From contig CAZHSY010000002.1 of the NCBI GenBank assembly GCA_964535385.1, positions 6,939 through 70,938 on the forward strand: a DNA stretch of 64,000 nucleotides. Direction: 5' to 3'. Position numbers and translations under genes: made by a program. The stretch is from an uncultured Candidatus Saccharibacteria bacterium. GTDB taxonomy: Bacteria > Patescibacteriota > Saccharimonadia > CAILAD01 > GCA-016700035. Numbering within the stretch: position 1 is the first letter of the stretch; the number at the start of each line of letters is the position of its first letter. Of the stretch, positions 1 to 64,000 are shown piece after piece. The notes under the pieces are model-generated. The model was not told the origin of the DNA. It saw only the letters and a list, made by a program, of their open reading frames with translations, and did not search any database.

Positions 1-7
1 ACAAAAT

Positions 8-1225
8 ATGAAAAAACCAACTGGCAAGGACCAAATCAATACCCCACCAGCTTCGAAGGTCGAACCTGCTTCAAATACGCTGCTGGCTCCAGTCCCCAAG
101 CACCGGCCAGAAGTTGATATGGCTGAGTCGCATAGACCACAACCTCTACGCAAATTCTGGAAACGCCATAAAAAAGGCATCATCACTGGAAGCCTTGCTG
201 GCCTTGCCGTACTCACCATTGGCGGCGTCTATCTCGTACGCGCCATGAATAAGCCAGAGCCACTCGCCGTTGTCGCACCCGCCACCTCCTCGCCAACTCC
301 TGAACCAACCCTAACCACCAAGCCAAGTCGCTTAACTGGCGTATTTGTAGATCCCGACAAAGCTGATCTTCCTATCATGGCCAGCATTGTCGAAAACCTC
401 GGTGGTACCGGCGGCGCTCGACCACAATCGGGACTCTCAAGTGCCGGCGTCGTCTACGAAGCCCTAGCTGAGGGTGGCATTACCCGCTACCTAGCCCTCT
501 GGCAATCAGATATTCCAGCCGACATCGGTCCAGTTCGGAGTCTGCGCCCTGTATTCTTCGATACGGCCATGGAATATAGCACACCGGTCGCACATGCCGG
601 TGGTAGCACTGACGCCCTAGATAGTGTTCGAACCGATAAGGCCTTCAAGGATCTCGATCAGTTTTACAACGGCAACTCATTCCGTCGTATTACCAGCCGC
701 TATGCCCCACACAATCTCTATATATATGGTCCCAAGCTAGTCGAGCTCGTAGCTGCTAAGGGCTGGGGTACTACACCCACCTTCACGGCTTGGCCACGGA
801 AGGATGATGCGCCAGCTGCCACGCTAACTGCCACGAAAATTACAGCCAACTTCTCGAGCTCCATGTATACCGCCACCTTCGCGTATGATACAGCCAGTAA
901 TAGTTACATTCGCTCTATCGGCGACCAAGTCGACATCGATGCCGGTAATAGCAACCAAGCCGTCAAGCCAAAAGTCGTCATTGCCGTCTACGCACCGACC
1001 CAAGCTGGGGTTCAGCCCAATGGCAAGCCCAAGACCGATATCGATATCCTCGGGAGCGGCAAAGGTACGATCTTCCAGGACGGTACCGCTGTCGACGTTA
1101 CTTGGAATAAAACCAGCTCCACGGCTCGCATGACCTTCAAAGATGCCAGTGGCAATGAGGTTAAACTCAATCGTGGCCAGACCTGGGTCAGCATCCTGCC
1201 AACTGACCGACCAGTCACGTACTAA
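8..1225 (+). CDS. DUF3048-like (YerB-family) secreted/membrane protein
   Basis: 405-aa ORF with an N-terminal TM segment; the motif ARPQSGLSSAGVVYEALAEGGITRYLALW resembles the conserved core of DUF3048 as I recall it. Confidence 0.5.
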   Translation: MKKPTGKDQINTPPASKVEPASNTLLAPVPKHRPEVDMAESHRPQPLRKFWKRHKKGIITGSLAGLAVLTIGGVYLVRAMNKPEPLAVVAPATSSPTPEPTLTTKPSRLTGVFVDPDKADLPIMASIVENLGGTGGARPQSGLSSAGVVYEALAEGGITRYLALWQSDIPADIGPVRSLRPVFFDTAMEYSTPVAHAGGSTDALDSVRTDKAFKDLDQFYNGNSFRRITSRYAPHNLYIYGPKLVELVAAKGWGTTPTFTAWPRKDDAPAATLTATKITANFSSSMYTATFAYDTASNSYIRSIGDQVDIDAGNSNQAVKPKVVIAVYAPTQAGVQPNGKPKTDIDILGSGKGTIFQDGTAVDVTWNKTSSTARMTFKDASGNEVKLNRGQTWVSILPTDRPVTY

Positions 1226-1228
1226 TAC

Positions 1229-1257
1229 TTGATTTTTTAGCTTTTTTATGGTAATAT
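1229..1257 (+). promoter_or_regulatory. sigma70-like promoter TTGATT-17-TAATAT
   Basis: TTGATT at 1229-1234, 17-nt spacer, TAATAT at 1252-1257; AGAAGGAG RBS lies 7 nt before the ATG at 1324. Confidence 0.5.
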
Positions 1258-1323
1258 ATAAAAATCACTAAGACAGTGATCGAGGGCGTGCCCCTCGCCG
1301 TTCCTACCAGAAGGAGTGGCTCA

Positions 1324-1734
1324 ATGCCCCTCATCCAGATCACCGCTCAGCCCGACTACTACCCCTCCGACGACCTCTCGGTCGTGAATTCTCCCCATCA
1401 GGAGATGGTTGCTGGCTTCGGCAACTCGCTTCCCGCACTGCTCGTGGCCAAGATCGATGACCTCCACATGGACGCCGACACCCCTGAGGCCGGCGTGCAG
1501 GTCACCTTCCACAAGTTCCACTCGCGGGACGTCAACGCTCCCGACCTGTGGATCCTCATCGAGTTCAGCGAAGACGGCCTGGACGAAGTCCAGCAGACCG
1601 AGGCGACCGCCAAGGTCAAGCAGATGCTGCTCGACTGGTGGGGTGACGACCTTCCCGCCAACTACGCCTGCGACATCCACTGGAGCCCGTCCCACGGCTT
1701 CCTCCGGATCGGAGGCATCGTCGCCGACTGGTAA
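1324..1734 (+). CDS. high-GC (about 62%) small protein, possible tautomerase-superfamily member
   Basis: ORF in the 1276..1734 frame, most likely starting at ATG 1324 after a strong SD; the protein begins MPLIQI (Pro1 after Met removal) and has a C-terminal HGFLRIGG resembling the 4-OT HFGIGG; GC is far above neighbouring DNA. Confidence 0.45.
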   Translation: MPLIQITAQPDYYPSDDLSVVNSPHQEMVAGFGNSLPALLVAKIDDLHMDADTPEAGVQVTFHKFHSRDVNAPDLWILIEFSEDGLDEVQQTEATAKVKQMLLDWWGDDLPANYACDIHWSPSHGFLRIGGIVADW

Positions 1735-1746
1735 CACTGTCCTCAC

Positions 1747-1800
1747 GGGCACCCCGCACATACATTGTGCGGGGTGCCCCTCTAAGGGCTCTTTTTATTT
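1747..1800 (+). terminator. rho-independent terminator
   Basis: 14-bp GC-rich stem gggcaccccgcaca/tgtgcggggtgccc followed by a ctttttattt run. Confidence 0.7.
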
Positions 1801-1813
1801 ACCTAAAACATTG

Positions 1814-1846
1814 CAGGCCAGGCCTTGTAAACCAAGGCCTGGCCTG
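1814..1846. repeat. REP-like palindrome caggccaggccttg-taaa-ccaaggcctggcctg
   Basis: perfect 14-15 bp inverted repeat; the same palindrome recurs at 40285, 41479 and 63491. Confidence 0.8.
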
Positions 1847-1940
1847 CCTCAAAAACCAGCGCTCTAAACCAAGGCCTGGCCTGCCTCAAAAACCAGCGCT
1901 CTAAACCAAGGCCTGGCCTGCCTCAAAAACCAGCGCTCGA
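1830..1940. repeat. tandem repeat, 3 x 37 bp (aaccaaggcctggcctgcctcaaaaaccagcgctcta)
   Basis: three contiguous near-identical 37-bp units at 1830-1866, 1867-1903 and 1904-1940; each contains the right arm of the palindrome; there are no spacers, so this is not CRISPR. Confidence 0.85.
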
Positions 1941-2098
1941 CCACTCCCACAATGTGCCCGCTTGTCTCTCGGTGATGCCGGTAAGTATTTCTCGTCTTAG
2001 GAGCGGAGTAAAACGTATATATAATTACGGTGTCGAGCACCGCAGACGAAAATACTTACCCAGCGCGCTGAGGACAAGTGGCCTTCAGGGCTCGCTGG
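1904..2098. repeat. dispersed intergenic element copy E1 (hairpin tail + GGTGATGCNGGTAAGTA + GCGTATATATAATTACGGTG core)
   Basis: shares an ordered series of motifs with copies at 23388, 33195, 34650, 41479, 56760 and a partial copy at 26675, all in the same orientation. Confidence 0.6.
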
Positions 2099-3505
2099 CT
2101 ACTTTATCTGAGACAAGGTCTCAGATAAGCCTTGCTGATAGGTCACGACCGCAACCTGCTCTTCTTTTAGAATCTGTAACTGCTTTTCAAGATCCTTGAG
2201 CGACGCCGCATATGAGCTGGCAGAACTATTATCCACCTCGTGATAGACCAGAATCAGCCATAGCTTGTGGTCTCGCGCAAAGCGTACAGCCGTCGCAACT
2301 TCTTCGGGTTTAGTATCGACTTCAATATTCATAACCTTGAGGTTATAGCGGTCATAGTCGGCGGTATTAAAACCAGTGTCTGTCGTACGCATGCTCTGGT
2401 AGCACTGCTTGATCTTGGCGCGAGAAAGATTATTTGTCCGACCATACGGAGCGGCAAAGTTATTAGTCTCGAAACCGTAGTAATCATTCAGTACCGCGTG
2501 ACTCTCGGCTAGTGTCTTCGTGATAGCCACACTACCAAGTCGCGAAAGATCCTCGTGATGGGCTGTGTGCGAACCAATTTCATGGCCTTTCGCCGAAAAT
2601 TCTTTTAGCATTTTAGACGTCATGTAGGAATTATCACCAACCACGCCACTAATCACGAACTGGGTCGTCTTGATGTCATACTTATCAAACAGTGGCATGC
2701 CGTTCTCGTATATCGAGCGCCAACCGTCATCGAACGTTAAGCTCACCAAGCCACGTTTGAATTGTGGTAAAGGCTGCTTTACGAGCTTATAGTCATCCGT
2801 CTGCAAAGTACCGACGCCATCGAGTACGTGAGCCAGCTGAATCTTCTCGGTGAAAGCCGGTACTACGTATGAGCTTCGAAAAGTTTTCCAGGTTCCACCA
2901 GTCGATTCCAAGCTACCGAGCGTTACATAATAGTGACTACCATCTTGTTGAGTAATATCAACGATTACATTACTGGCTGCATCACTCTTATAATAGTCTT
3001 CAAAGCGAAGGTACTCACCTGGCGCTACAGCAATCGGCTCCGATACCCACTTGGCATCGCCATCATCACGGCTAGTCACGGTAACTTTGAGTGAGCCCTG
3101 GTCGGTCCGACCGTCACGATCCACCGTGGTAGCCGCTGCAATACGACCATACTGATTAGATCGCCAGCCCGCTGGCAATCCCTGTGCATCGAGGACAGTA
3201 AAGGACGCGTTTGCTAAGAGATTAGTACCCGTCACTGGTACGGCACTAGGATCTCGATATGGTAGTGTCGTCCATAGCGAATCGGTCATTGGGTTGCCAT
3301 AGGTTAATTGATCATACGAGCCATCCTGTAGCGTACACTCCGCCGAAGCCGTAATCCTGGCCAGTTTCGACTGACTAGAAGTCGTAGCTGCAACCCTGTT
3401 GTAACCAGCTTCGAGGAGCGGAAAGATATGGTAACCCAAGAATAGCAAAGCTAGAGCATACATCAGTATGTTTCCCGCTTTGCTTCCGAATTTCTGTATT
3501 TTCAC
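2099..3505 (-). CDS. polysaccharide deacetylase (NodB homology domain) with N-terminal membrane anchor
   Basis: NodB motifs TFDDG, HTAHHEDL and AAPYG; signal anchor plus beta-sandwich domain N-terminal to the catalytic domain. Confidence 0.8.
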   Translation of the reverse strand: MKIQKFGSKAGNILMYALALLFLGYHIFPLLEAGYNRVAATTSSQSKLARITASAECTLQDGSYDQLTYGNPMTDSLWTTLPYRDPSAVPVTGTNLLANASFTVLDAQGLPAGWRSNQYGRIAAATTVDRDGRTDQGSLKVTVTSRDDGDAKWVSEPIAVAPGEYLRFEDYYKSDAASNVIVDITQQDGSHYYVTLGSLESTGGTWKTFRSSYVVPAFTEKIQLAHVLDGVGTLQTDDYKLVKQPLPQFKRGLVSLTFDDGWRSIYENGMPLFDKYDIKTTQFVISGVVGDNSYMTSKMLKEFSAKGHEIGSHTAHHEDLSRLGSVAITKTLAESHAVLNDYYGFETNNFAAPYGRTNNLSRAKIKQCYQSMRTTDTGFNTADYDRYNLKVMNIEVDTKPEEVATAVRFARDHKLWLILVYHEVDNSSASSYAASLKDLEKQLQILKEEQVAVVTYQQGLSETLSQIK

Positions 3506-4614
3506 TGAACGGCTCCTGGAGTAATCTTATACCGGCGACCACTGGTTGACCAACCAACTTGGTGGGTCCGAAAACGACGCAAGATTACAACTTCAATAAA
3601 AGCCTTGAGATACAGGACCATATTGGTAACCCGCAGGAGGTAAAACAATGGGAAGGCCGACATAACATCCGCACGGCGGTGGGCTGCTGCGCCAAAAACC
3701 GCTGTCGCGAAGAAGATGGCAAAGTCCACGAGGAACGTGATTGCTAGGGCTGATAGCGCCCCACCACGTAACATCATGAGTGGAAAGAGCACCAAGATAT
3801 TGATGTAGTAGGCAAACATTTCAAGAATTTGGTAGCTCAAGTAGAGGTCGATTCGCTGAAAACCAAAGCCAATCTTACGATCGATAACTCCCTGCCAAAA
3901 GCCACGATACCAACGTGAAACTTGTTTGACATAGTCATTGAAGTCTTTAGGATCTTGAGTGAGAGTCTTGGCGCTCGGAATAAAGACGATCTTACCCAGC
4001 TTCTTTCGGTGAATCTGCAGGGTGATGTCGAAATCCTCTGTGAGGTTGCTGGTCTTGAAGTCCAGCTCATGCAATATATCAGCCCGGAAACAGCTGGTTG
4101 GGCCAGGGATAACTGGAATTACTCCCAGAACGTGCTGTAACCGGCGGCTAATCTCCTGCCCGAAACTATATTCATACGCCCGGTATTTAGAAATCCAGTT
4201 ACTCTTCATAGACTTCACATAGCCAGTCGCAGCCACATACTTACTCGGATCGAGATACTTCATAAATTCTTCGAAATAATTATGCTCGAAGAAACAGTCG
4301 GCATCGGCGATATGCACCCATTCATAGTGTTTTGCAATCTCGAAATGGTTCACGGCTTGCAGAATTGCACCGGCCTTGCCAGAGCGCTCAACAGTAAGCA
4401 CGTTACGGTCGAAGATGATTTCACGCGCCAGATTAGCTGTACCATCATCTGAGTTATCGTCAACTACATAAATATCGGCCATTGGCTGACCTGCAGCCAG
4501 GGCGGAACGAATCGTGTCCTGGATCACCAAAGCCTCATTGTGGCCTGGTATAATCAGGGCTAGCTTGCGCTTCGACTCAGCTTTTATAGGTTTTGGCATA
4601 ACATTTGGTGACAT
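3502..4614 (-). CDS. processive family-2 glycosyltransferase (PgaC/IcaA/cellulose-synthase-like)
   Basis: DDNSDDGT, DADCFF (DxD) and QVSRW (QxxRW) motifs; C-terminal TM helices; 4-bp overlap with the downstream deacetylase indicates an operon. Confidence 0.8.
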   Translation of the reverse strand: MSPNVMPKPIKAESKRKLALIIPGHNEALVIQDTIRSALAAGQPMADIYVVDDNSDDGTANLAREIIFDRNVLTVERSGKAGAILQAVNHFEIAKHYEWVHIADADCFFEHNYFEEFMKYLDPSKYVAATGYVKSMKSNWISKYRAYEYSFGQEISRRLQHVLGVIPVIPGPTSCFRADILHELDFKTSNLTEDFDITLQIHRKKLGKIVFIPSAKTLTQDPKDFNDYVKQVSRWYRGFWQGVIDRKIGFGFQRIDLYLSYQILEMFAYYINILVLFPLMMLRGGALSALAITFLVDFAIFFATAVFGAAAHRRADVMSAFPLFYLLRVTNMVLYLKAFIEVVILRRFRTHQVGWSTSGRRYKITPGAVQ

Positions 4615-4651
4615 AATTTATCAGACTCGTCAATACTTTTTAACGGGATGT

Positions 4652-4680
4652 ATAATACCAAAAATAAGTCATTTTGTCAA
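4652..4680 (-). promoter_or_regulatory. sigma70-like promoter TTGACA-17-TATTAT for the GT2-deacetylase operon
   Basis: on the minus strand, TTGACA (rc of 4675-4680), 17-nt spacer, TATTAT (rc of 4652-4657), about 40 nt upstream of the start at 4614; an extended -10 TGTATAAT on the plus strand (4649-4656) suggests a divergent promoter. Confidence 0.5.
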
Positions 4681-4933
4681 TAGTAAGCCCTGATTGGTCA
4701 CAATGCGACTTATTCCTGGTGCACTGACCGGCAAAGTCACTCTCCTATGAAATTTCACCATACTTCATGCACGCCTCGCTTTCATGCAGGGCTAGCGCTT
4801 TGGTCGGCATTATCAGGAAGTAACCCGATACTAGGTGAAAGCACGAGAGCACCAGGAAAGATGTCGTCTTGATCCGTCGCCTGACGGACGGAATGATGAA
4901 AGCCCCTTATAAAAACCCGGTATAATAAAACTT

Positions 4934-6283
4934 ATGCTTCGGTCAACACAGCGCCGCCACCCTACTGGGTTCACTTTAATTGAATCTCTTATTGGCATGG
5001 TCATTATGACCATTCTCCTGGTGGCACTCTTTACGATCATTACGACCAACCTAGCCCATCTCTTCCAAAGTAAGGCCCGTTCTATCGCTCTGCAGGTAGC
5101 TCAGGAAAAGCTCGAGAACCTCAAGAATATGCCCTACGACGCCTTGGCCACCAAGGCGGGCACGATCTACCCACCAGGTAATATCGATGATAATGAAACT
5201 TTAACCCGCAATAACCTGCGCTTCAAAATCCATACCGATATTCGCTATGTCGACAACCCCTATGACGGACTCTCATCTGGTGGCTCGTCGATCGACCTCT
5301 ACCCCTACGATTATAAAAAGGCCACCATCCAGATCTATACCGCCAATGGCGCCCAGAAGCTAGCCGAAATCTCGACCGACATTGCCGCCAAGGCCGCCGA
5401 AACCACCGGTAATACCGGTGTCCTGATTATTCGCGTTATTAACGCCGCTGGTAATCCTGTTGAGGGGGCGACCGTTCAGGTGATCAATCTCAATCCGAAC
5501 CCCGATGTCAGTATCCAGACTCAAACTGACGTCCAGGGGCAGGTCATCATTCCTAAGATGCCACCAGATAATAGTAATGGTTACCATGTAGTGATTAGTA
5601 AGGGCGGTTACAGTTCTGAGCAGACCTATCCGGCCAGCCAGACTAATCCTAGCCCGACTAACCCTGACTTTGGCCTGATCGCTCAGCAAACCACCATCAA
5701 GACCTTCACCATAGATAGCTTGGCGAACCTCAGCCTGACGATCAAGGATCAGAACGGAAACCCAATCACCAATCGCAGCTTAACAGTGCGGGGTACGAAA
5801 ACCATCTTCTCAACTCCACTCACCTATAAGTATTCGCAGAATATCACCACTGATGGCTCGGGAGTTGCCCAGCTCAATCTCATAGAATGGGACAGCTATG
5901 ATCTGGCAATCAGTGGCTACACCATCCTCTCCAGCTCCCCTTTGCGGCCAATCGCGGTAGCGCCCAACAGCTTCACCAACGCCACTCTGTACGTGGCGAC
6001 GAGCCCAACCAGCTACCCAATTATTAGTAGTGTCAGCCCTGATACTACACCGACTGGCAGTACCATCATCGATATCGTCGGCAGCAATCTCCAAGCTGGC
6101 TCGAGCTTCTATCTCAAGCAGTCCGGCCAATCGAACCGCATCGCTACCGGCATCACCTACACCACTCCCGGTACTCTGTCCGGTACCATCGACTTAAGTG
6201 GCGCCACCGGAAACTGGGATCTAGTCGTCACAACTGGCGGTCGCTCGACGACCCAAGAAAAAGCCGTGGAGATCTCACCATGA
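4934..6283 (+). CDS. prepilin-type N-terminal cleavage/methylation domain protein (large pseudopilin with Ig-like/CarboxypepD_reg-like repeats)
   Basis: class III signal MLRSTQRRHPTG|FTLIES (G-1, E+5) followed by a hydrophobic helix; TATAAT lies 7 nt before the ATG (possibly leaderless). Confidence 0.6.
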   Translation: MLRSTQRRHPTGFTLIESLIGMVIMTILLVALFTIITTNLAHLFQSKARSIALQVAQEKLENLKNMPYDALATKAGTIYPPGNIDDNETLTRNNLRFKIHTDIRYVDNPYDGLSSGGSSIDLYPYDYKKATIQIYTANGAQKLAEISTDIAAKAAETTGNTGVLIIRVINAAGNPVEGATVQVINLNPNPDVSIQTQTDVQGQVIIPKMPPDNSNGYHVVISKGGYSSEQTYPASQTNPSPTNPDFGLIAQQTTIKTFTIDSLANLSLTIKDQNGNPITNRSLTVRGTKTIFSTPLTYKYSQNITTDGSGVAQLNLIEWDSYDLAISGYTILSSSPLRPIAVAPNSFTNATLYVATSPTSYPIISSVSPDTTPTGSTIIDIVGSNLQAGSSFYLKQSGQSNRIATGITYTTPGTLSGTIDLSGATGNWDLVVTTGGRSTTQEKAVEISP

Positions 6284-6873
6284 AGCGAATCAGGCCACAG
6301 CTACGTCGCGGCGTGACGCTTATCGAGCTCTTGATCGTACTGCCCATCATCGTAGTGGCTGGCTTCGTCATTACTCAGATCATGTTCCAATCTTGGCAAG
6401 CCTATCAATATAGCCTAGCCCAAGCTCAAGCCAGCGACACCTTCGTACGTACCCTGGATCGCATGAGCCGAGTAATTCGCTCCAGCAGCAAGGTCATCAG
6501 CGCCAGCAATAACGACCTTACACTCGAGACCTACTACTCGCCACGCGATGCCAGCCCCGATCGCACTCGCTACTATCTCTCGAGTAGCCAGGTGAAAGCC
6601 GATGTCATACCAGCCAGTGGAACAGCGCCAAACTACACCTACCCGGCTGGAAACTCCAAGACCTACAATATATCTCAAGCCCTTAATACGGCCAGCCAGC
6701 CAGTCTTCCGCTACTACGACGAGAATGGCACGCTCCTGACCTCACCCTACGACGTAAATGCTATCCGCAAGGTCGAGATCACTCTGACGATTAACCCGCA
6801 GCCGAAATTCATGAAAATTAACCAAACCTCATCAACCCAAGTGCAGCTTCGTAATATGAAAACAAATCTATGA
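6280..6873 (+). CDS. prepilin-type minor pilin
   Basis: MKRIRPQLRRG|VTLIELLIV class III signal; ATGA overlap with the upstream gene. Confidence 0.55.
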   Translation: MKRIRPQLRRGVTLIELLIVLPIIVVAGFVITQIMFQSWQAYQYSLAQAQASDTFVRTLDRMSRVIRSSSKVISASNNDLTLETYYSPRDASPDRTRYYLSSSQVKADVIPASGTAPNYTYPAGNSKTYNISQALNTASQPVFRYYDENGTLLTSPYDVNAIRKVEITLTINPQPKFMKINQTSSTQVQLRNMKTNL

Positions 6874-8288
6874 AAACCCCTACCAAAAAACACCCTACTG
6901 GCATCACCTTCGTGCAGGTCATCATTACCGGCACTGTACTCCTAGCCCTCTGCGTTTCTGTGGCGGCGATTGTCTTCAATACCCTACGATTCGCCACTCG
7001 CTCACAGCGTGCCGTCAGTGCTACATATATCGCCGAGGCCGGCATCAATTACTATCTCTGGCATCTCAGCCACAACGTCAATGACTACTGCGACGGCAAG
7101 GTTTGCGGCACTCTCGGAGCCGATGGCTACGGACCCTTCACCTATGACTTCAAAACTCCCGATGGCCGCAAGCAAGGCACCTACTCAATCTATGTAAAGC
7201 CACCCAGCGGCGCAAGCGCGTCAGTGACTGTAAAATCCGTCGGCAGTGCCATTGGTGCGACTGCTAAACGAACTTTGCAAGCCTCGATCGCCATCCCCTC
7301 CTTTGCCCAGTATGCCATCCTGACAAATACCGAGATCTGGATTGGTCCAAACGAAACAGTCGATGGCGCTCTACATAGTAATAGTGGCATTCACTTTGAT
7401 GGCACCGGCAATGATGTCATCTCTTCAGCTCAATCGACCTACCGGCCAAGCGCACAGTTTGGCGGCAACGGCACCGTTAAGAACGGTGTCTGGGGTAATG
7501 GCGGCCCGCAAAGCCTATGGCGCTTCCCAGTAAATTCAGTTGACTTTCAGTCTGTCACGGCTGATTTGCAGAAGCTTAAAACCGACGCCCAGAGTGGTGG
7601 CAGATATCTAGCCCCGACCAGTGCTGGTAACCCCAGCTCCAAGCTCGGCTACTACCTAGAGTTGCGCGGTGATGGCGGCATTGATGTCTATAAAGTTACT
7701 CGCGAACAATGTACTTCTATCACTCGCACCTTAGTCCAGACCCTGTCACACCCAGCTAACAATATCCTCTATGTCGACGATAATGTCTGGATCCGCAGTA
7801 AGCCAAATGAAAAGATGCCAGGGCGCCTAACTATCGCCGCCGCCTACCTGCCAACCAACGCCTCTACATATAAGTCCATCACTATCATGGGCGACATTCT
7901 CTACCAATCCAAAGATGGCAGTTCGGCACTAGGACTGATTGCCCAACAAGATATCAAAGTCTCACAGCAGGCGCCAACTAATATTGAAATCGATGCCGCC
8001 ATGCTAGCACAACAAGGTCACGTCTGGTACAACAAAGACACTTTAGCTGGCACGGACTGTGATCGCAGTGTCAAAAACTCCATCACCGTCTATGGATCAA
8101 TCGCTACCAATCTCTACTGGACTTGGTCAATCGTTACTGGCAGCGCGCCGAATTACACCACGATTGACGGCTATAAAAGCACGACCAATGGCTACGATAA
8201 GAATCTACGCCTTACGCCGCCGCCATCCTTCCCGCTAACTGGATCTTTCTCCATCCTCAATTACCGTGAGATCTTAACGGTTCCATAA
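6870..8288 (+). CDS. pilin-like protein (prepilin-type N-terminus, large globular domain)
   Basis: KKHPTG|ITFVQVIITGTVLLAL N-terminus; ATGA overlap with the upstream gene; third gene of the operon. Confidence 0.5.
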   Translation: MKTPTKKHPTGITFVQVIITGTVLLALCVSVAAIVFNTLRFATRSQRAVSATYIAEAGINYYLWHLSHNVNDYCDGKVCGTLGADGYGPFTYDFKTPDGRKQGTYSIYVKPPSGASASVTVKSVGSAIGATAKRTLQASIAIPSFAQYAILTNTEIWIGPNETVDGALHSNSGIHFDGTGNDVISSAQSTYRPSAQFGGNGTVKNGVWGNGGPQSLWRFPVNSVDFQSVTADLQKLKTDAQSGGRYLAPTSAGNPSSKLGYYLELRGDGGIDVYKVTREQCTSITRTLVQTLSHPANNILYVDDNVWIRSKPNEKMPGRLTIAAAYLPTNASTYKSITIMGDILYQSKDGSSALGLIAQQDIKVSQQAPTNIEIDAAMLAQQGHVWYNKDTLAGTDCDRSVKNSITVYGSIATNLYWTWSIVTGSAPNYTTIDGYKSTTNGYDKNLRLTPPPSFPLTGSFSILNYREILTVP

Positions 8289-8306
8289 CGCTAGAATTTA
8301 GGAACT

Positions 8307-8395
8307 AGAATCGACCATAGACAGATCACTAATTCCCAACCTCATAAATACTAGACTCTAACTTCTAGCTGCTAGAGCGGCGACGGCCTTGAGCT
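8307..8395. repeat. second intergenic repeat family (TAGGAACTA..CCATAGACAG..CTAGCTGCTA)
   Basis: related copies at 13712-13795 and, more loosely, 52655-52740; rich in ctag/ttagaa. Confidence 0.4.
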
Positions 8396-8414
8396 GTTCG
8401 CCCCTCCAGACTTC

Positions 8415-8996
8415 CTACTTCCAGGAGGGGAAGAGCTTTTTGCGATAGATAAGGAAGGCTACAAGCGCACTACACAAGGTGAAGTAAATCGGAAAAAGTA
8501 TGGCTGCACTCCACTCCCAGATTGCAAACACACCAAACAATGAAGCGACTCCTTCGATAGCGAAGAAGAGTGGATCTTCACTTTTTGGCTCATGATAGGT
8601 TTTGACGAAAGTCGGAATATAGCCGACAACATCAGCCAGGATACCGAGCGCTATAGTGAGAAGACCATTCTTGGTGACGACATAAGCCACGAGTGCCAAG
8701 ATCCCGAGACCGAGACAATAAAGATCGAGTTTTGAAGTTCCCCCTATACCATACTTGAGCGACATACCAAGCAAATACGTGGCTCGGGCTAGGAAAATGA
8801 GAGCAAAGATCTGACCGGCAACATTATCTGAATGCAAAACCCCAAGGATACCGGCTAAACTAGCAAGCCAAACGATGAGACGGGTGACTCGATGTGGTTT
8901 AGCTGATAATCGGAGCATACTTTTAGTGTAGGAAATGGGTGAAATAAGCGAGAGTATGAGTGTACCGATGATCCAAAAGTTCATTTTGCTTTTCAT
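8415..8996 (-). CDS. multi-pass membrane protein, unknown function
   Basis: 193 aa, 5-6 hydrophobic helices. Confidence 0.4.
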   Translation of the reverse strand: MKSKMNFWIIGTLILSLISPISYTKSMLRLSAKPHRVTRLIVWLASLAGILGVLHSDNVAGQIFALIFLARATYLLGMSLKYGIGGTSKLDLYCLGLGILALVAYVVTKNGLLTIALGILADVVGYIPTFVKTYHEPKSEDPLFFAIEGVASLFGVFAIWEWSAAILFPIYFTLCSALVAFLIYRKKLFPSWK

Positions 8997-9122
8997 TAAA
9001 TTACAGTAAGTATAATATTACCGATATATTAGAGGATTACCATAATCCCGACTCGTGAGTATACCTTTACAGCATGTAAACTGAGTTCAGTTTGTGGCAA
9101 ACCAACAGTAGCTTGCGAGGTT

Positions 9123-9713
9123 TTAATTTTTACTCTTTAGGCTTGTTTCAATACTTGTTTTGATCGCGTTGAGATAGGTATCGGCATTCTCAGCAGCATA
9201 GGTTGTTACATAGACGTAGTAGTAGTCACCGATCTTTACGCCAGCAAACTTATTATTTTTAGCATAATCTTCAATCGTGGTATTGCCATGGTAAATAGAG
9301 CCGTTTTTTTGTCGAACTATTTGGCCAAGCTTTTCATGTCTTTCTTGGGTACCGGAAGTCTTAATTTTTCCCTCAGCTTCTAGGGCTGGGCTATTTAGTA
9401 CTGCAACTGCGGATGCAGCCTGCCCATTCTCGGCTGGAAATTCTTGAAACGAATCAACTTTTAGGTCTGAGACTGTAGACGGAACTTCAAATTGTACACT
9501 CATCTGAGTTATCTCTAAGTACTTTTTAGTTGAGTCGGTAGACCCATCATTTGTCGCCTGAGATGTTTCGCTTTGACTTGAGGCGGAACTGTCGCTGTTT
9601 GATTTGTTGTTAGCCCAAACCTTCCAGCCAGCAAAGCCCACGACTGCAATTACTATAACCAGAGCGATTAATGCAACATGAGCGATACCTGATAGGTCAT
9701 TTTTTAGTTTCAT
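9123..9713 (-). CDS. secreted/membrane-anchored hypothetical protein
   Basis: N-terminal TM, Ser-rich linker, globular C-terminus; a TATAAT-containing hairpin lies upstream at 9795-9830. Confidence 0.4.
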   Translation of the reverse strand: MKLKNDLSGIAHVALIALVIVIAVVGFAGWKVWANNKSNSDSSASSQSETSQATNDGSTDSTKKYLEITQMSVQFEVPSTVSDLKVDSFQEFPAENGQAASAVAVLNSPALEAEGKIKTSGTQERHEKLGQIVRQKNGSIYHGNTTIEDYAKNNKFAGVKIGDYYYVYVTTYAAENADTYLNAIKTSIETSLKSKN

Positions 9714-10501
9714 ACCCCATCCTTGTTCAATTAAGCATAAGTATGACCCAAACTTTCGTAAAAGAAAACCCTAGTTCGTTGGGTTACTGCTGTTGTTTGC
9801 TCCGGGCCTATTATAATCTTTGTACTTACCCCTATAGGCCCGCATGGTTAGAATCGGCACGCCGGTCTCCTGATCGCCCAGCACCCTTGTGCGGGAGTCA
9901 TGAAAAAGAACCAGTTCTATTGGCTCGCCGGCTACATTACCGGACCACACCTCTTCAAGCGAAGTACTATCCGCCTGATTTAGGGGTGGCCTCGGTATAT
10001 TTTAGTAAGTCCTGAATAAGGCTCTGCGTTTGCGGCGGCACCTCACTCTTAGTAGTACGTGGGTCACCTTGGTCTGCGATAACGGTATGACTCTCACCCT
10101 GTTCAAGCAACTCTTGTTGGGTGTCTGGACGTAGATCCAGTTGGAAACTTCTTACGGGCAAGTTAGCATACTTCTTAGCGTCAGCTAAATCACCTGTCGA
10201 ACTAGCAGTCGGTGAAAGATCTAGAGTCTCTATACCGGCAACCATATTGGGTATATAACTATTATCATGAGCAGCTTTTTGCAGGCCTCTTCAAGTTTAG
10301 ACCGCTTCTCTTATTCGTTCATATTAAAGTCATTCCAAACGGGATCTTGCGGTTGTGGGTTTGGAGCAGGATCTGACATCTTTGCCTCTTTTTGTTATGA
10401 GCTAATTGACATATTCTATGTCAAATCCTTTGAACTTTAAAGGCTAGTGTTTATTGCTATGTCGCAACTATAGTCTTAAAGCGCAAATAAACAACAGACA
10501 C

Positions 10502-10993
10502 CTACTCAAGCCCGGTCCGCAAAATCTCATCTTCCTCCGAGTTCTTCATATCTATCCAGACTTTTCCATTCTCACTATCGAGCAATAGCTCTTGCTGGGT
10601 AATTAAATAGTCAAAGTCTTCGTATTTATCATAAGTGCGCTTGAACAGTCTATTCTCAGTACTTTGGTTGCCAGCTACAAATAAAACATTCGGATACAGG
10701 TATGTGCTCTCGTTAGCGTACTCTTCGTGCTGCCTGATACGTTTTCGTAGTAGCCAGCTTGGGGTGCCTGCCTCAAAGACATCTAGCACATAGTCAGGCT
10801 TGTCTGAGCTTCCTTTTCGTTTCAAAAAAAGCTCTGGTAGCGGACTAGGGAAAGACTCTCTATTCAGGGCGTACTTGGGGAAGATATGAAACTTGCTGCC
10901 GACTTGCCTCTTGAGAGTTAGGGCAATTCTGAAGATATAGAGGCGGCGATCAACATGTTCCTGTCGCATGGACTTGGGACTAGCAACTAACAC
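10502..10993 (-). CDS. hypothetical protein
   Basis: 163-aa ORF with no recognisable motifs. Confidence 0.3.
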   Translation of the reverse strand: MLVASPKSMRQEHVDRRLYIFRIALTLKRQVGSKFHIFPKYALNRESFPSPLPELFLKRKGSSDKPDYVLDVFEAGTPSWLLRKRIRQHEEYANESTYLYPNVLFVAGNQSTENRLFKRTYDKYEDFDYLITQQELLLDSENGKVWIDMKNSEEDEILRTGLE

Positions 10994-11175
10994 TTGGGCT
11001 TACTTCTACCTAACTCCCACACTCACTCAACAACTACTCTAAGTAGCTCTATATGTATATATAAAAGAGGAGAGAATATATTGCGAGGTTTAAAAGAGGT
11101 AAAAGCGGCCCGAAAGGGATGCTATCGTTAGTGGGGTTATCTATTTGTGTGGAGTGGGTACATTCCCTAACTGAG

Positions 11176-12163
11176 GTATACTGTTTACTATGGCAAAACA
11201 ACCGCTCAATGATGACGACAGGCAGAAGTTTTTAGACAATCTGCCAGAAGATAAAGTTAATCCAAATGCCAAGCAGAAGTTTGATAAAGCGATTGCACGC
11301 GCCGCACAGCAATCGCGATCAAAGTCGGAAAAACCGGAGCCTGACGATGATTATTGCGATACACAAACTCGTTCAGATACAGCTGAAGATACTTCCGACT
11401 CACACAGTGATACGCCCATCCATAGAGCGTTTTAGTTGTGACTAAAAACCTTCAATAGTATTGGTGTGGACAATTCCGCGACCATATTCACCAATGCTGT
11501 GGTTGACACTGTCGTGGTAGTAGCCAATGCGGTGCAGGGTTCTATAGACCCTGGCTTTATCGCTATAAACCGTTGTACCTGGAGCAATACTGGCTTGCAA
11601 ACGAGGTAGCAATACACGCGCACCAGCACTACGGACATGCTCAGCTTTAACTTTGCCACCCCGTTCAACCATACCGAATACCACAGCTTTATCCTGAGTA
11701 GTCACGTTTCTGTCACGCTCCCGGCCACCGATATATGTTTCGTCGGTTTCAACGACACCAGACAGTGGACTTCCACTTTCCAGCATGAGAGTACGAACCT
11801 GTTTAGCTATCCGCCACGCTGTTTTATAGGTTACGCCAAGATGCCGCTCAACTTCCTTAGCAGATGCACCATTCTTAGCGACTGAAAATAGGAAGATTGC
11901 ATAGAACCAGTCTTTGAGTGATGTCGAGGACTTATGGAAGATGGTATTAGCCAATGGATGTATCTGGTTACCGCAGTCTTTACACTCGTAGCATTTACGG
12001 TTTTTGACGCGGTAGTAGCTTGGGTTAGCCACGCCACATTTGGGACAGGCAGGCATGTGACCGTAGGCAAGCTCAAACATATAGTCTAGACAAGCGGTGT
12101 CGTCTGGAAAACGTTCGTTGAATTGCTTGACGGTAAATCTCATACAAACAGTGTATTACATAG
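11176..12163 (-). mobile_element. IS1595-family insertion sequence (approximate boundaries)
   Basis: the transposase occupies nearly the whole span; imperfect terminal inverted repeats ggtatactgtttactatgg (11176-11194) and cctatgtaatacactgtttgt (rc of 12144-12164); ends are not firmly defined. Confidence 0.35.
11256..12143 (-). pseudogene. IS1595/ISXO2-like transposase, frameshifted near the 3' end
   Basis: N-terminal zinc ribbon CPKCG..CKDCG and DDE region VETDETYIGG..HTNTIEGF; the ORF stops at 11442 but the conserved C-terminal motif KYLQLYLNEFVYRNNHR continues in another frame down to about 11256. Confidence 0.65.
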
Positions 12164-12196
12164 GTTACATGTTGTCAAGGGATAATCAGCTCCCGA

Positions 12197-13663
12197 CTAC
12201 ACCAAAACAGATCGCGCTGTCCTGAGTCGTTCGACTGTCTCAGGAATACCAAGCACCGCGATCGTCTCGAATAATCCAGGTGCAGCGGTTCGACCCGTGA
12301 TCGCCATACGAATGACCGAGAAAAACTCACCGGCCTTGAGCTCTTTCTCGCCAACCGTATCGCGTAAGACTGCCTCAACACCAGACTCATCGGCTGGAGC
12401 CTGAGCTAGTGCCTCTAGAGCGATGTCTAGTAGTTGGCTAGTCTTGTCACTCCCCATCTTCTGGCCTAAGAAGTCAGCCGTAGGCCGAGGACTACTAAAG
12501 AAAAAGCTAATCGCTTCGGGCAACTCAGCAAAGAACTTAATGCGCTCACGTTCCAGCAGAGCCGCTTGTTTCATGAGCTCGGGTGGCGTGTCATCAGTAA
12601 TAAGATCAGCCTGTTTAAGAACTTCTTGGGCTCGCGCTAAATACTCATCCTCGGTCAATTGCTCGCGGATCCAGACCCCATTCATCCAATTAAGCCGCTC
12701 GAGATCAAACTTAGCAGGACTCTTCTGGACTCGCTCCAGTGAAAACTTTTCAATCAGCTCACTTACAGAAAAAATTTCCTGCTCAGTCCCATCATTCCAA
12801 CCGAGGAGAGCCAAGAAGTTCAACATCGCTTCAGGCAAGTAACCCTTGTCGCGGTACTGCAAAGCATCGGTGTCGCCATGGCGTTTGGACAGCTTCGCCC
12901 CATCTGCCCCGAGAATAACCGGCAGGTGTACCCAGATCGGTCGCGGGAATTCCAATACATCATAGAGCAAAGCGTGTTTAGGGGTTGAGCTAATAAACTC
13001 ATCTCCGCGCAAGATGTGCGTAATCCCCATCAAGTGGTCATCAATAATATTGGCAAAGTTATAAGTCGGAAAACCATCAGCCTTTAAGATTACGAAGTCT
13101 TCGATCGTATTCGGGTCAATCACTGCCTCGGCCTGAGTTTCGCCGCGATTATCCAGCCAAGTAATATGATTGATTCCTAGTCGATGAATACAGGCTTCGA
13201 TGTCAAGTCGCACTGGGACCTCGGCTGAGGGACTTGCCTCTGGCTCAAGCTTCCGTCGATACACAAAAGCCCTGCCAGAGCTCTGATCAGCCGCGCGCTG
13301 TTCGGCGTAGGCCTTCGGTGAAACATAGCTCTTATAAGCCAGTCCCTGTTCAATTAGCCGATCAACGTATGTCTGATAATTTGGCAGTCGCTTCGATTGC
13401 ACATACGGCCCCACTTCACCAGCCTCCTGCCCTTCCCAGAAACCTTCATCCGGCTTGAGGCCAAACCAGTCAAGAACGGTCACGATCTGCTCAATCCCCT
13501 CTTCGACAAATCGTTCGCGATCAGTGTCTTCGAGTCGCAAGATAAACACTCCACCGGTTTGCCGAGCCAACAGCCAGTTAAAGAGAGCCGTGCGGACACC
13601 GCCAATATGCAAAAAACCCGTCGGTGACGGGGCGAAGCGAACGCGCACTGGTGACTTAGTCAT
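12197..13663 (-). CDS. gltX: glutamyl-tRNA synthetase
   Basis: RFAPSPTGFLHIGG (HIGH-type) and KLSKRHG (KMSKS-type) motifs; full-length 488 aa. Confidence 0.9.
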   Translation of the reverse strand: MTKSPVRVRFAPSPTGFLHIGGVRTALFNWLLARQTGGVFILRLEDTDRERFVEEGIEQIVTVLDWFGLKPDEGFWEGQEAGEVGPYVQSKRLPNYQTYVDRLIEQGLAYKSYVSPKAYAEQRAADQSSGRAFVYRRKLEPEASPSAEVPVRLDIEACIHRLGINHITWLDNRGETQAEAVIDPNTIEDFVILKADGFPTYNFANIIDDHLMGITHILRGDEFISSTPKHALLYDVLEFPRPIWVHLPVILGADGAKLSKRHGDTDALQYRDKGYLPEAMLNFLALLGWNDGTEQEIFSVSELIEKFSLERVQKSPAKFDLERLNWMNGVWIREQLTEDEYLARAQEVLKQADLITDDTPPELMKQAALLERERIKFFAELPEAISFFFSSPRPTADFLGQKMGSDKTSQLLDIALEALAQAPADESGVEAVLRDTVGEKELKAGEFFSVIRMAITGRTAAPGLFETIAVLGIPETVERLRTARSVLV

Positions 13664-13711
13664 ACAATTAGTATATAGGAATTAGAAGTTAGAAGGTAAT
13701 ACCATAAAATT

Positions 13712-13795
13712 AGCGTGAAGGAGTTAGGAAATAGGAACTACCATAGACAGGTCTCTAGCTGCTAATTTCTAGATGCTAGCTTCTAGCCTAGCATC
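13712..13795. repeat. second intergenic repeat family copy
   Basis: taggaactaccatagacaggtctctagctgctaatttctag matches the 8307-8395 copy. Confidence 0.4.
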
Positions 13796-14118
13796 GCTTC
13801 AGGCTGGATTTCATTCCAGTAGCCATCAGGTTGTTGTCGGAAGAACGTCACTCGTTTGACCGTCTCATATGGATCATAGCTGTGTTCGACCCGCTGAGCA
13901 GCTCCTCGATGCACATAGTGTGTCTTGGTGTCGGTCACAGCCGGAGACTCTGAGCGTTCAATCTTGTACTTTTGGTTATCTTTCTCGAAGAAAATTGCTT
14001 CAATCTGAGCTTTGAGCTGTGGATGGCCCTCGATAGGCTCCGACTGGCGAATATGGTTGTCGATCGCGTACTTGGTATCAATCAGGTCAACCAACTCCTC
14101 CCAGGATCGGTCGCTCAT
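13783..14118 (-). CDS. hypothetical protein
   Basis: 111 aa; 4-bp overlap with the upstream Pro-rich gene. Confidence 0.4.
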   Translation of the reverse strand: MSDRSWEELVDLIDTKYAIDNHIRQSEPIEGHPQLKAQIEAIFFEKDNQKYKIERSESPAVTDTKTHYVHRGAAQRVEHSYDPYETVKRVTFFRQQPDGYWNEIQPEAMLG

Positions 14119-15614
14119 AGACTGGTCGCGATTCGAATTATTTCGTCTTGGCTCAGACCATGCTGACCCTCAAGCTTGTGTATCATGCCATTACTTATCC
14201 AGGCCGCTTGATTATCACCATACACATAGATCGTTAAACCCTCAGCTTGCAGTGCCAGATAGTCGGAAGTCTTAGGTAGTACATACTGTTCGAGCAAGGC
14301 TTGTGAGTCCCACTGCGTCTGCTGCTCGGTAACATTAAACGACTGACCGCCCTTAGCAACCTTATAGCTAATCGTGCCATCACTGGCACTCACCTGCCGC
14401 GACAATGACCAGCCGGTTGGGAGGTAGGCTGGGATCGCCACATTGACGCCAGAGCGCATGCCGGCTAGCTTCAGGGCTAGAGCTGGATAATTAGCTTGCC
14501 ACAAATAAGCCCCGAGCATAATTGCAGCAATTACTCCTAAAACTAAAGCGACCGGCTTAGCGGGACCGGCAGTAGCAGGCTTGACGAGATTAGCGTCCGT
14601 ACCAAGTGCAAGTTGCAAAGCAGCCTCACGGCTCATCGTAACGCCAGCAACCGTTGTGTCTGGAGTAGCTGCGGGCGTCGGTGCTGGAGTAGCCTGTGGT
14701 GCTGGGTAGGTAATCGGCGCGACGATACCATCTACACTACCATTACCGGTGTTTGGTGATGGATTCGGGGCTGGCGGCTGAGCAGCTACAGCTGGAACTC
14801 CTGTTGTCTTAGCAAGTGTTGGTGGAGCGGCTGCGATTGCGGCCGGAGCTGATGGATTCTGAACAGCTGGAGGCGCTGATGGCATGGGTGCGACAACGGG
14901 GACCGGAGCAGATGCTGGTAGTGATGGAGCTGAAGTTGGTAATGACCCTAGAGGCTTAACGGCGGACAGTTCCTTAAGCTCAGTATCGGTCAGCACGCTT
15001 TCATCTCTACTCTCAAGTGTTGGTATCTCAGAACCAATCTGCTCCTTCATTTCGGTCAGGGGTTGTACTGGGATTGGAGTCGGTGGTATTACCGGTGACA
15101 CCGATGCTTGAGGGATTGGTGGAGTTGGTGCTACAACCGGTGGAGCTGGGATAGGTGGAACCGCTACCGGAGCCGGAGGTACTACGGGTGGAGCTGGGAT
15201 TGGACTAGGTGGTGTGACTGGAGCTGGGATTGGACTAGGTGGTGTGGCTGGAGCTGGGATTGGAGCAGCCGGCGCCGGCATGATAGGGGCCTTAACCGGA
15301 TCAGTAATTTTCTCGGCTAGTGGAGGTGTTGGCGCTGGCGCAATTGGAGCTGGCGTTGGTACTGGAATTGGAACTGGAATTGGAGGAGAAGTTACAACCG
15401 GAGCTGGAATAGGTGCAGCGACAGGGGCAACTGGTGCAGGAACTGCCACTACTGTATCTGCAACGGGTTCAGGCTTAAGTACCCCAACCTTGGTCAGATA
15501 AGGCTTTTCTTCATTAACGTCAGCCGGCTGCCAAGGTGTCCCACAGTTTGCACAGAACACCTTCCCAGCTATGACGACTCTGTCTTTTTCTTCACAATCA
15601 GGACACTGTCGCAT
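14115..15614 (-). CDS. proline-rich membrane protein with N-terminal zinc ribbon
   Basis: CPDCEE..CANCG ribbon; about 250-aa Pro/Ala/Val-rich low-complexity region encoded by tandem 30-bp DNA repeats (15170-15270); single TM; folded C-terminal domain. Confidence 0.5.
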   Translation of the reverse strand: MRQCPDCEEKDRVVIAGKVFCANCGTPWQPADVNEEKPYLTKVGVLKPEPVADTVVAVPAPVAPVAAPIPAPVVTSPPIPVPIPVPTPAPIAPAPTPPLAEKITDPVKAPIMPAPAAPIPAPATPPSPIPAPVTPPSPIPAPPVVPPAPVAVPPIPAPPVVAPTPPIPQASVSPVIPPTPIPVQPLTEMKEQIGSEIPTLESRDESVLTDTELKELSAVKPLGSLPTSAPSLPASAPVPVVAPMPSAPPAVQNPSAPAAIAAAPPTLAKTTGVPAVAAQPPAPNPSPNTGNGSVDGIVAPITYPAPQATPAPTPAATPDTTVAGVTMSREAALQLALGTDANLVKPATAGPAKPVALVLGVIAAIMLGAYLWQANYPALALKLAGMRSGVNVAIPAYLPTGWSLSRQVSASDGTISYKVAKGGQSFNVTEQQTQWDSQALLEQYVLPKTSDYLALQAEGLTIYVYGDNQAAWISNGMIHKLEGQHGLSQDEIIRIATSL

Positions 15615-15678
15615 TAAAACTCACCGCTTATGTTGTCTTCATTATGTCAGACCTGACCATAAGCGTAAAGTAGAAAAA

Positions 15679-16506
15679 TCAAGTTTTCTTGGGAGTTTTT
15701 GCCGCGCGATATACCCGCCACATAAATTTCGGAATCGCCAACTGGCGCTTCAGGCGCCATGGCTGTTGCAGGAGTCGCCATAGCCACTCCAAGCCAACCC
15801 GTCGCCAGGCCTGTGGTGCCCGCTTAATTGGCCCGCCCATTTGGTCATAGTCAAAGGTACCGCCCTCACCAATTAAAACTCGAGCCAAATCATGGTCATG
15901 CTTGGCAATAAACAGTTCTTGCCTAGGATACCCCATAGCTACGAATAAAATATCAAGGCGCTGAGAGCGTATCTCGCGTACTAACGCTGCCTCATCAATC
16001 GGCTCAAAATATCCCGACCAGGCATGCGGTCCACGCAGCCTAGGAAAGCGCTTATGTACAGCCTGTTTGGTCTGCTCAATATCACGAGGTCCGCCAAGTA
16101 TCCCCACCTTCCAGCCCTGCTTCTCGGCCAATCGCAAGAGTGCTTGGGTCGTATCAACACCGGAACCACGATCTGGAATTACCCGTTTTAGCCACTGTGG
16201 TCGCCGTAAGCCAGCTGCTAAGCTCCAGAGCCAGTGTCGCAAGGTTGGCTGCCCATCAGCTAGATAAGATGCTGCCCATTGGACAGCCACCGAGTCAGCC
16301 ACTACTAAGTCGGCCTCTTGCAGCAGTGCCTGTACAATAGTCGGCTGATCAATAAAAAACTCTACGTAGGGCTTCAGGTACAAGAAACTCCGAGCCCGAC
16401 GTGGTTGGCTCAAGAAAGTTTGCAAACGCTGCCGAACCTCGGCTTGACGGATAGGGTCAAAATCAATTGATAGGACTTTAACGCGCGGCCGAGATACCCT
16501 CATACC
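15679..16506 (-). CDS. WecB/TagA/CpsF-family (GT26) glycosyltransferase
   Basis: VLSIDFD N-terminal region and LEWLWRL..P.R..R C-terminal motif; start chosen at MRVSRPR. Confidence 0.7.
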   Translation of the reverse strand, partial: GMRVSRPRVKVLSIDFDPIRQAEVRQRLQTFLSQPRRARSFLYLKPYVEFFIDQPTIVQALLQEADLVVADSVAVQWAASYLADGQPTLRHWLWSLAAGLRRPQWLKRVIPDRGSGVDTTQALLRLAEKQGWKVGILGGPRDIEQTKQAVHKRFPRLRGPHAWSGYFEPIDEAALVREIRSQRLDILFVAMGYPRQELFIAKHDHDLARVLIGEGGTFDYDQMGGPIKRAPQAWRRVGLEWLWRLLQQPWRLKRQLAIPKFMWRVYRAAKTPKKT

Positions 16507-17624
16507 TGCTCCGTGTCTGCATGGGGGGTCCGTCGAACCGCCTGCTTCCAACGCCGACGAAAGGCACTACGCGAATAGCGCTTGGCTCGAGTCTGCATTT
16601 TAGATTTATCCCAATCCTTGGCCTCAAGTTTCTTTAAGGCCGCGATGACCGCTGCTGGTTCCGAATGGTCGAAAAACACACCGCCGGTACCCGCCGGTAC
16701 CGTCTCGCTCACTCCCCCGCCAGCCAGTGCCACCACCGGCGTACCCACTGCCAAGGCTTCGACTGGCGCAATGCCGAAGTCTTCGTGGGAACAGAAGATA
16801 AAACCCTGAGCGCCTGCCAGCAAACTAAACTTCTCACTCTCCTCAACCCAGCCCCGGAATTCAATCAGAGGATCATCTCCAGCCAGCTGCTCTAACCGCT
16901 CGCGATCGGGCCCATCACCAACAATCACCAGGCGCCGTTCGGCCTGTCGGCAAGCTCGGATCGCTAATTCGATATTTTTATATCGTGCCAGAACCGACAC
17001 CACGATGTAGTATTGAGTCTTCGTTGGTGTCAACGCCGAAGCTGTATCCAGCTCGACCACTGGATAGACGAGCTTCGATTGACGATGATAAAACTTTGCA
17101 ATCCGAGCCTGAATAGTCTGCGAAATCGCAATAAAATTCCGGCGAGACTGCTGCGACTCATAGTAGTCCCAAAGCCGTAAATGACTCGCCAAAATAGTCA
17201 CCAAGAAACGCATGATCGGATTATGGGTTCGCCCATCCAGAGCTGCTGGCCAAGCGTCCCAGAGCATACGTGCCGGGCTATAACAGTACACCGTGCAGGT
17301 CTGATGCGGACGTAAGGGCACATTCTTAACCCAAGCCGATGATACTGCAATCAGCTCGTCATAACCCTTCGTCGGCAAATGCCGTACCGCTGATTGCACC
17401 CACGGCAAGAGCCATTGGGGCCGTTGCCGAAGCGCCTTGGGCAAGCGGTTCAGCCAGCTTGTCCGTACTATTCGGCTCTTCAGACGTCCTTGGTAGCGCT
17501 CCTTGTTGTATGTCAGGGTGATTAAATCAGCCTCTGGATAGAGATCAAGAATCTCAAACAGCATGCGCTCACCGCCGCCTTCCTTGTGATAGAGCCAATC
17601 GTACAAGATCGCTGTTCGGGCCAT
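16500..17624 (-). CDS. family-1 (GT4-type) glycosyltransferase
   Basis: GT-B C-terminal signature EDFGIAPVEALAVGTPVVA. Confidence 0.7.
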   Translation of the reverse strand: MARTAILYDWLYHKEGGGERMLFEILDLYPEADLITLTYNKERYQGRLKSRIVRTSWLNRLPKALRQRPQWLLPWVQSAVRHLPTKGYDELIAVSSAWVKNVPLRPHQTCTVYCYSPARMLWDAWPAALDGRTHNPIMRFLVTILASHLRLWDYYESQQSRRNFIAISQTIQARIAKFYHRQSKLVYPVVELDTASALTPTKTQYYIVVSVLARYKNIELAIRACRQAERRLVIVGDGPDRERLEQLAGDDPLIEFRGWVEESEKFSLLAGAQGFIFCSHEDFGIAPVEALAVGTPVVALAGGGVSETVPAGTGGVFFDHSEPAAVIAALKKLEAKDWDKSKMQTRAKRYSRSAFRRRWKQAVRRTPHADTEQV

Positions 17625-17627
17625 AGC

Positions 17628-18941
17628 CTACGCCTCCTCCGGACGAGCCAGGGCAATGCCAGCTAGCGCAAAATAGGTTAAACCAAGCGTCGAATCAGCA
17701 AACGTATGCAAGAAAAGATTAGCCACGAGTAGCCCAGCCAGGCTAGCAAACATCGCCATCGTAAAAATCCCGCTCTTGCGATGAAAATTAATAAACAGTC
17801 GCGCGAAGGCAAAGATCAAGAAAGCCAGACCAATCACTCCGAGCTCAAGTGCAATCTGAATAAACCAATTCTCAGTCAGGAGCTGATGTCCATAAAAGCT
17901 AGCCGGTCCAGCCGAGCCCAGACCCAGCCCGAGCGGATGCTCTGACACCTTTTCGAGGCCCTGCTCAACAGCCTGAACATGACCAGAATCCCCACCCACC
18001 ACCTGACCGGTCGCCGACAGCTCACCGCGCAGAAGAAAGCTACGCGCAGCTGTACCAGGATCATAATGCAATACCGTCCGCACACCAAACCAGCCGATGA
18101 GTACCGCAGCTGCCAAAGCCCCAACCAACGGCCAGCGCCATTTCTTAGGAATACTTGAGAACAAAGCCGCTACCAAGCCAACCAACAGGGCCAGGATCGC
18201 CGAGCGTGAGAAGCTAACTACCACTGCCCCAGCCACGATACAAAAGCCAATCGCTGAGGCTAGTCGTTCGCGGCGATTGTCGAGCTTGACCGCCCGCAAG
18301 AACAGCCAAACTGCCGGCAAAATAAGATAGGCTCCGAGCTGATTTGGTCCACCTAAAGTTGCAAAAGCCCGTCCAAAATCAAAGCCGGGATGCACACCCT
18401 GATATGGTTGGATTGTGGCCGCCGAGTATCCCAACTGCGACAAGAGTGTGGTTGGGATCGCTAGAAATTGCCACAGCGCCACCACACTGACTAAGAGGGC
18501 CGGCAATAACACCAACTTCTCGAGGATTGAATCATCAAACGCCTTGGCCACCTGTTGGACTGTCAAAAATAGCACTAGGGGCAAGAGTGTCGTCTTAATC
18601 CCTACCAGCCAAGTAATATCAAAATGCCAGTTAATAATCGAGGCCACCATACCACTAGCAATCGCGCCGAGTATGGCGTAATTCGTCCGATGTTTGAGCC
18701 AGCCAAAGTTCTTATCTAAGAGTGCCAGACCAATTCCAGCCGCCGCCAGGATGAGTACAATGGCATCCTTCCAAGCTGCCAAGGCCAGCTCATGACCCGT
18801 CACGTGGCTAATAACAATCACCATAAATGCGTGGAACGGCAAAAGAATCAGCAACAGCATAATGCCGTACTGCAAGATATTCGTCAGTAGATCATGCCAC
18901 TGGTGACGGGCATGAGAAGAAAAGGGAGAAAGACGCCTCAT
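17628..18941 (-). CDS. O-antigen ligase/polymerase-like polytopic membrane protein
   Basis: 437 aa, about 10-12 TM helices with a large periplasmic loop; adjacent to glycosyltransferases. Confidence 0.5.
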   Translation of the reverse strand: MRRLSPFSSHARHQWHDLLTNILQYGIMLLLILLPFHAFMVIVISHVTGHELALAAWKDAIVLILAAAGIGLALLDKNFGWLKHRTNYAILGAIASGMVASIINWHFDITWLVGIKTTLLPLVLFLTVQQVAKAFDDSILEKLVLLPALLVSVVALWQFLAIPTTLLSQLGYSAATIQPYQGVHPGFDFGRAFATLGGPNQLGAYLILPAVWLFLRAVKLDNRRERLASAIGFCIVAGAVVVSFSRSAILALLVGLVAALFSSIPKKWRWPLVGALAAAVLIGWFGVRTVLHYDPGTAARSFLLRGELSATGQVVGGDSGHVQAVEQGLEKVSEHPLGLGLGSAGPASFYGHQLLTENWFIQIALELGVIGLAFLIFAFARLFINFHRKSGIFTMAMFASLAGLLVANLFLHTFADSTLGLTYFALAGIALARPEEA

Positions 18942-18945
18942 ACCG

Positions 18946-19974
18946 TTAACGGTTACTCATCACACTCCGAATATAGTCGTCCAGATTCTCCAACGCAATG
19001 CCTGTGCCTCGGGCCACTGCCAGCATCGGCTCGTCGGCTACATAGGCTGGCACACCAGTAATCTTCGTCATCAGCTTATCAATATTGCGCAGCTGACTAG
19101 CGCCGCCAGTCATGACCATGCCACGGTCGATAATATCTGATGACAGTTCTGGTGGAGTCTGCTCGAGTACGTTTTTGACCGCTGCCAGGATACTATCAAG
19201 TTCATCCTGAATCGCCTGAGTTACCTCATCGCTGTCCAATTTAATCGTCTTCGGGAGGCCAGCAATCATATCACGACCCCGAATCTGCATAGTTAGTGGC
19301 ACTTCAAGCGGTAAGGCCGAACCGATTTCTTTCTTGATATCCTCGGCTGTCTGATCACCAATAATCAAGCCATATTTGCGACGAATATAGTCGGCGATGG
19401 CCGCGTCGATCTTATTACCACCAATCCGAACTGAATTCTGGGCCACAATCCCACCGAGCGAAAGAATCGCGACCTCGGTCGTGCCGCCACCTATATCAAC
19501 GATCAAGTTCCCTGCTGGCGCCGCGATTGGGACTCCGGCTCCAATTGCGGCTGCAACTGGCTCACGAATGATATGCGCCTTGCGAGCACCAGCAGCCATA
19601 GCCGCATCAATCACCGCCCGTCGTTCGGTCGACGTTACACCAGCCGGCACTGATATCATCAGCTCTGGCCGATTAAAACGGATATTACCCGAGACTTTAT
19701 CAATATAATGTTTAAGCATGGCTTGAGTGATGCGATAATCCGCGATCACACCGTCTTTCAACGGTCGATTCGCCGTAATAATATCCGGTGTGCGGCCCAG
19801 CATCTCTTTAGCTTCGTTACCGATGGCGACGATACGGTTATCATCCACCGAGACCGCCACCACACTTGGCTCATTGGCAACAATGCCCTTCTTCGGTACA
19901 TAGACCAAAGTATTGGCGGTGCCTAAATCAATCGCGATACGACGTTTTAACATATACCCTCTATTGTACTGCAA
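18946..19974 (-). CDS. MreB/Mbl-like actin homolog (second paralog)
   Basis: IAIDLGTANT, DIGGGTTEVA and VMTGGAS motifs. Confidence 0.85.
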   Translation of the reverse strand: MQYNRGYMLKRRIAIDLGTANTLVYVPKKGIVANEPSVVAVSVDDNRIVAIGNEAKEMLGRTPDIITANRPLKDGVIADYRITQAMLKHYIDKVSGNIRFNRPELMISVPAGVTSTERRAVIDAAMAAGARKAHIIREPVAAAIGAGVPIAAPAGNLIVDIGGGTTEVAILSLGGIVAQNSVRIGGNKIDAAIADYIRRKYGLIIGDQTAEDIKKEIGSALPLEVPLTMQIRGRDMIAGLPKTIKLDSDEVTQAIQDELDSILAAVKNVLEQTPPELSSDIIDRGMVMTGGASQLRNIDKLMTKITGVPAYVADEPMLAVARGTGIALENLDDYIRSVMSNR

Positions 19975-20081
19975 GTATCAACAGGAGTCAGTATCGAGAC
20001 TACGCTCCTCGGTGACATTTTTATTGAACACGCTTAAAAATAAGTCGCATTGAGAAATAAGAAACCCCAGATGTATAATGG

Positions 20082-21563
20082 ATGTCACCAATGCCACTCT
20101 CAAAACCAACTCGTAATTTTCTAGCCCTCTTCCTAGGTACCACTACCGTCATCATCGGTACGGTGCTATTACTTGCTATAGCAATGGGCTGGCAGTATGA
20201 CTTCTCGACCGGCGAATTGCGGGAAACTGGCCTCATACTCATGAATAGTGAACCAAGTGGTGCTACGATCACCATCAATAATGATGAGACACGCAACAGA
20301 ACCCCCTATCGCTACACCAGTGTAAATCCTGGACGTTATGAGATTAAATATACCCTCGACAAATTTCGACCTTGGATAAAGCAAGTATCAGTTGCTGCCG
20401 AACGAGTCAGCTTCGCCGACTACGCCTGGATGATTCCAAGTCAAGTGCCGACTCGTTCACGTTATACTAATATCAGTTTTCAAACTGCTTGGCAGAGTCT
20501 CGATCGGCGGCGCTTCGTCTTACGTGAGCAATCAAGCCCAACAGCCGAGCCTCGGCTCTACACCAGCACTGACTTGGCTCGACCGCCTGTTCTGCTCTAC
20601 ACGCCTAGCCTTAATCCCAGCACTCCAGCCAGCACTAATGCTGCGGCCGTCTCGACTATCGACAATCTCACATACAGTGCCGATGGCGACCAGATCCTTT
20701 TCTCGCAAACCCGCACCGATGGTAGTGTCGACTGGCTGACAATGCCAGCTGCACCCACCAGCACACCAAAAATTACTAATCTCACAACTACCCATAACAT
20801 CAAGCCTACCTGGATCAGCTGGAGTCCAAGCGGCAGTAATGAACTTTATTTCACCCAAGATCAAGTCATGCGCCGCATCACCCTCAGTGATCAGTCCATT
20901 AGCCCTGAACTCATCAAACAGGTCTGGGCAGCTCAGTGGAGTAACCAGACCCTCTTGACCGTCGAAGGTCAGACTGATCAACGTGAGCTGAAAGCCCGCG
21001 TTCGCGATCAGTTGAATAATCCTGAAACCATCTCCAAGATTGCTGCCAGCGCCACATACCAACTCGCCTATTTTAAATTCCTCAGTGAGGACTATATCGC
21101 TAGTCTGCCACTCGATACCCAGACCCTTAACATCTCTCGCGGTATCTTCGCCAACAAAGCTCAACGTACTACCAGTGCGGCTGGCTCCCACATTACAAAA
21201 TTCACCGTCAATCGCAGTGGTCGCTACCTCGTACATAATCAAAATAATCGTTTTGTCTCAATTGATTTCGAGCAAAACCAACGCTACCGCTTCAATACTT
21301 CTCTCCAGGGCCTGACTAACTGGGATTGGATCAATGATCAACACCTCGCTGTTGTCACCGGCGATCAATTACGCCTGATTGATTACGATGGTCAGAATAA
21401 CGAGCTTATCGGCACCCACTTAACAGGAACCGATAGCATTACATTCGGAGATGCGAAGTCCATTCTCGCCTTCCAGCAAGCTGACAAAACCGCCGCTGAT
21501 ACCACCACTCAAAATAGCCTTTGGATGCACTTTTTCCTGAACCCTGATCGTATTATTGAATAA
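20082..21563 (+). CDS. PEGA-domain membrane-anchored protein
   Basis: N-terminal TM, then SEPSGATITINNDETRNRTPYRYTSVNPGRYEIKY (PEGA-like). Confidence 0.4.
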   Translation: MSPMPLSKPTRNFLALFLGTTTVIIGTVLLLAIAMGWQYDFSTGELRETGLILMNSEPSGATITINNDETRNRTPYRYTSVNPGRYEIKYTLDKFRPWIKQVSVAAERVSFADYAWMIPSQVPTRSRYTNISFQTAWQSLDRRRFVLREQSSPTAEPRLYTSTDLARPPVLLYTPSLNPSTPASTNAAAVSTIDNLTYSADGDQILFSQTRTDGSVDWLTMPAAPTSTPKITNLTTTHNIKPTWISWSPSGSNELYFTQDQVMRRITLSDQSISPELIKQVWAAQWSNQTLLTVEGQTDQRELKARVRDQLNNPETISKIAASATYQLAYFKFLSEDYIASLPLDTQTLNISRGIFANKAQRTTSAAGSHITKFTVNRSGRYLVHNQNNRFVSIDFEQNQRYRFNTSLQGLTNWDWINDQHLAVVTGDQLRLIDYDGQNNELIGTHLTGTDSITFGDAKSILAFQQADKTAADTTTQNSLWMHFFLNPDRIIE

Positions 21564-21733
21564 ATTACGGCTTTACGCTGTTGTCGCCGTCCGATCCTAA
21601 AGTCTTGGGCTCATTAATGTAGAAAGGCTGAAAGTCATGTACAATAGAGGATCTTTTTGCTGAAGCGCAGGAAGTAATCACTGTTTGATAATCTGATAAG
21701 AAAGAAAAAAGACAGATTAATAATCTACTTTTT

Positions 21734-21820
21734 CTGGTGCCAGAGGTGGGACTCGAACCCACACACAGTTGCCCGTACACGATTTTGAGTCGTGCGTGTC
21801 TACCAGTTCCACCACTCTGG
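21734..21820 (-). tRNA. tRNA-Leu (anticodon CAA), type II with long variable arm
   Basis: rc reads GCCAGAG..CTCAAAA (anticodon loop)..long variable arm..GGTTCGAGTCC..CTCTGGCACCA; the 7-bp acceptor stem pairs perfectly; CCA is encoded. Confidence 0.85.
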
Positions 21821-21890
21821 CGAGTGTGAAGTAAAGTAATCTGTTTTCAGATGTCAAACTGCCGATGTATTATAATACGGACAAGACATT

Positions 21891-23174
21891 ATGCCAACTC
21901 ATGATCAGGACAAAACTGGCGGTACACTAGAATTCTCCGACCTCGTCGATCCTTCGGATCCACAACGCGGAGTGGCTTCGTCTACGCATAAACTGCCTAC
22001 TCCTCCAGTCGATACCCACTTCCAGCCGCCAGTGCCGACTGGCGAGATGTCATCTGGCATTACCGAAGCTGTCCACCATACAAGTACTCATAAACCGGAA
22101 CCCTCAACTCCAGCTGAACCGCCCGTCTTTCGAAACCCCCTAGCCGCCAATCACCAAGCTCACCTGGTAGAGCTTGGTGCTGATGCAGCTCCTGCGCCGA
22201 GCCTTAATCTAGCCTGCAACCAAGCTGGCTCAGTCCGCCTCAACCTGTCGCCCCTGTTTGATACCTTTATCAGCCATGGCCTGCGCGATGATCGTGAGAC
22301 CCAGCCGGCGCTGACACTTTTCGGTAAAATTGCCCTCAAGCTAAAACTCAACCGCATCTTTACCAAAGATGCCTGGCGGTATGTCGGGATTGGCGTACTC
22401 AGCTTCGGTATATTCTTACTACTGTTCAACTTCCAGACCCTTGCCACGCAGCTCAATTATGTTTTTAGTCCACCCAAGCCCAGTGCTCCAGTTACAGCTA
22501 CGCCAGTCCCAGCCACAGTCGCCAAACAAACCGCCAATCAAGCCGAGGCCGCACCCCCGGGGAATGTCGTTATTATTCCGAAGATCAATGTAAATGCACC
22601 GATTATCCTCGAGCCTTCGATCCAGGAGCAAGCCATCCAGAAATCACTTCAACATGGAGTTATTCACTACGCCGGCACAGCATTGCCCGGTGAACGCAGC
22701 AATATGGCACTCTTCGGCCACTCCTCAAACGACTGGTGGGAACCAGGTGATTATAAATTTGTTTTCGCCCTCCTCGATAAGCTGGTCGTTGGCGACCAGG
22801 TGCAAGTCAATTACGAGCAGAAGAAATACGTTTATCAAGTAACTGGTAGTCGGGTCGTCGAGCCAACCGAGATTTCCGTCCTGCAACCCACTTCTGAGCC
22901 ACAATTAACACTGATTACCTGCACGCCTCCAGGCACGAGTTGGAAACGCCTGGTCGTAACGGCTAAACAAATATCACCCGTACCAGACCAGCCTCTAGAA
23001 CAGGAACAAGCAGCACAAGCCACCGCCCCTGAAATTGCCCTTCCGGGCAATGCCCCGTCATTATTTGACCAGATTAAAGGCTGGTTTGGACTGGGGCCGA
23101 AAGCCACAACGACGCCAGGAGCGAGTCCGGCACCAGGAGATAGTAAGCGCAATTATCTCCCCGACGCCGCTTAG
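21891..23174 (+). CDS. sortase-family transpeptidase with about 170-aa cytoplasmic N-terminal extension
   Basis: LFGHSS (His), TLITCTP (catalytic Cys) and downstream Arg; one TM before the catalytic domain. Confidence 0.75.
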   Translation: MPTHDQDKTGGTLEFSDLVDPSDPQRGVASSTHKLPTPPVDTHFQPPVPTGEMSSGITEAVHHTSTHKPEPSTPAEPPVFRNPLAANHQAHLVELGADAAPAPSLNLACNQAGSVRLNLSPLFDTFISHGLRDDRETQPALTLFGKIALKLKLNRIFTKDAWRYVGIGVLSFGIFLLLFNFQTLATQLNYVFSPPKPSAPVTATPVPATVAKQTANQAEAAPPGNVVIIPKINVNAPIILEPSIQEQAIQKSLQHGVIHYAGTALPGERSNMALFGHSSNDWWEPGDYKFVFALLDKLVVGDQVQVNYEQKKYVYQVTGSRVVEPTEISVLQPTSEPQLTLITCTPPGTSWKRLVVTAKQISPVPDQPLEQEQAAQATAPEIALPGNAPSLFDQIKGWFGLGPKATTTPGASPAPGDSKRNYLPDAA

Positions 23175-23189
23175 GTACCTCCTTGATCT

Positions 23190-23325
23190 CCACGCGGCTT
23201 ACTTTGAGTGCACTGGCCGGCGTTTTTCAGACTTCAAAAATCCTCGTCGTACCTAAATACGCCTGTGGTTTTTGAAGCGATCAACCTTGGCCAGCACTAC
23301 CCAAAGATAGCCCGGTACTAGGTGG
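23190..23325. repeat. left copy of about 136-bp inverted repeat
   Basis: about 94% identical to the reverse complement of 26757-26892; contains an internal palindrome cttcaaaaa..tttttgaag. Confidence 0.75.
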
Positions 23326-23387
23326 AGGCGCGAGGGCGCTGGATGTAGCGGGTATTGGGAGTCTCACAATGTACTGCAGGCCTGGCC

Positions 23388-23577
23388 TGACTCGAAAACC
23401 AGTGCCCAACCACTCTCACAATGTACCCGGTCATTTTGAGTGAGCTCTAGGTGAGTTTTCTGATAGGAGCGGAAGAAGGCGTATATGATAATACGTCGAC
23501 TGAGCACCGCTGCAGAAAAGTCGCCTGGAGCCACTCTAAAATGGGCGGCTTTCAGGACTCGCCGACTAGCCCTTAGT
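23388..23577. repeat. dispersed intergenic element copy E2
   Basis: caggcctggcctg hairpin + gaaaaccagtgcccaaccac + ggagcggaagaaggcgtatatgataatacg core; flanked by the direct repeat tctcacaatgtac. Confidence 0.55.
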
Positions 23578-24699
23578 TTAGTTAACTAAACTAAGGGCAT
23601 ACTCAGGCCACCACTCGCCAGCGCTCGGCCCGCCATTACAAGCCCCGTCCGATTCGCCCGGGTACTTGACCCACAGCACCGCATCCAGTGCCCCCTGGCC
23701 AGTCACAGCCCGAGGCACTTCACCGATCTTGCGGCCGGTCGGATTACACCATTCAAGATTCGGCGCCGGACCAGCACCATTACGGCTGCTATCAACCACT
23801 ACATGCAGACCACCCGTTAACTGGCTGATTTGCTGACCATACTGACGTGACTCAGTAGTGGTTAAGAAATTCGAAATATTCAAAGCAATACCATGCAGGT
23901 GCTCTACCCCAACTTCTTTCAGTCTACTAGCGATCTCGGCCGCAGTGTGCCAGCGAGCGTTACCTGCATCGAGATAGACATAGTGGTTCGGCGAGCTTGT
24001 TAGGGTCGTGATCGCAGTACGTAAGATATTTACCCGCTCCGCCTTCTGAGCACCAGATAAACATTCCCAGCCAGCCAAGGCATCTGGCTCGAGCAAGAAT
24101 ACCGCCTTACTCCCCTGTGAAGCATTTTGGATGGCTTGAATCCAGCTTTGATAAGCCGCGGCCGATGATGCGCCGCCAGCTGAGTAGCTACCACAATCAC
24201 GTACCGGAATGTTATACAGCACAAAAACTGGTAACGCCCCTTGAGCCCGCATATTACTGAGCTCTTGGGTGGTGGCTGCTCCAATATTACTCTGCCAATC
24301 ACCCAGCCACACCGTGACTGGAGTCTGAGCGATTCTTCGCATGACAGCAGCGTCGGCAGCTCGAGTGCTCGACCACTCCGCTACCGTAACCTGGGCTGGA
24401 TTATCTGGATCCACAAAAAGCTTAGCACCCACAAATGGATTCGCCCGGGCAACAGCGGCTGGCTGGCTGGCCTGACCATGGACACTAGCAGGGGTCGCTA
24501 TTTCAGTCGGCGTCAACTGCGGTGCGGGCGTGGGAGTAGTCTGATTTGCCGCCAGGAGCTGTACTGAATTATTCGCGGCCCGCTTGCGAGCCAGCAATTC
24601 ATGCAAGCCAACCGCCCCATTCATCCCGCCCAGTACATATAGTACCGCCACCAGCCAGACCACAATGAGACTACGCCACGACCGAATATTCATCTTCAC
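23578..24699 (-). CDS. glycoside hydrolase family 6 (cellulase/cellobiohydrolase-type), secreted
   Basis: both GH6 signatures are present: VLYNIPVRDCGSYSAGG and VFLLEPDALAG; C-terminal VLWVKYPGESDG; N-terminal signal anchor. Confidence 0.85.
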   Translation of the reverse strand: MKMNIRSWRSLIVVWLVAVLYVLGGMNGAVGLHELLARKRAANNSVQLLAANQTTPTPAPQLTPTEIATPASVHGQASQPAAVARANPFVGAKLFVDPDNPAQVTVAEWSSTRAADAAVMRRIAQTPVTVWLGDWQSNIGAATTQELSNMRAQGALPVFVLYNIPVRDCGSYSAGGASSAAAYQSWIQAIQNASQGSKAVFLLEPDALAGWECLSGAQKAERVNILRTAITTLTSSPNHYVYLDAGNARWHTAAEIASRLKEVGVEHLHGIALNISNFLTTTESRQYGQQISQLTGGLHVVVDSSRNGAGPAPNLEWCNPTGRKIGEVPRAVTGQGALDAVLWVKYPGESDGACNGGPSAGEWWPEYALSLVN

Positions 24700-24821
24700 C
24701 CCCCTTGAAATACTTACGTTTACTCTAGAGTATTCCTATAACCATAGTCAAATTGACCTGTACATAATCCAACTGTGGACGTCATTTATCCCCTGAATTA
24801 TCATGGACTTTAGCGGCTAAC

Positions 24822-24850
24822 TATAGACAAGATGATATATTTATGTTAAT
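24822..24850 (+). promoter_or_regulatory. candidate promoter TAGACA-17-TAATAT (extended -10 TGtTAATAT)
   Basis: ends 9 nt before ATG 24860, implying a very short leader. Confidence 0.35.
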
Positions 24851-24859
24851 ATATCCCGC

Positions 24860-25267
24860 ATGACTAACGATTACTCAACAACCCTGTTCGCAGAGTTTGC
24901 ATCGGACCTGAAGCCACGTCAGGTAGAGCGCTCTATGAAGGCACTGGATCGCCAGATTCTGCGCCTGTTTGCAGTCGATAATCGTGAGCTTGTCCTGCAA
25001 TTACTACCCGGCCTCTCATCGCGTCGCTTCGGTAGCCGCTTCGGCGTCCAGCCAAAAGCTCTCCGTGCACCTGAGAGCCTGTCGTGGCAAGCCTTTATTA
25101 CGACCGTCCAGCGTGAAGCCAAGATCAAAAACTGGCAGGAGACAGAAAATCTCGTCGACGCTTACTTGCGAGCTCACGTTTTTCTAATGACTCCAAAGGC
25201 TCGCCTGAGTTTTGCTTCAGTCTGCCCTGACGACGTCATGCGCTCCTACTTGCGAGCCTTGAACTAA
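24860..25267 (+). CDS. hypothetical protein
   Basis: 135 aa with no motif recognised. Confidence 0.4.
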   Translation: MTNDYSTTLFAEFASDLKPRQVERSMKALDRQILRLFAVDNRELVLQLLPGLSSRRFGSRFGVQPKALRAPESLSWQAFITTVQREAKIKNWQETENLVDAYLRAHVFLMTPKARLSFASVCPDDVMRSYLRALN

Positions 25268-25280
25268 GCGCCTACAGTAG

Positions 25281-26108
25281 GTGCGAATGAATGTCTCACT
25301 CGTCTCCCCTCAGCCACCAGATCCGACGCTCGCCTTTGGACTCCTACCTCAGCCTAAGGCCCTCCCGATCGTTCAAGTGGTTGGCGGTAGTCCAGGCGGC
25401 TTAGCTAATCTCCACGGACTCTCGTCTTTTCTTGATGCGGGTCGTATCCGATCGCAGCTAATAGTGCCAATTACATCACTGCCGCTCCTCCCAACAGTAG
25501 CCCAAGGATTATCTGGCCCCAGCCTTCACCAGGCCACCAGTGACACCGATATCGGTATCGTTGGTCCTGGTCTTAAACTTACCAGTGACACGCAAATTAT
25601 CCTTGATAAATGGCTCCCTCAAGCTGGCCCGACTATTCTGACAGACGAGGTAGTTGGACTCCTCAAGATCAATTCAAGCCTCTTCGATGAGCGCAATGTA
25701 CACTGGCTCATAAGCCTACCTGGATTAGTAAAAATGGCCAGCTCAACCAATCGTAAAGCTCGCCTCACACCAGATGGTGGAGTGCATAATGTTGCCCGCA
25801 TTATGGCTGCACAAGCCATCCGAGCCGACTGGCTGGCTGTCTACAGCCATGACCGCGTGTACATCTGGCTCCCATCAGAAGAAATTCTCTTACACACCCC
25901 AATCGCCGCAGGCAATTCTGAGCAAGTGATCCGTAATGGTCTCATAACTCTCACTCTCAGCCTTGTATATCGCCGCCTCAGCGCCCTTAGTCTCGAAACA
26001 CGGTGGCAAGTGACCCTTTGGACTCTGCAACGCCTACAGGCCTCCTTGACGGCACATCAACAAGTAGCTGCCTTATCAAGCGCACTTGAAGCAGCTGCTC
26101 AAGAATAA
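25281..26108 (+). CDS. hypothetical protein
   Basis: 275 aa, co-oriented and 13 bp downstream of the previous ORF. Confidence 0.45.
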   Translation: MRMNVSLVSPQPPDPTLAFGLLPQPKALPIVQVVGGSPGGLANLHGLSSFLDAGRIRSQLIVPITSLPLLPTVAQGLSGPSLHQATSDTDIGIVGPGLKLTSDTQIILDKWLPQAGPTILTDEVVGLLKINSSLFDERNVHWLISLPGLVKMASSTNRKARLTPDGGVHNVARIMAAQAIRADWLAVYSHDRVYIWLPSEEILLHTPIAAGNSEQVIRNGLITLTLSLVYRRLSALSLETRWQVTLWTLQRLQASLTAHQQVAALSSALEAAAQE

Positions 26109-26168
26109 ATACAAAAATAGACTTACAATCAAAAACACCCCAGAAGAGGGGTGTTTTTGATTAGATAT

Positions 26169-26342
26169 TTAGCGTACGCGCTGTTTAACTGCGTAGACGA
26201 TGCCCCACACGAGCAGAGCAACGGCAACAGCAGTAGCAGCAATCACAACCACGTTGCTGGTAGCACCGGTAACTGGCAAAGTAGCACCAGTAGCGAGACC
26301 AACGGTGGTAGGAAGCGTAGCGCCGCCTTTACCGTATTCCAT
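26169..26342 (-). CDS. 57-aa peptide consisting of a sortase sorting signal (LPVTG + TM + KQRVR), or a remnant of a surface-protein gene
   Basis: MEYGKGGATLPTTVGLATGATLPVTG-ATSN-VVVIAATAVAVALLVWGIVYAV-KQRVR; GGAG lies 9 nt upstream of the second ATG; there is no N-terminal signal peptide. Confidence 0.35.
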   Translation of the reverse strand: MEYGKGGATLPTTVGLATGATLPVTGATSNVVVIAATAVAVALLVWGIVYAVKQRVR

Positions 26343-26674
26343 GGATGAAAACTCCATTAAACTTATTTTACTTAATGTCAAGTAAGCATAAGTGCTGTTA
26401 ATACAACTTAAAACGAGGGAAGAAGAGACTTTTACGTCGCTTCTCACCCTCGTTTCAATGGCATAATAATAGCAAACTTAAGCGTATTTGTCAATAGTTT
26501 TCAGAGTACAGTTTTACGGAGTCTTTCTTACGCTAGGTGCAATTCACCAAAGGATAAGCCCGCATAAAATAGAGACTATATGTATACGAAAAGCTCCTCT
26601 CTCAGTGCCCAACTACCCCATGTCAGCACCCAGCAATATGAGTGAGTCAGAATTGACTTTCTATGTATGGATCA

Positions 26675-26735
26675 CAAGAAAGCGTATATCTAATTATGGT
26701 AATGAGCACAGTGAGAGATAAATAAGTTCACCACC
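26675..26735. repeat. partial copy (E7) of dispersed element core
   Basis: agaaagcgtatatctaattatggtaatgagcacagtgagag matches the GCGTATATATAATTACGGTG..GAGCAC core. Confidence 0.4.
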
Positions 26736-26756
26736 AGTCCCATTGCCCTCGCGTCA

Positions 26757-26892
26757 CCACCTAGTGCCGGGTTACTCTGGGTAGTGCTGGCCAAGGTTGA
26801 TCGCTTCAAAAACCACAGGCGTATTTAGGTACGACGAGGATTTTTGAAGTCTGAATAACGCCGGCCAGTGCACTCAAAGTAGACCGCGTAGG
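26757..26892. repeat. right copy of about 136-bp inverted repeat
   Basis: reverse complement of 23190-23325 with about 8 mismatches; abuts the xseB stop. Confidence 0.75.
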
Positions 26893-26894
26893 GA

Positions 26895-27119
26895 CTAGGC
26901 ACTCTCTTTAGAAAATTTTTGGCGTATCGTCTCGATCTGCTGCTCCGCCTTATCCAACTGGTCCTGCAGATCGGCTGCTAACTTCGTCCCGCGTTCGAAA
27001 GCTGTAATTGCTGCCTGCAAATCGATATCATCCGACTCGAGTGCGGCTGTAATCTTATCCAATTCCTGGAGTTTGTCACGAAAAGTCGATGCTGGTTTGG
27101 GGTTCTGACCCTGAATCAT
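26895..27119 (-). CDS. xseB: exodeoxyribonuclease VII small subunit
   Basis: helical about 75-aa protein MIQGQNPKPASTFRDKLQELDKITAALESDDIDL.. typical of XseB; overlaps the xseA 3' end; an alternative start exists at 27146. Confidence 0.8.
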   Translation of the reverse strand: MIQGQNPKPASTFRDKLQELDKITAALESDDIDLQAAITAFERGTKLAADLQDQLDKAEQQIETIRQKFSKESA

Positions 27120-28344
27120 ACTGAGGTTCCTTCTTTGGCTTAACAACTGGCTTTGACGGCACTACAGATGGAGGGGCGCCAACTTCACCCTCAGAGACTG
27201 CTCCGAGATTACCTTGGCGCAATTGTAACACGAACTGAGCTCCTGCCGGCAATTGGTTGGCTTGCATTACCACCTCATCGCCAACTCGAGCGATGGCATA
27301 TCCGCGACCAAGAATTCGCTCTGGATTCGAAGCGTGCAACGTCCGTCCACCTTCAGCAATATGGCGCTGCCAGGACTGCCAACGAGCTTGCCAGGCCTGA
27401 TCAAAAGCCCGCGCCGCCGTCCGTAAGCGTTCCTGAGCCAAGCGCTCAACCACACCATACACAGCCGTCACTCGACGAATACTCTGTCGGCACGCTTCGG
27501 CCAGACGCTGCAGGGCCGATGTCTGACGCTCTACCGCGTGCCCCAGTTGCTGACCGACCGCTACCTGGTCAGGCGTCAGGCGGCGAGCTGCGTCTGTCGG
27601 AGTGGCAGCGCGAACATCAGCCACTAGCTCTGCTAGACTCACGTCATCCTCATGGCCGATACCAACGATCGTCGGAATAGCACTGGCGTAGATCGCCCGC
27701 ACCACTGGCTCGGTATTAAAGACCTGCAAATCCTCAGCACTACCGCCGCCTCGGATAATAATAATCGCCTCGAGTTCCGAATGCTGCTGGTTCAGATACT
27801 GGAGCGCCCCAACCACATCACCAACTGCCGGGTCACCCTGAACCTGTACATGAGTATGGATAACCTCCATTAAGGGCCAGCGATCACGGGCGATAGTAAT
27901 GAAGTCATTGAAAGCTGCAGCTTCGGTCGAAGTAATGAGGCCAATCTTCTCAGGGTAGGTTGGCAGGGCTCGTTTACGCTCCTCAGCAAACAACCCCTCG
28001 GCTTCAAACTGAGCTTTCATTTTCTCGAAAGCTTGTTTAACCTCGCCAGCTCCAGCCAGCTCGACCGATTTGACCGTCAATGAGAATTTACCCCACTTCG
28101 TCAGATTTGGTACCGCGCTAACCCGCACCAGCATGCCGTCTTCGAGTACTGTATTGAGCTGATACTTGGTCATGAAGCAACTGATTGTTGTATCACTGTC
28201 TTTTAAGTCGAAAAAAATCCACTTCCCTTGATTCACCCGAAAACTCGCTACTTCCCCTTCGACCACAACTGCTGGATAAGCGTAAGCCAGAGTTTGGTTC
28301 ACAAACTCCCGTAACTCCGTTACCGACAATACTTCCGGGGTCAC
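27076..28344 (-). CDS. xseA: exodeoxyribonuclease VII large subunit
   Basis: N-terminal OB fold, central catalytic region IIRGGGS.EDL, C-terminal coiled-coil. Confidence 0.85.
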   Translation of the reverse strand: MTPEVLSVTELREFVNQTLAYAYPAVVVEGEVASFRVNQGKWIFFDLKDSDTTISCFMTKYQLNTVLEDGMLVRVSAVPNLTKWGKFSLTVKSVELAGAGEVKQAFEKMKAQFEAEGLFAEERKRALPTYPEKIGLITSTEAAAFNDFITIARDRWPLMEVIHTHVQVQGDPAVGDVVGALQYLNQQHSELEAIIIIRGGGSAEDLQVFNTEPVVRAIYASAIPTIVGIGHEDDVSLAELVADVRAATPTDAARRLTPDQVAVGQQLGHAVERQTSALQRLAEACRQSIRRVTAVYGVVERLAQERLRTAARAFDQAWQARWQSWQRHIAEGGRTLHASNPERILGRGYAIARVGDEVVMQANQLPAGAQFVLQLRQGNLGAVSEGEVGAPPSVVPSKPVVKPKKEPQYDSGSEPQTSIDFS

Positions 28345-29345
28345 GCCTGCACCTCATCAATAGTTTGTTTCTTGTAAAAGTACAGCCCGACCGGAATAAA
28401 CAGCCACAGCGCCACAATCCGATACAGTGCTGTGACCGAGAAGGCTAAATTAAACGGCAACCCTAAAGCCACAAAAACCCCCACCATCGTGGCTTCATAT
28501 ACCCCTACTCCGGCCGTAAAAATCGACAAGACTGACAGTAGTAGGGCAAAGATATAAGCCGCCCCAATAATACCTGGGTTCACTAGCTGCCCAAAAGCCA
28601 GGAAGACAATACTTATGCTTAATACTTCTGCGAAAACACACAGCAGAGCATCCAGAAAAACCTGCGCTGCTTTACGCGGACGTTTCAAGAAAACTTGGAC
28701 TAAGTCATTAAACCCATCAACAAACCGCTGAATTTCCTTAGGGCCGATAGCCGGCCGCTTGAGGATCTTCAGAGCCCAATTAATTGGTCGGGTCAGTATA
28801 TACAGCACCCGATTAAAAATCGTTTGATTGAGAGTAATTGCCGTAATGCCTAAGGCTGCAAATAATAAAAAGCTCATTACAATCAAAGTCACCCGGAAAC
28901 TCACCTGGGCAATACTATTCGAGAAGAACAAGACAACAAAGCTCAGGAGTAGCATCAAGACTATGCTTAAAAATGTTGCCATATACCAAAAAAACTGAGC
29001 TAGATACGATTCCCGAGCTGTAACTGTTTTATCTAGCCTATGCGCGAAATAGGTCGCCCCTGACAGGCCAGCCGACGGCAGGACTGTATTCACGAAGTTC
29101 ATACTTAGGACACTACCAAACAACTCTCGAAATGGTACCTTGCGTTTAAAAATCTGAAAGAAATGCTCATAGTAACGAGTATTCGACCAATAATACAAAT
29201 ACCGGGCCGGCAAGAGCAACAACAGAACCGCGATATTAACATGTTGCAAGAGCTCGACGAACTGTTCAAATTTACCAGCACTGCGCACTAACAACACACC
29301 AACCAAGATCAATGCGATAAAGAAAGCAAATTGTCGAAACTTCAT
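28341..29345 (-). CDS. lysylphosphatidylglycerol-synthase-TM-like / flippase-like (UPF0104) membrane protein
   Basis: 8 TM helices; 4-bp overlap with xseA. Confidence 0.5.
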   Translation of the reverse strand: MKFRQFAFFIALILVGVLLVRSAGKFEQFVELLQHVNIAVLLLLLPARYLYYWSNTRYYEHFFQIFKRKVPFRELFGSVLSMNFVNTVLPSAGLSGATYFAHRLDKTVTARESYLAQFFWYMATFLSIVLMLLLSFVVLFFSNSIAQVSFRVTLIVMSFLLFAALGITAITLNQTIFNRVLYILTRPINWALKILKRPAIGPKEIQRFVDGFNDLVQVFLKRPRKAAQVFLDALLCVFAEVLSISIVFLAFGQLVNPGIIGAAYIFALLLSVLSIFTAGVGVYEATMVGVFVALGLPFNLAFSVTALYRIVALWLFIPVGLYFYKKQTIDEVQA

Positions 29346-29519
29346 ACTTACCAGTCTACCCTCCTTATAAGGACTGTGCTACCTAGAGACTATACGTGTT
29401 CGTCTCTCAGAACTCACTCCTGGCGGCCCTCAGAGTAGGTCTGTCTCAACTCTGTAAGTACGACTTCGAATCTAGAGTAAGTATCGAGATATTCGCTACA
29501 AATGCTATAATCATGAGCC

Positions 29520-30692
29520 ATGCAACCCCCTTCATCATCTACTTGGTTTGCCGTACTCGGTCGCGAGCAGACGCTAGCCTACGCCGAACTGGCAGCCGTG
29601 ACTGGCTCAGACACACTCCAGCGCTTCGAGCAAGTTGTTTGCGGTACCGATGCCCAGCCCGATTGGCAACACATTGGTGGCGTTATTCGAAGTGGGCAGG
29701 TTTTGGCTACTCACGGAGCTGGGCTTAATGCTGTCATGACCGCCATCCAAGATCGACTCACAGCCGACCAGGCTACAGGCAAAATTAACCTGGGCGTAAG
29801 CTTTGTTACTCCAGCCATCAAGCCTCACCAAGTCCAAGGCTTCGGCAAGCAGCTGAAGACCCACCTCAAAGCAGCTGGATTCAACATTCGCGTCGTCCCG
29901 GCTCGAGCCGGCACCAGCCTGAATAGTGCTCAAGTGCAATACAATAAGCTCCTCGGTCCACACTATGAATTCTGTCTGTGGCGCGATGAGACTGGTTGGC
30001 AACTCGGCCGCACTACCTGGATCCAAGATATTGAGGGCTACACCCAACGCGACCGAGGCCGGCCAGCCCGCGATGCTCGAGTCGGTATGTTGCCACCGAA
30101 GCTGGCTCAGATGATGATCAACCTAGCTGCTGTACCCATCAGTACCACCTTGTATGATCCGTTCTGCGGAACTGGCGTACTGCTCCTCGAAGGCCTCGAG
30201 CAAGGACTCAAGGTAGCTGGCAGCGATAAGGCAGCTGATATGGTAGCCGCCACGCAAACCAACTTAGCCTGGTGGTATGAGAAGCATGAAACAGCTGTGC
30301 CAAGCCCCCTGCCTGTCACTGAGCAGGACGCCCTCAGGCTCCGACTGCCAGATGAATCAGTCATTATTGTAGCTGAAGGCTATCTCGGACGAGTCGATCT
30401 CAAACAAACCCAAGCTTCGGCTCAACAGATCGAAGCTGAAGCCAAGCGAATGGATCAATTCTATCGGACTGTGCTGACCCATTGGCGTAACCTATCTCAG
30501 ATTAACGGCATCATCTTAGCGCTACCATTCTGGAGTTTTCAAGGGCGGCGCTTCAGGTTAGAGCTACTTGACGATCTGGGGTCTTTAGGGTACACTGGTA
30601 GCCAGTTTGTCGGTACCAACCGACGCGAGCTCACCTATCATCGACCTGACCAAATCGTTGGGCGTATGATAGTCAAGCTCACACCACACTAG
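29520..30692 (+). CDS. class I SAM-dependent (RNA/N6-adenine type) methyltransferase
   Basis: DPFCGTGVLLLEG glycine-rich SAM motif following an N-terminal THUMP-like region. Confidence 0.5.
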   Translation: MQPPSSSTWFAVLGREQTLAYAELAAVTGSDTLQRFEQVVCGTDAQPDWQHIGGVIRSGQVLATHGAGLNAVMTAIQDRLTADQATGKINLGVSFVTPAIKPHQVQGFGKQLKTHLKAAGFNIRVVPARAGTSLNSAQVQYNKLLGPHYEFCLWRDETGWQLGRTTWIQDIEGYTQRDRGRPARDARVGMLPPKLAQMMINLAAVPISTTLYDPFCGTGVLLLEGLEQGLKVAGSDKAADMVAATQTNLAWWYEKHETAVPSPLPVTEQDALRLRLPDESVIIVAEGYLGRVDLKQTQASAQQIEAEAKRMDQFYRTVLTHWRNLSQINGIILALPFWSFQGRRFRLELLDDLGSLGYTGSQFVGTNRRELTYHRPDQIVGRMIVKLTPH

Positions 30693-30722
30693 TATTAATT
30701 TCTCTATAAGGAAGTCTCTCGT

Positions 30723-31007
30723 ATGTCAAAGACAAAGGCCGGTGGTTCAACTAAGAACGGACGCGATTCAAGCGGTCGTCGTCTTGGTGTAAAGCTTTTC
30801 GGTGGCCAAGCCGCCCAGACTGGTGACATTATTCTCCGCCAGCGTGGTGAGCGCTACGTAGCTGGACCTAACACCTTTCTCGGAAATGACTACACCATCC
30901 ACGCTGCCACTGACGGCGTAGTCAGTTTCCGACAAATTCGTCGTGAACGCTTTACCGGCGCGACTCACCGTAAAACAGTTGTTTCTATCGAAGTCCCCGC
31001 AGTCTAG
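30723..31007 (+). CDS. rpmA: 50S ribosomal protein L27
   Basis: MSKTKAGGSTKNGRDSSGRRLGVKLFGGQ.. is the canonical L27 N-terminus. Confidence 0.9.
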   Translation: MSKTKAGGSTKNGRDSSGRRLGVKLFGGQAAQTGDIILRQRGERYVAGPNTFLGNDYTIHAATDGVVSFRQIRRERFTGATHRKTVVSIEVPAV

Positions 31008-31030
31008 ACCCACTCAGCAAATCAAAAAAG

Positions 31031-31061
31031 CTCCCTATCTCGACGCACAGGGAGTTTTTTG
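31031..31061 (+). terminator. rho-independent terminator (bidirectional)
   Basis: ctccct..agggag stem followed by tttttt and preceded by aaaaaa. Confidence 0.6.
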
Positions 31062-31075
31062 ATTGTAACCTCAGA

Positions 31076-31504
31076 CTAAGCAGCTGGCTGGGCTGGTTCA
31101 GTCGCCGGAGCGCCCTTATCAGTCATACCGAGGTGCTTTTTCACAATGTGCACGACATCCGCCATAGCCACCTGGCTCTTCACGATGTAATCATCAACGC
31201 CGAGAGCTTTGGCTTTCTGAATATCCTTATCACTTGAGAGAGCTGACATCATAATCACCTTGGCATGCTGCGTCTCTGGTGTATTACGTAATATATCGAG
31301 TACGTCAAAGCCTGACACGCGCGGCATCATTACATCCAGCAGGATGAGATCCGGCTTGGTTTCAAGCACCTTAGCTAGAGCCTCTTCACCATTCATTGCC
31401 CAAGCTGTCTCGAAGCCTTCAGTCTGAAACCGAGCCTGATAGACCTGTGCCAGCTCGTCGTCATCTTCTACCAAGAGAATCTTGGGACTTTTATTCATAA
31501 CCAT
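31076..31504 (-). CDS. single-domain response regulator (CheY-like receiver)
   Basis: ILLVEDD, LILLDVMMP (phospho-Asp) and a later conserved K. Confidence 0.7.
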   Translation of the reverse strand: MVMNKSPKILLVEDDDELAQVYQARFQTEGFETAWAMNGEEALAKVLETKPDLILLDVMMPRVSGFDVLDILRNTPETQHAKVIMMSALSSDKDIQKAKALGVDDYIVKSQVAMADVVHIVKKHLGMTDKGAPATEPAQPAA

Positions 31505-31512
31505 ATTATTTA

Positions 31513-33162
31513 CTACCCTCTCTTATGTTCTTTCACAACTGAATCTATTGTAACCGAGCGTTCAGATACACGCAAAGTCGAAGCCGCTGACTCGATCAGA
31601 CCACGGAACAGCGGATGGGGTCGGCCAGGACGTGACAAAAACTCCGGATGATACTGACTGGCAATATAGTACGGATGGTCAGTCAGTTCGACCGTCTCAA
31701 CTAAGCGCCCCTTGTGCGAGGTGCCAGCAAAAACTAAACCCTTTGCCGCCAGGAGTTCTCGATACTCATTATTCACCTCATAGCGATGGCGATGCCGCTC
31801 GACGATCTCAGTACTACCATACAGTCGCGCGGCCAAGGAATCACCGATGAGCTCCGTATCATAGTCACCAAGGCGCATCGTACCGCCCAAGGGCACACCG
31901 AGCTGATCGGGCATGATGTGCACCACAGGATGCGGAGCGGATTGATTGAACTCGGTCGAGTGAGCTTGATTCAAATTAGCTACATTGCGCGCGAACTCAA
32001 TCACCGCTACTTGAAGACCGAGACAGATGCCCAAATATGGCAGGCTATTCTCACGGGCGTATTGGGCAGCCAGGATCTTCCCTTCAACACCACGGGCGCC
32101 AAAACCACCTGGTACTAGGATGCCGTCCAAGGCGGCCAGTGGCTTGAGAGATTTTACTAACTGCTCGGCATCGACCCAAGTGATATCAACATCATAGTCG
32201 GCCGCCCAGGCAGCTGCACGGAGCGCCTCTACGACCGACTTGTATGTATCTTCATGGTCGAGATACTTAGCCACCACACCGATACTGATAACCGGCTTCT
32301 GCGAAATAATCTTCTCATATAGGTTCTGCCAGGCAGATAAATCTGGCGCCTTCTTAGTTAGTCCGAGCCGGCGGCAAATGTAATCACCGATCCCCGACTC
32401 CTCTACACGCAGTGGTATCTGATAGACCGTCTTGACGGTCGGCAAGGCTACGATGGCTTCCTTATCAACATCAGTGTAGAGCGAGAGCTTCTCAAATACA
32501 CTGGCACGGACCTCATGGTCAGTCCGCACACCGAGAATATCAGGTTGGATGCCAGCCTCGCGCAGATCGCGGACTGAGTTCTGGGCTGGCTTGGTTTTGA
32601 CTTCTTTACTAGCAGCAATATAGGGCAGGAAGACAACATGCACATAGAGCACATTATCAGCCCCCACTCGGCGCTTAAACTGGCGAATCGCCTCAATGAC
32701 GGCCAGTGATTCATAATCACCAATTGTCCCACCAACCTCGCAAATATGAACATCAAAGTCCTTGCTGGCATCTAAAATGCGGCGCTGATACTCATCGGTG
32801 ATATGTGGGATCACCTGTACTGTCTTACCAAGATAGACGCCATCACGTTCGTCAGCGAAGACCTTACTATATACCTGGCCACTCATAACTGAGCTGCGTT
32901 GAGTCAGCTCTTGATCTAAAAACCGCTCATAATGACCCAGATCCAAATCCGTCTCACCGCCGTCTTTGGTGACAAAGACCTCACCATGCTCAGCTGGGTT
33001 CAATGTACCAGCGTCAAAATTAAAATACGGGTCCATCTTCTGAATGTTGACCCGTAGTCCGCGTGCTTTAAGAATTGCGCCGATCGAAGCTGCCGTAATA
33101 CCCTTACCTGATCCCGAAACCACTCCACCGGTAACAAAAATATATTTAGTTTGTTTTGACAC
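31513..33162 (-). CDS. pyrG: CTP synthase
   Basis: N-terminal synthetase domain KYIFVTGGVVSGSGKG and C-terminal glutaminase domain GICLG..H..YH. Confidence 0.92.
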   Translation of the reverse strand: MSKQTKYIFVTGGVVSGSGKGITAASIGAILKARGLRVNIQKMDPYFNFDAGTLNPAEHGEVFVTKDGGETDLDLGHYERFLDQELTQRSSVMSGQVYSKVFADERDGVYLGKTVQVIPHITDEYQRRILDASKDFDVHICEVGGTIGDYESLAVIEAIRQFKRRVGADNVLYVHVVFLPYIAASKEVKTKPAQNSVRDLREAGIQPDILGVRTDHEVRASVFEKLSLYTDVDKEAIVALPTVKTVYQIPLRVEESGIGDYICRRLGLTKKAPDLSAWQNLYEKIISQKPVISIGVVAKYLDHEDTYKSVVEALRAAAWAADYDVDITWVDAEQLVKSLKPLAALDGILVPGGFGARGVEGKILAAQYARENSLPYLGICLGLQVAVIEFARNVANLNQAHSTEFNQSAPHPVVHIMPDQLGVPLGGTMRLGDYDTELIGDSLAARLYGSTEIVERHRHRYEVNNEYRELLAAKGLVFAGTSHKGRLVETVELTDHPYYIASQYHPEFLSRPGRPHPLFRGLIESAASTLRVSERSVTIDSVVKEHKRG

Positions 33163-33194
33163 CCTCGCCCTCCTTATTATCTCTCAGTCTAAGC

Positions 33195-33350
33195 CACTTA
33201 TGGTACAGTCGGCAAGTATCTACGCGGCTTATTTCTGGTGATGCTGAGTGATATTTATCATCGAGGAACGCAGTAGGGCGTATATGCAAATTACGGTGTC
33301 GAGTGCCGGAGAAGAAAATGCCGCTCAGCGCGCTCTAGGGTGGGCGGCCT
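33195..33350. repeat. dispersed intergenic element copy E5 (lacks leading hairpin)
   Basis: ggtgatgctgagtga..ggaacgcagtagggcgtatatgcaaattacggtgtcgagtgccgg..cagcgcgctc. Confidence 0.5.
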
Positions 33351-34543
33351 TAAGAGCGAGCTAGTTCCAAAGCCTTGTTGAGCTGCGGATCTTGATCCGC
33401 ATTATAATCCTCATTCGTCAGCTTCACTTCCACATCCGGCTTAATACCTTCCTTAGATATGTTGACGCCATTTGGGGTGTACCAGTGAGCGACCGTGATC
33501 TTCACCTGACCGCCGCTATCGAGCGGTTTCACTTCTTGGACACTTCCCTTACCGAAGCTCTTCTCGCCAACTAGCGTGGCGCGACCTTGGTCCTTGAGGG
33601 CGCCGGCTACAATTTCGGAAGCCGAGGCTGAGCCGCCGTTAATAAGTACAATCAGTTTTACGTTCGTCAGATTACCACCTGGATTAGCTACGAGCTTACG
33701 AGATTCAAAGTGGCGAGAGCGCTCTTCGACGACCGTGCCAGAAGCTAAGAATTCTGAGCTAACCGAGACAGCGCTATCAAGATACCCGCCAGGATTGTCG
33801 CGTAAGTCCAGGACAACTGACTTCACACCCTTGTTCGCCAGGTCAGTCGCTGCCGTTCGAATAGCTTGATCGGTATCATCACCAAAACGGCGCAACCGGA
33901 TGTAACCAACATTACCATCCTTAATCTCACTTTTGACGCTCGATACTTGAATGACCTGACGTTGAATCTCAAGTTCAATTGGCTTATCAGTACCACGTAT
34001 AACAGTAAGTTTTACGCTTGTGCCTTCCTGTCCGCGGATTTTCTTGACGGCTTCGTCGAGCGTTAATTGGCTGCTATCTTGCCCGTCAATCAAAGCGATC
34101 ACGTCACCCGATCGCAAGCCAGCTTTAGCGGCCGGTGTATCGTCAATCGGCGAGATAACTGTCAGCCGATTATTCTTCAGGCCGACTTCGACACCGATGC
34201 CAGAGAGCTTACCCTGCAAATCATCGCTCAAGGCCTGGGCTTCACTCTTATCGAGAAAGACCGTATATGGGTCGCCTAGACTCGCAACCAGCCCTCGAAT
34301 CTGACCTTCAGACAGCTTTTGCGGATCAACATCGCCATCGAAATTATTCTTAAGTAACTGTTGGACATGGCCTATTTCGGCGGCGTTCACCCCATTTTGT
34401 CGTATCCAGCCATAGGTGCGACCAAACCAACCACCAGCCCCACCGATGAGGATACCGATGACCAGGAAAAGGCCCAAGAGGAGATGACTGGACTGCTGCC
34501 ACTGACGGGCTAACCAGCCTTTGCGGGATTTCTGTTCTTTCAT
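33350..34543 (-). CDS. ctpA: carboxyl-terminal processing protease (S41 family)
   Basis: PDZ domain and S41 catalytic region GGSASASEI..K; N-terminal TM. Confidence 0.8.
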   Translation of the reverse strand: MKEQKSRKGWLARQWQQSSHLLLGLFLVIGILIGGAGGWFGRTYGWIRQNGVNAAEIGHVQQLLKNNFDGDVDPQKLSEGQIRGLVASLGDPYTVFLDKSEAQALSDDLQGKLSGIGVEVGLKNNRLTVISPIDDTPAAKAGLRSGDVIALIDGQDSSQLTLDEAVKKIRGQEGTSVKLTVIRGTDKPIELEIQRQVIQVSSVKSEIKDGNVGYIRLRRFGDDTDQAIRTAATDLANKGVKSVVLDLRDNPGGYLDSAVSVSSEFLASGTVVEERSRHFESRKLVANPGGNLTNVKLIVLINGGSASASEIVAGALKDQGRATLVGEKSFGKGSVQEVKPLDSGGQVKITVAHWYTPNGVNISKEGIKPDVEVKLTNEDYNADQDPQLNKALELARS

Positions 34544-34649
34544 TGCATCTATTGTACCGTGTTCGGACAGCCTCTTGAAGTTCTTTCTAGTCTGACATGC
34601 AAAACTGAGAGCTGACTGAGATTAGAAGTTAGTTTGCGCATTGCCGACC

Positions 34650-34840
34650 AGGCCTTGAAGCCAAGACCTGGCCTGACGGAGAAACCAGCGCCCAACCACC
34701 CCATGCTTGCGTCGAGTCATCTTTGGGTGATGCTGGTAAGTACTTATCGTTGAGGAGCACAGACAGGCGTATATAATTACGGTGATTGTGCACCATAAAC
34801 GAAAATACTTATCCAGCACTCCCAGAGTGGGCCGCCACTA
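34650..34840. repeat. dispersed intergenic element copy E3
   Basis: degenerate hairpin ccaggccttg-aag-ccaagacctgg + gagaaaccagcgcccaaccac + ggtgatgctggtaagta + gcgtatataattacggtg. Confidence 0.55.
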
Positions 34841-35959
34841 GTGAATGAAAACCAAGGCCGAAGCGGGCCAGATAGACTGTGAGTACCGCCCATCCCAATT
34901 AGCATTAAACTCCGACACCACCACCGACTGGCCGTTATTCACCACCCCCTCCACAATCATAACGTGACCATATTCACCAGCTGTATAGACGCCAATAGCA
35001 CCGACTTCGGGCTTATCATCGACTTGAATAGAGAAAAGTTTAGCCCAGTTTGGCCAATCCTTGGCATTAGCCGGCCCGAGAAATCCCCAAGCTTGGATTG
35101 GTTTACCTAGCTGCGCCCGGCGCCAGGCAGCATAGCTCGTACACTGCCGATAATAGAATCCCCAAGGATCGACGCCCATACTTGGAAATGGTTCAGCTGA
35201 AGCCCAAGGATATTCCGAGGTTAATGAGTAGTTACGCCCAGCGCTCTGCGCCATAACAGCTGCCGACTGCTGAGCCCGCAAAACCTCCAACTTTTGCTTA
35301 TCACCACTCACAAGAGCCTGGTAAAGTTGCTCCTCACCGTGGGTTTTATCGAGAATCTCTTGAATATCGGCCTGCTTTTTCGAGATCGACTTAATAGCTA
35401 GTTGCTCCTCTTGCTCGCGAATCGCCAACTGATTACCTAAAGTATCAAGTGTCTTCCGTGTCTCGCGAATGGTTTTCAGCGTGCCGTCAATTTTCTGTCG
35501 CATGGAGCTGTAATACTCTTGGCGACCAACGAACTCGCTTAAATTCGTGGAGCTAGCCAGCACTTCTAGTATGCTCATATTGCCATTTTTATAGAACGAA
35601 GCAATGTTTTGTCCAAGTAAGTTTTCTTGCTCACTCAGCTTTATCTGATTTTCCGACTGCTGCTGCCGTATCCGTTGAAGTCTTAAACGGGTTACATCCA
35701 GATTCCCCTGAGTAGCCTTCAAGTCAGCTTGAGCCACTACCATATAATTACTGAGTGTATCGGCCTCAGCTGACTTTTGATTAGCGATTGCCTGATTCTC
35801 GGATATCTGCTTGGTCACGGCATCAATGAGGGGCTGAATCTCGTCAGCTCGCGCAGATTTATGATGCCAACTAAAAACCGCCGCTCCGGCACCAGCTAAA
35901 AGCAGGAGGAGACTGAAGATAAAAACGTGTCTTTTTGTTTGTCTTTTCATGATTGCCAT
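34838..35959 (-). CDS. PcsB-like coiled-coil + CHAP-domain peptidoglycan hydrolase
   Basis: signal peptide, about 200-aa coiled-coil, C-terminal CHAP (CTSYAAWRR..GHVMIVEGV). Confidence 0.6.
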   Translation of the reverse strand: MAIMKRQTKRHVFIFSLLLLLAGAGAAVFSWHHKSARADEIQPLIDAVTKQISENQAIANQKSAEADTLSNYMVVAQADLKATQGNLDVTRLRLQRIRQQQSENQIKLSEQENLLGQNIASFYKNGNMSILEVLASSTNLSEFVGRQEYYSSMRQKIDGTLKTIRETRKTLDTLGNQLAIREQEEQLAIKSISKKQADIQEILDKTHGEEQLYQALVSGDKQKLEVLRAQQSAAVMAQSAGRNYSLTSEYPWASAEPFPSMGVDPWGFYYRQCTSYAAWRRAQLGKPIQAWGFLGPANAKDWPNWAKLFSIQVDDKPEVGAIGVYTAGEYGHVMIVEGVVNNGQSVVVSEFNANWDGRYSQSIWPASALVFIH

Positions 35960-36002
35960 TCAAGCTGGCGCTATTGATAGAGCATCGGTAGCCGGTCTCG
36001 TT

Positions 36003-37088
36003 CTATTTCACGAAGCGTACACCCTGATAGTTAGTCGGGATACTACGCACCGAATATACGCCTGGGGCACCGTAGTTATACTCACTCACCGTCATCATTC
36101 CACCACTAACACTCTCTACGATCGCCACGTGACCATATAGATAACCAGGCCCGTACGGCCAGACCGCAATATCACCATAAGCAGGTGAGCTGCTATTCGC
36201 TCGAGAGTACCAACTACCAGCATTTCCCCAATACATCGGCACCGAGCGACCAATTGATGAGCGTTTCCAGGCCGCATAGCTCACACATTCGCGATTGTAA
36301 TAACCCCAAGGATCAACCAAGCTATCTTGCCCGGCATTACAGAGATAGCCAGGGTAGCCACCGCCACATGGCGCGCCGCCACTGTAGCTGCCGCCGGTTG
36401 AACGAGAGCGAGCAATTTCAGCCGCTCGAGCAGCATAGACCGCATTGAGTTGAGTCTGGTTTTGCTTCACAAGTGTCTGGTAAGCGGACTCTTGTCCACG
36501 AGTCTGAGTTAACAGCGCCTGTTGCTCACTGCGTTTAGCAGCGATATCAGCGACTTGGGCTTTTTCATCTTCTGCTCGAGTAGCCAGCTGGGCGTTCTTT
36601 TCTTCCAGCTGTTGCTTGAGAGTAGTAATTTTGGCAATTGAGTCCTGAATCTTATTCTTAACATCTTCCATGTACTGCTGTTTACCAACGAAATCACTCA
36701 GATTCTCGCTCGAAGCCAAGATCTCGATCGGGGTCACGTCTCTATCCTTATACATGGTCTGGATGTTCTGGCGCAGATTGTCGGTTTGCTTATTCAGCTC
36801 AGCGGTTTGAGCCACGATCTCAGCCTGGGTCTGACTAATCTCAGCCCGTGTCTTCTCCAGAGCAGCTTGAGCACCATTAATCTCAGCAGTGAGAGCCGCT
36901 ACTTTATTGGCCAGAGTATCCCCCTCGGCTCGCTTTTGATTAGCGGCCTGCTGGTTAGCTTGGATCTGGCTATTGAGTGCATTAATCTGAGAATTATAAT
37001 CAGCCGCTAAAGCCACCGGTGCAACACCGAGTAACAGAAGTACCCAGAAAGCTATGAGTGTTTGTTTTAGTCGTAAGGCTATCTTCAA
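36003..37088 (-). CDS. PcsB-like coiled-coil + CHAP-domain peptidoglycan hydrolase (paralog)
   Basis: same architecture; CHAP CVSYAAWKR..GHVAIVESV. Confidence 0.6.
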   Translation of the reverse strand: MKIALRLKQTLIAFWVLLLLGVAPVALAADYNSQINALNSQIQANQQAANQKRAEGDTLANKVAALTAEINGAQAALEKTRAEISQTQAEIVAQTAELNKQTDNLRQNIQTMYKDRDVTPIEILASSENLSDFVGKQQYMEDVKNKIQDSIAKITTLKQQLEEKNAQLATRAEDEKAQVADIAAKRSEQQALLTQTRGQESAYQTLVKQNQTQLNAVYAARAAEIARSRSTGGSYSGGAPCGGGYPGYLCNAGQDSLVDPWGYYNRECVSYAAWKRSSIGRSVPMYWGNAGSWYSRANSSSPAYGDIAVWPYGPGYLYGHVAIVESVSGGMMTVSEYNYGAPGVYSVRSIPTNYQGVRFVK

Positions 37089-37158
37089 GCCGGATCCCCT
37101 CCTTTAGGCGTGAGTCTGTATTTTAACAGTGCTTGGGTCTTAGTATACAACGATATTG

Positions 37159-38070
37159 CTAGAGCTTCAAATGTCGAGAGATGGCCATAAAGCTCGAGAC
37201 GATCCCAATAAAAATACCAAGGGTATACATAGCTAGTGTCACTAGGATTAAGCGATCTGAGACGAAGGCTAGAACATCGGCTGCATTGAAGTAGCTGACG
37301 AACAACGGTCGAGCAAAATTAATCAGTGGAAAAGCAATCGCGATAGCAATCGTCGCCCCAATAATCCCATACATCGCACCTTCCACCAGGAACGGTCCAC
37401 GAATAAACCACTTGGTACCACCGACTAGCTTCATAATCTCAATCTCCTCGCGGCGAGTGAAGATCGCCATGCGAATAGTATTGAAGATAATCAATAATGA
37501 AATTATCAAGAAGGCCAACGAGATAATCGTACCGACGTTACTGACGGCGCGCGAGATAGATACGATCCGCTCCACAATCTTCTTACGAATATCGCTATCG
37601 TCTATGCTCGAAGATGCAATAATCGACGATTGCTTCGAGTCTTTAATCTGTTGATTGAGCCCTTCGAGATTCTCAAGCTCCCTGGTACGAACCTCAACAG
37701 AGGCTGGTAAAGGATTGCCAATATCCTTAGCGGTCTTAGCCAGCTTCTCGCCGTCCTTGGAGCTTTTCCGCAGCCGCTCAAGCGCATCGTCTTTTGAGAC
37801 ATACGTGACTCCACGAACATTTTCTAGAGCTATGATGTCCGTTTTAAGCTGATTAATTTGATCAGGCGAGGCATCATCTTTTAAGAAAATTGTCAGATCA
37901 ATCTTGTCTTTGACGGCCTGCAATTGATTCTGTAGGAAGAGAGCCGAAAATGCGAAGAAAGCCACAATTACCAGCGTAATCACCATGATCGCCGTAGCCG
38001 CTATCGACAGCCAAGCGTGCCGGAAGAGATTACGAAAACCAGTCTTAAATACCCTCCAGAACGTAATCAT
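37159..38070 (-). CDS. ftsX: cell division permease FtsX
   Basis: 4-TM FtsX topology with large extracellular loop; conserved N-terminal FRNLFRH. Confidence 0.8.
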   Translation of the reverse strand: MITFWRVFKTGFRNLFRHAWLSIAATAIMVITLVIVAFFAFSALFLQNQLQAVKDKIDLTIFLKDDASPDQINQLKTDIIALENVRGVTYVSKDDALERLRKSSKDGEKLAKTAKDIGNPLPASVEVRTRELENLEGLNQQIKDSKQSSIIASSSIDDSDIRKKIVERIVSISRAVSNVGTIISLAFLIISLLIIFNTIRMAIFTRREEIEIMKLVGGTKWFIRGPFLVEGAMYGIIGATIAIAIAFPLINFARPLFVSYFNAADVLAFVSDRLILVTLAMYTLGIFIGIVSSFMAISRHLKL

Positions 38071-38233
38071 ACTGAAAGCACCTCAAATCCCCGGGCATAG
38101 CTCAAACTCTCAGCTCGAGGCGAGTTCAAGGCAGCGCCAAGGAACGGAGTAAGACGTACACGGTAGTACGGCGCACGAGTACCGGCGGCGCTAACGCCGA
38201 AATCACCCAAGCTTTGTGCTGCCAATGAAGTCC

Positions 38234-38938
38234 TCACAATATATATCTCCCGATTTTTTCGTCTTTCGCGACGCGTCCTCGCTGCACAGTCACCACTCGC
38301 CGCTTCAGGGCATTCACGATCTCTTTATTATGTGTTGTGAGCAAAACCGTCGTCCCAAACTTATTAATCTTCAAAAGAAGCTCAATAATGTCCCAGGAGT
38401 TCTTTGGGTCGAGGTTACCAGTTGGCTCATCGGCGATCAGAATCTTTGGATTACGTACCAAAGCCCGCGCAATTGCCACCCGCTGCTTTTCGCCACCGGA
38501 TATTTCGGAAGGGTAGTTATTAGCCTTCTCGGCCAGACCAACTAGCTGCAAAATTTTCGGTACAGCCCGCTTAATCTCAGCCGTACGTACACCACTGACC
38601 TCGAGTGCGAAAGCTACATTCTCGTATACGGTCAGATTGGGCAGCAATTTGAAGTCCTGAAAAACCACTCCGATACGCCGCCGCAGATGCGGGATATTGG
38701 CCTTCGTAATGGTGTCATAGTCAATACTACCGACGATAATCTTTCCGCTCGTCGGCACTTCTTCCTTTATGAGTAATCGAATTAACGTAGACTTACCAGC
38801 TCCCGATGCCCCAACGATGGTTACAAATTCCTTCGGTTGGACATGTAGACTGACACCCGATAGTGCCACAGTCTTATTGGGATACATGACAGTTACGCGG
38901 TCTAGCAGTATCACGTACACCCATTGTAACAAATTCAA
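38234..38938 (-). CDS. ftsE: cell division ATP-binding protein FtsE
   Basis: Walker A GASGAGKST, ABC signature ISGGEKQR, Walker B ILIADEP. Confidence 0.88.
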   Translation of the reverse strand: MNLLQWVYVILLDRVTVMYPNKTVALSGVSLHVQPKEFVTIVGASGAGKSTLIRLLIKEEVPTSGKIIVGSIDYDTITKANIPHLRRRIGVVFQDFKLLPNLTVYENVAFALEVSGVRTAEIKRAVPKILQLVGLAEKANNYPSEISGGEKQRVAIARALVRNPKILIADEPTGNLDPKNSWDIIELLLKINKFGTTVLLTTHNKEIVNALKRRVVTVQRGRVAKDEKIGRYIL

Positions 38939-39020
38939 GCCGCTCGCGCTTATGAGACTTTTTGATAATGACTACGATTCAGTAGGAAGCTTAAGCACGA
39001 GTCGTGTACAATAAAATTCT

Positions 39021-40274
39021 ATGGCTCAACTCGTCGTTACCGGACCCACTCGCTTGCACGGCACCTGGCAGACTGCCGGTAGTAAAAATGGCGTTTTGCC
39101 CATGCTGGCAGCTAGCCTGCTCTGTACCGAACCAGTTGAATTTACGAACGTACCCGAGATCAGTGACATCGATGTGATGTGTCAGATCCTTGAGTCACTC
39201 GGTGCTCGGATCGAACGCCACGATCACCGCCTGATCATTAATGCTGGACACGTCGCCCCTGCCCACATCCCAGCTGAGCTCACAGCCAAGATGCGCGCCT
39301 CCGTCCTGGTACTTGGACCAGCTGTAGCTCGTCTGGGTGAAACCTCTATTGCTGCCCCAGGTGGTGATATTATTGGCGCCCGACCAATTGGCAGCCACCT
39401 GACAGCCCTCCAGAAGCTTGGACTTCGGGTCGAGCAAAAGGATGGTATTACGTCGGTCAGCGGCAAGCCGCGCGGATCACGCATTGTACTCGGCGAGCTG
39501 ACCGTAACCGGCTCTGAAAACGCCATCATGGCTGCCTGTCTAGCCGAAGGTACCACCGAACTCCGCATGGTGGCCGTCGAACCACACGTCGAGGATCTCT
39601 GTCACATGCTCGTGCAATTTGGCGCCCAGATCAAAGGCATCGGCACCCACAACCTCACGATTATCGGCCAGCCACGTCTCAAAGGTGGTAGTTGGCGAGT
39701 AGCTCCTGATCAGCTCGAAAGCGGCACCATTGCCATTGCGGCGGCGGCCGCGCGTGGCGATGTCCGGATCGATGATTTCTTGATTAACGAGCATGATTCT
39801 CTGCTGACTATTTTCAATGAGCTCGGTGTTAATTACGAGATCCTCTCACCGACCGCAATTCATATCCATCCGCCGGCTAGCCCCTATCAAGCTGTCAGTA
39901 TCCGCACCCAACCCTACCCAAACTTCCCCTCTGACCTCCAAGCACCGCTAGCCGTACTTCTTACTCAAGCCGAGGGCACCTCTGAGATCTTCGAGACTCT
40001 CTACGAAGGTCGCCTGCACTATCTCTATGAGCTCCAGCGCATGGGCGCCACCGTCGGCATTCGTGATGCCCACACCGGACTCATTACCGGACCAACCCCA
40101 CTCTTCGGCACTGATCTGATCAGCTTCGATATCCGAGCTGGAGCGACTATTCTCCTCGCCGGCATGATTGCTGAGGGCAAAACCGTGATTGACCGCATCG
40201 AGCATATTGATAGAGGTTACGAGCGCATCGACGAGCGGTTACGAGCACTCGGTGCAAAACTCGAACGAGTTTAA
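39021..40274 (+). CDS. murA: UDP-N-acetylglucosamine 1-carboxyvinyltransferase
   Basis: 417-aa EPT family; catalytic-loop Cys region and overall collinearity with MurA. Confidence 0.9.
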   Translation: MAQLVVTGPTRLHGTWQTAGSKNGVLPMLAASLLCTEPVEFTNVPEISDIDVMCQILESLGARIERHDHRLIINAGHVAPAHIPAELTAKMRASVLVLGPAVARLGETSIAAPGGDIIGARPIGSHLTALQKLGLRVEQKDGITSVSGKPRGSRIVLGELTVTGSENAIMAACLAEGTTELRMVAVEPHVEDLCHMLVQFGAQIKGIGTHNLTIIGQPRLKGGSWRVAPDQLESGTIAIAAAAARGDVRIDDFLINEHDSLLTIFNELGVNYEILSPTAIHIHPPASPYQAVSIRTQPYPNFPSDLQAPLAVLLTQAEGTSEIFETLYEGRLHYLYELQRMGATVGIRDAHTGLITGPTPLFGTDLISFDIRAGATILLAGMIAEGKTVIDRIEHIDRGYERIDERLRALGAKLERV

Positions 40275-40284
40275 GCCGTGCGAT

Positions 40285-40318
40285 CAGGCCAGGCCTTGGC
40301 TCGCCAAGGCCTGGCCTG
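40285..40318. repeat. REP-like palindrome caggccaggccttgg-ctcg-ccaaggcctggcctg
   Basis: perfect 15-bp arms between the convergent murA and prfB. Confidence 0.8.
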
Positions 40319-40362
40319 CAACAACCATCGTGTCATCTTGAACTCGTTTCAGGATGACAGCT

Positions 40363-41445
40363 CTATTTGCTAAGCTGCTTCGTTAAGTATGCCTCTATAA
40401 AAGGCTCTAGATTGCCCCCTAAAGTTCCATCCGTATCGCTGGTTTCATAATCCGTTCGGTGATCCTTCACCTTTTTGTAAGGATGCAGCACATACGAGCG
40501 AATCTGCTGACCCCAGTCAGCTGACTGGACTTTGCCACGCAGCTCGGCAATCGAGTCGAGGTGCTGCTCATGTGCCAGATCGGCTAAGCGGCTCGCTAAG
40601 ATACTCATGGCCTTGGCCTTATTCTTGAGTTGCGAACGTTCATTTTGGATACTCACTACAATGCCAGTTGGGAGGTGCGTGATGCGTACAGCTGAGTCGG
40701 TTGTATTCACACTTTGTCCACCATGCCCGCCAGCACGAAACACATCGATGCGCAAATCCTTCTCATCCAGATCAATATCCTCCATGGGGATTTCTGGCAC
40801 CACATCCACCAGAGCAAAGCTGGTCTGCCTGAGGCTATCACTATTAAAAGGACTAAGCCGAACCAAGCGATGCACCCCCTTCTCACTCTTAAGCTTCCCG
40901 AAAGCGAAGTTCCCACGGAGCTCGAGTGTAGCTGACTTAATACCGGCTTCTTCCCCGCGCGAGATGTCGATCAGCTCCGCACTCAAGCCAGCTTTCTCGG
41001 CATAGCGCGTATACATAGTCAGAAGCATTTCTGCCCAATCCTGAGCATCTGTTCCGCCCACCCCAGCCGAGATCTGGACAATGGCTGGTGATTTGTCATA
41101 CTCACCCGAGAGCTTCACGGCAATCAAGGTAGCTTCAGCCCGCGCGGTGAGATCTTTAAGCTTGGCTTCAAACTCCGCTAGCTGATCGTCGTCGGAAAGT
41201 TCACCCAACTCAATAAACGTCTTGAGCTCATCTTCGAGCGTATGCCAATTCTCAAGGTAATCCTTGAGCTGAGCGGCTTCCTTGCTAATCTTCTCTGCCG
41301 CTGCTGGATCTGACCAGAAATCGGGCTGGACCATCTGTCCCTCAAAATCCTTGAGCCGCGCCAAATCCGCCTCCAACCCAAGTTGGGCCGTAGCTGCTTC
41401 TACCCGTTTCAAGAGCGTTTGAGCTTCAGTAATAAGTGGCTTCAT
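40363..41445 (-). CDS. prfB: peptide chain release factor 2 (no programmed frameshift)
   Basis: SPF and GGQ motifs; the reading frame is continuous from the start. Confidence 0.9.
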   Translation of the reverse strand: MKPLITEAQTLLKRVEAATAQLGLEADLARLKDFEGQMVQPDFWSDPAAAEKISKEAAQLKDYLENWHTLEDELKTFIELGELSDDDQLAEFEAKLKDLTARAEATLIAVKLSGEYDKSPAIVQISAGVGGTDAQDWAEMLLTMYTRYAEKAGLSAELIDISRGEEAGIKSATLELRGNFAFGKLKSEKGVHRLVRLSPFNSDSLRQTSFALVDVVPEIPMEDIDLDEKDLRIDVFRAGGHGGQSVNTTDSAVRITHLPTGIVVSIQNERSQLKNKAKAMSILASRLADLAHEQHLDSIAELRGKVQSADWGQQIRSYVLHPYKKVKDHRTDYETSDTDGTLGGNLEPFIEAYLTKQLSK

Positions 41446-41478
41446 AAGTTTTCATTATACCGTACCTCGACAACGTTG

Positions 41479-41690
41479 CAGGCCAGGCCTTGGCTCACCA
41501 AGGCCTGGCCTGACGAGAAAAACAAACCCAGTGCTCGGCTACCCCACCTAGTACCGGGTCTTTTTGAGCGAGGTCCAGGTGGGGTTCTTTGCTAGAAGCG
41601 GAGGGAAGCGTATATGTAATACGGTGACTGAGCACCGGGGCAGAAACGCCACCTGGGGCCGCTCAAAATGGGCCGCATCGTGTAACAGAA
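41479..41690. repeat. dispersed intergenic element copy E4 (perfect hairpin + core)
   Basis: hairpin at 41479-41512, then gagaaaaacaaacccagtgctcgg, then agcggagggaagcgtatatgtaatacggtgactgagcacc. Confidence 0.55.
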
Positions 41691-41702
41691 GAAGTTAAAA
41701 CT

Positions 41703-41729
41703 AAAAAAGCCCCTTAAGGGGCTTTTTTA
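41703..41729. terminator. bidirectional rho-independent terminator
   Basis: aaaaaagcccctt/aaggggctttttt perfect 13-bp palindrome. Confidence 0.7.
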
Positions 41730-41745
41730 GTTTTAACGATCGTTT

Positions 41746-42921
41746 TTATTTAACGATGTTTTTGAGGGCGTCTTTCAGACCCTTCCGGCTCTTCCGGTAG
41801 AAGTAACCAGCGTAGGTCAGGCCGCCTGTACCCATCAAACCAGCAACACCGGCTTCAACACCAGTCTGGGGTAGTGAAGGGGTTTCAGGAGTAGGGGTCA
41901 CAGTTGGAGTTGGCTTAACAGGAGTAGTTGGGGTAGGAGTTGGGGTAGTCTTACCAGCTACCGTGACTTTCGTCTGGGCAGTGTTAAAGTACTCACCCAT
42001 GCCCTGTGGCTTTACGACAGCAACGTTCTTGAAGGTGTAATCACCAGCTGGAAGGTTGTTGTTGATCTTAGCCTGGAACCACACAAAGCCGTTAGAACCA
42101 GCAGTGTAGTTACCAACATTAACGCCACCAGTAGTGACATTGTCAGAGTTGATCTTGATACCATTTGGGTTAGCAGCGTTCTTCAACATGGTCGTACCAG
42201 GCACATACGTAACATTAGCTGGCATATTGTCAGCGATAATGACGTTGTTCAGCGTGGTATTGCCTTCGTTTTTGAACGAGATCAGGTACTCGAGCGTGTC
42301 ACCAGCCTTGGCAGTGTTCTGGGTAACCCAGTCCTTCTGGCCAAGTACACGGACTTGCTTTGTGACTGATACAGCTGGAGTCTTTACTCGAGCTAGGACA
42401 GTTACGTTAGCCTCGAAGTTGAAGCAAGGCTTTTCGTTACCAAGCACGATACCACCGTTTACAACCTGGTCACTGATCTTATCAGTTACCCAGTTTGGAG
42501 CTTCGTTGGTACCAGTGTTGTGACGCCACTGAGCTGAGCCGGGAATGTATTCCAGCTGGCTCTGGTCGAGGGCGAGATTAACGTTTGCAGTGTCGACAAC
42601 GGTATTGCTGTTGTCAGAGCTGACCGTACCTTTTACAACTTGGGCTTTGCCAGCTGCAGTAGGAAGATCGATTTTTACTTTGAGGTTTTCGGCAACTTTA
42701 TTAGAGTTGGCTTCTTCTTTGTTGTGGTACCAGATTTGCACCTTGACCACTTCATCAGTTTTAGCACTGACAGACTTCTTGTATGTCGTATCACCGGCAG
42801 TTTGGTTAGCAACGGCGGTACGAGCTTCGATCGCAACTTGACCGGCAGCGGCACTTACAGCTGGCATAGCGATAAGGGCAGTAGCAACGGCGAGGTTACG
42901 AAGAGTAGTAGCAACTTTCAT
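41746..42921 (-). CDS. LPXTG-anchored surface protein with Ig-like/DUF11-type repeats
   Basis: signal peptide; C-terminal LPQTG + hydrophobic segment + RKSRKG tail. Confidence 0.7.
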   Translation of the reverse strand: MKVATTLRNLAVATALIAMPAVSAAAGQVAIEARTAVANQTAGDTTYKKSVSAKTDEVVKVQIWYHNKEEANSNKVAENLKVKIDLPTAAGKAQVVKGTVSSDNSNTVVDTANVNLALDQSQLEYIPGSAQWRHNTGTNEAPNWVTDKISDQVVNGGIVLGNEKPCFNFEANVTVLARVKTPAVSVTKQVRVLGQKDWVTQNTAKAGDTLEYLISFKNEGNTTLNNVIIADNMPANVTYVPGTTMLKNAANPNGIKINSDNVTTGGVNVGNYTAGSNGFVWFQAKINNNLPAGDYTFKNVAVVKPQGMGEYFNTAQTKVTVAGKTTPTPTPTTPVKPTPTVTPTPETPSLPQTGVEAGVAGLMGTGGLTYAGYFYRKSRKGLKDALKNIVK

Positions 42922-43130
42922 GCTGTTCTCCTTCTCTAGCTCCAGATGAATCTGAGAGCTGAAATTACTTATGGTTATGTATGATTTCCTACAAACGTCA
43001 AGAACTTTTTCCCTGGTGACAGGGCGGAAATAAGCTGTTAAGTAACCACTTCACACCTGGTGTGAATGACTAGAGTATTCTATCAGAATATAGCTATTTT
43101 GTCAATATCTATGCTTATGGTTAGTGATAG

Positions 43131-43177
43131 GCAGGTGAATAAAAGAGAAAACCCCGGAACGCATGGGTATGCGTTCC
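43131..43177 (-). terminator. rho-independent terminator for the high-GC island operon
   Basis: 13-bp stem ccccggaacgcat/atgcgttccgggg followed on the minus strand by TTTTCTCTTTTATT. Confidence 0.6.
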
Positions 43178-43206
43178 GGGGGAAAGTACCCGAACACCAG
43201 ATGGGA

Positions 43207-44241
43207 TCAAGGCGGCGGAGCCACCGTCCCATTGCTGGTCTGGCCAGCGGTGTTGGTGTTGTTGTCGGGGTTTGAGGCCCCGGCAGTTCCACCAGTACTG
43301 TTGCCGGACGGACCGGAGGTCTGACCCGAAGGGGTCGTCACTCCAGAACCCGTGCCGGTACCCGGGGTACCGTAGGTAGTCGGACGGTACGGATCAGCGC
43401 CCGCCTTGGTGGCGGCCGCATCAGCGTTCTGCTGATCAACCACCTTCTCGGCGTTACCAGGCACATAGCCCGGGGTGGGCGGTTGCGGGTTGGACTGGAC
43501 GGGGTCCAGTTCCGGACCTGAGTCCGGGCTTCCGCAGTACTCACCGGTCTGGCCAGCACACTTCTTCGGCTTGGCCGGTGGTACCGTGGTCGGCGTCGTA
43601 CCCGGAGGCACGGTGGGCTTTCCAGGCTTGGCCGGCTGACCGGGAGTGGGCTGACTGGGCTGCTCGGGAGCAGGTGTCGGCGGCTTGCCGATGGGATTGC
43701 CACAATGCGACAGAACCACCGGAGTACCATCACCCAGGGTCAGAGCGACTCGCACCTGCGAGCGCCCATCATCGAAGGCTTCACAGTTCCCCTCGCCCGC
43801 ACCGCGGGTGTTGGAGAAGCCGTTGACCTTGATGATCGGCAGCGCGGGGTCCATGGGGACACCCTTGCTGTCGAGGCCCTTGGCGGCCTGCTCGTCGCTA
43901 GCATTGGACACCAGCTTGACGCGCAGATCCTTGCCAGTGCGCTCAGCCGCAAGTGCGGCGTCGGCATCGGCCTTGGTGTGGGCTGTGCGCTGCTCGAAGC
44001 ACTGCCAGTAGCCGGCGTTGTCGCCGACCTTGGAGTACAACTCCTCCCAGGTTCCAGCGCCGCCCTTGATGACAGGCGGCTCCGGATCATGGGCACCGGT
44101 CAAGACGACCGGCGTCTCGGCAGCTGCGTCGACAGGATCGTCGACGAACCGCTGTACGATCGTGGGAACGATCAGCAACAGCGCTGCTGCAACCGCCACC
44201 AGCCAGAAGAAATTCTTCTGATTGAACTTGGGCGCGCTCAT
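43207..44241 (-). CDS. high-GC membrane-anchored Cys-containing, Pro/Gly/Thr-rich secreted protein, unknown function
   Basis: about 66% GC; AGAAGGAGG RBS; N-terminal TM, Cys-containing globular domain, PTPAPEQPSQPTPGQP linker, G/T/S-rich tail. Confidence 0.5.
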   Translation of the reverse strand: MSAPKFNQKNFFWLVAVAAALLLIVPTIVQRFVDDPVDAAAETPVVLTGAHDPEPPVIKGGAGTWEELYSKVGDNAGYWQCFEQRTAHTKADADAALAAERTGKDLRVKLVSNASDEQAAKGLDSKGVPMDPALPIIKVNGFSNTRGAGEGNCEAFDDGRSQVRVALTLGDGTPVVLSHCGNPIGKPPTPAPEQPSQPTPGQPAKPGKPTVPPGTTPTTVPPAKPKKCAGQTGEYCGSPDSGPELDPVQSNPQPPTPGYVPGNAEKVVDQQNADAAATKAGADPYRPTTYGTPGTGTGSGVTTPSGQTSGPSGNSTGGTAGASNPDNNTNTAGQTSNGTVAPPP

Positions 44242-44379
44242 GGCGGCCTCCTTCTGTGATCACCGCCGTAGGCGGGTGGATGTTCGGGTACGGGTTCTGA
44301 CGGCGATGTAATCGTCATCAGAATAATACCAGAAGTCAAAGTAGGTGTGATGGGGGCGAAATGCCCCCATCACGGTTGT

Positions 44380-45171
44380 TCAGTTCGACGCTCGAGCCGC
44401 GGCTCCGGCTGACACCGAGGTATCCGCCGGAGCCGGCTGGCCGGGCTGCCAGGGTGACTGGCGGACCGAAACCTGTTCAGCCGTGGGCTGTGCGTCAACG
44501 ACGGGTGTCGTTTCGACAACTGGCGACGGATCGTCACCAGTCTGTCCACCACGACGAGCCGAAGCTCGAGCGCTGGACACCGCCGTCGAGACGGCCTGCC
44601 GGTTGGACAGAACCATGCCAGCCACGAGGCCAACGATGGCCGCAACGATCAAGGTCCAGCACCACTGAATGTTGGTCGCAGTGCCAGGTCGAACGATCTC
44701 GATCACCACGTAGGTGACGAGACCAGCCAGCGCGGCCAGTGCCAGGGGTACCCAACTGTGGGCGTCCCGAAGCTCGTTGATCGCCGCCGCCGAAGCGTTG
44801 GCGGTGACCTCGACGCCCTCGACTCGATCACCCAGCTGGGTGAACTTGAGGTCGTGATCGTCGAGCCGCTGGCCGTGGGTGGCCACGGTGCTGCGCAGAT
44901 CGTGCAGCTCGCTGTCGAGCAGGACGATGCCGCGTTGCACTGAGGCGATCTCCCCCCTGAGAGAGTTGATCAAGGCCTCCGGCACGTCGGCGCTGATGCG
45001 CTGCTCCAGACGCCGCTTGAGCTCCTCGAGGCTGGCGCGTCGGATATCGCGGTCCCGTTCCAGGGTCGCGATGCGATCCTGGTGGGACTGCAGGATGCCC
45101 GTGTGGGCTGTGACCTGACGCGCCAAGCGCGTCGCGGTCGGGTTGGTCATGATCGGTGGTCGGGGCTGCAT
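44380..45171 (-). CDS. high-GC coiled-coil two-TM membrane protein, unknown function
   Basis: about 65% GC; GGAGG RBS; about 130-aa coiled-coil then two hydrophobic helices. Confidence 0.5.
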   Translation of the reverse strand: MQPRPPIMTNPTATRLARQVTAHTGILQSHQDRIATLERDRDIRRASLEELKRRLEQRISADVPEALINSLRGEIASVQRGIVLLDSELHDLRSTVATHGQRLDDHDLKFTQLGDRVEGVEVTANASAAAINELRDAHSWVPLALAALAGLVTYVVIEIVRPGTATNIQWCWTLIVAAIVGLVAGMVLSNRQAVSTAVSSARASARRGGQTGDDPSPVVETTPVVDAQPTAEQVSVRQSPWQPGQPAPADTSVSAGAAARASN

Positions 45172-45238
45172 GGCCCCTCCTCTCTTTGTCTTTTCGTCGA
45201 ACTGTGGGGTTCGCGTCCGGTTTTGGACGTCTGGCGCA

Positions 45239-45267
45239 TATTACCATAAATCGATGAAAAAATCAAG
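45239..45267 (-). promoter_or_regulatory. promoter TTGATTTTTT-N7-TTTATGGTAATAT (near-identical to the 1229-1257 promoter)
   Basis: minus-strand TTGATT (rc of 45262-45267), 17-nt spacer, TAATAT (rc of 45239-45244) with extended TGg; 23 of 29 positions identical to the promoter of the other high-GC gene. Confidence 0.45.
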
Positions 45268-45341
45268 TACTTACCTAGCACGAGCGCCTTGCAACAGACT
45301 ACCCGGTAACAGGCCTGATCTGCAGAAGTTGGTCCTTGCAT

Positions 45342-45369
45342 AAAAAAGACCCCCTGTTACCAGGGGGTC
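45342..45369. terminator. bidirectional terminator hairpin
   Basis: aaaaaa + gaccccctg-ttac-cagggggtc. Confidence 0.6.
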
Positions 45370-45386
45370 AAGAGAAAATCGTCGGT

Positions 45387-46688
45387 TCAGACGAACTCCT
45401 CTTCGAGAACGGACAGGATCTCCTCGATGGAGAGCTCGCCAGCATCGGCCAATTGCTTGGCACGAGCACTGATCCGCTCCGATTCATCAACTTCATCAGT
45501 CAACTCATCGTCAAAGTCCTCCACCGGATCTGGTGTCGGATCTGGGATGGCCGCTTCGGACAAAGCCTGACTGCGCTGGTCTTGCTCCACCTTCTTCAGG
45601 AGGAACGAGAACTTTGGCCAGCTGAAGCTGGTCAGCGCATCCTCGACGGACTGCTCCGAGCGCAGCAGTTGCACCGATCCGCGGTAGTACCAGGCTAGCT
45701 GATTCAGCTCAGGATTCTTCTTGACCTCCACGATGGTGGAGCCAATCAGGTCCTGGTGCCTCCGACCAAGCAAGAGCTGTTCGCTCTCGGTCTCCGACAA
45801 ACCAAACAACCCATACACCCCGTAACCAACTTCGATCACAGCTTCCAGCAACTGAGTAAAGGCCGCACTACGATTGGAGTCCGTGGTGTCACGGGCCCGA
45901 CTCAGAGCCTCAGTCAGACTGAGACTCAGTTCGAGCTGACGTGCTTGGATTGCCTGAGACGAGTCCAGTGGGAGTGGTGCGTCGACTTCGGCGACCACAT
46001 CGTCCTGATCGGTGCTGTCAGCCAGCGAGGAACCTTCCGACGATGACTCGTCATCCGACTCCTCATCGGCTTCCAAAAGCTGAACCTCGTAAGTCACCGG
46101 CGGCTCCGAAGAGTCATCGACGGCTCCATCGGTCACGATCTCCCGCATGACCAGACTGACCACCCGTGGGTCAGCCAGAGTTGCCCAAGAGCCACCTTCC
46201 GGCAACACCACGCCAAGACGCTCATAGCGCTCAGCGATGGCTATCGAAGCTTGTTCCCAAGCTTCGTCATGTGCGGCCAAGCCAGTCGAGACCAACAGAT
46301 AAGCCAACGCACCGAAGGTGCGAGCTGGTGGATCAGCCTCCAGCAGATCACTGACGCGTTGGCATAGCTCCTTGCTGGCCACAGCTTCGTCACTGAGCTG
46401 CTCAAGTCGAAACTCTGGCGTACCCAGTTCCCGACACAGCTCCCTAACGAAATCCAGAGCATCGTCGCGTAGAACTACACCAGCCTCTGTCAGGTCGTCC
46501 ATGACGTCCTTGAGTCGCTGAGGCTGCTTCTTGCGAGGTGGATTCTGAGAGGTCACAGGGTCCTCACTTTCTCCGGCGCTGCCGGTGTCGTGGCCAGTGG
46601 TGGCCGATGACTGCTTGTACTCCAGACAGTCTAGCGGGATATCTGCCAGACTCCGGATAACTTCATGGTTTTGATGACTCGTACCCAT
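45387..46688 (-). CDS. high-GC acidic soluble protein, unknown function
   Basis: 433 aa, strongly acidic (D/E-rich), no TM; AAAGG RBS; AT-rich upstream region. Confidence 0.5.
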   Translation of the reverse strand: MGTSHQNHEVIRSLADIPLDCLEYKQSSATTGHDTGSAGESEDPVTSQNPPRKKQPQRLKDVMDDLTEAGVVLRDDALDFVRELCRELGTPEFRLEQLSDEAVASKELCQRVSDLLEADPPARTFGALAYLLVSTGLAAHDEAWEQASIAIAERYERLGVVLPEGGSWATLADPRVVSLVMREIVTDGAVDDSSEPPVTYEVQLLEADEESDDESSSEGSSLADSTDQDDVVAEVDAPLPLDSSQAIQARQLELSLSLTEALSRARDTTDSNRSAAFTQLLEAVIEVGYGVYGLFGLSETESEQLLLGRRHQDLIGSTIVEVKKNPELNQLAWYYRGSVQLLRSEQSVEDALTSFSWPKFSFLLKKVEQDQRSQALSEAAIPDPTPDPVEDFDDELTDEVDESERISARAKQLADAGELSIEEILSVLEEEFV

Positions 46689-46801
46689 GTCTGCCTTTCT
46701 GGGGTAAAGGTGCGTAAAACAAAGCTGACCTTACTATTTTTTACGAGTAAAGTCAAACTAGGTTTGTTCTAAATTGAACTAAAAAATGGCATACTTGCCT
46801 A

Positions 46802-47131
46802 CTATTGTGTCGAGGCCATCTGACGAGCCTGGGCCAGCACCGCTTGCTGATCAGCTACGAGCTGGTCGGCAGCTTCGCGAGCAGTGACTTCAACAAGCTG
46901 GTCGAAATCCGGCACCAGTTGCCGCAAGCGAGCGTCGACCTGATCGCTTTGATTAGACTCGACCAGCTGATCAATTTCGGCCATAGCGGCTGGACCGACT
47001 TGCTGACTGACTTTGGCCATAACCCGGACCATGGTTAGATCAGCTAGCTGTTCGGCTAACTGCTGCTTGTCGGTTTCGCTGGCTGAGGCCATACCAAGTC
47101 GAGTAAATATATCTGGTTGTTGTGGGTTCAT
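46802..47131 (-). CDS. small helical hypothetical protein
   Basis: 109 aa, Q/A/D-rich helical; 12 bp downstream of the large coiled-coil gene. Confidence 0.4.
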   Translation of the reverse strand: MNPQQPDIFTRLGMASASETDKQQLAEQLADLTMVRVMAKVSQQVGPAAMAEIDQLVESNQSDQVDARLRQLVPDFDQLVEVTAREAADQLVADQQAVLAQARQMASTQ

Positions 47132-47143
47132 ACGTACTTCCTC

Positions 47144-49918
47144 CTAGGCTACACTGTTAGGGATATTATAAATTTGCATAATACGATTCATATCTACGCC
47201 ATTGCGCACTCCATTTGCGATACCGTCCATATTCTCAGCCAACTTATCGTTGCCAATGGTTCGTGCTCCGGCCCCAATAATCGTATTAAGTCTGTGTAAT
47301 TGGTCCAACGACATGCCCTTTGAAGCAGCATTATAAACTTGATCAAAATGTTCCGAACCGGCTTCTGCGGCAGCCTTAACTGCTGGGCTAGCGGCTGCAT
47401 GCATGGTCTCCCAATTCTGCACCATATTACCGGGGTTACGGCTAGCCATTCCCGCCCAGCGGTCAAAGTTGGGATCGTATTCGGCAGGTGGAGCCGTTGG
47501 TGGTTTCGGATCAACCGGCGGCTTGGGATTGCTGCCCCCACCGCCATGTTCGTGACGCATCCATTGGCCGATCAAAACAGCAGCCGTGCCAGTAGCAGCA
47601 CCAATCACCTTGGCACGGCGATTTGATTTAGCGTCGCTCGATACCCGCTCTTGCTGATCGCTTAATAAGCTACCAGCTACTTCAGCTGAAGCCCCAGCTT
47701 CACCACGCAAGACCGCCATAATACGATCTGGCCCCATCGGGTGGCGACGCATGAAGTTCTCAATATCGGCTTGGTAACGTTCCTGCATTGGGCCTTCGGC
47801 CACTTGTCCTTGCAGGATATTAACACCAGCATCTAGGCTCGCCTGGTCAGCACTATCAAGTGTATTGTACATGTTTTCAGTGGCTCGTCGGTCGGCGCGG
47901 TCGGCGCGCCAGCCATGCAAGCTATTCGTCACGCCCTCGCCAGCCATGTAGCCACCGACACCTCGCATACCAACTGCCGCCAAGCCTGCCGCTGTGCCTA
48001 GTGGCCCGGCCAAAGCGAATCCGGCTACACCTAGACCGATACCAATAGCCGCACGAGTCTTGGGGTACTTACGCCACTTATTCTTAAATTTCTGCGATAG
48101 CTTACCTTCTTTCAGCTCACTTTGGGCCTCCTCGATCCGGGTTCGAACAATCGCCAAGTCAATTGTCATAGCATTGGCCACATTAATCCGCATAGCTTCG
48201 GTGCTAACTCGAGCTTCTGCCTTACGCTGGTCACACTCGGCCATACCAGCCCGGTGCTCAGCAATATGCCGCTGCAAGCGACGAATTTGAACCTGCTTCA
48301 CGCCATCGGGCGAGTCACTGGCTTCAACTCGAGCAATCTCCTCTTCGTAACCATCAATCTCTGACTGAAAGCCCGCCTTAGCCTGATCAATCTCAGCTGG
48401 CAGCTGATCGAGTTGCGCCAAACGATAAGCCCAAGCACCGAGATACTCATTGTGTAATTGATCGAGCTTGCCCTGTTCTTGAACTAGGGTTTCAGCTCGT
48501 TTTTCACGACGCAGGTTCCATAACTTCTCGCGATTCTCTTTGGCTTCAGCTACAGCTCTGATCTGGTCATCCAGACCTTCGCGCATGCCCTCGGCTTCAG
48601 ATAGTACATCGACTTGACTCGGCACTTTTGGAATCTCACCCAAAATGTGACCAGGTATTTCGACAACTTCCCCGACCGCTTCTGGAGTGATCCCAGGGCC
48701 CGGCTCGGTGGGCTCGCCGGCTTCGGGTGGCTCCGGCGAATCTTCTGGCGGTCGGCCTTCCACACCAAAATCATCCAGTGCCCACGGTTCATTACCCATA
48801 CCACCAGTCCCAACGCGCTCAGCATCGCCTGGTTCAGCCGGCCGAACATTAAGCTGTGACTCAGTGACGCCACCGGTAGCTGATGGCACTTCGGCAGCCG
48901 AAGCAGCTGGACGACCGTAAAAGGCCTCGATGTCATTTTCATTCACTATCCGACGCAGATCATCATCTTGATGCACCCGATCAAGAAACTCTGCCGGTTT
49001 TACAGGTTCGGGCTTGGCCGGCTCAGAGTCACCTGGTCGATCATAAAAATTGCCAGCTTCGCCGCTACTTAGCATATCTCTAAGCTGATCGCGCGTTGAG
49101 CTATCAAGCTTATCCCAAGGATCTTCAGTAGCCTGCGCACCTTCACCTGATTCTCGCATTGATTGATTTCCATTATTATCTTGAGTTATATCATAACTGC
49201 TTACGCTTCGGCCTGGCAAGCTCGGGGTTTGCGCCAGACTCCGTCTCAGATCAAGTTGCTTCTGAGTTGGGCCGAGTTCCTCGGGACGGTCGAAGCTCAG
49301 AGCCTCAGGGTCTGTCCGTCGCTCTTCCTCCAAACGCCAATCATCCGGATCGAAGTACCGACTCTCGCGCAATCGCTGCATATCCTGACCAGTGTGTTTA
49401 TGGCTACTAGATTTTGTCGATGTAGCCTGCGCCTCAACCGGCCTCGAGAGTACCTGGCGTCGCCAAAAGTCTTTCGGCACTGGCACTCGGCCAGCTTGAA
49501 CGAGTGTGGCTAATTCATCCAGCGCCAAGTACATAGCCTGCTCACCTACTTCAGGGTTCTCACGCTGCAATTGCCGACGCGCCTCATCGTAGCCAGTCAG
49601 CGCCACCAGTGCTTGCTTGATCTCACCGACTGGCTTCTCCTGCCAACGCCACTGGCCCTTAGGCGTATCCTTATCAATGGCCTGCACATCACCCTGCATG
49701 CCCGCCTCGAGCTCAGCCTTTTCAGCCTGTAACCCGGCCAAAAATGCCGGCAGGCCAATCTCTACTCCATCCGTATCGGCCTGTTCGCCATTAGCAATAC
49801 GCACCTCGACATCGCGGATATCACGCTCTACACGCCTAAGCTGCCGCGCCTGCTGTGACCAGCCAGATATCCCGTCAGACTGCTCGCCATGATAACCAAC
49901 TTCATGATTCTCTTTCAT
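47144..49918 (-). CDS. large coiled-coil membrane protein, unknown function
   Basis: start set at MKENHEV (49918) because the longer ORF overlaps the secA 3' end; about 600-aa charged coiled-coil, Gly-rich TM segment, about 280-aa C-terminal domain. Confidence 0.5.
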   Translation of the reverse strand: MKENHEVGYHGEQSDGISGWSQQARQLRRVERDIRDVEVRIANGEQADTDGVEIGLPAFLAGLQAEKAELEAGMQGDVQAIDKDTPKGQWRWQEKPVGEIKQALVALTGYDEARRQLQRENPEVGEQAMYLALDELATLVQAGRVPVPKDFWRRQVLSRPVEAQATSTKSSSHKHTGQDMQRLRESRYFDPDDWRLEEERRTDPEALSFDRPEELGPTQKQLDLRRSLAQTPSLPGRSVSSYDITQDNNGNQSMRESGEGAQATEDPWDKLDSSTRDQLRDMLSSGEAGNFYDRPGDSEPAKPEPVKPAEFLDRVHQDDDLRRIVNENDIEAFYGRPAASAAEVPSATGGVTESQLNVRPAEPGDAERVGTGGMGNEPWALDDFGVEGRPPEDSPEPPEAGEPTEPGPGITPEAVGEVVEIPGHILGEIPKVPSQVDVLSEAEGMREGLDDQIRAVAEAKENREKLWNLRREKRAETLVQEQGKLDQLHNEYLGAWAYRLAQLDQLPAEIDQAKAGFQSEIDGYEEEIARVEASDSPDGVKQVQIRRLQRHIAEHRAGMAECDQRKAEARVSTEAMRINVANAMTIDLAIVRTRIEEAQSELKEGKLSQKFKNKWRKYPKTRAAIGIGLGVAGFALAGPLGTAAGLAAVGMRGVGGYMAGEGVTNSLHGWRADRADRRATENMYNTLDSADQASLDAGVNILQGQVAEGPMQERYQADIENFMRRHPMGPDRIMAVLRGEAGASAEVAGSLLSDQQERVSSDAKSNRRAKVIGAATGTAAVLIGQWMRHEHGGGGSNPKPPVDPKPPTAPPAEYDPNFDRWAGMASRNPGNMVQNWETMHAAASPAVKAAAEAGSEHFDQVYNAASKGMSLDQLHRLNTIIGAGARTIGNDKLAENMDGIANGVRNGVDMNRIMQIYNIPNSVA

Positions 49919-49985
49919 TCCTCTTATGATAACAGAGTTCACTGGCGACAAAAACCGGCAACTCGTAGGAGGCTCAGTAGGACGC

Positions 49986-52619
49986 CTAGCGACGCTTCTT
50001 TTTCTTCTTCGGCTTTTTCTTAGTTGCCGTACTCGTCCGACGGATCGGGCCGCTACCGACGTGCGCACCCCTCTCGGCCGCTTTCTTGGCTCGCCGCACC
50101 TCAGCTTCGACTGTCGGCTTACCAGTCTCATCAGTGCCGATTGCCACAGCTTGCTGAGCCGCCTGCGTGATCTCAGTAGATATTTGTTGAACTGGCTGAG
50201 CTTCAAGCTCGACTTTAACCTTAAAGAGCGCATGCGTAATATCCGAATCGATCCGTCGCTCCAGCTCCTTAAACATCTGATAAGCCTCTTGCTTGTACTC
50301 TACGAGTGGATCCCGCTGACCATAACCACGTAAGCGAATACCGTCACGCATGTGCTCCATAGCTTCGAGATGCTCCAACCAAGCCGAATCGATGGTCTTG
50401 AGCGAAACCAGGCGCTCGATCACCATCACGCCCTCATCGCCAAATTCCATATAACGATTACGATAGACCTCTTCGGTAATATCCATAAACTGCTTAATGA
50501 TAGGCTCGGGATCAAGAATTTTTTGTTCCTTCTCCCAGTCCTTTGGCAATGGAATGACATCACGGACTCGTTCGGCCAACACGTCGATGTCAAGAATCTG
50601 GGTCTGATCATCAATAGCTGATTGCGCCAATACCTGATACTCTTCTTTAAAGAGCGGTATCAGATCATCCTTAATGGAGTCCTTCTTTAGAATCGATCGA
50701 CGACGACTATAGATAATCTCACGGTGCTGGTTCATGACGTCATCGTAATCCACCAAGTGTTTGCGAATATCGAAGTTATGACCTTCGACCTTCTTCTGAG
50801 CCGACTCAAGACTGCGGGAGACCATTTTGTTCTCGATCGGCGTATCCTCGGAGAGCCCAAGAGCCTCCATCATGCCAGCAATCCGTTCCGAGCCAAAGAT
50901 CCGCATCAGATCATCATCGAGTGAGACATAGAACTGCGAGCTCCCAGGGTCACCCTGACGACCAGCCCGACCGCGCAGCTGGTTATCAATCCGGCGTGAT
51001 TCATGGCGCTCGGTCCCAATCACGTGCAAGCCACCGAGTTCAGTTACACCTTCACCGAGGATGATATCGGTACCACGACCAGCAATGTTAGTGGCCAGTG
51101 TAACGGCCTCAGCTTGACCAGCCCGAGAAATAATCTCAGCTTCAGCCTCATTATTTTTAGCGTTGAGCACCGTGTGTTTAACGCCAGATTGAGACAACAA
51201 TCGCGACAGGAGCTCATTCTTCTCAATTGAGACCGTTCCGAGGAGAACCGGCTGCCCCTTCTCATGACGCTCCTTCACCTCGGCCACCACGGCCTGATAC
51301 TTACCCAGCTCCGTCTTATAGATACGATCCGCCAAATCCTCGCGGATCATTGGCTTATTGGTTGGGATTGTCACCACATCCAATTCATAAATCTTGCCAA
51401 ATTCCTCAGACTCAGTCACAGCTGTACCAGTCATGCCGGCTAGTTTCGCGTAGAGACGAAAGAGATTCTGGAATGAGATCGTAGCTAGTGTCTGACTTTC
51501 CTGCTGAATCTGAACCCCTTCCTTGGCCTCGATGGCTTGATGGAGACCTTCTGAATAGCGACGGCCTGGCAAGAGACGGCCGGTGAACTCATCGACGATC
51601 ACAATCTCGCCATCCTCAGCCACGACGTAATCGCGATCTTTCAGGAAGAGCGCCTGCGCCTTGAGAGCGGCTTCAATGTGATGCACGTCTTCGATCATGC
51701 CAGCTTCATAGACATTGTCGACCCCAAGCGCCTTCTCAACCTTCGTAATGCCGGCCTCAGTCATACTGACCGCTTTATCTTTCTCATCAAGCGTGTAGTC
51801 ATCCCCTGACTTGAGACTGCGAGCGATCTTGGCAAAATCATAGTACCGACCAGTTGGCTTAGAGTGCGGCTGCGAGATAATCAGCGGCGTACGAGCTTCA
51901 TCGATCAGGATTGAGTCGACTTCATCGATGATGGCGTAGTGAAGTTTGCGTTGTACCATCTGGTCCAGATGCTGCACCATATTATCGCGTAAGTAGTCGA
52001 AACCAAATTCATTATTAGTGCCATAGGTAATATCGGCGGCGTAAGCTTCCTTACGACCCACTGGGCGAAGATGCTGCAAGCGCTCGTCGCTATGAGCTTC
52101 ATCACTATAATCCGGGTCATACAAGAATGACGAGTCGTGCATGATGACCGCCGTTGAGAGACCCAGGAAGTGATAAACCTTACCCATCCAGCCGGCGTGG
52201 AGTCGAGCTAAGTAGTCGTTGACGGTTACCAAATGCGCCCCCTCTCCCTCGAGTGCGTTAAGATAGAGTGCCGGAGTAGCCACCAAGGTCTTACCTTCAC
52301 CAGTTTTCATTTCCGCAATGCTGCCTTGATGCAGGACAACCGCACCAATCAGCTGCACATCAAAGTGGCGCATACCAAGCTGTCGCCGGCTAGCCTCACG
52401 CATCACGGCAAAAGCGCGATCTAGCAGATCATTCAGCTTCTTGCCATCGGCCAATTGCTTCTTAAAAGTTGCCGTCTCAGCCTGCAGCTGCTTATCGGTC
52501 AATTTTTTAATTTCGGATTCGAGTTTGTTGATAGCCTCAACCCGCGCGCGGGCCTTGCGGACCTCACGCTCATTCGGATCACCCAATAATTTCTTTAAAA
52601 CATTGACCATCGTATGCAT
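49986..52619 (-). CDS. secA: preprotein translocase ATPase SecA
   Basis: 877 aa; DEAD-like motor motifs; C-terminal basic tail [11 protein letters not shown]. Confidence 0.92.
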
Positions 52620-52654
52620 CCCCTCAAAAATAACATCTCAAAAGATTAACCTAT

Positions 52655-52740
52655 CAAGTATATCAGATTAGGAATTAGAGTTTAGAAGTTAGAAGCTAGG
52701 AATTAGCGAGCCTAACTCCTAGCTTCTAGTACTTGATCTC
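52655..52740. repeat. second intergenic repeat family (looser copy)
   Basis: ttaggaattagagtttagaagttagaagctaggaattagcgagcctaactcctagcttctag. Confidence 0.3.
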
Positions 52741-53087
52741 TAATCAGTCTCCAGACTGCGCTTGAGTGTAAACCGGCGTGGCTGAGATTTAACTTTATAC
52801 TCACGGATCTGGTGCTTAAGCTTAGCTTCAACTACGTCAACTGCGCTGTGTGGATTAATCGTCGCTGTCTCAGCCACCATTGTCGCGCCGCGGACTTCTA
52901 CTTTGGCTAGCACTCGATAACGCTTGGCCGGCTCAGCCGTCTCCTGGCGCTCAACTTCAATCTGCATACTCGTCGGTTGATGCTGGCGAGGAAAATACCT
53001 ATCGAGCTTGGACAGCTTACGCCCTATGTAGTCCTGCAATTCAGCTTCGACTTCGTACTTCCGGCCAGTAATAGTAGTAGCTATCAT
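52740..53087 (-). CDS. hpf: ribosome hibernation promoting factor (HPF/RaiA family)
   Basis: 115-aa sigma-54-modulation/YfiA fold pattern; 4-bp overlap with serS. Confidence 0.75.
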   Translation of the reverse strand: MIATTITGRKYEVEAELQDYIGRKLSKLDRYFPRQHQPTSMQIEVERQETAEPAKRYRVLAKVEVRGATMVAETATINPHSAVDVVEAKLKHQIREYKVKSQPRRFTLKRSLETD

Positions 53088-54316
53088 AGTGTCTCCCTCC
53101 CATAGTAGTGCGCAACGGCTTTCGGTAAACGAATACTGCCATCGGCTTGTTGATGGTTTTCGATAACGGCAATCAATGTCCGGCTACTCGTCACAGCCGT
53201 ACCATTGAGTGTATGGGCGAACGCCAGACTACCGTCAGCTTGTTTATAACGGATGCTTAACCGTCGCGCCTGGTAATCTGTGCAGTTACTGCAGCTGGTC
53301 AGTTCGCGCCAGGTCTCGTCACTGGGACTCCAGTACTCGATATCGTATTTACGGAAGGCTGGCGCTGATAGATCGCCGGCCGCAATCCGAACGACCCGAT
53401 ACGGTATCTCCAGAGCCGCACAGATCTTCTCCTCAACTACCAGAATCTTCTCCAGCAGCGCCGCGCTCTCCTCAGGGGTTGTATAGGCATACATCTCGAG
53501 CTTCTCAAACTGATGCACTCGGAAGAGGCCTTTGGCAAACTTACCGTAGGTACCAGCCTCCAGACGATAGCAAGGCGAGACTGCCGCCCAGAGAATTGGT
53601 TGGTCGGCTCGTAGAGGTAAGACCGTGTCCATGTAACGGCCAGTCAATGGCAATTCAGCCGTAGCGATCAAGTTCAGATCTTCGTCTTCGACCTTATAAA
53701 TCTGACGCTCCTCACCACGTGGCAAGAAGCCGGTTCCAGCCGCCACTGCCGAGTTCACCATGTGCGGCACCATGCTCATCTGGAAACCAGCCTCGCGTAC
53801 AGCTTGCTTGGCCACCTGTTCAATCGCATCCCACAGTGCTGCACCATTATCGTTTAAGTAATAGAAGCGACTTCCGGCGACTTTGGCGCCGTCCTCGAAA
53901 TTCACAAAGTCTAGCTTCTGGTTCAGCTCCAAGTGATCCTTGACGGCGAAGCCAAAACTTGGCTTCGTGCCACCTTGCTTGATTTCCTGATTGGCTTCCT
54001 CGCCACCATCGGGTGTGCCCTCATCAATCATATTGGGCAAATCTTCCCATAGACTGCGCCACTCCTTCTCGATGTAGGTCAGCTCTTCCTCGTGTTGTTT
54101 GAGCTTCTCTTTTGTAGCCTGCAGAGCCGTCACTTGCTCCTGGGTTGGCTTGCCGGTTAGCTTCAAGCTCCCCCGCAGCTGCTCGACTACCGGGATCAAC
54201 TCCGAGCGACGGGTATCGAGTTTTTGCCAGCGATCCAGAGCTACATGCATACCGCGGCGCTTGACCGAAGCCAAGACTTCATCTGGATGTTCACGCAGTA
54301 TAGTTAGATCAAGCAT
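53084..54316 (-). CDS. serS: seryl-tRNA synthetase
   Basis: N-terminal coiled-coil arm; class II motifs FRVHQFEKLEMY and GSGLAVGR-type C-terminus. Confidence 0.9.
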   Translation of the reverse strand: MLDLTILREHPDEVLASVKRRGMHVALDRWQKLDTRRSELIPVVEQLRGSLKLTGKPTQEQVTALQATKEKLKQHEEELTYIEKEWRSLWEDLPNMIDEGTPDGGEEANQEIKQGGTKPSFGFAVKDHLELNQKLDFVNFEDGAKVAGSRFYYLNDNGAALWDAIEQVAKQAVREAGFQMSMVPHMVNSAVAAGTGFLPRGEERQIYKVEDEDLNLIATAELPLTGRYMDTVLPLRADQPILWAAVSPCYRLEAGTYGKFAKGLFRVHQFEKLEMYAYTTPEESAALLEKILVVEEKICAALEIPYRVVRIAAGDLSAPAFRKYDIEYWSPSDETWRELTSCSNCTDYQARRLSIRYKQADGSLAFAHTLNGTAVTSSRTLIAVIENHQQADGSIRLPKAVAHYYGRETL

Positions 54317-54353
54317 ATGCCCTCTTTCTTAATAGCTTTATTTTACACGAGTT

Positions 54354-55901
54354 TTATTGATCTCGGCGGAGTCGGGACAGAACAAAATCACGATCGAGTG
54401 TCGCCAGGAAGGGCCCGAGCTTTGGTCCGTGATCCTGGCTCAGGAAAAGCTGATAGAGCAACTGAAAGGCATCTTTTGGAGCCATTGACTGCTCTTTAGC
54501 AATTGTAAAAATAGCCGACTGGAGCTCTTCGCCAGTCCATTCACCTGCCTCAGCCGTCGTAGCCAATGCTTCCAGATACTGCACCTGAGGTCCAGCTGGT
54601 TGAATAGTGACATCAGACAGGCTTTCCTGCACCTTAAAGATCACTGAGGCTGGAGCGTAATTATCAAGCCAGTTTTTGACATAGGCAAGCTCATGCTTGA
54701 GAGCCGCCCCTTCATCTGTATTGGCCGGCTGCCAGTTGAGCTTGGCCAGCAATTCAAGCACTCGTTGCCAGTCTCCGCGAGCTGTCTGGTACACCATGAC
54801 TAAGTGTCCAAATGGCGCAGTCGAGAGACGCGACTCACCGCCAACATCGGCGGCAAATTTATAGGCATCCTGGAATTCATGACTCTCGCCAGCCTGCACG
54901 GCTTGCATGGCCGCTTTGTATTCGTTCACGAGATTGTAAAAACCGAGGCCAGAATCGAAGTAAATGGTTTTTTCGGGTCGTGATCGGACAACAAAGTAAC
55001 GTAAGATCTCTGGCGGCATAATGTCCAGAGCCTGTCGCGGTGTGACGAGATTACCCTTCGATGAGCTCATCTTCTTAGTGTCACCCAACATGTGAATATT
55101 GCCATACTCGGCTCCAGGATATGGTGGCTCGTAGTGAAATACCTCGCGTGAGAATTCTTTGCCAGTGTCATAACTACTCCCAGCTGCACCGTGCTCCTGG
55201 TGACTAAACGGCTCGACCTGCACCCCGAGCTCTCGCCAGCGAGCTGGCCAGTCTAGACGCCAATTTAACTTAGCCCGGCCATTGAGGTAAGAGAAGCCGT
55301 TAATAGTTTGCGCTGCCTTATCCCAGGTCTCGACACGTCCCTGCTCGAAGATATCGTCGTCATTCAAAACCTGTACTGGCGACCAGTCATCTTCTAGCCG
55401 TCGATTCGATTTTGCAGCGAAGATGGCCTTAATAGCCTCGACTGCTCCAAGCGAGTCCTCTATCGCCTGTACCATGCGACCGGCTTTATACAGATCTTCG
55501 TAACTCTTAATAATTTTCGTCGGCTGCACCCCCATAGCTTGAGCTTGAGTCTTAAATTCATTAAAGAAATGATCAGCGTAAGAAATGTCTTCTGTCTCAT
55601 CAGGGCTCGGTATGAGGCAGATCGGCATCCCGACATAAGTCTCGAAGCGATCTGGCAAGAAATCATAGCGCTTGCGCAGTGGGTCAAAGTTATCAACCAC
55701 ATGCACATGCTCAGCCTCTCGACCCCGTTGGCGCACAGCCCAAGCTAATGCCTCTGTAGTCAGAATCTCGCGGAAGTGTCCGACATGGTAATTGGCTGAT
55801 GGCGAAATGCCCGACGAAATCACGATCTTGCCATCAGGAAAGCGCTCTATAATTTCTTCGGCGGCTCGATCGAGCCAATAGTTTGAAGTTGTATCTGTCA
55901 T
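54354..55901 (-). CDS. lysK: class I (archaeal-type) lysyl-tRNA synthetase
   Basis: SGISPSANYHVGHFRE (HIGH-type) and KMSSSKGN (KMSKS); about 515 aa. Confidence 0.7.
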   Translation of the reverse strand: MTDTTSNYWLDRAAEEIIERFPDGKIVISSGISPSANYHVGHFREILTTEALAWAVRQRGREAEHVHVVDNFDPLRKRYDFLPDRFETYVGMPICLIPSPDETEDISYADHFFNEFKTQAQAMGVQPTKIIKSYEDLYKAGRMVQAIEDSLGAVEAIKAIFAAKSNRRLEDDWSPVQVLNDDDIFEQGRVETWDKAAQTINGFSYLNGRAKLNWRLDWPARWRELGVQVEPFSHQEHGAAGSSYDTGKEFSREVFHYEPPYPGAEYGNIHMLGDTKKMSSSKGNLVTPRQALDIMPPEILRYFVVRSRPEKTIYFDSGLGFYNLVNEYKAAMQAVQAGESHEFQDAYKFAADVGGESRLSTAPFGHLVMVYQTARGDWQRVLELLAKLNWQPANTDEGAALKHELAYVKNWLDNYAPASVIFKVQESLSDVTIQPAGPQVQYLEALATTAEAGEWTGEELQSAIFTIAKEQSMAPKDAFQLLYQLFLSQDHGPKLGPFLATLDRDFVLSRLRRDQ

Positions 55902-55998
55902 AGTATATTCCTATCTTATAGTAACCTTGCCTTCATGAGAAACCAAAAGCCACCTGGGTTTGACTCAGGTGGCTTTGCTTCAAGTCGTCTGCTAGTAC

Positions 55999-56460
55999 TT
56001 AGCTAACTCTCTTGATCTTGTAGGTCATTGTACCGACTGGTACTTCGACTTCCACCTCTTCGCCCGGCTTACGGCCGAGCAATGCCTTACCGATCGGACT
56101 CTCGTTTGAGATCCGACCTTCTTGTGGATTAGCTTCGGTCGAGCCAACTATCTGGAAAGTCTGTTCGCCAGTCTCAAGCTCAACATGTACGGTCGAACCA
56201 ACCTGTACACTATCAGCCTGACCTGGCTCAATCGCTACAGCGTTCTTCAAGATATGTTCGATCTCGGCAATTCGACCTTCTATAAAAGCTTGGCGTTCTT
56301 TGGCATCATCCCAACTCGCATTTTCTGAGAGATCACCAAACTCCTTAGCTTCCTTGAGGGCCGATGCAATTTTCTTACGCTGAACCTGCACGAGATCATT
56401 CAGTTCTTCGCGTAGTTTCTGCAGACCTTCTTCAGTTACGAGAAATTCTTTCTTTGCCAT
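55999..56460 (-). CDS. greA: transcription elongation factor GreA
   Basis: 153 aa; N-terminal coiled-coil plus C-terminal FKBP-like domain. Confidence 0.85.
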   Translation of the reverse strand: MAKKEFLVTEEGLQKLREELNDLVQVQRKKIASALKEAKEFGDLSENASWDDAKERQAFIEGRIAEIEHILKNAVAIEPGQADSVQVGSTVHVELETGEQTFQIVGSTEANPQEGRISNESPIGKALLGRKPGEEVEVEVPVGTMTYKIKRVS

Positions 56461-56759
56461 AATTAGTTTCCTCCTTAAAAATCACCTGGCCCATGGAAAA
56501 ATCAATTCCCCAAGTAAAAAAGGCCCGCGGTGCAAGACCTTAATTTCCATTTTGATCCAGGTTGTAATCCTTTGGCTGGAAGGTATTATGGAGCATCACA
56601 ATCCCCCGGTCAAGCTATGTACTTTTTGGCTCCCATGCGACTTACTTCCGATGCACTGGGCGGGGCTAGTGCCTTGCCCAGTGCATCGGAAAGTAACCCG
56701 GCACTAGATGGAAGCGCGATGGCACTGGAGGTAAGAGACTGCGAAGGTCTTGTGTAGCT

Positions 56760-56950
56760 TGGCCTCCTTGACAATCCTATTGCAATGCCCAGCCACCCCC
56801 ACTCGGTACCCGATTGTCTCTCAGTAATACTGGTGAGTATTTCCTCTCAAGGAGCGCGAGGAAACGTATATATAATTACGCTGGTGAGCATTGGAGAGTA
56901 AAATGCTCACCAGCGCGCTGAAGACGAACGGCGCTCAGGACTCACCGACG
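56760..56950. repeat. dispersed intergenic element copy E6
   Basis: agtaatactggtgagtatttcctctcaaggagcgcgaggaaacgtatatataattacgctggtgagcat..atgctcaccagcgcgctgaagacgaacggcgct. Confidence 0.55.
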
Positions 56951-56956
56951 ATTCAA

Positions 56957-58801
56957 CTATTTATGCGTGAAATAGTATTTTAGGGTATCTCGAACCACGG
57001 GCAACGCATACTCAGCCCCCTCGCCCGAATTCTCCACCAGTGCCACGACTACAATCTCTGGATTATCACTCGGCGCAAAGGCTTCAAACCATGCATGCGG
57101 CCTGGTGCGTGGATTCTTACCATCGAAGCCCTCAGAACTTGTCTCAGCCGTACCAGTCTTGCCACTCACCGGCACTGGTACTTCGCGATTAATCGAGCAA
57201 CACCCAGTACCAGAAGCTACCGTCTCACGCATACCCTGCTTCACGGTGGCCAGCACTTCCGGCTTAATGAAGCCTGAGCGAATAATTTCTGGATCAATTG
57301 TCCGAACAACCTTACCATTCTCATCAACTACATTACGGACGAGATGTGGCTTGTAGAGTGTGCCACCATTGGCAATGGAAGCCACCGCGCCGGCCAGCTG
57401 CAAAGGACTCACCATGATGTCGCCCTGACCAATTGAGATATTGTAGGTATCACCCAATGTCCAGCTGTCTCCAGTTTGCTGTTTTTTCTTATCTGGACTC
57501 GGCATCGAGCCAGCCGACTCGTCACCAATATCGAGTCCCGTCTTAGCGCCAAAGCCAAAGTTCTTGTAGTACTGCAGGAGCTTATCCGCCCCCAAGCCTC
57601 GAAAGCCCTGATAGCCACCACCAATGATGTAATAAAAAATGTCACTCGACATGGATATCGCCCGGATCACATTCACCACACCCAAGCCGGTCGTTTCCCA
57701 GCCCTTGAAGGTATAAACAATCGACGGATCATAGACATTTGGCACATCGATCTTGCCTTTGTCCTCAATAGTCGTAGAGGGAGTAATCACACCTTCCTGC
57801 AAGGCGGCGGCCGAAATAAAGGGTTTAATCGTCGAGCCAATCGGATATCCACCTGAGGTAACTTTATTAAAAAGTGGCCTATTTGCGTCATTCAAGAGCG
57901 ATTGATAGGTGGTTTGGTCAATACCCTTAGCGAACAAATTATTATCAAAGCTCGGCATATTTACGGCCGCTAAAATCTGTCCATTGCGTGGGTCAAGCGC
58001 CACTGCCGCACCACGCTTACTACCAGCTTTTTCAACCTCCCGCTTCAGACTATCAGCCATCACTTGGGTTAATCCAAGATCAACGCTAAGCTCAACTGAA
58101 TTACCGGCCACTGGATCTTTGCTGGCCAATACTTTAACCGGCTTGCCAGAAGCGTCTACCTCGGTCTGTTCGGCACCATTCTTACCGCGCAAATCATTCT
58201 CATAGGCTCGTTCGAGGCCAACCTTGCCAATAAAGTCAGTTGACTGATAGGTTGTCTGGAAGTCCGTACTCTGCTTCATGTCGTCAGCCGAAATACGGCC
58301 GGTGTAGCCCAGGAAGTGCGACAGGGAGCCTTGATCTAGATACTCACGCACTGGGTTGGTATCTAGCGAGATGCCGGGCAAATCTTGAGCATGCTCTTCA
58401 ATCGCCAATGCCTTGTCGCGGCTCACCTGACCCTCAAGCAAAACTGGCTGTGGCGACTGAGAGCCCGCCTTCTCAACCTTCTGGGCTACGTCATCGGCTG
58501 AAATGCCCGTCAAATCTTGCAGTCGCTGATACACGCCTGGCCGATCAGTCATTTTCTTAGGAAGCCGTGCCGGAATTACAATCAGATCAAAGTTCGCTAC
58601 ATTGCGCACTAACAGCTGATGATTTCGATCATAGACTGCCCCACGAGGAGCTCGAATAATATTCTGGCGAATTCGATTCCCATCAGCCAGCGCTTGATTA
58701 CGCGCGCCCTGCACAACCTGCAGCTGAAAAAGCTGAGCCATGAGCAATACTCCCACTAGGGCCACAACACCCAAGAACCAACGCACATACCCATGCGCCA
58801 T
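56957..58801 (-). CDS. mrdA: penicillin-binding protein 2 (class B transpeptidase)
   Basis: N-terminal TM, dimerisation domain, transpeptidase motifs STIKP, SSD (SxN-type) and KTGT; located upstream of mreDCB. Confidence 0.8.
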   Translation of the reverse strand: MAHGYVRWFLGVVALVGVLLMAQLFQLQVVQGARNQALADGNRIRQNIIRAPRGAVYDRNHQLLVRNVANFDLIVIPARLPKKMTDRPGVYQRLQDLTGISADDVAQKVEKAGSQSPQPVLLEGQVSRDKALAIEEHAQDLPGISLDTNPVREYLDQGSLSHFLGYTGRISADDMKQSTDFQTTYQSTDFIGKVGLERAYENDLRGKNGAEQTEVDASGKPVKVLASKDPVAGNSVELSVDLGLTQVMADSLKREVEKAGSKRGAAVALDPRNGQILAAVNMPSFDNNLFAKGIDQTTYQSLLNDANRPLFNKVTSGGYPIGSTIKPFISAAALQEGVITPSTTIEDKGKIDVPNVYDPSIVYTFKGWETTGLGVVNVIRAISMSSDIFYYIIGGGYQGFRGLGADKLLQYYKNFGFGAKTGLDIGDESAGSMPSPDKKKQQTGDSWTLGDTYNISIGQGDIMVSPLQLAGAVASIANGGTLYKPHLVRNVVDENGKVVRTIDPEIIRSGFIKPEVLATVKQGMRETVASGTGCCSINREVPVPVSGKTGTAETSSEGFDGKNPRTRPHAWFEAFAPSDNPEIVVVALVENSGEGAEYALPVVRDTLKYYFTHK

Positions 58802-58980
58802 ACTATGCTCACTGACAGCCCGCTCACCACTACCAGGTAGAATGGCCTGCGACCAGCTCTCGCTATCACGTGATTGCCGCTCAGTCTTACTCTTTAATGA
58901 GCGCGTCTCACGACGATGAAAATCTCCAAAAATAGCCTGACGGATGGCTATCCCTCCTTCACTCCTTAGTACTTATGATC

Positions 58981-59478
58981 TTATAACTTTGGCAGACGGT
59001 AGGTCGATGGTTCGGCCTGACGCCGCTGCGTGAGCGCCAGCCAAACGGCAAATAATAAACTATTATACAATGCCTCAAGACCAATGCGAAGAGCCAGGTG
59101 TCCACTGCTGCCGACGATAGTGGCTAATCCCATATTGGCTAGAAGAATAACATTCATGGCTACAGTAGCAACAATCAGGATCGCAAACAAATAACTCAAC
59201 TGTGGCCCAGCTGATGCGCGCAGCACTAGTTTTGTGGCCAAAACAAACAGCAAAACACTCAAAAGCTGAGTGCCAAATGGGGCTACGCTACCGATCTCCA
59301 ATACAAGCCCCAAAGGCAATGCCAGGCATAGCAACTCTGCCAGACTAGTGCTAGGGGCAGCCGCCACCAGTACTACCAGGGCGATATTCGGCATCACAGC
59401 TTGAATCGAGAGCCCGTGCAGACTGAGCTGTAAACAACCCACTACCAAGCCTAGTAGTACGAAGAGCACTCGCCGCAT
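58981..59478 (-). CDS. mreD: rod shape-determining protein MreD (by position and topology)
   Basis: 165-aa polytopic membrane protein immediately downstream of mreC. Confidence 0.5.
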   Translation of the reverse strand: MRRVLFVLLGLVVGCLQLSLHGLSIQAVMPNIALVVLVAAAPSTSLAELLCLALPLGLVLEIGSVAPFGTQLLSVLLFVLATKLVLRASAGPQLSYLFAILIVATVAMNVILLANMGLATIVGSSGHLALRIGLEALYNSLLFAVWLALTQRRQAEPSTYRLPKL

Positions 59479-60296
59479 TACTGCTTCACCACAAAGACAA
59501 TCTCTAGACGGTCAAAGTCCAGCGGCGAGCGTACCGTCGCGGCCTGGAAGATTTCGTTATCACTCTTGTCGACCGATTCCGTGCGACCGATTAGGATGCC
59601 TTTTGGTATACGATCCGAGCCAGCCGTTAATACATTTTCACCTTGATCGATAGTCTCATTCTGAGCGATCTGTTCCAAGCGCAAGCCAGCCCCAATCTCA
59701 CCAGTCAGAATCCCGCGGGCACGGCCTGACTGGCCGATGGCTTGTACGCGAAACTCCGGATCTGACACCAACCCCACCGTAGCTGTCGCCTGATCAACTC
59801 GCTCAATCTTACCGACGAGCACGCCAGAACTGACCACCGCTTGGCCAACCTGCACACCATCACGACTACCACGGTTAATAACAAACGTCCGACGGACATT
59901 ATCGGGACTATACGACACCACATTGGCGCCAATCAAATCAAGCGGCAGGTCTTTATGGAAGCCCAGCTGCTCGCGCAAAAGGCTATTCTCATGCTCAACC
60001 TCGCGGAGGCGAGTAACCTCAGCTTGAGCCGACTGCAAGTCGCGCTCCAACCGTTGATTGTCCTGGCCGAGATGCCCTAGTGAGCCAAAGGTATGAAAGA
60101 AACCACCGACCGATCGAGTAGTGTTTGAGAGTACTTGACCGACCGGTTGAGCTAGCCCGTCCAGCACGATAGTCAGCGGTCGCCAGAAACCACCCAGCTG
60201 CAAAAGTAAAATCATACTCACCAGAACAACCGCCGCGACTGCCACCCATCGGCCACGTTTCTTACCTCCAGAGCGGGCGTCAATCGCTCGAGCCAC
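59478..60296 (-). CDS. mreC: rod shape-determining protein MreC
   Basis: N-terminal TM, coiled-coil, beta-rich C-terminal domains; adjacent to mreB. Confidence 0.75.
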   Translation of the reverse strand: MARAIDARSGGKKRGRWVAVAAVVLVSMILLLQLGGFWRPLTIVLDGLAQPVGQVLSNTTRSVGGFFHTFGSLGHLGQDNQRLERDLQSAQAEVTRLREVEHENSLLREQLGFHKDLPLDLIGANVVSYSPDNVRRTFVINRGSRDGVQVGQAVVSSGVLVGKIERVDQATATVGLVSDPEFRVQAIGQSGRARGILTGEIGAGLRLEQIAQNETIDQGENVLTAGSDRIPKGILIGRTESVDKSDNEIFQAATVRSPLDFDRLEIVFVVKQ

Positions 60297-61369
60297 TAGT
60301 GTGGAGTCTTCTCGTACTGAGTTGTCACCAGCACGTCCTTAAGTTCATCAATATCCTCAAGTACCGCACCCGTACCACGAGCTACTGCTGTTAACGGATC
60401 ATCGGCAATGACCACGGGCATTTTCGTCTGCTGAGCGAGCAATTGATCTAAGCCTCGCAAGAGTGCGCCACCCCCAGCCAAATAAACTCCTTTATCCATG
60501 ATATCGGCGATGAGCTCTGGTGGTGTCTCTTCAATAGTGTCTTTGACGGCGTTAACGATCGCCCGAACTGACTTCGACAGAGCTGCCCGGACTTGGTCCG
60601 AATTAATAATCACTTCCTTAGGTAGGCCCGTCACAATATCACGACCACGAATCGGTGCCTCCAAGAGATGCTCCAGCTCATGAGCCGAACCAACCGAAAT
60701 TTTAATTGCCTCAGCCGTCCGCTCGCCGACCTGTAAATTAAATTCTTCTTTAGCATAGGCCATGATGTCTTCGGTCAGCTCATCACCAGCGATACGAATA
60801 CTGCGACTGGCCACAATCCCACCCAGCGAAATGACAGCCACCTCACTCGTGCCACCGCCGATATCCACCACCATACTACCAGCCGCATCGTGAACCGGCA
60901 GATTTGAACCAACGGCCGCAGCCATCGGTTCTTCGATCAAAAAAGCCTGCCGTGCACCGGCGTTGGTTGCGGCGTCTTCCACGGCTCGCTTCTCGACCTC
61001 AGTGACACCAGAAGGGATGCCGATCACGACCCGTGGCCGTGGCAGGAGCGCAAAATGCTGCTTTTGGACTTTATCCAAGAAATATTTCAGCATTTGTTCG
61101 GTGACTTCGAAGTCTGACACCACCCCATCGACCAGTGGTCGACTAGCGACAATGTTAGCTGGCGTCTTGCCAACCATGCGCTTAGCCTCATCGCCAATCG
61201 CCAGAATCTGACGAGTCTTATTGTTGATCGCTACCACACTTGGCTCATCGATAATAATGCCTTTGCCGCGTAAATACACCAAAGTATTAGCCGTCCCCAA
61301 GTCGATACCTATATCGTGAGACAGCCGGCCGAAGACATCTGGCAATCGTAGCTGTGAGAATTTCATGTT
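60296..61369 (-). CDS. mreB: rod shape-determining protein MreB
   Basis: start placed at MKFSQLRL with AGAGG RBS; IGIDLGTANT, DIGGGTSEVA and LAGGGALL motifs. Confidence 0.88.
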   Translation of the reverse strand, partial: NMKFSQLRLPDVFGRLSHDIGIDLGTANTLVYLRGKGIIIDEPSVVAINNKTRQILAIGDEAKRMVGKTPANIVASRPLVDGVVSDFEVTEQMLKYFLDKVQKQHFALLPRPRVVIGIPSGVTEVEKRAVEDAATNAGARQAFLIEEPMAAAVGSNLPVHDAAGSMVVDIGGGTSEVAVISLGGIVASRSIRIAGDELTEDIMAYAKEEFNLQVGERTAEAIKISVGSAHELEHLLEAPIRGRDIVTGLPKEVIINSDQVRAALSKSVRAIVNAVKDTIEETPPELIADIMDKGVYLAGGGALLRGLDQLLAQQTKMPVVIADDPLTAVARGTGAVLEDIDELKDVLVTTQYEKTPH

Positions 61370-61538
61370 AACCTCTAGTTTACACGACTTTCGCTCTTCC
61401 CTCACCACCTTCAGGCCACATCCGCCTATCTGATGATAGTTTCTCGTTCCCAGCGTAGCCACAGCAACATCTATTCCAGACAAGCTCAATGCCCGCTACA
61501 TCAAGCTGTAACCTGTTGATGAGATTAACTCAAGTTGC

Positions 61539-62306
61539 CTAACTATGAAGCAGGATCCAGAACGCGATTAAGTTATTCAAAGTATGTAATAGGATGCCCG
61601 GCACAAGACTACGGCTCCGTACGTACAGCCACGTTAATACGAGACCAAAGATAAATGTATAGATCATGGCATTCACCTGACCATGTAGCAGACCGAAGAT
61701 TGCCGCCGCAATGATCGCCGCCAACACCGTCGGTAGCTTCGTACGTAGGCTCGAGAAGACTAATCCCCGAAACAATGTCTCCTCGACAATCGGCGCAACG
61801 AGAACACTGGCTGCGAAACTCGCCCAAACTGCCCAGTGCTGATTTCCAAACGGCGTCACATCCTGAGCCTCTTCAAAGTTAAGCTGCGGCCAAATTGCCT
61901 TTATAAAAGCAATCACTACAGCCGCCACTAGGATCTGCAAACAATAGAGCCCGAACACGACGAGCAGCCACCGCCAGCGTGGCCATTGCCAGCCCAGCTG
62001 CTTGAGATTGACTTGTCGACGCCAGATGAACCATCCTAGCACCCCAGCCTCTACGGCCAGACCTATCAGGTACTGGATGAGCGCTTCAGCTGGACCATCG
62101 CCGACCACAAACGCCCCAAAGGCCTTGGGCAAGATACCGATACGAGCGTAAATATAAACCATCGCACCAAGTACTATCGGCAAGAGCACCACTGCAGCCA
62201 CTGCCACGAGTCCATCAGTTACTCGCCAGCCCGAACGCTTCGACTGAATCATAGTCGACTGATGAGCTAGCTTATGAGGCTGGCTAGAAGAAGCGCCCGA
62301 CATCAC
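61539..62306 (-). CDS. CPBP-family (CAAX) intramembrane metalloprotease
   Basis: EETLFRG, FGLLHG and HTLNN motifs in a multi-TM protein. Confidence 0.65.
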   Translation of the reverse strand: MMSGASSSQPHKLAHQSTMIQSKRSGWRVTDGLVAVAAVVLLPIVLGAMVYIYARIGILPKAFGAFVVGDGPAEALIQYLIGLAVEAGVLGWFIWRRQVNLKQLGWQWPRWRWLLVVFGLYCLQILVAAVVIAFIKAIWPQLNFEEAQDVTPFGNQHWAVWASFAASVLVAPIVEETLFRGLVFSSLRTKLPTVLAAIIAAAIFGLLHGQVNAMIYTFIFGLVLTWLYVRSRSLVPGILLHTLNNLIAFWILLHS

Positions 62307-63363
62307 TGATCGCCACGATTATGCCGAAGGCGATCAGCAACACAAAGCCTACGGTGTGGGCCAAAGTCTCTTGCTTCTCACTAATAGGCAGACCACCCCG
62401 ACGCAAGAGCAAAACGAACAGACGGCCGCCGTCCAGAGCCGGTATTGGCAGTGCATTCACTACAGCCAGCGACAGCGAGATGGAGGCTATAAGTGCCAGC
62501 ACATAATCCCAACCGAAGTGCACCACCTGTCCGAAAACTGCCGTTACTCCAACCGGACCAGCCACTGTATCGGCTACTCGGAACTGACTAATGAGTGTCC
62601 AGATGGCACCGAAGAAAGCTGCCACCGTAGCCAGCGTGAGTTGCCACATCAGCAGCAGGGCCGCAATCGGTACCTGCCACCAAGGATAGCGCTCTCGTTG
62701 TTGAGGCATAGCAACGACACCAAGGAGGCCTCGCTCACCATCACGACTCAGTTTCACAGGTGTAGTCGTGTCCTGGCCTTCACGCCGGTAGGTAAGACTT
62801 ACTTCTGTATCGGGTCGAGAGCCCGTAATGTCCTTGAGAGCCTGTTCAGTTCTCGGCGATTGGCCGGCGATCGAGATAATTTCGTCGCTGCTTTTTAGGC
62901 CTATTTTCTCAGCAGCCGAGCCCTGGCCAATCGAGAAGATTACCAGTCGAGGCTGCTCGGCAGAGACTGGTGCAATCGGTCCGAGCTTCGGCAAATCAAA
63001 TGGAAAAATATTAGCCATCCCAGTACCACAGAGAATCATAAAAATCACATAGGCGATGGCGAAGTTCATCGCCACACCAGCCATCAGCACCTTAGTCTTC
63101 ACCCAGAGAGATTTTGAGGCAAAGCTCTTCGGCCCCTTAGTCTCATTATCCTCACCTTCCAGTCGCACGAAGCCACCCAGTGGCAAGAGGTTGATGGTGT
63201 ATTCGGTCTCACCAACCTTCTTGCCCCACAGCTTAGGTGGGAAGCCAACGCCGAACTCATACACACGGACGCCATTGCGCTTCGCCACGATAAAGTGACC
63301 AAACTCATGAGCAATGACGAGTGTTGAGAAAATCAGTAAAACGAAAAGAATAATAAGTATCAC
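62284..63363 (-). CDS. rseP: RIP metalloprotease RseP (M50 site-2 protease)
   Basis: HEFGHF zinc motif in TM1, PDZ domain, LDG motif near the C-terminus. Confidence 0.8.
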   Translation of the reverse strand: MILIILFVLLIFSTLVIAHEFGHFIVAKRNGVRVYEFGVGFPPKLWGKKVGETEYTINLLPLGGFVRLEGEDNETKGPKSFASKSLWVKTKVLMAGVAMNFAIAYVIFMILCGTGMANIFPFDLPKLGPIAPVSAEQPRLVIFSIGQGSAAEKIGLKSSDEIISIAGQSPRTEQALKDITGSRPDTEVSLTYRREGQDTTTPVKLSRDGERGLLGVVAMPQQRERYPWWQVPIAALLLMWQLTLATVAAFFGAIWTLISQFRVADTVAGPVGVTAVFGQVVHFGWDYVLALIASISLSLAVVNALPIPALDGGRLFVLLLRRGGLPISEKQETLAHTVGFVLLIAFGIIVAISDVGRFF

Positions 63364-63448
63364 GTGTCTACCAGTATACCAAGTTTGTTAGTATCAAGTA
63401 TGGTCTTGAGGCTTGAAAATAAGCTGAGAGACTAGTGATAGCCCCATA

Positions 63449-63485
63449 AACAAGTACAGGCCTTGAACAAGGCCTGTACTTGTTT
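63449..63485. terminator. 17-bp perfect hairpin aaacaagtacaggcctt-gaac-aaggcctgtacttgttt
   Basis: A-run / T-rich flanks; lies downstream of the convergent frr; its core aggccttg..caaggcct is related to the REP-like palindrome. Confidence 0.6.
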
Positions 63486-63490
63486 GGTTG

Positions 63491-63524
63491 CAGGCCAGGC
63501 CTTGGCTAACCAAGGCCTGGCCTG
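63491..63524. repeat. REP-like palindrome caggccaggccttgg-ctaa-ccaaggcctggcctg
   Basis: perfect 15-bp arms. Confidence 0.8.
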
Positions 63525-63533
63525 ATCGCATCC

Positions 63534-64000
63534 CTATACGGTCAGTAACTCATCTTTTTTGACACTATAAGCCGTCTCAACTTCACCCTGATACTTGCGT
63601 ATCATCTCATCGAGCTGCTTTTCGGTCTTGAAGAATTGATCTTCAGGAAGTTCGCCAGACTCTTTTTGGTTCTTGGCTGTCTTCAGGCCATCATGGCGAG
63701 CGTTACGGAGAGAGACATTGACTTGCTCTTGGAGCTCGGACAGAAGCTTGACGAAGTTCTGGCGGCGTTCTTCGGTCATCAGCGGCATCTGCATACGCAC
63801 GATCGTGCCGTCAGTAGCCGGTGATAGGCCGAGTGAGGCAGCCTCACGGATTGCCTTCTCGACCGCTGCCACATTGGAAGCGTCCCAGACCTGGACCTGG
63901 AGTGTCTTTGGATCAGGCGTCGAGATTGTCCCGACTTGCAGAAGAGTCATATCTTGGCCGTAAACGTTCACCTTAAGCCCATCTATGAGGCTGACTTGTG
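63534..64000 (-). CDS. frr: ribosome recycling factor (5' end beyond the window)
   Basis: collinear with the RRF C-terminal two thirds (..GLSPATDGTIVRMQMPLMTEERRQNFVK..); runs off the window edge. Confidence 0.85.
   Translation of the reverse strand, partial: QVSLIDGLKVNVYGQDMTLLQVGTISTPDPKTLQVQVWDASNVAAVEKAIREAASLGLSPATDGTIVRMQMPLMTEERRQNFVKLLSELQEQVNVSLRNARHDGLKTAKNQKESGELPEDQFFKTEKQLDEMIRKYQGEVETAYSVKKDELLTV

Follow-up and report, generated by a model that had tools for sequence, protein, structure and literature searches.

The analysed DNA, referred to as the window, is a 64,000-nt stretch from an uncultured Candidatus Saccharibacteria bacterium. On its forward strand it contains a small gene that brings along all of its own expression signals (Table 1). 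ORF 1324 extends from an ATG at 1324 to a TAA ending at 1734 and encodes a protein of 136 amino acids. The promoter consists of a -35 box TTGATT (1229–1234) and a -10 box TAATAT (1252–1257), which are separated by a 17-nt T-rich spacer, and the TG of an extended -10 element is found at 1249–1250. The Shine-Dalgarno (SD) sequence AAGGAG (1311–1316) lies 7 nt upstream of the start codon. The stop codon is followed by a terminator in which a 14-bp G+C stem is enclosed by a 5-bp outer stem, with UCUUUUUAUUU directly downstream. Its folding free energy is -38.3 kcal/mol (z -7.9), and none of 200 shuffled sequences was equally stable; a two-tier hairpin with a TTTCAT-type tail recurs downstream of the orthologs. 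The region 1229–1800 is one complete and self-sufficient transcription unit of promoter, leader, ORF and terminator. A longer reading frame starting at GTG 1276 was rejected, because the orthologs keep the SD sequence and the Met-Pro-Leu start. The ORF, the SD sequence, the promoter and the GC-hairpin terminator were present where the original prediction had located them, and three of its descriptions had to be corrected, the third being that of a C-terminal motif (see below). The flanks had been described as AT-rich, but the GC content is 51% in the window, 54% in the upstream gene and 48% in the downstream gene, and only about 40 nt at the promoter are AT-rich. The promoter had been called textbook, but it matches the TTGACA/TATAAT consensus at just 8 of 12 positions and is absent from the list of a consensus scan. 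That it may be strong is suggested by its conservation, by the TG of the extended -10 element and by the spacer of 17 nt.

Table 1. Features of the ORF 1324 transcription unit and of the operon that carries the second copy of the promoter string.
Feature	Position	Strand	Basis
Putative promoter, sigma-70-type	1229..1257	+	sequence; same class kept upstream of orthologs
Conserved structured 5′ leader, predicted hairpins P1/P2/P3	1264..1323	+	fold and ortholog comparison
CDS, 136 aa, predicted tautomerase-superfamily fold, N-terminal Pro conserved	1324..1734	+	family searches, models, fold searches
Intrinsic terminator, two-tier hairpin (1739–1789), then U-rich tail (1790–1800)	1739..1800	+	fold energy
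Second putative promoter, TTGATTTTTT-CATCGA-TTTATGGTAATAT, upstream of the GC-rich operon	45238..45266	-	string search
GC-rich two-gene operon	43207..45171	-	composition, translations
263-aa coiled-coil protein, two TM helices	44380–45171	-	
344-aa membrane-anchored Pro/Thr-rich protein	43207–44241	-	
Hairpin terminator of the GC-rich operon	about 43150–43185	-	

The leader RNA can be folded into three hairpins, with a free energy of -25.4 kcal/mol (z -2.7). Hairpin P1 is located at the 5′-end (1264–1269 pairs with 1275–1280), and P3 (1297–1305/1312–1320) sequesters the SD sequence. Between them, a G-rich arm (1282–1287) has two alternative partners, namely 1292–1296, with which it forms the local hairpin P2, or the start codon region 1324–1332. 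The leader is 74% identical over six orthologs, the proteins of which are 51–69% identical. In an alignment of six sequences with 20 base pairs, 93% of the cells were paired, compared to 38–59% when the partners were slid. Covariation was weak; double-sided changes were found in two pairs only, and 33 of 500 shuffles reached the same value. Rfam covariance models did not match the leader (1258–1323) at E ≤ 10, and a covariance model built from the leader itself (R1) found nothing beyond the sequences on which it had been trained, and no further copy in the window. The leader might act as a stabilizing 5′-hairpin and/or might control the access to the SD sequence. It resembles stabilizer leaders of the ompA/aprE type in having a hairpin that starts a few nucleotides from the predicted transcript start, and SD-masking RNA thermometers (ROSE, fourU) in having a UUCCU-containing arm that pairs with the SD sequence, including G-U pairs. 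In contrast to both groups, it lacks an Rfam match, and its covariation is weak.

The protein belongs to a small family. Ten close homologs were found among 5.8 × 10⁹ searched proteins, and a wider family of 155 representatives was retrieved at E ≤ 1e-3 from 1.84 × 10⁹ proteins; a genome scan returned one locus and a metagenome scan three loci. With one exception, all taxon-labelled members are from Candidatus Saccharibacteria. The start M1-P2-L3 is invariant in the ten close homologs, and 124 of 159 family proteins begin with [MV]P. Among the remaining 35, many look incomplete or seem to have a wrongly called start, while a few really lack the proline, e.g., P0038, which has a Met-Ser start; in a distant subfamily (loci L021, L023 and L024) one member starts with Met-Ser. 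Neither the protein nor 99 further family members had a relevant Pfam match at E ≤ 1, and searches of NCBIfam, PHROG and PADLOC with the protein also yielded nothing relevant. Sequence and profile searches of the PDB did not retrieve any tautomerase, only a cysteine dioxygenase at chance level (E about 0.4), and an hhalign comparison of the family with human MIF gave a probability of 0.2%. Two AlphaFold models (pLDDT 83.7 and 97.2) have a b-a-b-b-a-b topology, with the elements E3–8, H24–42, E59–64, E75–80, H88–109 and E114–119. Among the Foldseek matches listed, the PDB structures were exclusively members of the tautomerase superfamily, or designed cages built on them. They comprised MIF, D-DT, fused 4-OT, cis-CaaD/Cg10062, CHMI, MSAD and relatives, mostly with probabilities of 0.9–1.0, a best E value of 3e-5 and TM scores of 0.33–0.61; with a TM of about 0.4–0.55 the agreement of the folds is moderate. 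In the models, the beta-alpha-beta block of the superfamily is duplicated within one chain, and at the sequence level the N-terminal proline is placed directly before strand 1, as is typical of the superfamily. Because the structural matches are restricted to tautomerases and Pro-2 is conserved, the models indicate that the proteins form a divergent, previously unannotated family with the tautomerase-superfamily fold. The guess of a tautomerase-like protein has thus gained support at the level of the fold (models, Foldseek matches, Pro-2) and none at the level of sequence profiles, and of the C-terminal motif GF.RIGG, on which it had been based in part, the wider family keeps only H124 and G125.

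The protein is similar in length to MIF, CHMI and cis-CaaD, and nearest in size to the two-repeat members of the superfamily (roughly 115–150 aa). It differs from the superfamily in the missing profile link to members in Pfam, NCBIfam and the PDB, in long inserts (9–23 and 43–58), in a C-terminal beta-hairpin that ends with a conserved Trp, in the lack of a conserved Arg pair and in the near restriction of labelled members to Saccharibacteria. By analogy to superfamily members of similar length it is probably a trimer. From the modelled fold and the proline, which would become exposed as Pro-1 after removal of the Met, a Pro-1-dependent enzyme acting on a small molecule is predicted. In characterized families Pro-1 is assisted by Arg11/Arg39 (4-OT), Asp37/Arg73/Arg75 (MSAD), Lys32/Tyr95/Asn97 (MIF) or His28/Arg70/Arg73/Tyr103/Glu114 (cis-CaaD). 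A conservation table of 99 sequences did not show the sets of Arg, Lys and Tyr residues that are typical of the five characterized families; Arg exceeds 50% at position 95 only, and no Lys or Tyr is conserved. Conserved instead are the polar residues Gln59, Asn71, Glu83 and Asp117 (His124 at 66%) as well as Trp76, Trp120 and the C-terminal Trp136. This different residue set, the variants without the proline and the presence of parasite MIFs among the top fold matches would also fit a protein that has the tautomerase fold but is not an enzyme, namely an abundant binding protein, structural protein or secreted effector at the interface of epibiont and host, comparable to the MIF homologs of parasites. 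However, it is difficult to account for the prevalence of Pro-2 if the residue has no part in catalysis, and the N-terminus runs directly into strand 1, with no signal peptide evident. A non-enzymatic function is thus regarded as rather doubtful, though as a possibility of some weight.

The genomic contexts of the orthologs are highly variable. Close orthologs do not share any synteny, while the distant subfamily is syntenic. At L011 the promoter, which begins at 3904, directly adjoins a tmRNA gene that ends at 3903, and GCTCCACCA and the promoter occur again 706 nt further on. L013 contains at least five cassettes of 600–700 bp, each flanked by a 50-nt repeat similar to a tRNA 3′-end. Three of them share the promoter and the start of the leader ahead of different ORFs, and two copies of the promoter-plus-leader module, at 498 and 3087, share 96% identity across a 78-nt stretch. 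L010 begins inside the 3′-half of a tRNA, and at L015 a gene for a terminase small subunit, which has an ordinary GC3 of 0.44, adjoins the ortholog. Repeat-bounded units adjoining tRNA or tmRNA genes were found at L011, L013 and probably L010, and not in the window. There, the unit is flanked by ordinary envelope genes (DUF3048 and polysaccharide deacetylase), with a glycosyltransferase and pilins also among the neighbours. Close to the window copy there is no integrase, no phage gene and no repeat of the att type, and also no tRNA, the sole tRNA of the window being 20 kb away. CCACCA+TTGAY junctions do not exceed chance in the window, and the L013 repeat is absent from it. Searches of IMG/VR contigs and of the GenBank phage records in INPHARED did not yield any member of the family. 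The variable contexts of the orthologs point to a mobile, moron-like expression cassette, and by extension from these relatives the window copy may have been mobile as well.

The composition of ORF 1324 is unusual. A GC content of about 62% had been claimed and 63% was found (GC 0.630), with values of 0.650, 0.365 and 0.876 at the first, second and third codon position, respectively. Codon usage does deviate strongly from that of the 34 ordinary genes of the window, which have a mean GC3 of 0.535 (sd 0.046, maximum 0.63), resulting in a z score of +7.5. The ratio of NNC to NNT codons is 32:3, compared to 1044:1576 in the other genes, so that 91% of the NNY codons end with C, and C-ending as well as G-ending codons are favoured. 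The Arg:Lys ratio is only 2:4, and Ala, Gly, Pro and Arg together account for 0.23 of the residues, compared to 0.28 in the window proteome. The GC excess is purely synonymous. It recurs in the orthologs at L006, L010, L011, L013, L015 and L018, which have GC3 values of 0.79–0.94, while their non-island neighbours have 0.30–0.56. Silent sites are saturated between these genes, with observed codon identities of 0.64 compared to 0.61 expected for the window and L011, and of 0.72 compared to 0.67 for the window and L018. The comparison indicates that the extreme GC3 is an old trait of the family, kept at silent sites over a long divergence, and not the scar of a recent import. In the distant syntenic subfamily GC3 is not in excess, and the promoter is weaker.

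An ordinary, vertically inherited and very highly expressed gene could also have these properties; the GC3 would then result from translational selection on codons, the promoter would represent a local consensus for strong promoters, and mobility would not be involved. The combination of an extended -10 promoter, a good SD sequence, a 5′-terminal hairpin and a strong terminator agrees with this view, as does the conservation of the marked preference for C-ending codons in the orthologs. In addition, the coding sequence (1324–1734) is not structured beyond its shuffles (z -0.87), so that a special RNA structure does not explain the bias. However, the close orthologs are not syntenic, and some lie next to a phage gene or within cassette arrays bounded by repeats. 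The window has three further extended -10 promoters, which are of the TTGACAAAAT type; two of them, although they match the consensus, drive genes with an ordinary GC3 (0.50–0.53), and the third is located ahead of a short transcript terminated by a hairpin. Moreover, GC3 is not raised in the ATP synthase genes of a related genome, and the bias is absent from the AT-rich relative L004. In bacteria that grow slowly and have a single rRNA operon and few tRNA genes, codon choice is under weak translational selection, which also argues against this explanation. Taken together, high expression of a vertically inherited gene is an unlikely explanation.

The original prediction had called the gene foreign-looking. 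A recent import of ORF 1324 from a GC-rich donor, e.g., an actinobacterial host of the epibiont, would explain a high GC3 that has not been ameliorated, and the gene would have landed behind, or captured, a strong native promoter. In favour of an import, C- and G-ending codons are both enriched, long spurious ORFs exist in other frames as is typical of GC-rich DNA, the contexts of the orthologs vary, and at least one representative of the family, P0039, is rich in Ala, Arg and Pro, as would be expected of a protein from a GC-rich genome. A recently acquired gene should be GC-rich at all codon positions, should encode GC-rich amino acids and should lack counterparts of the anomaly in diverged orthologs, and this signature was not found for ORF 1324. 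The low GC2 and the Arg:Lys ratio do not indicate a GC-rich proteome, and the excess exists also in orthologs that are only 49–69% identical and reside in genomes of 35–55% GC. Since gene, promoter, leader and terminator are conserved as a set, the expression signals were not captured locally. Because the excess is limited to silent sites and is conserved in a family whose labelled members are, with one exception, from Saccharibacteria, the term foreign is not supported for ORF 1324, and a recent import is considered improbable. In contrast, the two genes of the operon at 43207–45171 have a raised GC content at all codon positions (GC2 0.52–0.57, GC3 0.73–0.77). The 263-aa protein, with a GC2 of 0.52 and an Arg:Lys ratio of 24:2, does show the signature of a GC-rich donor; it matches phrog_1193, annotated as hemolysin, at 1.2e-8, and a single homolog is known (66% identity).

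That operon is linked to ORF 1324 by its promoter. It had been claimed that the two promoters are identical at 23 of 29 positions, and the string TTGATTTTTT-N6-TTTATGGTAATAT, with its 23 specified positions, indeed recurs exactly at 45238–45266(-). The window has no other exact site than this one and that at 1229–1257(+), no further site exists with up to three mismatches, and none of 100 shuffles contained a match. The string is not found upstream of many ordinary genes of the window; only the two GC-rich units carry it. A promoter class TTGAYTTTTT-N6-TTTATGSTAWTAT precedes the orthologs of ORF 1324 in at least nine other genomes, and the same class is present upstream of the only ortholog known for the island gene, at L025, where TTGCTTTTTTTATGAATTTATGGTAGTAT is accompanied by a conserved leader. 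That the two window promoters are recent copies, generated by duplication or movement of a cassette within the genome, is very improbable, since, despite their identity at all 23 specified positions and at three further upstream bases (TAC), the presence of two sites where none is expected by chance, and a true promoter-plus-leader duplication at L013, the spacer cores (AGCTTT and CATCGA) are unrelated, as are the sequences that precede TAC and those that follow the -10 box, and each promoter is as close to that of its ortholog as to the other window copy (24 of 29 positions for ORF 1324 and L015 and for the island gene and L025, counted from the ortholog sequences, compared to 23 of 29). The conservation of the class with the orthologs of both genes argues for a lineage-wide promoter class for such units. 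A common recent origin of the two promoters, one of the two options offered by the original prediction, is hence not supported. The other, a preferred strong native promoter, came closer because the class precedes the orthologs, but a local capture in the case of ORF 1324 is contradicted by the conservation of its expression signals with the gene.

The best explanation, which we regard as moderately probable in its entirety, is a self-contained, mobile and moron-like cassette that encodes a protein with the tautomerase fold, is expressed from a promoter class of the lineage and has a persistent GC3 excess. The sigma-70 promoter with its extended -10 element would direct the synthesis of a transcript with a conserved leader of about 60 nt and an ORF of 136 codons, which would end at the long terminator hairpin. 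The product would be a small-molecule enzyme with Pro-1 exposed after Met removal, and probably trimeric. The promoter class, the leader, the GC3-rich ORF and the architecture of the terminator would travel together as an accessory cassette, and the promoter shared by the units at 1229 and 45171 would be the lineage's class for such units. Like phage morons, the cassette has a single ORF with its own promoter and terminator and a composition unlike that of its neighbours, and one ortholog, at L015, lies beside the terminase gene. It differs from morons in that the window copy is not located in a prophage and the family was absent from the searched phage collections, and in that its deviation is synonymous only and evolutionarily persistent. 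At L011 and L013 the short units in tandem and their repeats, which copy tRNA or tmRNA 3′-ends, are reminiscent of integron arrays and of integrative islets that target tRNA or tmRNA genes. However, integron cassettes are normally promoterless, while each unit of the ORF 1324 type brings its own promoter; furthermore, neither an attC-like palindrome nor an integrase was seen on the short related contigs, and the boundary is absent from the window. It is tempting to speculate that Saccharibacteria harbour a pool of promoter-bearing mini-cassettes of about 600–700 bp, each with the shared promoter and leader, one small GC3-rich ORF and a terminator. A recombinase acting in trans would insert them as tandem arrays into tRNA and tmRNA genes at their 3′-ends, giving an integron-like system with cassettes that each carry or restore a promoter of their own. 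ORF 1324 and the 45171 operon would be dispersed members, and the GC3 excess would be a hallmark, caused, e.g., by GC-biased gene conversion in DNA that recombines often. This wider scenario is tentative and, as a whole, unlikely. A literature search did not reveal any paper on tautomerases, on cassettes adjacent to tmRNA genes or on arrays of this type in Saccharibacteria.

For the tautomerase superfamily, the proteins described here would add a sequence-orphan family with an unusual set of conserved residues, from obligate epibionts, a lineage in which hardly any accessory gene has been characterized. The conserved expression signals suggest that the protein may be abundant, which would make it a practical target for biochemistry. 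The synonymous GC3 bias persists although codon selection is expected to be weak, and standard explanations fit it poorly. As the case illustrates, a GC-rich gene with its own promoter need not be a recent foreign gene. Lastly, the arrays at tRNA and tmRNA genes on related contigs hint at an undescribed way in which accessory genes may be organized and moved in Saccharibacteria.

A search of 5.8e9 proteins yielded 10 relatives of the ORF 1324 protein with 47-100% identity, none of which carried a Pfam domain, and 1.84e9 cluster representatives, searched exhaustively with a profile, yielded 155 family representatives at E<=1e-3. Nearly all of them are 130-150 aa long, and the organism labels, where given, were Candidatus Saccharibacteria, with one MAG labelled Verrucomicrobiae. 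Neither the protein nor 99 relatives had a match in Pfam, NCBIfam, PHROG, PADLOC or the PDB sequences. The original prediction had called the protein tautomerase-like, and this was borne out at the level of the fold, though by no match to a curated sequence family. The AlphaFold pLDDT was 83.7 with 10 sequences and 97.2 with 99 sequences, and both models consisted of two successive strand-helix-strand units and a C-terminal hairpin. Among the Foldseek matches listed against the PDB, every one belonged to the tautomerase superfamily or was a designed cage made from its members, including MIF, D-DT, fused 4-OT, cis-CaaD/Cg10062, CHMI, MSAD, DUF1904 and 1u9d (probability mostly 0.9-1.0, best E-value 3e-5, TM 0.33-0.61). 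M1-P2-L3 does not vary among the close relatives, and 124 of the 159 family proteins have a [MV]P start; many of those without it look like miscalled starts or fragments. The family thus shares the fold and the hallmark N-terminal proline with the superfamily. Its conserved polar residues (Gln59, Asn71, Glu83, Asp117, His124, Trp76/120/136) differ from the Arg-, Lys- or Tyr-based constellations of the five characterised tautomerase families. The protein was assigned to a new and divergent family with the tautomerase fold.

Codon analysis verified the high GC content of ORF 1324 (GC 0.630, GC3 0.876), its GC3 being 7.5 sd above that of 34 ordinary window genes (mean 0.535, sd 0.046, maximum 0.63). 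The NNC:NNT ratio is 32:3 versus 1044:1576 in the other window genes, and NNG:NNA is 15:2 versus 1406:907. The flanks, described earlier as AT-rich, are not so, as the adjoining genes have 54% and 48% GC and the whole window 51%. A long residence in a GC-rich genome would raise GC2, the Arg:Lys ratio and the Ala+Gly+Pro+Arg fraction, but GC2 is 0.365 and thus under the window average, Arg:Lys is 2:4, and the fraction is 0.23 versus 0.28 in the window proteome. Therefore, the excess is synonymous. It is also old: diverged orthologs on other contigs have the same GC3 excess, and the proposed foreign character of the gene found no support. Identical codons between ORF 1324 and its orthologs were hardly more frequent than expected from the biases alone (0.64 versus 0.61 for L011, 0.72 versus 0.67 for L018). 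The silent sites are saturated, and therefore the bias must have been kept up independently in each lineage. The excess was absent from an AT-rich relative (L004) and from a more distant, syntenic subfamily (L021, L023, L024). The GC-rich island operon differs in kind, as its two genes have a raised GC content at all codon positions, the signature expected for a gene from a GC-rich source. One of them encodes a 263-aa coiled-coil protein with two TM helices and an Arg:Lys ratio of 24:2, which matches phrog_1193 'hemolysin' (XhlA-like) at 1.2e-8.

Promoters and GC3 values of ORF 1324 orthologs and their neighbours
Locus	Promoter	Ortholog GC3	Neighbour GC3
L018		0.94	0.43
L015	TTGACTTTTTACTTATTTTATGCTAATAT	0.89	0.44-0.49
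L010	TTGACTTTTTATACTACTTGTGCTATTAT	0.86	about 0.5
L011	TTGACTTATAATGAATATTATGCTATAAT	0.86	0.53-0.59
L006	TTGACCGATTATTGTTTTTATGCTATTAT	0.83	0.43-0.45 (outside the L006 island)
L005	TTGACTTTTTACTTATTTTGTGCTATTAT	0.69	0.30-0.45
L014	TTGACTAACGTCAATGCTTATGGTAGTAT

The ORF 1324 promoter had been termed textbook, which was overstated, as only 8 of its 12 positions agree with TTGACA/TATAAT and a consensus scan did not list it. The claim that it shares a string with the island promoter proved to be correct. TTGATTTTTT-N6-TTTATGGTAATAT occurs exactly at both sites (23 of 29 positions identical), at no further window site with <=3 mismatches, and never in shuffles. In the aligned upstream regions only TAC+TTGATTTTTT and TTTATGGTAATAT are identical, while the six bases between them and everything outside are unrelated. 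Upstream of the sole ortholog known for the island gene (66% identity) lie TTGCTTTTTTTATGAATTTATGGTAGTAT and a conserved leader. Each window promoter matches that of its own ortholog at 24 of 29 positions, as against 23 of 29 between the two window promoters, and therefore they represent one conserved class, TTGAYTTTTT-N6-TTTATGSTAWTAT, and no recent copy. A common recent origin, one of two explanations offered originally, is thus unsupported. The other, a strong native promoter, fits better and can be refined: this class goes along with a group of small accessory units rich in GC3. Rather than preceding many ordinary genes, it was found within the 64 kb only at the two GC-rich units; the common form of three further extended -10 promoters, TTGACAAA(A)T, differs. 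A small RNA of about 60 nt may be encoded in a region without an ORF, where a hairpin and a T run come almost directly after a near-consensus extended -10 promoter (TTGACA-17-TATTAT).

The predicted Shine-Dalgarno sequence is present (AAGGAG, 7 nt ahead of the ATG), and the GC-hairpin terminator was confirmed (-38.3 kcal/mol, z -7.9); its architecture is also conserved after the orthologs. The leader, roughly 60 nt from promoter to ATG, has 74% identity across six orthologs, which is above the protein conservation. Its predicted fold (dG -25.4 kcal/mol, z -2.7) comprises a hairpin at the extreme 5' end, a G-rich arm that pairs locally or with AUG-CCCCUC, and a 9-bp hairpin burying the Shine-Dalgarno sequence. 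In the six sequences 93% of cells are paired versus 38-59% for slid partners, and both-side changes occur in only two pairs, a number equalled by 33 of 500 shuffles. In the leaders of L010, L013 and L014, hairpins occupy the same position, but their stem sequences are unrelated. No Rfam family matched the leader, and its covariance model found no second copy in the window. Three different ORFs at L013 follow one and the same promoter and leader start, which suggests a generic expression or stability module rather than a ligand-specific riboswitch.

The close orthologs have no common synteny. At L011, a tmRNA gene (Rfam 89 bits; ARAGORN detects it as well) has its end at 3903, and the ortholog promoter begins at 3904. 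GCTCCACCA and the promoter occur again 706 nt further downstream, ahead of other small ORFs. A second small unit is preceded there by nine nt from the 3' end of the tmRNA and the promoter, as would be expected if insertion at ssrA were site-specific. At L013, at least five promoter-bearing units of 600-700 bp form an array. Each has a different small ORF (GC3 0.56-0.79) and is bounded by a repeat of roughly 50 nt; the end of this repeat, ATCCAATGAGGCCCACCA, is similar to the tRNA 3' end upstream of the L010 gene. Three units have a 78-nt promoter-plus-leader module in common, up to 96% identical, with different small ORFs behind it. At L015, the ortholog adjoins a terminase small subunit gene (1e-19) of ordinary GC3. 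With these variable contexts and the conserved 3' hairpin, the unit resembles a mobile, moron-like expression cassette, a moron being a promoter-gene-terminator unit of deviant composition inside a prophage. Near ORF 1324 in the window no tRNA, att-like repeat or phage gene was found, and the family was absent from the phage collections searched, so that for the window's own copy mobility is something we infer.

Features in the window and at two loci carrying relatives
Feature	Position	Strand	Description
ORF 1324 promoter	from 1229	+	TTGATT-17 nt-TAATAT, TG at -15/-14
ORF 1324 CDS	ATG 1324 to TAA 1734	+	136 aa
Terminator	1739-1789		14-bp G+C stem inside 5-bp outer stem, U-rich tail
Tandem repeat	1828-1938		perfect, 37 bp x3
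Palindrome	23378-23429, 34664-34715, 40281-40319, 41475-41513, 63487-63525		CAGGCCAGGCCTTGG..CCAAGGCCTGGCCTG
Five-copy repeat	1990-2098, 23455-23560, 33255-33345, 41583-41690, 56841-56950		about 100 nt
Inverted repeat	23187-23306 / 26775-26894		120 nt
Extended -10 promoters	4680, 26494, 43105	-
Candidate small RNA	about 26395-26494	-
Low-GC region	8415-12143		GC 0.41-0.45
Transposase	11442-12143	-	IS1595-type
Paralogous genes	19249-19939, 60617-61313
Shared promoter string	1229	+
Shared promoter string	45266	-
Island operon	43207-45171	-	two genes
L011 tmRNA end and repeated promoter	3515-4640
L013 array	1-3334

Several further elements were observed in the window. Directly past the ORF 1324 terminator lies a tandem repeat, at which the same strain's Logan contigs break. 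It is built on a palindrome that also occurs alone in several intergenic regions; these palindromes look like REP-like hairpins and are possibly bidirectional terminators. Another intergenic repeat, with the core CGTATAT(A/G)TAATTACGGTG.CGAGCACCG..GAAAAT and a small hairpin inside, comes each time just after a minus-strand gene's stop codon. It had no Rfam match at gathering score and may function as a 3' element or a small RNA, or may be a repeat that carries a promoter. Inverted repeats (95% complementary) surround about 3.5 kb with three genes, a segment that may be invertible or transposable. Small unannotated genes of low GC adjoin a transposase gene, and two diverged paralogous genes, 41.4 kb apart, are 74-78% identical in DNA over several blocks, the start of the first resembling an MreB/actin-type protein.

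The GC3 bias may arise via repeated re-acquisition from a reservoir, or its source may be GC-biased gene conversion within a pool of cassettes that recombine frequently. Translational selection, the textbook explanation, is expected to be weak in slow-growing, single-rrn bacteria, and GC3 is ordinary both in two other window units with extended -10 promoters and in the ATP-synthase genes of a related genome. RNA structure in the coding sequence showed no excess over shuffles.

Taken together, ORF 1324 stands for a divergent protein family that is new but has a known fold, and its expression cassette is unusual and conserved. Its interest, at present moderate, would be raised by a new cause of the GC3 bias, if true, and likewise if the cassette arrays are a genuine recombination system.

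Follow-up and report, generated by a model that had tools for sequence, protein, structure and literature searches.

A dispersed repeat element in the window

The window (the whole 64-kb stretch of DNA that was analyzed) comes from a member of the Saccharibacteria (TM7). It contains 10 copies of one repeat element, 9 on the plus strand and 1 on the minus strand, as well as smaller REP-like palindromes. An earlier note on this DNA had listed seven copies that share an ordered series of motifs. When an alignment of those seven copies was used as the query for nhmmer, all of them were recovered at essentially the same coordinates, with the ordered motifs common to all (E = 3e-53 to 3e-29), and a degenerate pattern for the core had 5 matches in the window (0.00 expected in shuffles). 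The count of seven was too low: a covariance model (CM) adds c8 (38112-38216, plus strand) and the degenerate copies B1 and B2. The features are:

1813-1925, no strand: array of REP-like palindrome halves (GGCCAGGCCTTGG / CCAAGGCCTGGCC), abutting c1 (repeat comparison)
1906-2099, plus strand: c1 (nhmmer E 3e-53; CM 59 bits)
23182-23388, minus strand: B1, degenerate, full-length (nhmmer E 8e-9, near full length; CM 17.7 bits)
23368-23566, plus strand: c2 (nhmmer; CM 76 bits)
26596-26745, plus strand: c7, partial and degenerate (nhmmer E 3e-29; CM 18 bits)
26750-26894, plus strand: B2, degenerate, the near-identical twin of B1 in inverted orientation relative to it (repeat comparison and CM)
33179-33364, plus strand: c3 (CM 54 bits; nhmmer E 1e-37)
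34651-34849, plus strand: c4 (CM 59 bits; nhmmer E 4e-48)
38112-38216, plus strand: c8, short form (CM 80 bits, E 2e-21)
40284-40319, no strand: stand-alone REP-like palindrome, not an element copy (repeat comparison)
41485-41692, plus strand: c5 (nhmmer; CM 66.5 bits)
56672-56728, minus strand: leader-like remnant, inverted, upstream of c6 (repeat comparison and by-eye match to the leaders of B1 and c5)
56739-56949, plus strand: c6 (CM 49 bits; nhmmer E 1e-47)
63490-63525, no strand: stand-alone REP-like palindrome (repeat comparison)

Copies occur about once every 6 kb, rather than once every 9 kb as first estimated, and about 3% of the window is taken up by this single element family. Because B1 lies on the minus strand, the copies do not all have the same orientation, as had been claimed; the leader-like remnant is inverted as well. 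All of the copies in the window are intergenic, and most have stop codons in the coding frame that is described below. Six of them adjoin the stop codon of a gene whose product is an envelope or exported protein. The folding strand of the window copies is the plus strand of the window, which is antisense to every gene that they adjoin.

In c1, a leader (CCAGCGCTCGACCACTCCCAC) is followed by a long hairpin, whose apical core is AGGAGCGGAG..CGTATAT..TACGGTG..GAGCACC, and then by a 3' tail; this copy ends at the stop codon of a deacetylase gene (2099-3505, minus strand). Its fold energy is -70 kcal/mol on the plus strand vs. -60 on the minus strand. c2 adjoins the stop codon of a GH6 gene (23578-24699, minus strand) and folds at -67.4 kcal/mol on the plus strand (z = -6.8) and at -47.6 on the minus strand. 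c3 occupies the whole intergenic region between ctpA and pyrG, and its tail overlaps the stop codon of ctpA, just as the tail of c4 overlaps the stop codon of a CHAP/PcsB-like gene. c8, which is the best-scoring copy in the window by CM, belongs to a short type that is often seen in other genomes and is flanked by ftsE and ftsX, to both of which it is antisense. c5 is followed by a bidirectional terminator-like hairpin (41694-41737, from a terminator scan). c6 ends 8 nt before the stop codon of a PBP2 gene (56957-58801, minus strand) and does contain the alternative perfect 10-bp stem that was described for it (ggtgagcatt at 56883-56892 with aatgctcacc at 56902-56911). B1 and c2 are arranged head-to-head, and B2 directly follows c7 in tandem. 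B1 and B2 share 95% identity across about 150 nt but have unrelated flanks, and judging from this similarity the pair is a recent duplicate.

The earlier note had treated the GGCCAGGCCTTGG palindrome as part of the element. It is instead a repeat in its own right: two stand by themselves, at 40284-40319 and 63490-63525, and the array at 1813-1925, which includes three tandem 37-nt units, is distinct from c1. REP-like palindromes do adjoin several of the element copies (c4 carries one at its 5' end, at 34645-34675, and c5 carries one at 41479-41512). We found no RAYT gene in the 64-kb window.

A conserved, strand-specific fold

The element is 120-200 nt long and folds into a hairpin or a three-way junction. 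In the long form, the three-way junction is made up of stems P1, P2, and P3 (RNAalifold on alignment A5, with 36 long copies). Of the 59 pairs in the A5 consensus, 53 have double (compensatory) changes. 90.8% of cells are paired, vs. at most 40% in slid controls, and the covariation score is 0.70 vs. 0.24 and was reached by 0 of 500 shuffles. Similarly, 86% of cells are paired in alignment A2, vs. 28-42% for slid controls. The fold is also strand-specific: G·U outnumbers A·C by 169 to 49, and the element strand is the more stable one in 36 of 36 copies. The conserved fold that the earlier note had hinted at is thus strongly supported, both by strong covariation and by a clear strand asymmetry.

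Copies differ in the sequence of P1, the closing stem, and do so even within a single genome. P2 forms a long hairpin. Toward its tip is a 2-bp helix that covaries and has short loops (5'-GGA/5'-GA and 5'-GA/5'-GA) on either side, and these sit below a CGUAU stem-loop. (The asymmetric loops are conserved, which speaks against a simple DNA palindrome.) P3, which is present in the long forms, is another hairpin and carries GCGG..GCAGG. The window mostly has a lineage-specific variant in which P3 has shrunk to a short tail and a leader of about 30 nt has been added.

The comparison to Rfam that had been suggested gave no family that matches the element. At the gathering threshold, the sole match was a tRNA, and scans with E values up to 10, run on three copies from the window and two of the long form, yielded nothing beyond chance matches. 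Models for group I introns, group II introns, and known ribozymes did not match the element either.

Distribution across Saccharibacteria

The same element is present in dozens of Saccharibacteria contigs, often with two or three copies per contig. Exact-pattern scans identified 20 genome loci (mostly from Saccharibacteria MAGs) and 33 metagenome loci, and the CM has 67 matches in these 53 loci, many of which have 2-3 copies. Tandem or nested copies are also found, and many copies are degenerate. The window repeats are copies of a previously undescribed and widespread Saccharibacteria element with no match in Rfam.

The genes that neighbor the element are unrelated across genomes. Outside of the window, the element has no fixed orientation relative to the genes on its two sides (opposite/opposite in 17 cases, same/same in 15), which speaks against a cis element that follows gene direction, and its orientation relative to GC skew and gene direction differs among genomes. 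Copies on one contig mostly have the same orientation. An oriented architectural motif had been suggested, but it is not supported: one copy in the window is inverted, and other genomes show either orientation relative to genes and GC skew.

We also compared orthologous sites. In one relative (L057), the element was absent from all of the orthologous intergenic regions compared. In another (L056), the site that is orthologous to c5 has the leader and the tail without the hairpin, while the orthologs of c4 and c8 are 52% and 63% identical, with 4-fold sites saturated. The absences point to turnover of the element, and the retained orthologs to its persistence.

Copies inside genes of related genomes

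In related genomes, we found in-frame copies within dus (at four independent sites), rsmE, and a Mur-ligase-like gene. None of these are in the window. All six of these independent gene insertions are in the sense orientation. The gene-internal copies are a multiple of 3 nt long and stop-free, and they share one frame, whereas about half of the intergenic copies have stops or frameshifts in that frame. We did not find any genes that were split by the element.

Dus homologs fall into three length classes, with inserts at four independent sites, and the inserts were confirmed by CM (56-96 bits). In one case (L033), the dus ORF runs through two element copies. Both of the dus insert segments are absent from solved Dus structures, and AlphaFold leaves the inserts unmodelled (pLDDT <50). 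The gene-internal copies most likely undergo translation and form loop insertions that are tolerated.

The orthologous dus inserts at site 2 retain the full fold, via compensatory changes, over deep divergence. This points to selection, or to ongoing correction of the palindrome, at individual loci.

A palindromic insertion element is the probable explanation

We propose, by analogy to the Rickettsia palindromic elements (RPEs), that these repeats are probably non-autonomous palindromic insertion elements that form one family throughout the Saccharibacteria and whose single-stranded fold is under selection. The element would spread by copying itself into new sites, mostly intergenic ones beside the ends of genes; within the coding sequences of related genomes, only in-frame and stop-free copies in a single orientation are seen, and RPEs behave in this way. 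The element would be mobile and selfish, and its propagation, as either single-stranded DNA or RNA, would require the single-stranded fold and so account for its being kept. The window copies would serve the host in no dedicated way, other than by putting a stable hairpin into or against neighboring transcripts.

No related transposase was found in the window or in the other element loci that were compared, no terminal repeats are conserved between copies, and the flanks of the 95%-identical pair B1/B2 contain no direct repeat that would indicate a target-site duplication. Because none of these were found, we can only infer mobility. A purely selfish and dead insert would not need its fold to be kept up, so the upkeep at site 2 of dus counts against such an element and would fit a functional RNA. 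Also, an insertion element leaves the orientation bias in the window (9 of 10 copies) unaccounted for.

RPEs are palindromic, dispersed elements of about 100-150 bp that are found in intergenic regions and in-frame in unrelated housekeeping genes, where they encode a conserved peptide; they have no known transposase (PMC10969869). Our element resembles them in being a palindromic repeat of about 100-200 bp with many dispersed copies in a host-dependent bacterium with a small genome, and in having copies between genes, in-frame fusions inside unrelated housekeeping genes that would encode a conserved peptide, and no known transposase. The likeness drawn here is to the properties of RPEs as described in PMC10969869. 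The hosts belong to different phyla (Rickettsia vs. Patescibacteria/Saccharibacteria). In contrast to RPEs, our element has a three-way junction, conserved asymmetric loops, strand-specific usage of G·U, and a P1 closing stem that varies by copy, and its window copies are all intergenic, most with stops in the coding frame. By this analogy, the element would work like an RPE; we do not claim that it is one.

The suggestion that the repeat is MITE-like holds in part. It is multi-copy, it is present or absent at orthologous sites, it includes a 95%-identical pair, and it has in-frame gene insertions in relatives, but conserved terminal repeats and target-site duplications were not seen. Bacterial MITEs and structured repeats such as ERIC, BOX, Correia, and QMITE occur in both orientations and may form fusions with ORFs (PMC10969869). 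They, too, are short and non-coding, are present in many copies, and give transcripts that fold into long and stable hairpins. Unlike them, our element lacks shared terminal inverted repeats, direct target duplications, or a related insertion sequence, as far as we found, and what it conserves is the internal fold and not the termini. We rejected a classical MITE given that P1 differs by copy even within a genome, that the window and the compared loci have no related transposase, and that the flanks of B1 and B2 have no direct repeat.

Other explanations

Another explanation, which we consider unlikely, is that the copies are structured ncRNA genes or modules that benefit the host. The element strand would be transcribed, and the RNA would serve, for instance, as a scaffold that binds proteins or as a processing signal that is freed by cleavage of the long P1. 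This would fit the very strong covariation, the strand-specific fold (c2 has z = -6.8 on the plus strand), the conserved internal loops near the tip, the upkeep of the fold in orthologous copies across deep divergence, and the terminator-like hairpins that follow some copies on the element strand. However, we found no promoter at a fixed distance upstream of the copies and no relative in Rfam. Fixed-frame copies in ORFs, tandem or nested copies, presence or absence in relatives, and many degenerate copies would also be unusual for a housekeeping RNA. Large ncRNAs in Rfam (raiA, ROOL, HEARO, and OLE) are similar to the element in having a multi-helix fold backed by covariation and a lineage-restricted distribution, but the element matches no Rfam model even at E up to 10. 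To our knowledge, these RNAs have not been reported as in-frame inserts in protein-coding genes.

It is decidedly unlikely that the element is of the REPIN/PATE type and that a single-copy Y1 (HUH) transposase, of the RAYT or IS200-IS605 type, mobilizes it in the form of folded single-stranded DNA. Like REPs and REPINs, it is an abundant, hairpin-forming, and long-persisting repeat, and those repeats are thought to act single-stranded. The strand-specific fold that tolerates G·T, the lack of conserved terminal repeats and target-site duplications, and the usual co-orientation of copies on a contig all speak for it. One Saccharibacteria genome that carries the element (L063) has a RAYT-like gene (Pfam Y1_Tnp, 32.5 bits, above the cutoff; NCBIfam REP_Tyr_transpos, E = 2.5e-11, below the cutoff) with a 25-nt palindrome on both sides, and in the window, several copies are abutted by the GGCCAGGCCTTGG palindromes, which resemble REPs. 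But the palindrome around the L063 gene is not the element and is not beside the element copies in that locus, a RAYT gene is absent from the window and from the other loci compared, and the orientation relative to GC skew and gene direction varies among genomes. REPs are 20-40 nt, REPINs are symmetric doublets, and both are extragenic; the element is larger, asymmetric, and branched. We rejected membership in the REP/REPIN-RAYT system given the different palindrome that flanks the L063 gene and the element copies inside genes.

We give a similarly slim chance to a new class of functional structured RNA in Patescibacteria, found in mRNAs and in intergenic transcripts. It would be either an intervening RNA that is joined by P1 and is excisable, cleavable, or bypassed, or a protein-binding module, and the three-way junction would be selected at each locus, even in coding sequence.

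In another reading, P1 might join the flanks of an RNA-level intervening sequence (a small intron, a ribozyme, or a translational bypass), so that the copies in genes are removed or skipped and the intergenic copies reflect spread or are relics. We think that this is very unlikely. P1 does pair both ends of every insert, 6 of 6 independent gene insertions are sense, and compensatory changes maintain the fold within coding sequence. Introns are reported to be frequent in the tRNA genes of Patescibacteria (PMC13011429), which would also speak for this reading. However, the gene copies are all a multiple of 3 nt, stop-free, and in the same frame, and about half of the intergenic ones are not; this counts indirectly against an intron because removal at the RNA level would not require that the frame be kept. 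Models for group I introns, group II introns, and known ribozymes do not match, and many copies run antisense to the genes around them, among them every strong copy of the window.

Finally, a cis-acting mRNA element (a 5' leader, a riboswitch, a thermosensor that sequesters the start codon, or a 3' stabilizer or terminator) is highly improbable: P1 or P3 does overlap the start codon of the downstream same-strand gene in several genomes (lepA, xthA, gltX, and a HAD hydrolase), with GGCAGG a few bases upstream, and six window copies abut the stop codon of an envelope- or exported-protein gene, but the folding strand in the window is antisense to every adjoining gene, the neighbors are unrelated across genomes, and within the same mraZ-rsmH spacer the element points one way in L006 and the other way in L008.

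Implications

At about 1 Mb, the genomes of Saccharibacteria have very little DNA to spare, and despite this, about 3% of the window is one element family. The element inflates and splits ORF calls by causing false N-terminal extensions, and it yields length variants of conserved proteins in catalogues that are derived from metagenomes. If it is a palindromic insertion element, as we propose, then RPE-like "protein-coding palindromes" would not be a curiosity of Rickettsia and would have arisen independently in a second reduced, host-dependent lineage. This would provide a second system in which to study the movement of such elements and their reshaping of essential proteins; inserts occur at four sites in Dus alone. 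Because the covariation is unusually strong, strand-specific, and kept within coding sequence, the element is a good candidate for a new mechanism of single-strand transposition or a new RNA function.

A family of structured repeats

We read the repeats in the window as a non-autonomous insertion element family of Saccharibacteria that resembles the Rickettsia palindromic elements (RPEs). The earlier note described seven copies with an ordered series of motifs, and the same series can be read in all seven intervals. In a multiple alignment of these copies (A1), the mean column identity is 58% and a CGTATAT core is invariant. A degenerate pattern for this core matches five sites of the window, each on the + strand (0.00 expected in shuffles), and an HMM of the seven copies finds every one of them again (E from 3e-53 to 3e-29). 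Together, these results exclude chance similarity as an explanation for the repeat family.

Although the HMM upholds the seven copies, three more had been overlooked. An unfiltered scan of the window with our covariance model of the element (R1) found an eighth copy between ftsE and ftsX, which is the top-scoring copy (80 bits), and a 120-nt inverted repeat is formed by two degenerate copies, B1 and B2. B1 is on the minus strand, so the claim that all copies have one orientation has to be given up; the window is 9-to-1. The copies are:

1906-2099 (+), c1
23182-23388 (-), B1, degenerate
23368-23566 (+), c2
26596-26745 (+), c7
26750-26894 (+), B2, degenerate
33179-33364 (+), c3
34651-34849 (+), c4
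38112-38216 (+), c8, between ftsE and ftsX
41485-41692 (+), c5
56739-56949 (+), c6

B1 and B2 are 95% identical across about 150 nt, their flanks are unrelated, and there is no target duplication, so the pair points to recent copying in this genome. We had considered a diversity-generating retroelement for the inverted pair, and rejected it because the pair is two copies of the element.

A conserved, strand-specific fold

The earlier suggestion of a conserved fold is borne out by covariation in 36 long-form copies, which backs a three-way junction. Single-sequence folds have an identical architecture in every genome:

P1, closing stem, 10-20 bp, sequence differs copy by copy
P2, long hairpin (single-sequence folds)
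P3, second hairpin of the long forms, between GCGG and GCAGG

From base to tip, the upper part of P2 (as folded for the copy at locus L011) has GG/CC, two opposed A residues, and AC/GU. A 5'-GGA / 5'-GA loop and a 5'-GA / 5'-GA loop follow, with a covarying 2-bp helix between them, and at the tip is a stem with a closing loop of 4-8 nt.

In a pairing test with 24 sequences and P2 drawn by hand, 86% of cells were paired, versus 28-42% if the partners were slid; there were 152 double-change cells, versus 50 in shuffles. RNAalifold on the 36 long-form copies independently gave the P1/P2/P3 junction, with 59 pairs (53 with compensatory changes). These pairs are formed in 90.8% of cells, versus at most 40% with slid partners, and the covariation score of 0.70 (versus 0.24) was reached by none of 500 shuffles.

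The fold is strand-specific. G·U or U·G cells outnumber A·C or C·A cells by 169 to 49 (122 to 49 without two conserved wobble positions), and there are 37 pair positions with more G·U than A·C, versus 9 with more A·C. The element strand gives the more stable fold in all 36 copies, with a mean gain of 14 kcal/mol. In the window, the folding strand is the + strand: the folding energy of c2 is -67 kcal/mol there (z = -6.8), versus -48 on the minus strand.

Copies c1-c7 are a lineage-specific variant of the element. Their P3 is reduced to a short tail (GGGCGGC..CAGGACTCGCC), and they have an extra leader of about 30 nt (CCAGYGCCCAACCACYCCCAC..GTACCCGG), often preceded by a REP-like palindrome. c8 is the general short form. 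At another locus, L018, the region 730-942 (-) holds two copies in a nested or tandem arrangement: the second, with its own closing stem, takes the place of the first copy's P3 hairpin.

Copies inside genes

Several copies are contained in long ORFs of the same orientation. One example is a 438-amino-acid dus ORF (L033) that spans two copies and stays open throughout; the two segments that these copies encode are exactly what solved Dus structures lack. Dus homologs from Saccharibacteria come in three size groups (313-330, 365-385, and 433-438 amino acids), and in their alignment (A4), peptides encoded by the element are found at four independent sites, with presence or absence differing among lineages and one insert partly deleted. 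The DNA of the Dus inserts scores 56-96 bits with R1. Further in-frame copies are in rsmE (L049) and in a Mur-ligase-like gene (L005).

The six independent in-gene events are all sense-oriented and share one reading frame, which encodes ..QG..EERS.AYM...AGSAGRQA.., a peptide that matches no family in Pfam. Of the intergenic copies, about half are interrupted in this frame by stops or by loop-length changes that shift it. We also considered split genes as a product of out-of-frame copies, and found no case.

At dus site 2, the inserts of four lineages are orthologous, and the whole three-way junction has been kept by compensatory changes that alter the peptide. Both arms of the copy-specific P1 lie within the inserted DNA. 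AlphaFold2 leaves both Dus inserts unmodelled (pLDDT under 50), and the adjoining C-terminal part is mostly at pLDDT 70-90; this prediction is in keeping with disordered surface loops, though not decisive.

Many other copies adjoin start codons (lepA, xthA, gltX, a HAD hydrolase, dnaG) with the frame open into the gene, which leads to spurious or real N-terminal extensions. Upstream of lepA, xthA, gltX, dnaG, and a pilin-like gene (L013, L018, L040, L027, and L019), the 3' half of the element often overlaps or directly precedes the downstream start codon. ORF callers give extensions of 40-60 residues at such copies, and a GGCAGG motif lies at the position expected for a ribosome binding site before downstream start codons.

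Distribution and turnover

Scanning one genome per species with the exact pattern gave 20 loci, most of them titled Candidatus Saccharibacteria, Saccharimonadales, or Patescibacteria. A match in Bacteroidales (L004) looks like chance within a gene. There are also matches in a few MAGs with Gammaproteobacteria or Bdellovibrionales in their titles, and we suspect that these bins are mislabeled. A metagenome scan added 33 loci. Across the genome and metagenome loci, R1 finds 67 copies, often two or three on one contig. A viral origin was rejected, as a single viral contig fits the text pattern and not the covariance model; the core pattern in this contig (L022 / L054, 60.5 kb, from IMG/VR) probably arose by chance or belongs to a copy that has diverged strongly.

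No family in Rfam matches the element at the gathering threshold, nor do three window copies and two long-form copies have a match at E up to 5-10. Our full-text search of the literature on structured RNAs, repeat or palindromic elements, and MITEs in Saccharibacteria found no description of such an element.

We obtained syntenic contigs of relatives via their CtpA homologs. In L057 (CtpA 72% identical), the element is absent from all of the orthologous spacers that we compared, and ftsE and ftsX adjoin each other without a spacer. In L056 (88% identical), diverged copies are still present where the window has c4 and c8. The c5 site of L056 (2861-3091, orthologous to 41446-41745 of the window) has leader and tail fused exactly at the base of the absent long hairpin (..GGCCATTT joined to ATGGGTGG..); it is either empty or has cleanly lost the hairpin. 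Because four-fold degenerate sites are saturated between the window genome and L056 (32-41% identity), we withdrew rapid decay as an explanation for the weak L056 matches. Given this saturation, the identity of c8 (63%) and c4 (52%) to their orthologs implies that some copies are old and partly constrained. Other copies have been gained or lost between relatives.

Genomic context and orientation

Each of c1-c6 ends 0-55 nt from the stop codon of a minus-strand gene, so that the folding strand is antisense to these genes (annotated with Pfam):

2099-3505 (-), polysaccharide deacetylase with CBM, adjoining c1
23578-24699 (-), GH6, adjoining c2
33350-34543 (-), CtpA, adjoining c3
34838-35959 (-), CHAP/PcsB-like, adjoining c4
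41746-42921 (-), DUF11-like, adjoining c5
56957-58801 (-), PBP2, adjoining c6

All six encode exported or cell-envelope proteins. This association is absent in other genomes and may reflect local gene content only. A 3' UTR signal for exported proteins was rejected since the copies fold on the strand antisense to these genes, and the neighbors elsewhere are unrelated. The position of the copies at the 3' ends of genes of 370-470 amino acids had raised the possibility of a TnpB/IS605 guide RNA, which these annotations rule out.

Outside the window, the element is opposite to both flanking genes in 17 cases and in the same direction as both in 15, with the remainder mixed; in the mraZ-rsmH spacer, it has opposite orientations in two genomes. 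Neighboring genes are unrelated across genomes. These observations rule out, in general, a cis element tied to gene direction. A tie between orientation and replication was also considered, but GC skew measured relative to the element varies in sign among loci, which rules out a replication-oriented motif in general. Copies on one contig are often co-oriented, with exceptions, and the 9-to-1 bias in the window is antisense to the surrounding genes.

No promoter was found at a constant distance upstream of the element; the sole sigma-70 site, TTGAGG-16-TATAAT within c4, is at chance level. Some copies have terminator-like hairpins on their 3' side. Between c5 and the DUF11-like gene lies a perfect 20-bp hairpin (41694-41737), preceded by a run of A and followed by a run of T, which resembles a bidirectional intrinsic terminator.

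Other repeats in the window

The GGCCAGGCCTTGG palindrome, previously taken as the first module of the element, is a separate repeat that also occurs alone at 40284-40319 and 63490-63525. A perfect 34-nt palindrome (CAGGCCAGGCCTTGG..CCAAGGCCTGGCCTG) recurs, attached to the element or alone. The REP-like palindrome sites are:

1813-1925
34645-34675
40284-40319
41479-41512
63490-63525

Directly upstream of c1, at 1835-1945, are three tandem 37-nt units, each with a palindrome half and the start of the leader, which suggests slippage or repeated partial insertion. Two minus-strand genes (18946-19974 and 60296-61489) share stretches with 74-78% nucleotide identity (D4, D7, D17) and look like paralogues. 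Also, GGN-codon-rich repeats of 30-36 nt lie at 14905-15440 inside a 499-amino-acid ORF (14115-15614, -).

What the element may be

In a rival to the RPE-like reading, the element may have a function as RNA: it might be a noncoding RNA module, serve as a processing signal, or work like an intron or a bypass element. The upkeep of the fold at individual loci and the conserved asymmetric loops would fit this, and neither fits copies that are dead selfish inserts. Quasi-palindrome "correction" by template switching, acting together with element-level selection, may also account for the kept fold and loops.

Alternatively, a Y1 enzyme might mobilize the element as folded single-stranded DNA. One relative (L063) has a gene for a RAYT-like Y1 transposase between ruvC and ruvA, with a 25-nt palindrome of its own on either side (8110-8134 and 8799-8825). 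A RAYT gene with flanking palindromes is the hallmark of REP-RAYT systems, so the small REP-like palindromes of the window may be the REPs of this genome. However, the palindrome that flanks the L063 gene differs from the element.

The RPE-like reading rests on how the element behaves. RPEs are palindromic repeats of about 150 nt with many dispersed copies and no transposase of their own; they are present or absent between relatives, and they lie in intergenic regions or in frame within unrelated housekeeping genes (PMC10969869). The element is similar in its size, its dispersal, its presence or absence, its intergenic and in-frame placement, and its lack of its own transposase. We therefore assign the window repeats to an RPE-like family of Saccharibacteria, whose members we infer to be mobile and selfish. 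The hallmarks of classical MITEs are absent.

Follow-up and report, generated by a model that had tools for sequence, protein, structure and literature searches.

The GC-rich island identified in a 64,000-nucleotide stretch of the genome of an uncultured Candidatus Saccharibacteria bacterium (the whole stretch is referred to here as the window) is a conserved locus of Saccharibacteria and not foreign DNA. In every lineage examined, two of its genes, g1 and g2, have retained an elevated GC and GC3 together with excess predicted mRNA structure, and since the anomaly is actively maintained at a shared position throughout many Saccharibacteria, the composition mimics horizontal transfer. Together with g3, these genes are part of a six-gene lineage-specific block inside a conserved hpf-secA-prfB-murA-ftsEX cell-envelope neighbourhood, with the order hpf-secA-[big protein]-[DUF5663]-g3-g2-g1-[LPXTG protein]-prfB-murA-ftsEX. 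The features of the block and their sources are:

47144..49918, minus strand: 924-aa fast-evolving protein, first block gene, directly after secA
46802..47131, minus strand: 109-aa DUF5663-like protein, second block gene (gene calls, Pfam)
45387..46688, minus strand: g3, 433 aa, very acidic, no TM segment (ORF, composition, synteny)
45348..45369, minus strand: intrinsic terminator after g3 (terminator scan)
45238..45266, minus strand: promoter-like TTGATT-17-TAATAT upstream of g2 (sequence; 8/12 consensus matches)
44380..45171, minus strand: g2, 263 aa (ORF, composition, phrog_1193 similarity, orthologue alignment)
44347..44373, minus strand: GC-rich 11-bp hairpin without T-run, right after the g2 stop codon (sequence)
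44247..44255, minus strand: g1 ribosome-binding site AGAAGGAGG (read from sequence)
43207..44241, minus strand: g1, 344 aa, predicted type-II membrane-anchored exported protein (ORF, translation, composition, family alignment)
43591..44134, minus strand: g1 head cassette, type A (blastn; does not align with the type B allele of the nearest relative)
43207..43590, minus strand: g1 conserved C-terminal module (stalk end, Cys-loop, low-complexity G/T/S tail)
43152..43181, minus strand: intrinsic terminator following g1, with a 13-bp stem and a T-run (terminator scan and sequence)
41746..42921, minus strand: surface protein with LPQTG anchor and DUF11/DUF7619 ('CLIPPER'), closing gene of the block

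Base composition and mRNA folding

The initial annotation had presented the three genes as one sharply bounded island of about 65% GC. The step was real and sharp for g1 (GC 65.0%, GC3 0.733) and g2 (GC 66.4%, GC3 0.769), with z values of about 4.3 and 5.1 relative to the window's remaining 44 ORFs (GC 51.0 ± 3.2%, GC3 0.521 ± 0.049), but g3 showed only a mild rise (GC 57.5%, GC3 0.63, z about 2); its composition equals that of the pilin-like genes at 4934-6873, so that a “three-gene 65% island” was an overstatement. The intergenic DNA of the island, described as AT-rich, was not markedly so, with spacer GC values of 0.42, 0.56 and 0.50 against 0.457 ± 0.066 for other spacers. Past the g1 stop codon, GC is at background again in the 285-bp spacer towards the LPXTG gene (0.42 overall), and this adjoining gene is of normal GC, ordinary in GC3 (0.49) and well conserved (75-95%). 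An ordinary GC3 was also found for hpf, greA and mreB from the same regions.

In g1 and g2, A-ending codons are nearly gone (AAA 0; CCA 0.05 vs 0.42; CAA 0.06) and are shunned in all four-fold boxes, the two-fold pyrimidine boxes are near-absolutely C-ending (TTC 100%, ATC 95%, TAC 86%, AAC 79%), AAG and CAG are also preferred, and the proteins contain more G/A/P and fewer F/Y/M/I/K. This pattern points to general GC pressure and not to tRNA-matched codon choice. The window contains no bona fide highly expressed genes.

The folding of the mRNAs was compared with synonymous shuffles, both global and local, and with dinucleotide shuffles, which in this order gave z values in the window of -6.6, -3.3 and -8.6 for g1 and of -4.5, -5.8 and -8.8 for g2; g3 reached -2.9 (local) and -7.7 (global) against synonymous shuffles. 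Five orthologues ranged from -3.2 to -9.3, and in seven distant orthologues the mean z was -4.3 for g1 (Mann-Whitney p=1.6e-5) and -3.1 for g2 (p=7.8e-3), as compared with -0.74 in 22 control genes. Values below -3.5 also occurred in 2/22 control genes, and the z of g2 was close to zero in three of the seven distant genomes. A natural control was provided by a type-B g1 paralogue (L029) located in another genomic context with no g2 beside it, where GC3 is 0.42, i.e., at background, and the folding z is +0.14. When RNAalifold was applied to the one alignable segment (the g1 C-terminal module, six sequences), no compensatory changes were seen (covariation term +4.75), and perfect short hairpins were not clearly enriched; bulk foldability of the g1 and g2 mRNAs is thus supported, not one defined structure.

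Each gene has its own transcription signals. The two GC-hairpin terminators noted earlier were both recovered by the scan (43181-43152 and 45369-45348), and the native-looking ribosome-binding sites were found by reading the sequence, one at 44247-44255 and a second one with the motif GAGGAGG. The proposed TTGATT-17-TAATAT promoter is present as a sequence (45266-45238), but with 8 of 12 matching positions it fell below the threshold of the promoter scan and was not reported. The hairpin at 44347..44373 sits in the g2-g1 spacer (GC 0.56 here).

Conservation and divergence across Saccharibacteria

The initial annotation had suggested an acquisition from a high-GC actinobacterial-type donor, plausibly a host or phage, and later regulatory domestication. 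Contrary to this, orthologues of all three genes were found at the same position with the same GC anomaly in relatives. The whole block is syntenic in six further species-level lineages (L007, L008/L009/L010, L011, L012, L013/L014 and L015; eight loci), and the g2-g1 pair is syntenic in GTDB species loci too. In 23/23 species-level genomes carrying the pair, the GC3 of both genes is above the local background, with means of 0.65 and 0.69 against 0.40 (Wilcoxon p=2.4e-7), and the two values co-vary across genomes (r=0.91). When 1.84 billion representatives were searched exhaustively with a profile, 96 representative homologues of g1 were obtained, which were Saccharibacteria/Patescibacteria where the source was checked, as was done for some (P0018), and the 28 genome loci with the g1 family motif were all from this group; neither survey revealed a homologue outside Saccharibacteria/Patescibacteria. 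A phage origin lost its footing in that no relatives were present in phage records or viral contigs.

The closest relative has a SecA that is 94% identical, and its flanking genes are saturated relative to those of the window (pS 0.65-0.82), i.e., neutral synonymous sites have fully turned over in the same time in which both closest genomes held GC3 near 0.75 in g1 and g2. The dN of g1 and g2 is 0.26-0.40 vs 0.01-0.08 in most flanking genes, with a dN/dS of 0.35-0.49, so that protein-level evolution of the pair is 5-10 times faster than that of its neighbours. Between the two closest genomes, dS is 0.56-0.83 for g2, g1 and the LPXTG gene, and at least 1.5 or saturated for most flanks. The g3 gene is syntenic yet extremely divergent (25-48% identity).

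The encoded proteins and their likeness to known systems

Translation confirmed the TM anchor, Cys-containing domain, Pro-rich linker and G/T/S tail described earlier for g1. In this protein, an N-terminal TM anchor is followed by a variable head, a Pro-rich stalk, a conserved Cys-loop with the motif KCxGQxGxYCG[ST]PDSGPE and a G/T/S-rich tail that terminates in ...GQTSNGTVAPPP. The C-terminal module is the best-conserved part of the family alignment. Using blastn, window positions 45488-44135 and 43590-43141 matched L007 at 72% and 82% nucleotide identity, respectively, the latter match covering this module, but 44134-43591 had no alignment to L007 although both gene flanks align; positions 44135-43735 matched the distant L012 allele instead (69%). 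Since the head type of the window differs from that of its nearest relative, g1 is a mosaic, and its head cassette is swapped between lineages. Lateral exchange does take place, but is limited to this cassette, which matches another Saccharibacteria allele. There are at least three head types, of which A and B have remote similarity over only 38 columns (94.7% probability). Structure prediction was poor for the type-A allele present in the window (pLDDT 43.7); a confident model was obtained for the commoner head type, yet it matched no known fold. Neither g1 nor g3 had a match in Pfam, PHROG, NCBIfam, PADLOC or PDB. The variable head, the PT-rich stalk, the conserved terminal module, the elevated dN/dS and the mosaic alleles are shared with cassette-swapping Gram-positive surface proteins, but the anchor of g1 is an N-terminal TM helix rather than an LPXTG/sortase, choline- or LysM-type module, and its conserved module is C-terminal and non-hydrophobic.

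The initial description of g2 as a two-TM coiled-coil protein was correct. The N-terminal coil spans about residues 20-135, TM helices follow at about 140-160 and 170-195, and the tail is Pro/Ala/Ser-rich; the lack of a signal peptide, the two TM helices and a basic stretch after the second one indicate that the coil is probably cytoplasmic. Its orthologues, in which TM pairs are present, retain the architecture only, with a mean column identity of 20%. The protein is weakly XhlA-like: it matches phrog_1193 (E=1.2e-8 over residues 91-190), as do 7/25 orthologues, and Pfam XhlA (PF10779) at 16.4 bits, under the gathering threshold of 34.7. With XhlA-like phage lysis-associated proteins (PF10779; PHROG 1193 “hemolysin”) it shares a TM helix that comes immediately after a coiled coil, but it is about three times longer, carries both an additional TM helix and an extended Pro/Ala-rich tail, and is located outside any prophage, without a holin or endolysin beside it, at a chromosomal position conserved in the whole phylum. 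The best PDB sequence match of the g2 profile was the archaeal S-layer anchor SlaB (8QOX chain B, E=3e-8), again over a coiled coil and the following TM helix; this match is driven by heptad composition, SlaB has an extracellular coil and a single TM helix at its C-terminus, and no S-layer protein partner was identified.

The “very acidic” soluble character given to g3 was borne out (D+E 21%, K+R 8%, no TM segment). The remark that none of the three proteins belongs to a recognised family also held, as remote-homology checks gave no Pfam, NCBIfam or PDB family. The proposal of an envelope, interaction or defence module partly survived: the envelope proteins of this locus are uncharacterised, and the variable, exposed head of g1 suggests an interaction role, but defence was unsupported, with no match among the PADLOC defence-system models.

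Maintenance of the GC-rich pair

The best explanation, in which our confidence is evenly balanced, is that g2 and g1, joined less strongly by g3, are envelope genes that are inherited vertically and diversify, and that selection keeps their mRNAs GC-rich and structured. The g1 protein would be held by its N-terminal helix and carry, outside the cell, a proline-rich stalk topped by a variable head with disulfide bonds; diversifying selection may act on it as a surface protein that faces a partner, host or phage. The g2 protein would form a hairpin in the membrane, have its coiled coil in the cytoplasm and act with g1, consistent with the co-varying GC3. The GC-richness would be kept because selection acts on the nucleic acid itself and favours mRNAs that are rich in GC, highly base-paired and hence stable. 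Each gene, with a strong ribosome-binding site and a hairpin or terminator of its own, may form an independent unit, as would fit presumably abundant envelope proteins. Other GC3-enriched bacterial genes, attributed to expression, mRNA stability or gene conversion, share a raised GC3 in a moderate-GC genome and a stabler predicted mRNA, but here the shift of +0.2 to +0.45 is confined to one gene pair at one syntenic locus in a whole phylum; to our knowledge no equivalent has been described, and a non-exhaustive literature search returned nothing relevant to such gene-pair enrichment.

The main rival to mRNA-level selection, although rather less probable, is a recombination hot spot with GC-biased gene conversion, in which frequent homologous exchange between Saccharibacteria lineages diversifies a surface antigen and biased heteroduplex repair pushes weakly constrained sites (third positions, spacers, amino acids of disordered regions) to G/C. 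The sharply bounded head cassette swap is direct evidence of intragenic recombination, and the lowered dS of g2, g1 and the LPXTG gene, the shift to amino acids with GC-rich codons, the raised dN/dS and the GC3 covariation all agree with it, as does the g2-g1 spacer, which is GC-elevated in 22/22 orthologous loci (mean 0.49 vs 0.34 in other spacers). Gene conversion, however, predicts no extra fold stability over synonymous shuffles of the same composition, the LPXTG gene combines its low dS with an ordinary GC3, GC is at background again directly past g1, and the GC3 effects of gene conversion reported in bacteria are a few percent, too small for +0.25 to +0.45. The elevated GC of the g2-g1 spacer in itself fits transcribed UTRs, and equally a regional process like gene conversion.

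Alternatively, g1 and g2 might be very highly expressed, with codons fitted to the tRNA pool and GC3 as a by-product, which we consider unlikely. The C-ending preference in two-fold boxes, the preferred AAG and CAG, the strong ribosome-binding site with its own promoter-like site and terminator, and the reduced synonymous divergence are in line with such translational selection, but four-fold A-ending avoidance, amino acids and spacer all shift to GC, which argues for composition pressure, and hpf, greA and mreB remain ordinary; small-genome, slow-growing episymbionts are moreover expected to show weak translational selection. Similarly improbable is an ancient transfer, by which the pair would have passed from a high-GC organism (e.g., an actinobacterial host) to the common ancestor of these Saccharibacteria and retained its composition. 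Cultivated Saccharibacteria live on Actinobacteria, whose secreted proteins commonly have Pro/Thr-rich stalks, and in codon usage the pair is similar to actinobacteria of moderately high GC; against this stand the restriction of all 28 loci and the checked profile matches to Saccharibacteria/Patescibacteria and the background composition of the L029 paralogue. Because even the closest genomes are saturated at synonymous sites, retention still needs an active maintaining force, and the ancient-transfer reading thereby collapses into gene conversion or translational selection.

A recent acquisition by this genome, or an assembly chimera, is highly improbable. The abrupt step in GC, GC3 and codon usage is what horizontally acquired genomic islands also show, but here position and anomaly are conserved over deep divergence in 23 species-level genomes, with no amelioration, mobility genes (no integrase, tRNA target or flanking repeats were found by the genes) or homologues in a donor lineage or phage. 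Recent acquisition is refuted by the conserved synteny and composition, and a chimera was ruled out by the same junctions in independent Logan, ENA and NCBI assemblies.

Composition and conservation of the GC-rich genes

The stretch of unusual composition comprises three genes (GC3 being the GC content at third codon positions):

g1, 43207-44241, minus strand: 344 aa, GC 65.0%, GC3 0.733
g2, 44380-45171, minus strand: 263 aa, GC 66.4%, GC3 0.769
g3, 45387-46688, minus strand: 433 aa, GC 57.5%, GC3 0.631

Measured against the 44 other ORFs of the window (GC 51.0 +/- 3.2%, GC3 0.521 +/- 0.049; overall GC of the window 51.3%), the values of g1 and g2 give z of about 4-5, so that the step is real and large for these two. 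The initial annotation had delimited a high-GC island of all three genes, and in this respect it has to be narrowed, as the step at g3 is modest and its GC3 is the same as that of the pilin-like genes at 4934-6873. The identical sequence is present in independent assemblies, and the locus is therefore not a chimera. An unusual position-specific GC (GC1 0.67, GC2 0.56, GC3 0.39) was seen in the ORF at 14115-15614, whose internal repeats (33-36 nt) are Gly-rich and whose 499-aa product carries a DUF4367 domain at its C-terminus.

A terminator scan recovered both of the terminators proposed earlier, and the ribosome-binding sites, read from the sequence, are present as described; the TTGATT-17-TAATAT promoter exists as a site, but its match to the consensus is weak (8/12).

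43181-43152: terminator after g1 (terminator scan)
45369-45348: terminator after g3 (terminator scan)
44347-44373: GC hairpin without a T-run, after g2

One gene arrangement recurs in six further species-level lineages (L007, the closest relative of the window, L008/L009/L010, L011, L012, L013/L014 and L015; eight loci), with the order hpf, secA, a protein of 900-1600 aa, a DUF5663 protein of ~110 aa, g3, g2 and g1, followed by an LPXTG DUF11/DUF7619 protein, prfB, murA, ftsE and ftsX, and then by two CHAP (PcsB-like) hydrolases, ctpB and pyrG. The g2-g1 pair was also found in loci of GTDB species. Amino acid identity to the window protein is 74-94% for SecA, 71-87% for RF2 and 75-95% for the LPXTG protein; it is 48-56% for g1, 23-67% for g2 and 25-48% for g3. 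At 47144-50233, a mechanically called ORF of 1029 aa overlaps the end of secA, and gene calls of the same genome start at 49918, giving 924 aa; this protein diverges as fast as g1-g3 (26-59% identity), yet its GC3 is normal or low (0.36-0.51). Taken as a whole, the window is a neighbourhood of cell-envelope genes (murA, ftsEX, two PcsB-like CHAP proteins, ctpB, a sortase, Wzy and glycosyltransferases), and has two mreB paralogues (18946-19974 and 60296-61489) sharing stretches of 74-78% identical nucleotides, with mreC and the gene of a PBP2-type transpeptidase coming after the latter.

In the six lineages first compared (the window and five relatives), g2 and g1 have GC of 65-69% and GC3 of 0.73-0.91, with GC3 of 0.55-0.75 for g3 and 0.36-0.63 for the neighbours. 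Among the species-level genomes carrying the g2-g1 pair, GC3 of g1 and g2 was above the local background in 23/23 (means 0.65 and 0.69 vs 0.40; Wilcoxon p=2.4e-7), and the two genes are correlated more tightly with each other (r=0.91) than with the background (r=0.67). Synonymous sites of the flanking housekeeping genes are saturated against L007 (pS 0.65-0.82), so that a donor-derived composition would long since have decayed; GC3 of g1 and g2 is nevertheless near 0.75 in both the window and L007, and its retention despite saturation means that some force maintains the GC. Between the same two genomes, g1 and g2 have dN of 0.26-0.40 (most flanking genes 0.01-0.08) and dN/dS of 0.35-0.49. The LPXTG DUF11/DUF7619 gene (41746-42921; 11509-12690 in L007) has a dS of 0.56, most flanking genes being at 1.5 or above; either synonymous constraint or a recent recombination event covering the stretch from g2 to this gene may lie behind the difference. 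In two relatives its mRNA has a more stable fold than its global synonymous shuffles (z about -4.1 and -4.5).

Origin of the locus and mobile elements in the window

The composition had initially been read as acquisition from a high-GC donor of actinobacterial type, a host or a phage, with a defence module as one option for its function. The genes g1 and g2 do resemble a horizontally acquired island in that they deviate in composition from the rest of the genome, but they differ from one in their conserved position between secA and prfB, in a presence among relatives that is not patchy, in having no detected homologues in high-GC bacteria or phages, and in the lack of amelioration in any of the 23 genomes despite the saturated flanking sites. 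The trio lies in the same place and with the same anomaly in relatives, an outcome that the initial annotation had itself named as contradicting its reading. Recent transfer, like an assembly artefact, is effectively excluded by the conserved synteny and composition and by the identical independent assemblies.

A word-indexed protein search returned for g2, and likewise for g3, the protein itself and one relative; for g1 it returned twelve, among which one is labelled as a Candidatus Saccharibacteria MAG. When a profile of twelve g1 sequences was used in an exhaustive search, it gave 96 representative proteins, mostly of 300-370 aa, whose source, where checked (P0018), is Saccharibacteria/Patescibacteria. 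One genome per GTDB species (185,579 genomes) was then scanned for the g1 family motif, which gave 28 loci, by title 22 Candidatus Saccharibacteria, 2 Patescibacteria, 4 unclassified bacterium MAGs and 0 actinobacterial. None of these searches gave a sign of homologues outside Saccharibacteria/Patescibacteria, which argues against the actinobacterial donor. A phage origin is contradicted by 50,697 phage records, in which tblastn with g1 and g2 had no hit; IMG/VR contigs scanned with the profiles of two g1 head types (A and B, see below) yielded zero relatives, and a BFVD fold search no real match. The defence option was not borne out by PADLOC: the hits of g2 were coiled-coil noise (E above 1e-3), and g1, g3, the 924-aa protein and the DUF5663-like protein had none. 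Literature searches on Saccharibacteria GC/HGT, S-layer, abundant proteins, DUF5663 and transcriptomes turned up nothing mapping to g1-g3.

No mobility signatures (integrase, tRNA target or direct repeats) flank g1-g3; the neighbours are secA, prfB and envelope genes, the sole tRNA lies at 21735-21821, and flanking repeats are absent. As a candidate for a mobile or acquired cassette, the segment of ~3.5 kb enclosed by 120-nt inverted repeats (23187-23306 and 26775-26894, 95% complementary) is to be preferred over g1-g3; within it lie the gene of a GH6 glycoside hydrolase (23578-24699, 55% GC) and an ORF without annotation (25281-26108). An IS1595-family transposase (11442-12143, zinc ribbon and DDE domain) lies within a lower-GC stretch (43-45%) at 9-12 kb, and three small neighbouring ORFs (8415-8996, 9123-9713, 10502-10993) belong to no family. 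A palindrome of ~40 nt, similar in appearance to REP or MITE elements and perhaps also serving as a bidirectional terminator, is dispersed in intergenic spacers, including both sides of prfB:

40281-40319, 41475-41513 and 63487-63525: palindromic element GCAGGCCAGGCCTTGGCTCACCAAGGCCTGGCCTGA
1835-1960, 23378-23429 and 34664-34715: related copies

The encoded proteins and the exchangeable head of g1

No family fitting g1 or g3 was found in Pfam, PHROG, NCBIfam or PADLOC, and searches of g1-g3 for named families (Pfam, NCBIfam and PDB sequences) were negative or gave coiled-coil noise; the protein families of g1-g3 are undescribed, and the g1 head has no known fold. The g1 protein starts with a basic N-terminus and one TM helix; the head that follows contains Cys, the stalk is rich in Pro, and behind the stalk come the conserved Cys-loop (KCxGQxGxYCG[ST]PDSGPE) and a tail rich in G, T and S. 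Given the basic N-terminus and the single TM helix, its predicted topology is probably N-in with the remainder exported. At least three types of head occur:

type A: 8 representatives in alignment A6, the window's own protein and 7 others
type B: ~60 representatives, the closest relative L007 among them
type C: 6 representatives (P0051, P0066, P0069, P0093, P0095, P0099)

Types A and B match each other in profile comparison over 38 columns only (94.7% probability). That g1 is a mosaic gene is shown directly by blastn, where 45488-44135 of the window aligns to L007 at 72% and 43590-43141 at 82%, 44134-43591 is without alignment to L007, and 44135-43735 aligns instead to the distant L012 allele (69%). 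A structure model of the window's own g1 allele had a pLDDT of 43.7, too low for use.

In the way it works, the locus is like those surface proteins of Gram-positive bacteria that carry a variable head on a PT stalk. From LPXTG/sortase-anchored proteins g1 differs in ending with ...GQTSNGTVAPPP, with no hydrophobic segment, LPQTG being carried by the neighbour at 41746-42921. A diversity-generating retroelement, or other repeat-templated diversification of g1 and g2, was rejected, there being no g1/g2 repeat to serve as template within the 64-kb window and no RT domain among the ORFs scanned. A type-B paralogue of g1 lies outside the secA-prfB block, without g2 and adjoining a 738-aa multi-TM protein, at 9824-10825 of locus L029 (also in L030).

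Orthologues of g2 share only their architecture (coiled coil, a pair of TM helices, tail rich in Pro and Ala), at a mean column identity of 20%. The protein looks like an XhlA-type coiled-coil membrane protein. It scores 16.4 bits against Pfam XhlA (PF10779), where the cut-off is 34.7, and E=1.2e-8 against the XhlA-like phrog_1193, which 7/25 orthologues match (best E=1e-9); Pfam XhlA was matched weakly, below threshold, by 3/25. However, XhlA has ~70-90 aa and a single C-terminal TM helix, whereas g2 has 263 aa, two TM helices and a tail of ~70 aa, and XhlA belongs to (pro)phage lysis cassettes with holin and endolysin, whereas g2 has a conserved chromosomal synteny and no phage genes nearby; no PHROG lysis matches were found among its neighbours. 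The best PDB match of g2 was the coiled-coil-plus-TM stalk of the archaeal S-layer anchor SlaB (8qox_B, E=3e-8), which looks to be compositional only, a coiled coil together with the TM helix after it. The g3 protein is acidic and has no TM segment, and a PDB search found no relatives of known structure.

Codon usage, mRNA folding and the maintenance of GC

Codons ending in A have almost gone from g1 and g2 (AAA 0, CAA 0.06, CCA 0.05 vs 0.42), those ending in C or G dominate (AAG 100%, ATC 95%, TTC 100%, CAG 94%), GGT, GCT and GAT persist, and amino acid use has also moved toward G, A and P. This pattern is one of general GC pressure rather than of anticodon matching; translational selection is among the weaker explanations, and an improbable one. 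Ribosomal-protein and EF-Tu genes are absent from the window. The folding of the native mRNAs was compared with that of shuffled sequences.

Folding z of mRNAs in the window (negative values, more stable than shuffles)
g1: global synonymous -6.6; within 25-codon blocks -3.3; dinucleotide -8.6
g2: global synonymous -4.5; within 25-codon blocks -5.8; dinucleotide -8.8
prfB: global synonymous +0.3
murA: within 25-codon blocks -0.7; dinucleotide -0.8
ftsX: within 25-codon blocks +0.7; dinucleotide +0.2

The z for g3 was -7.7 (global) and -2.9 (local), and it was near zero in both synonymous shuffles for mreB, the ORF at 14115, the GH6 gene and the DUF5663-like gene. Five orthologues gave z of -3.2 to -9.3 (global synonymous shuffle), and in seven distant orthologues the mean was -4.3 for g1 and -3.1 for g2, compared with -0.74 for 22 controls (p=1.6e-5 and 7.8e-3). 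The L029 paralogue, in its other context and with no adjacent g2, has a background-level GC3 (0.42) and z=+0.14, which means that the amino acid sequence of the g1 family forces neither high GC3 nor excess folding. A specific conserved RNA element was rejected, since RNAalifold found no covariation in the sole alignable segment, Rfam gave nothing above threshold, and perfect short hairpins showed no clear enrichment. An overlapping or antisense gene behind the high GC3 was likewise rejected, stop-free runs in alternative frames being those of synonymous shuffles except in frame +3 of g2, where 24/28 orthologues have a modest excess (mean 0.48 vs 0.34 of gene length) for which codon context, and not an overlapping gene, may account.

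We favor, at about even chances, a reading of g1 and g2 as diversifying envelope genes passed on vertically, in which selection preserves mRNAs that are rich in GC and strongly base-paired, plausibly for the sake of stability and of a high yield of abundant surface components. Its main rival, GC-biased gene conversion at a recombination hot spot, is favored by the head cassette swap in g1, by the reduced dS that g2, g1 and the LPXTG gene show in the comparison of the two closest genomes, and by the GC-rich g2-g1 spacer; it sits poorly with the normal GC3 of the LPXTG gene and with a folding excess over composition-matched shuffles, and we regard it as unlikely, though well ahead of the remaining explanations. 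The spacer itself fits both readings. Island spacers of the window have a background-like composition, which had suggested an anomaly strictly confined to the coding sequences, an idea weakened by the elevated GC of the g2-g1 spacer at 22/22 orthologous loci (0.49 vs 0.34). As this spacer is mostly UTR, its GC is compatible with selection on the mRNA, and a regional process fits equally. An ancient transfer with retained composition would still need a maintaining force, and is as improbable as translational selection.

We regard the locus as a hypervariable surface-protein locus with an unusual, testable property at the nucleic acid level. Tentatively, and with more doubt than hope, the pair can be seen as phylum-wide genes, for a surface-exposed and a membrane protein, in which nucleotide composition itself is selected; in these tiny episymbionts the two mRNAs would have remained extremely rich in GC and in base pairs over hundreds of millions of years, during which the proteins diversified and exchanged heads. 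If so, the pair would be a module dedicated to the interface with hosts or phages, having a novel protein fold and unusual RNA-level control, such as extreme mRNA stability or regulated unfolding, and a textbook counter-example to composition-based detection of horizontal transfer. The locus offers a clean, well-controlled case in which vertical genes with native-looking regulatory signals bear the signature of a foreign island (sharp steps in GC, GC3 and codon usage), and composition-based HGT calls in Patescibacteria genomes will wrongly flag it. GC3 is actively held at 0.65-0.9 in two genes and is 0.3-0.5 in the remainder of each genome; to our knowledge, no gene-specific, phylum-wide conserved GC3 excess coupled to excess mRNA folding has been reported. 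Whether selection for structured, stable mRNA or biased gene conversion acts here is relevant to the old debate about the causes of bacterial GC content, and the locus provides natural replicates (23 or more lineages) and a negative control (the paralogue without the anomaly). Lying beside cell-wall and division machinery, g1 and g2 are candidates for components of the poorly understood Saccharibacteria cell surface. With its exchangeable head without known fold and its fast-evolving gene, g1 is the kind of molecule to be expected where a cell faces host bacteria or phages. Genetic tools exist for cultivated Saccharibacteria, in which natural transformation has been shown to work.

The next highest GC3 of the window behind g1 and g2 (0.57-0.63) is found at 4934-8288, in a type IV pilin-like gene (N-terminal methylation motif) and the two next ORFs. 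The pilin-like mRNA also beats its shuffles in folding (z -1.8 local, -4.65 global), and surface-protein genes may share the GC3 and folding tendency in a weaker form.
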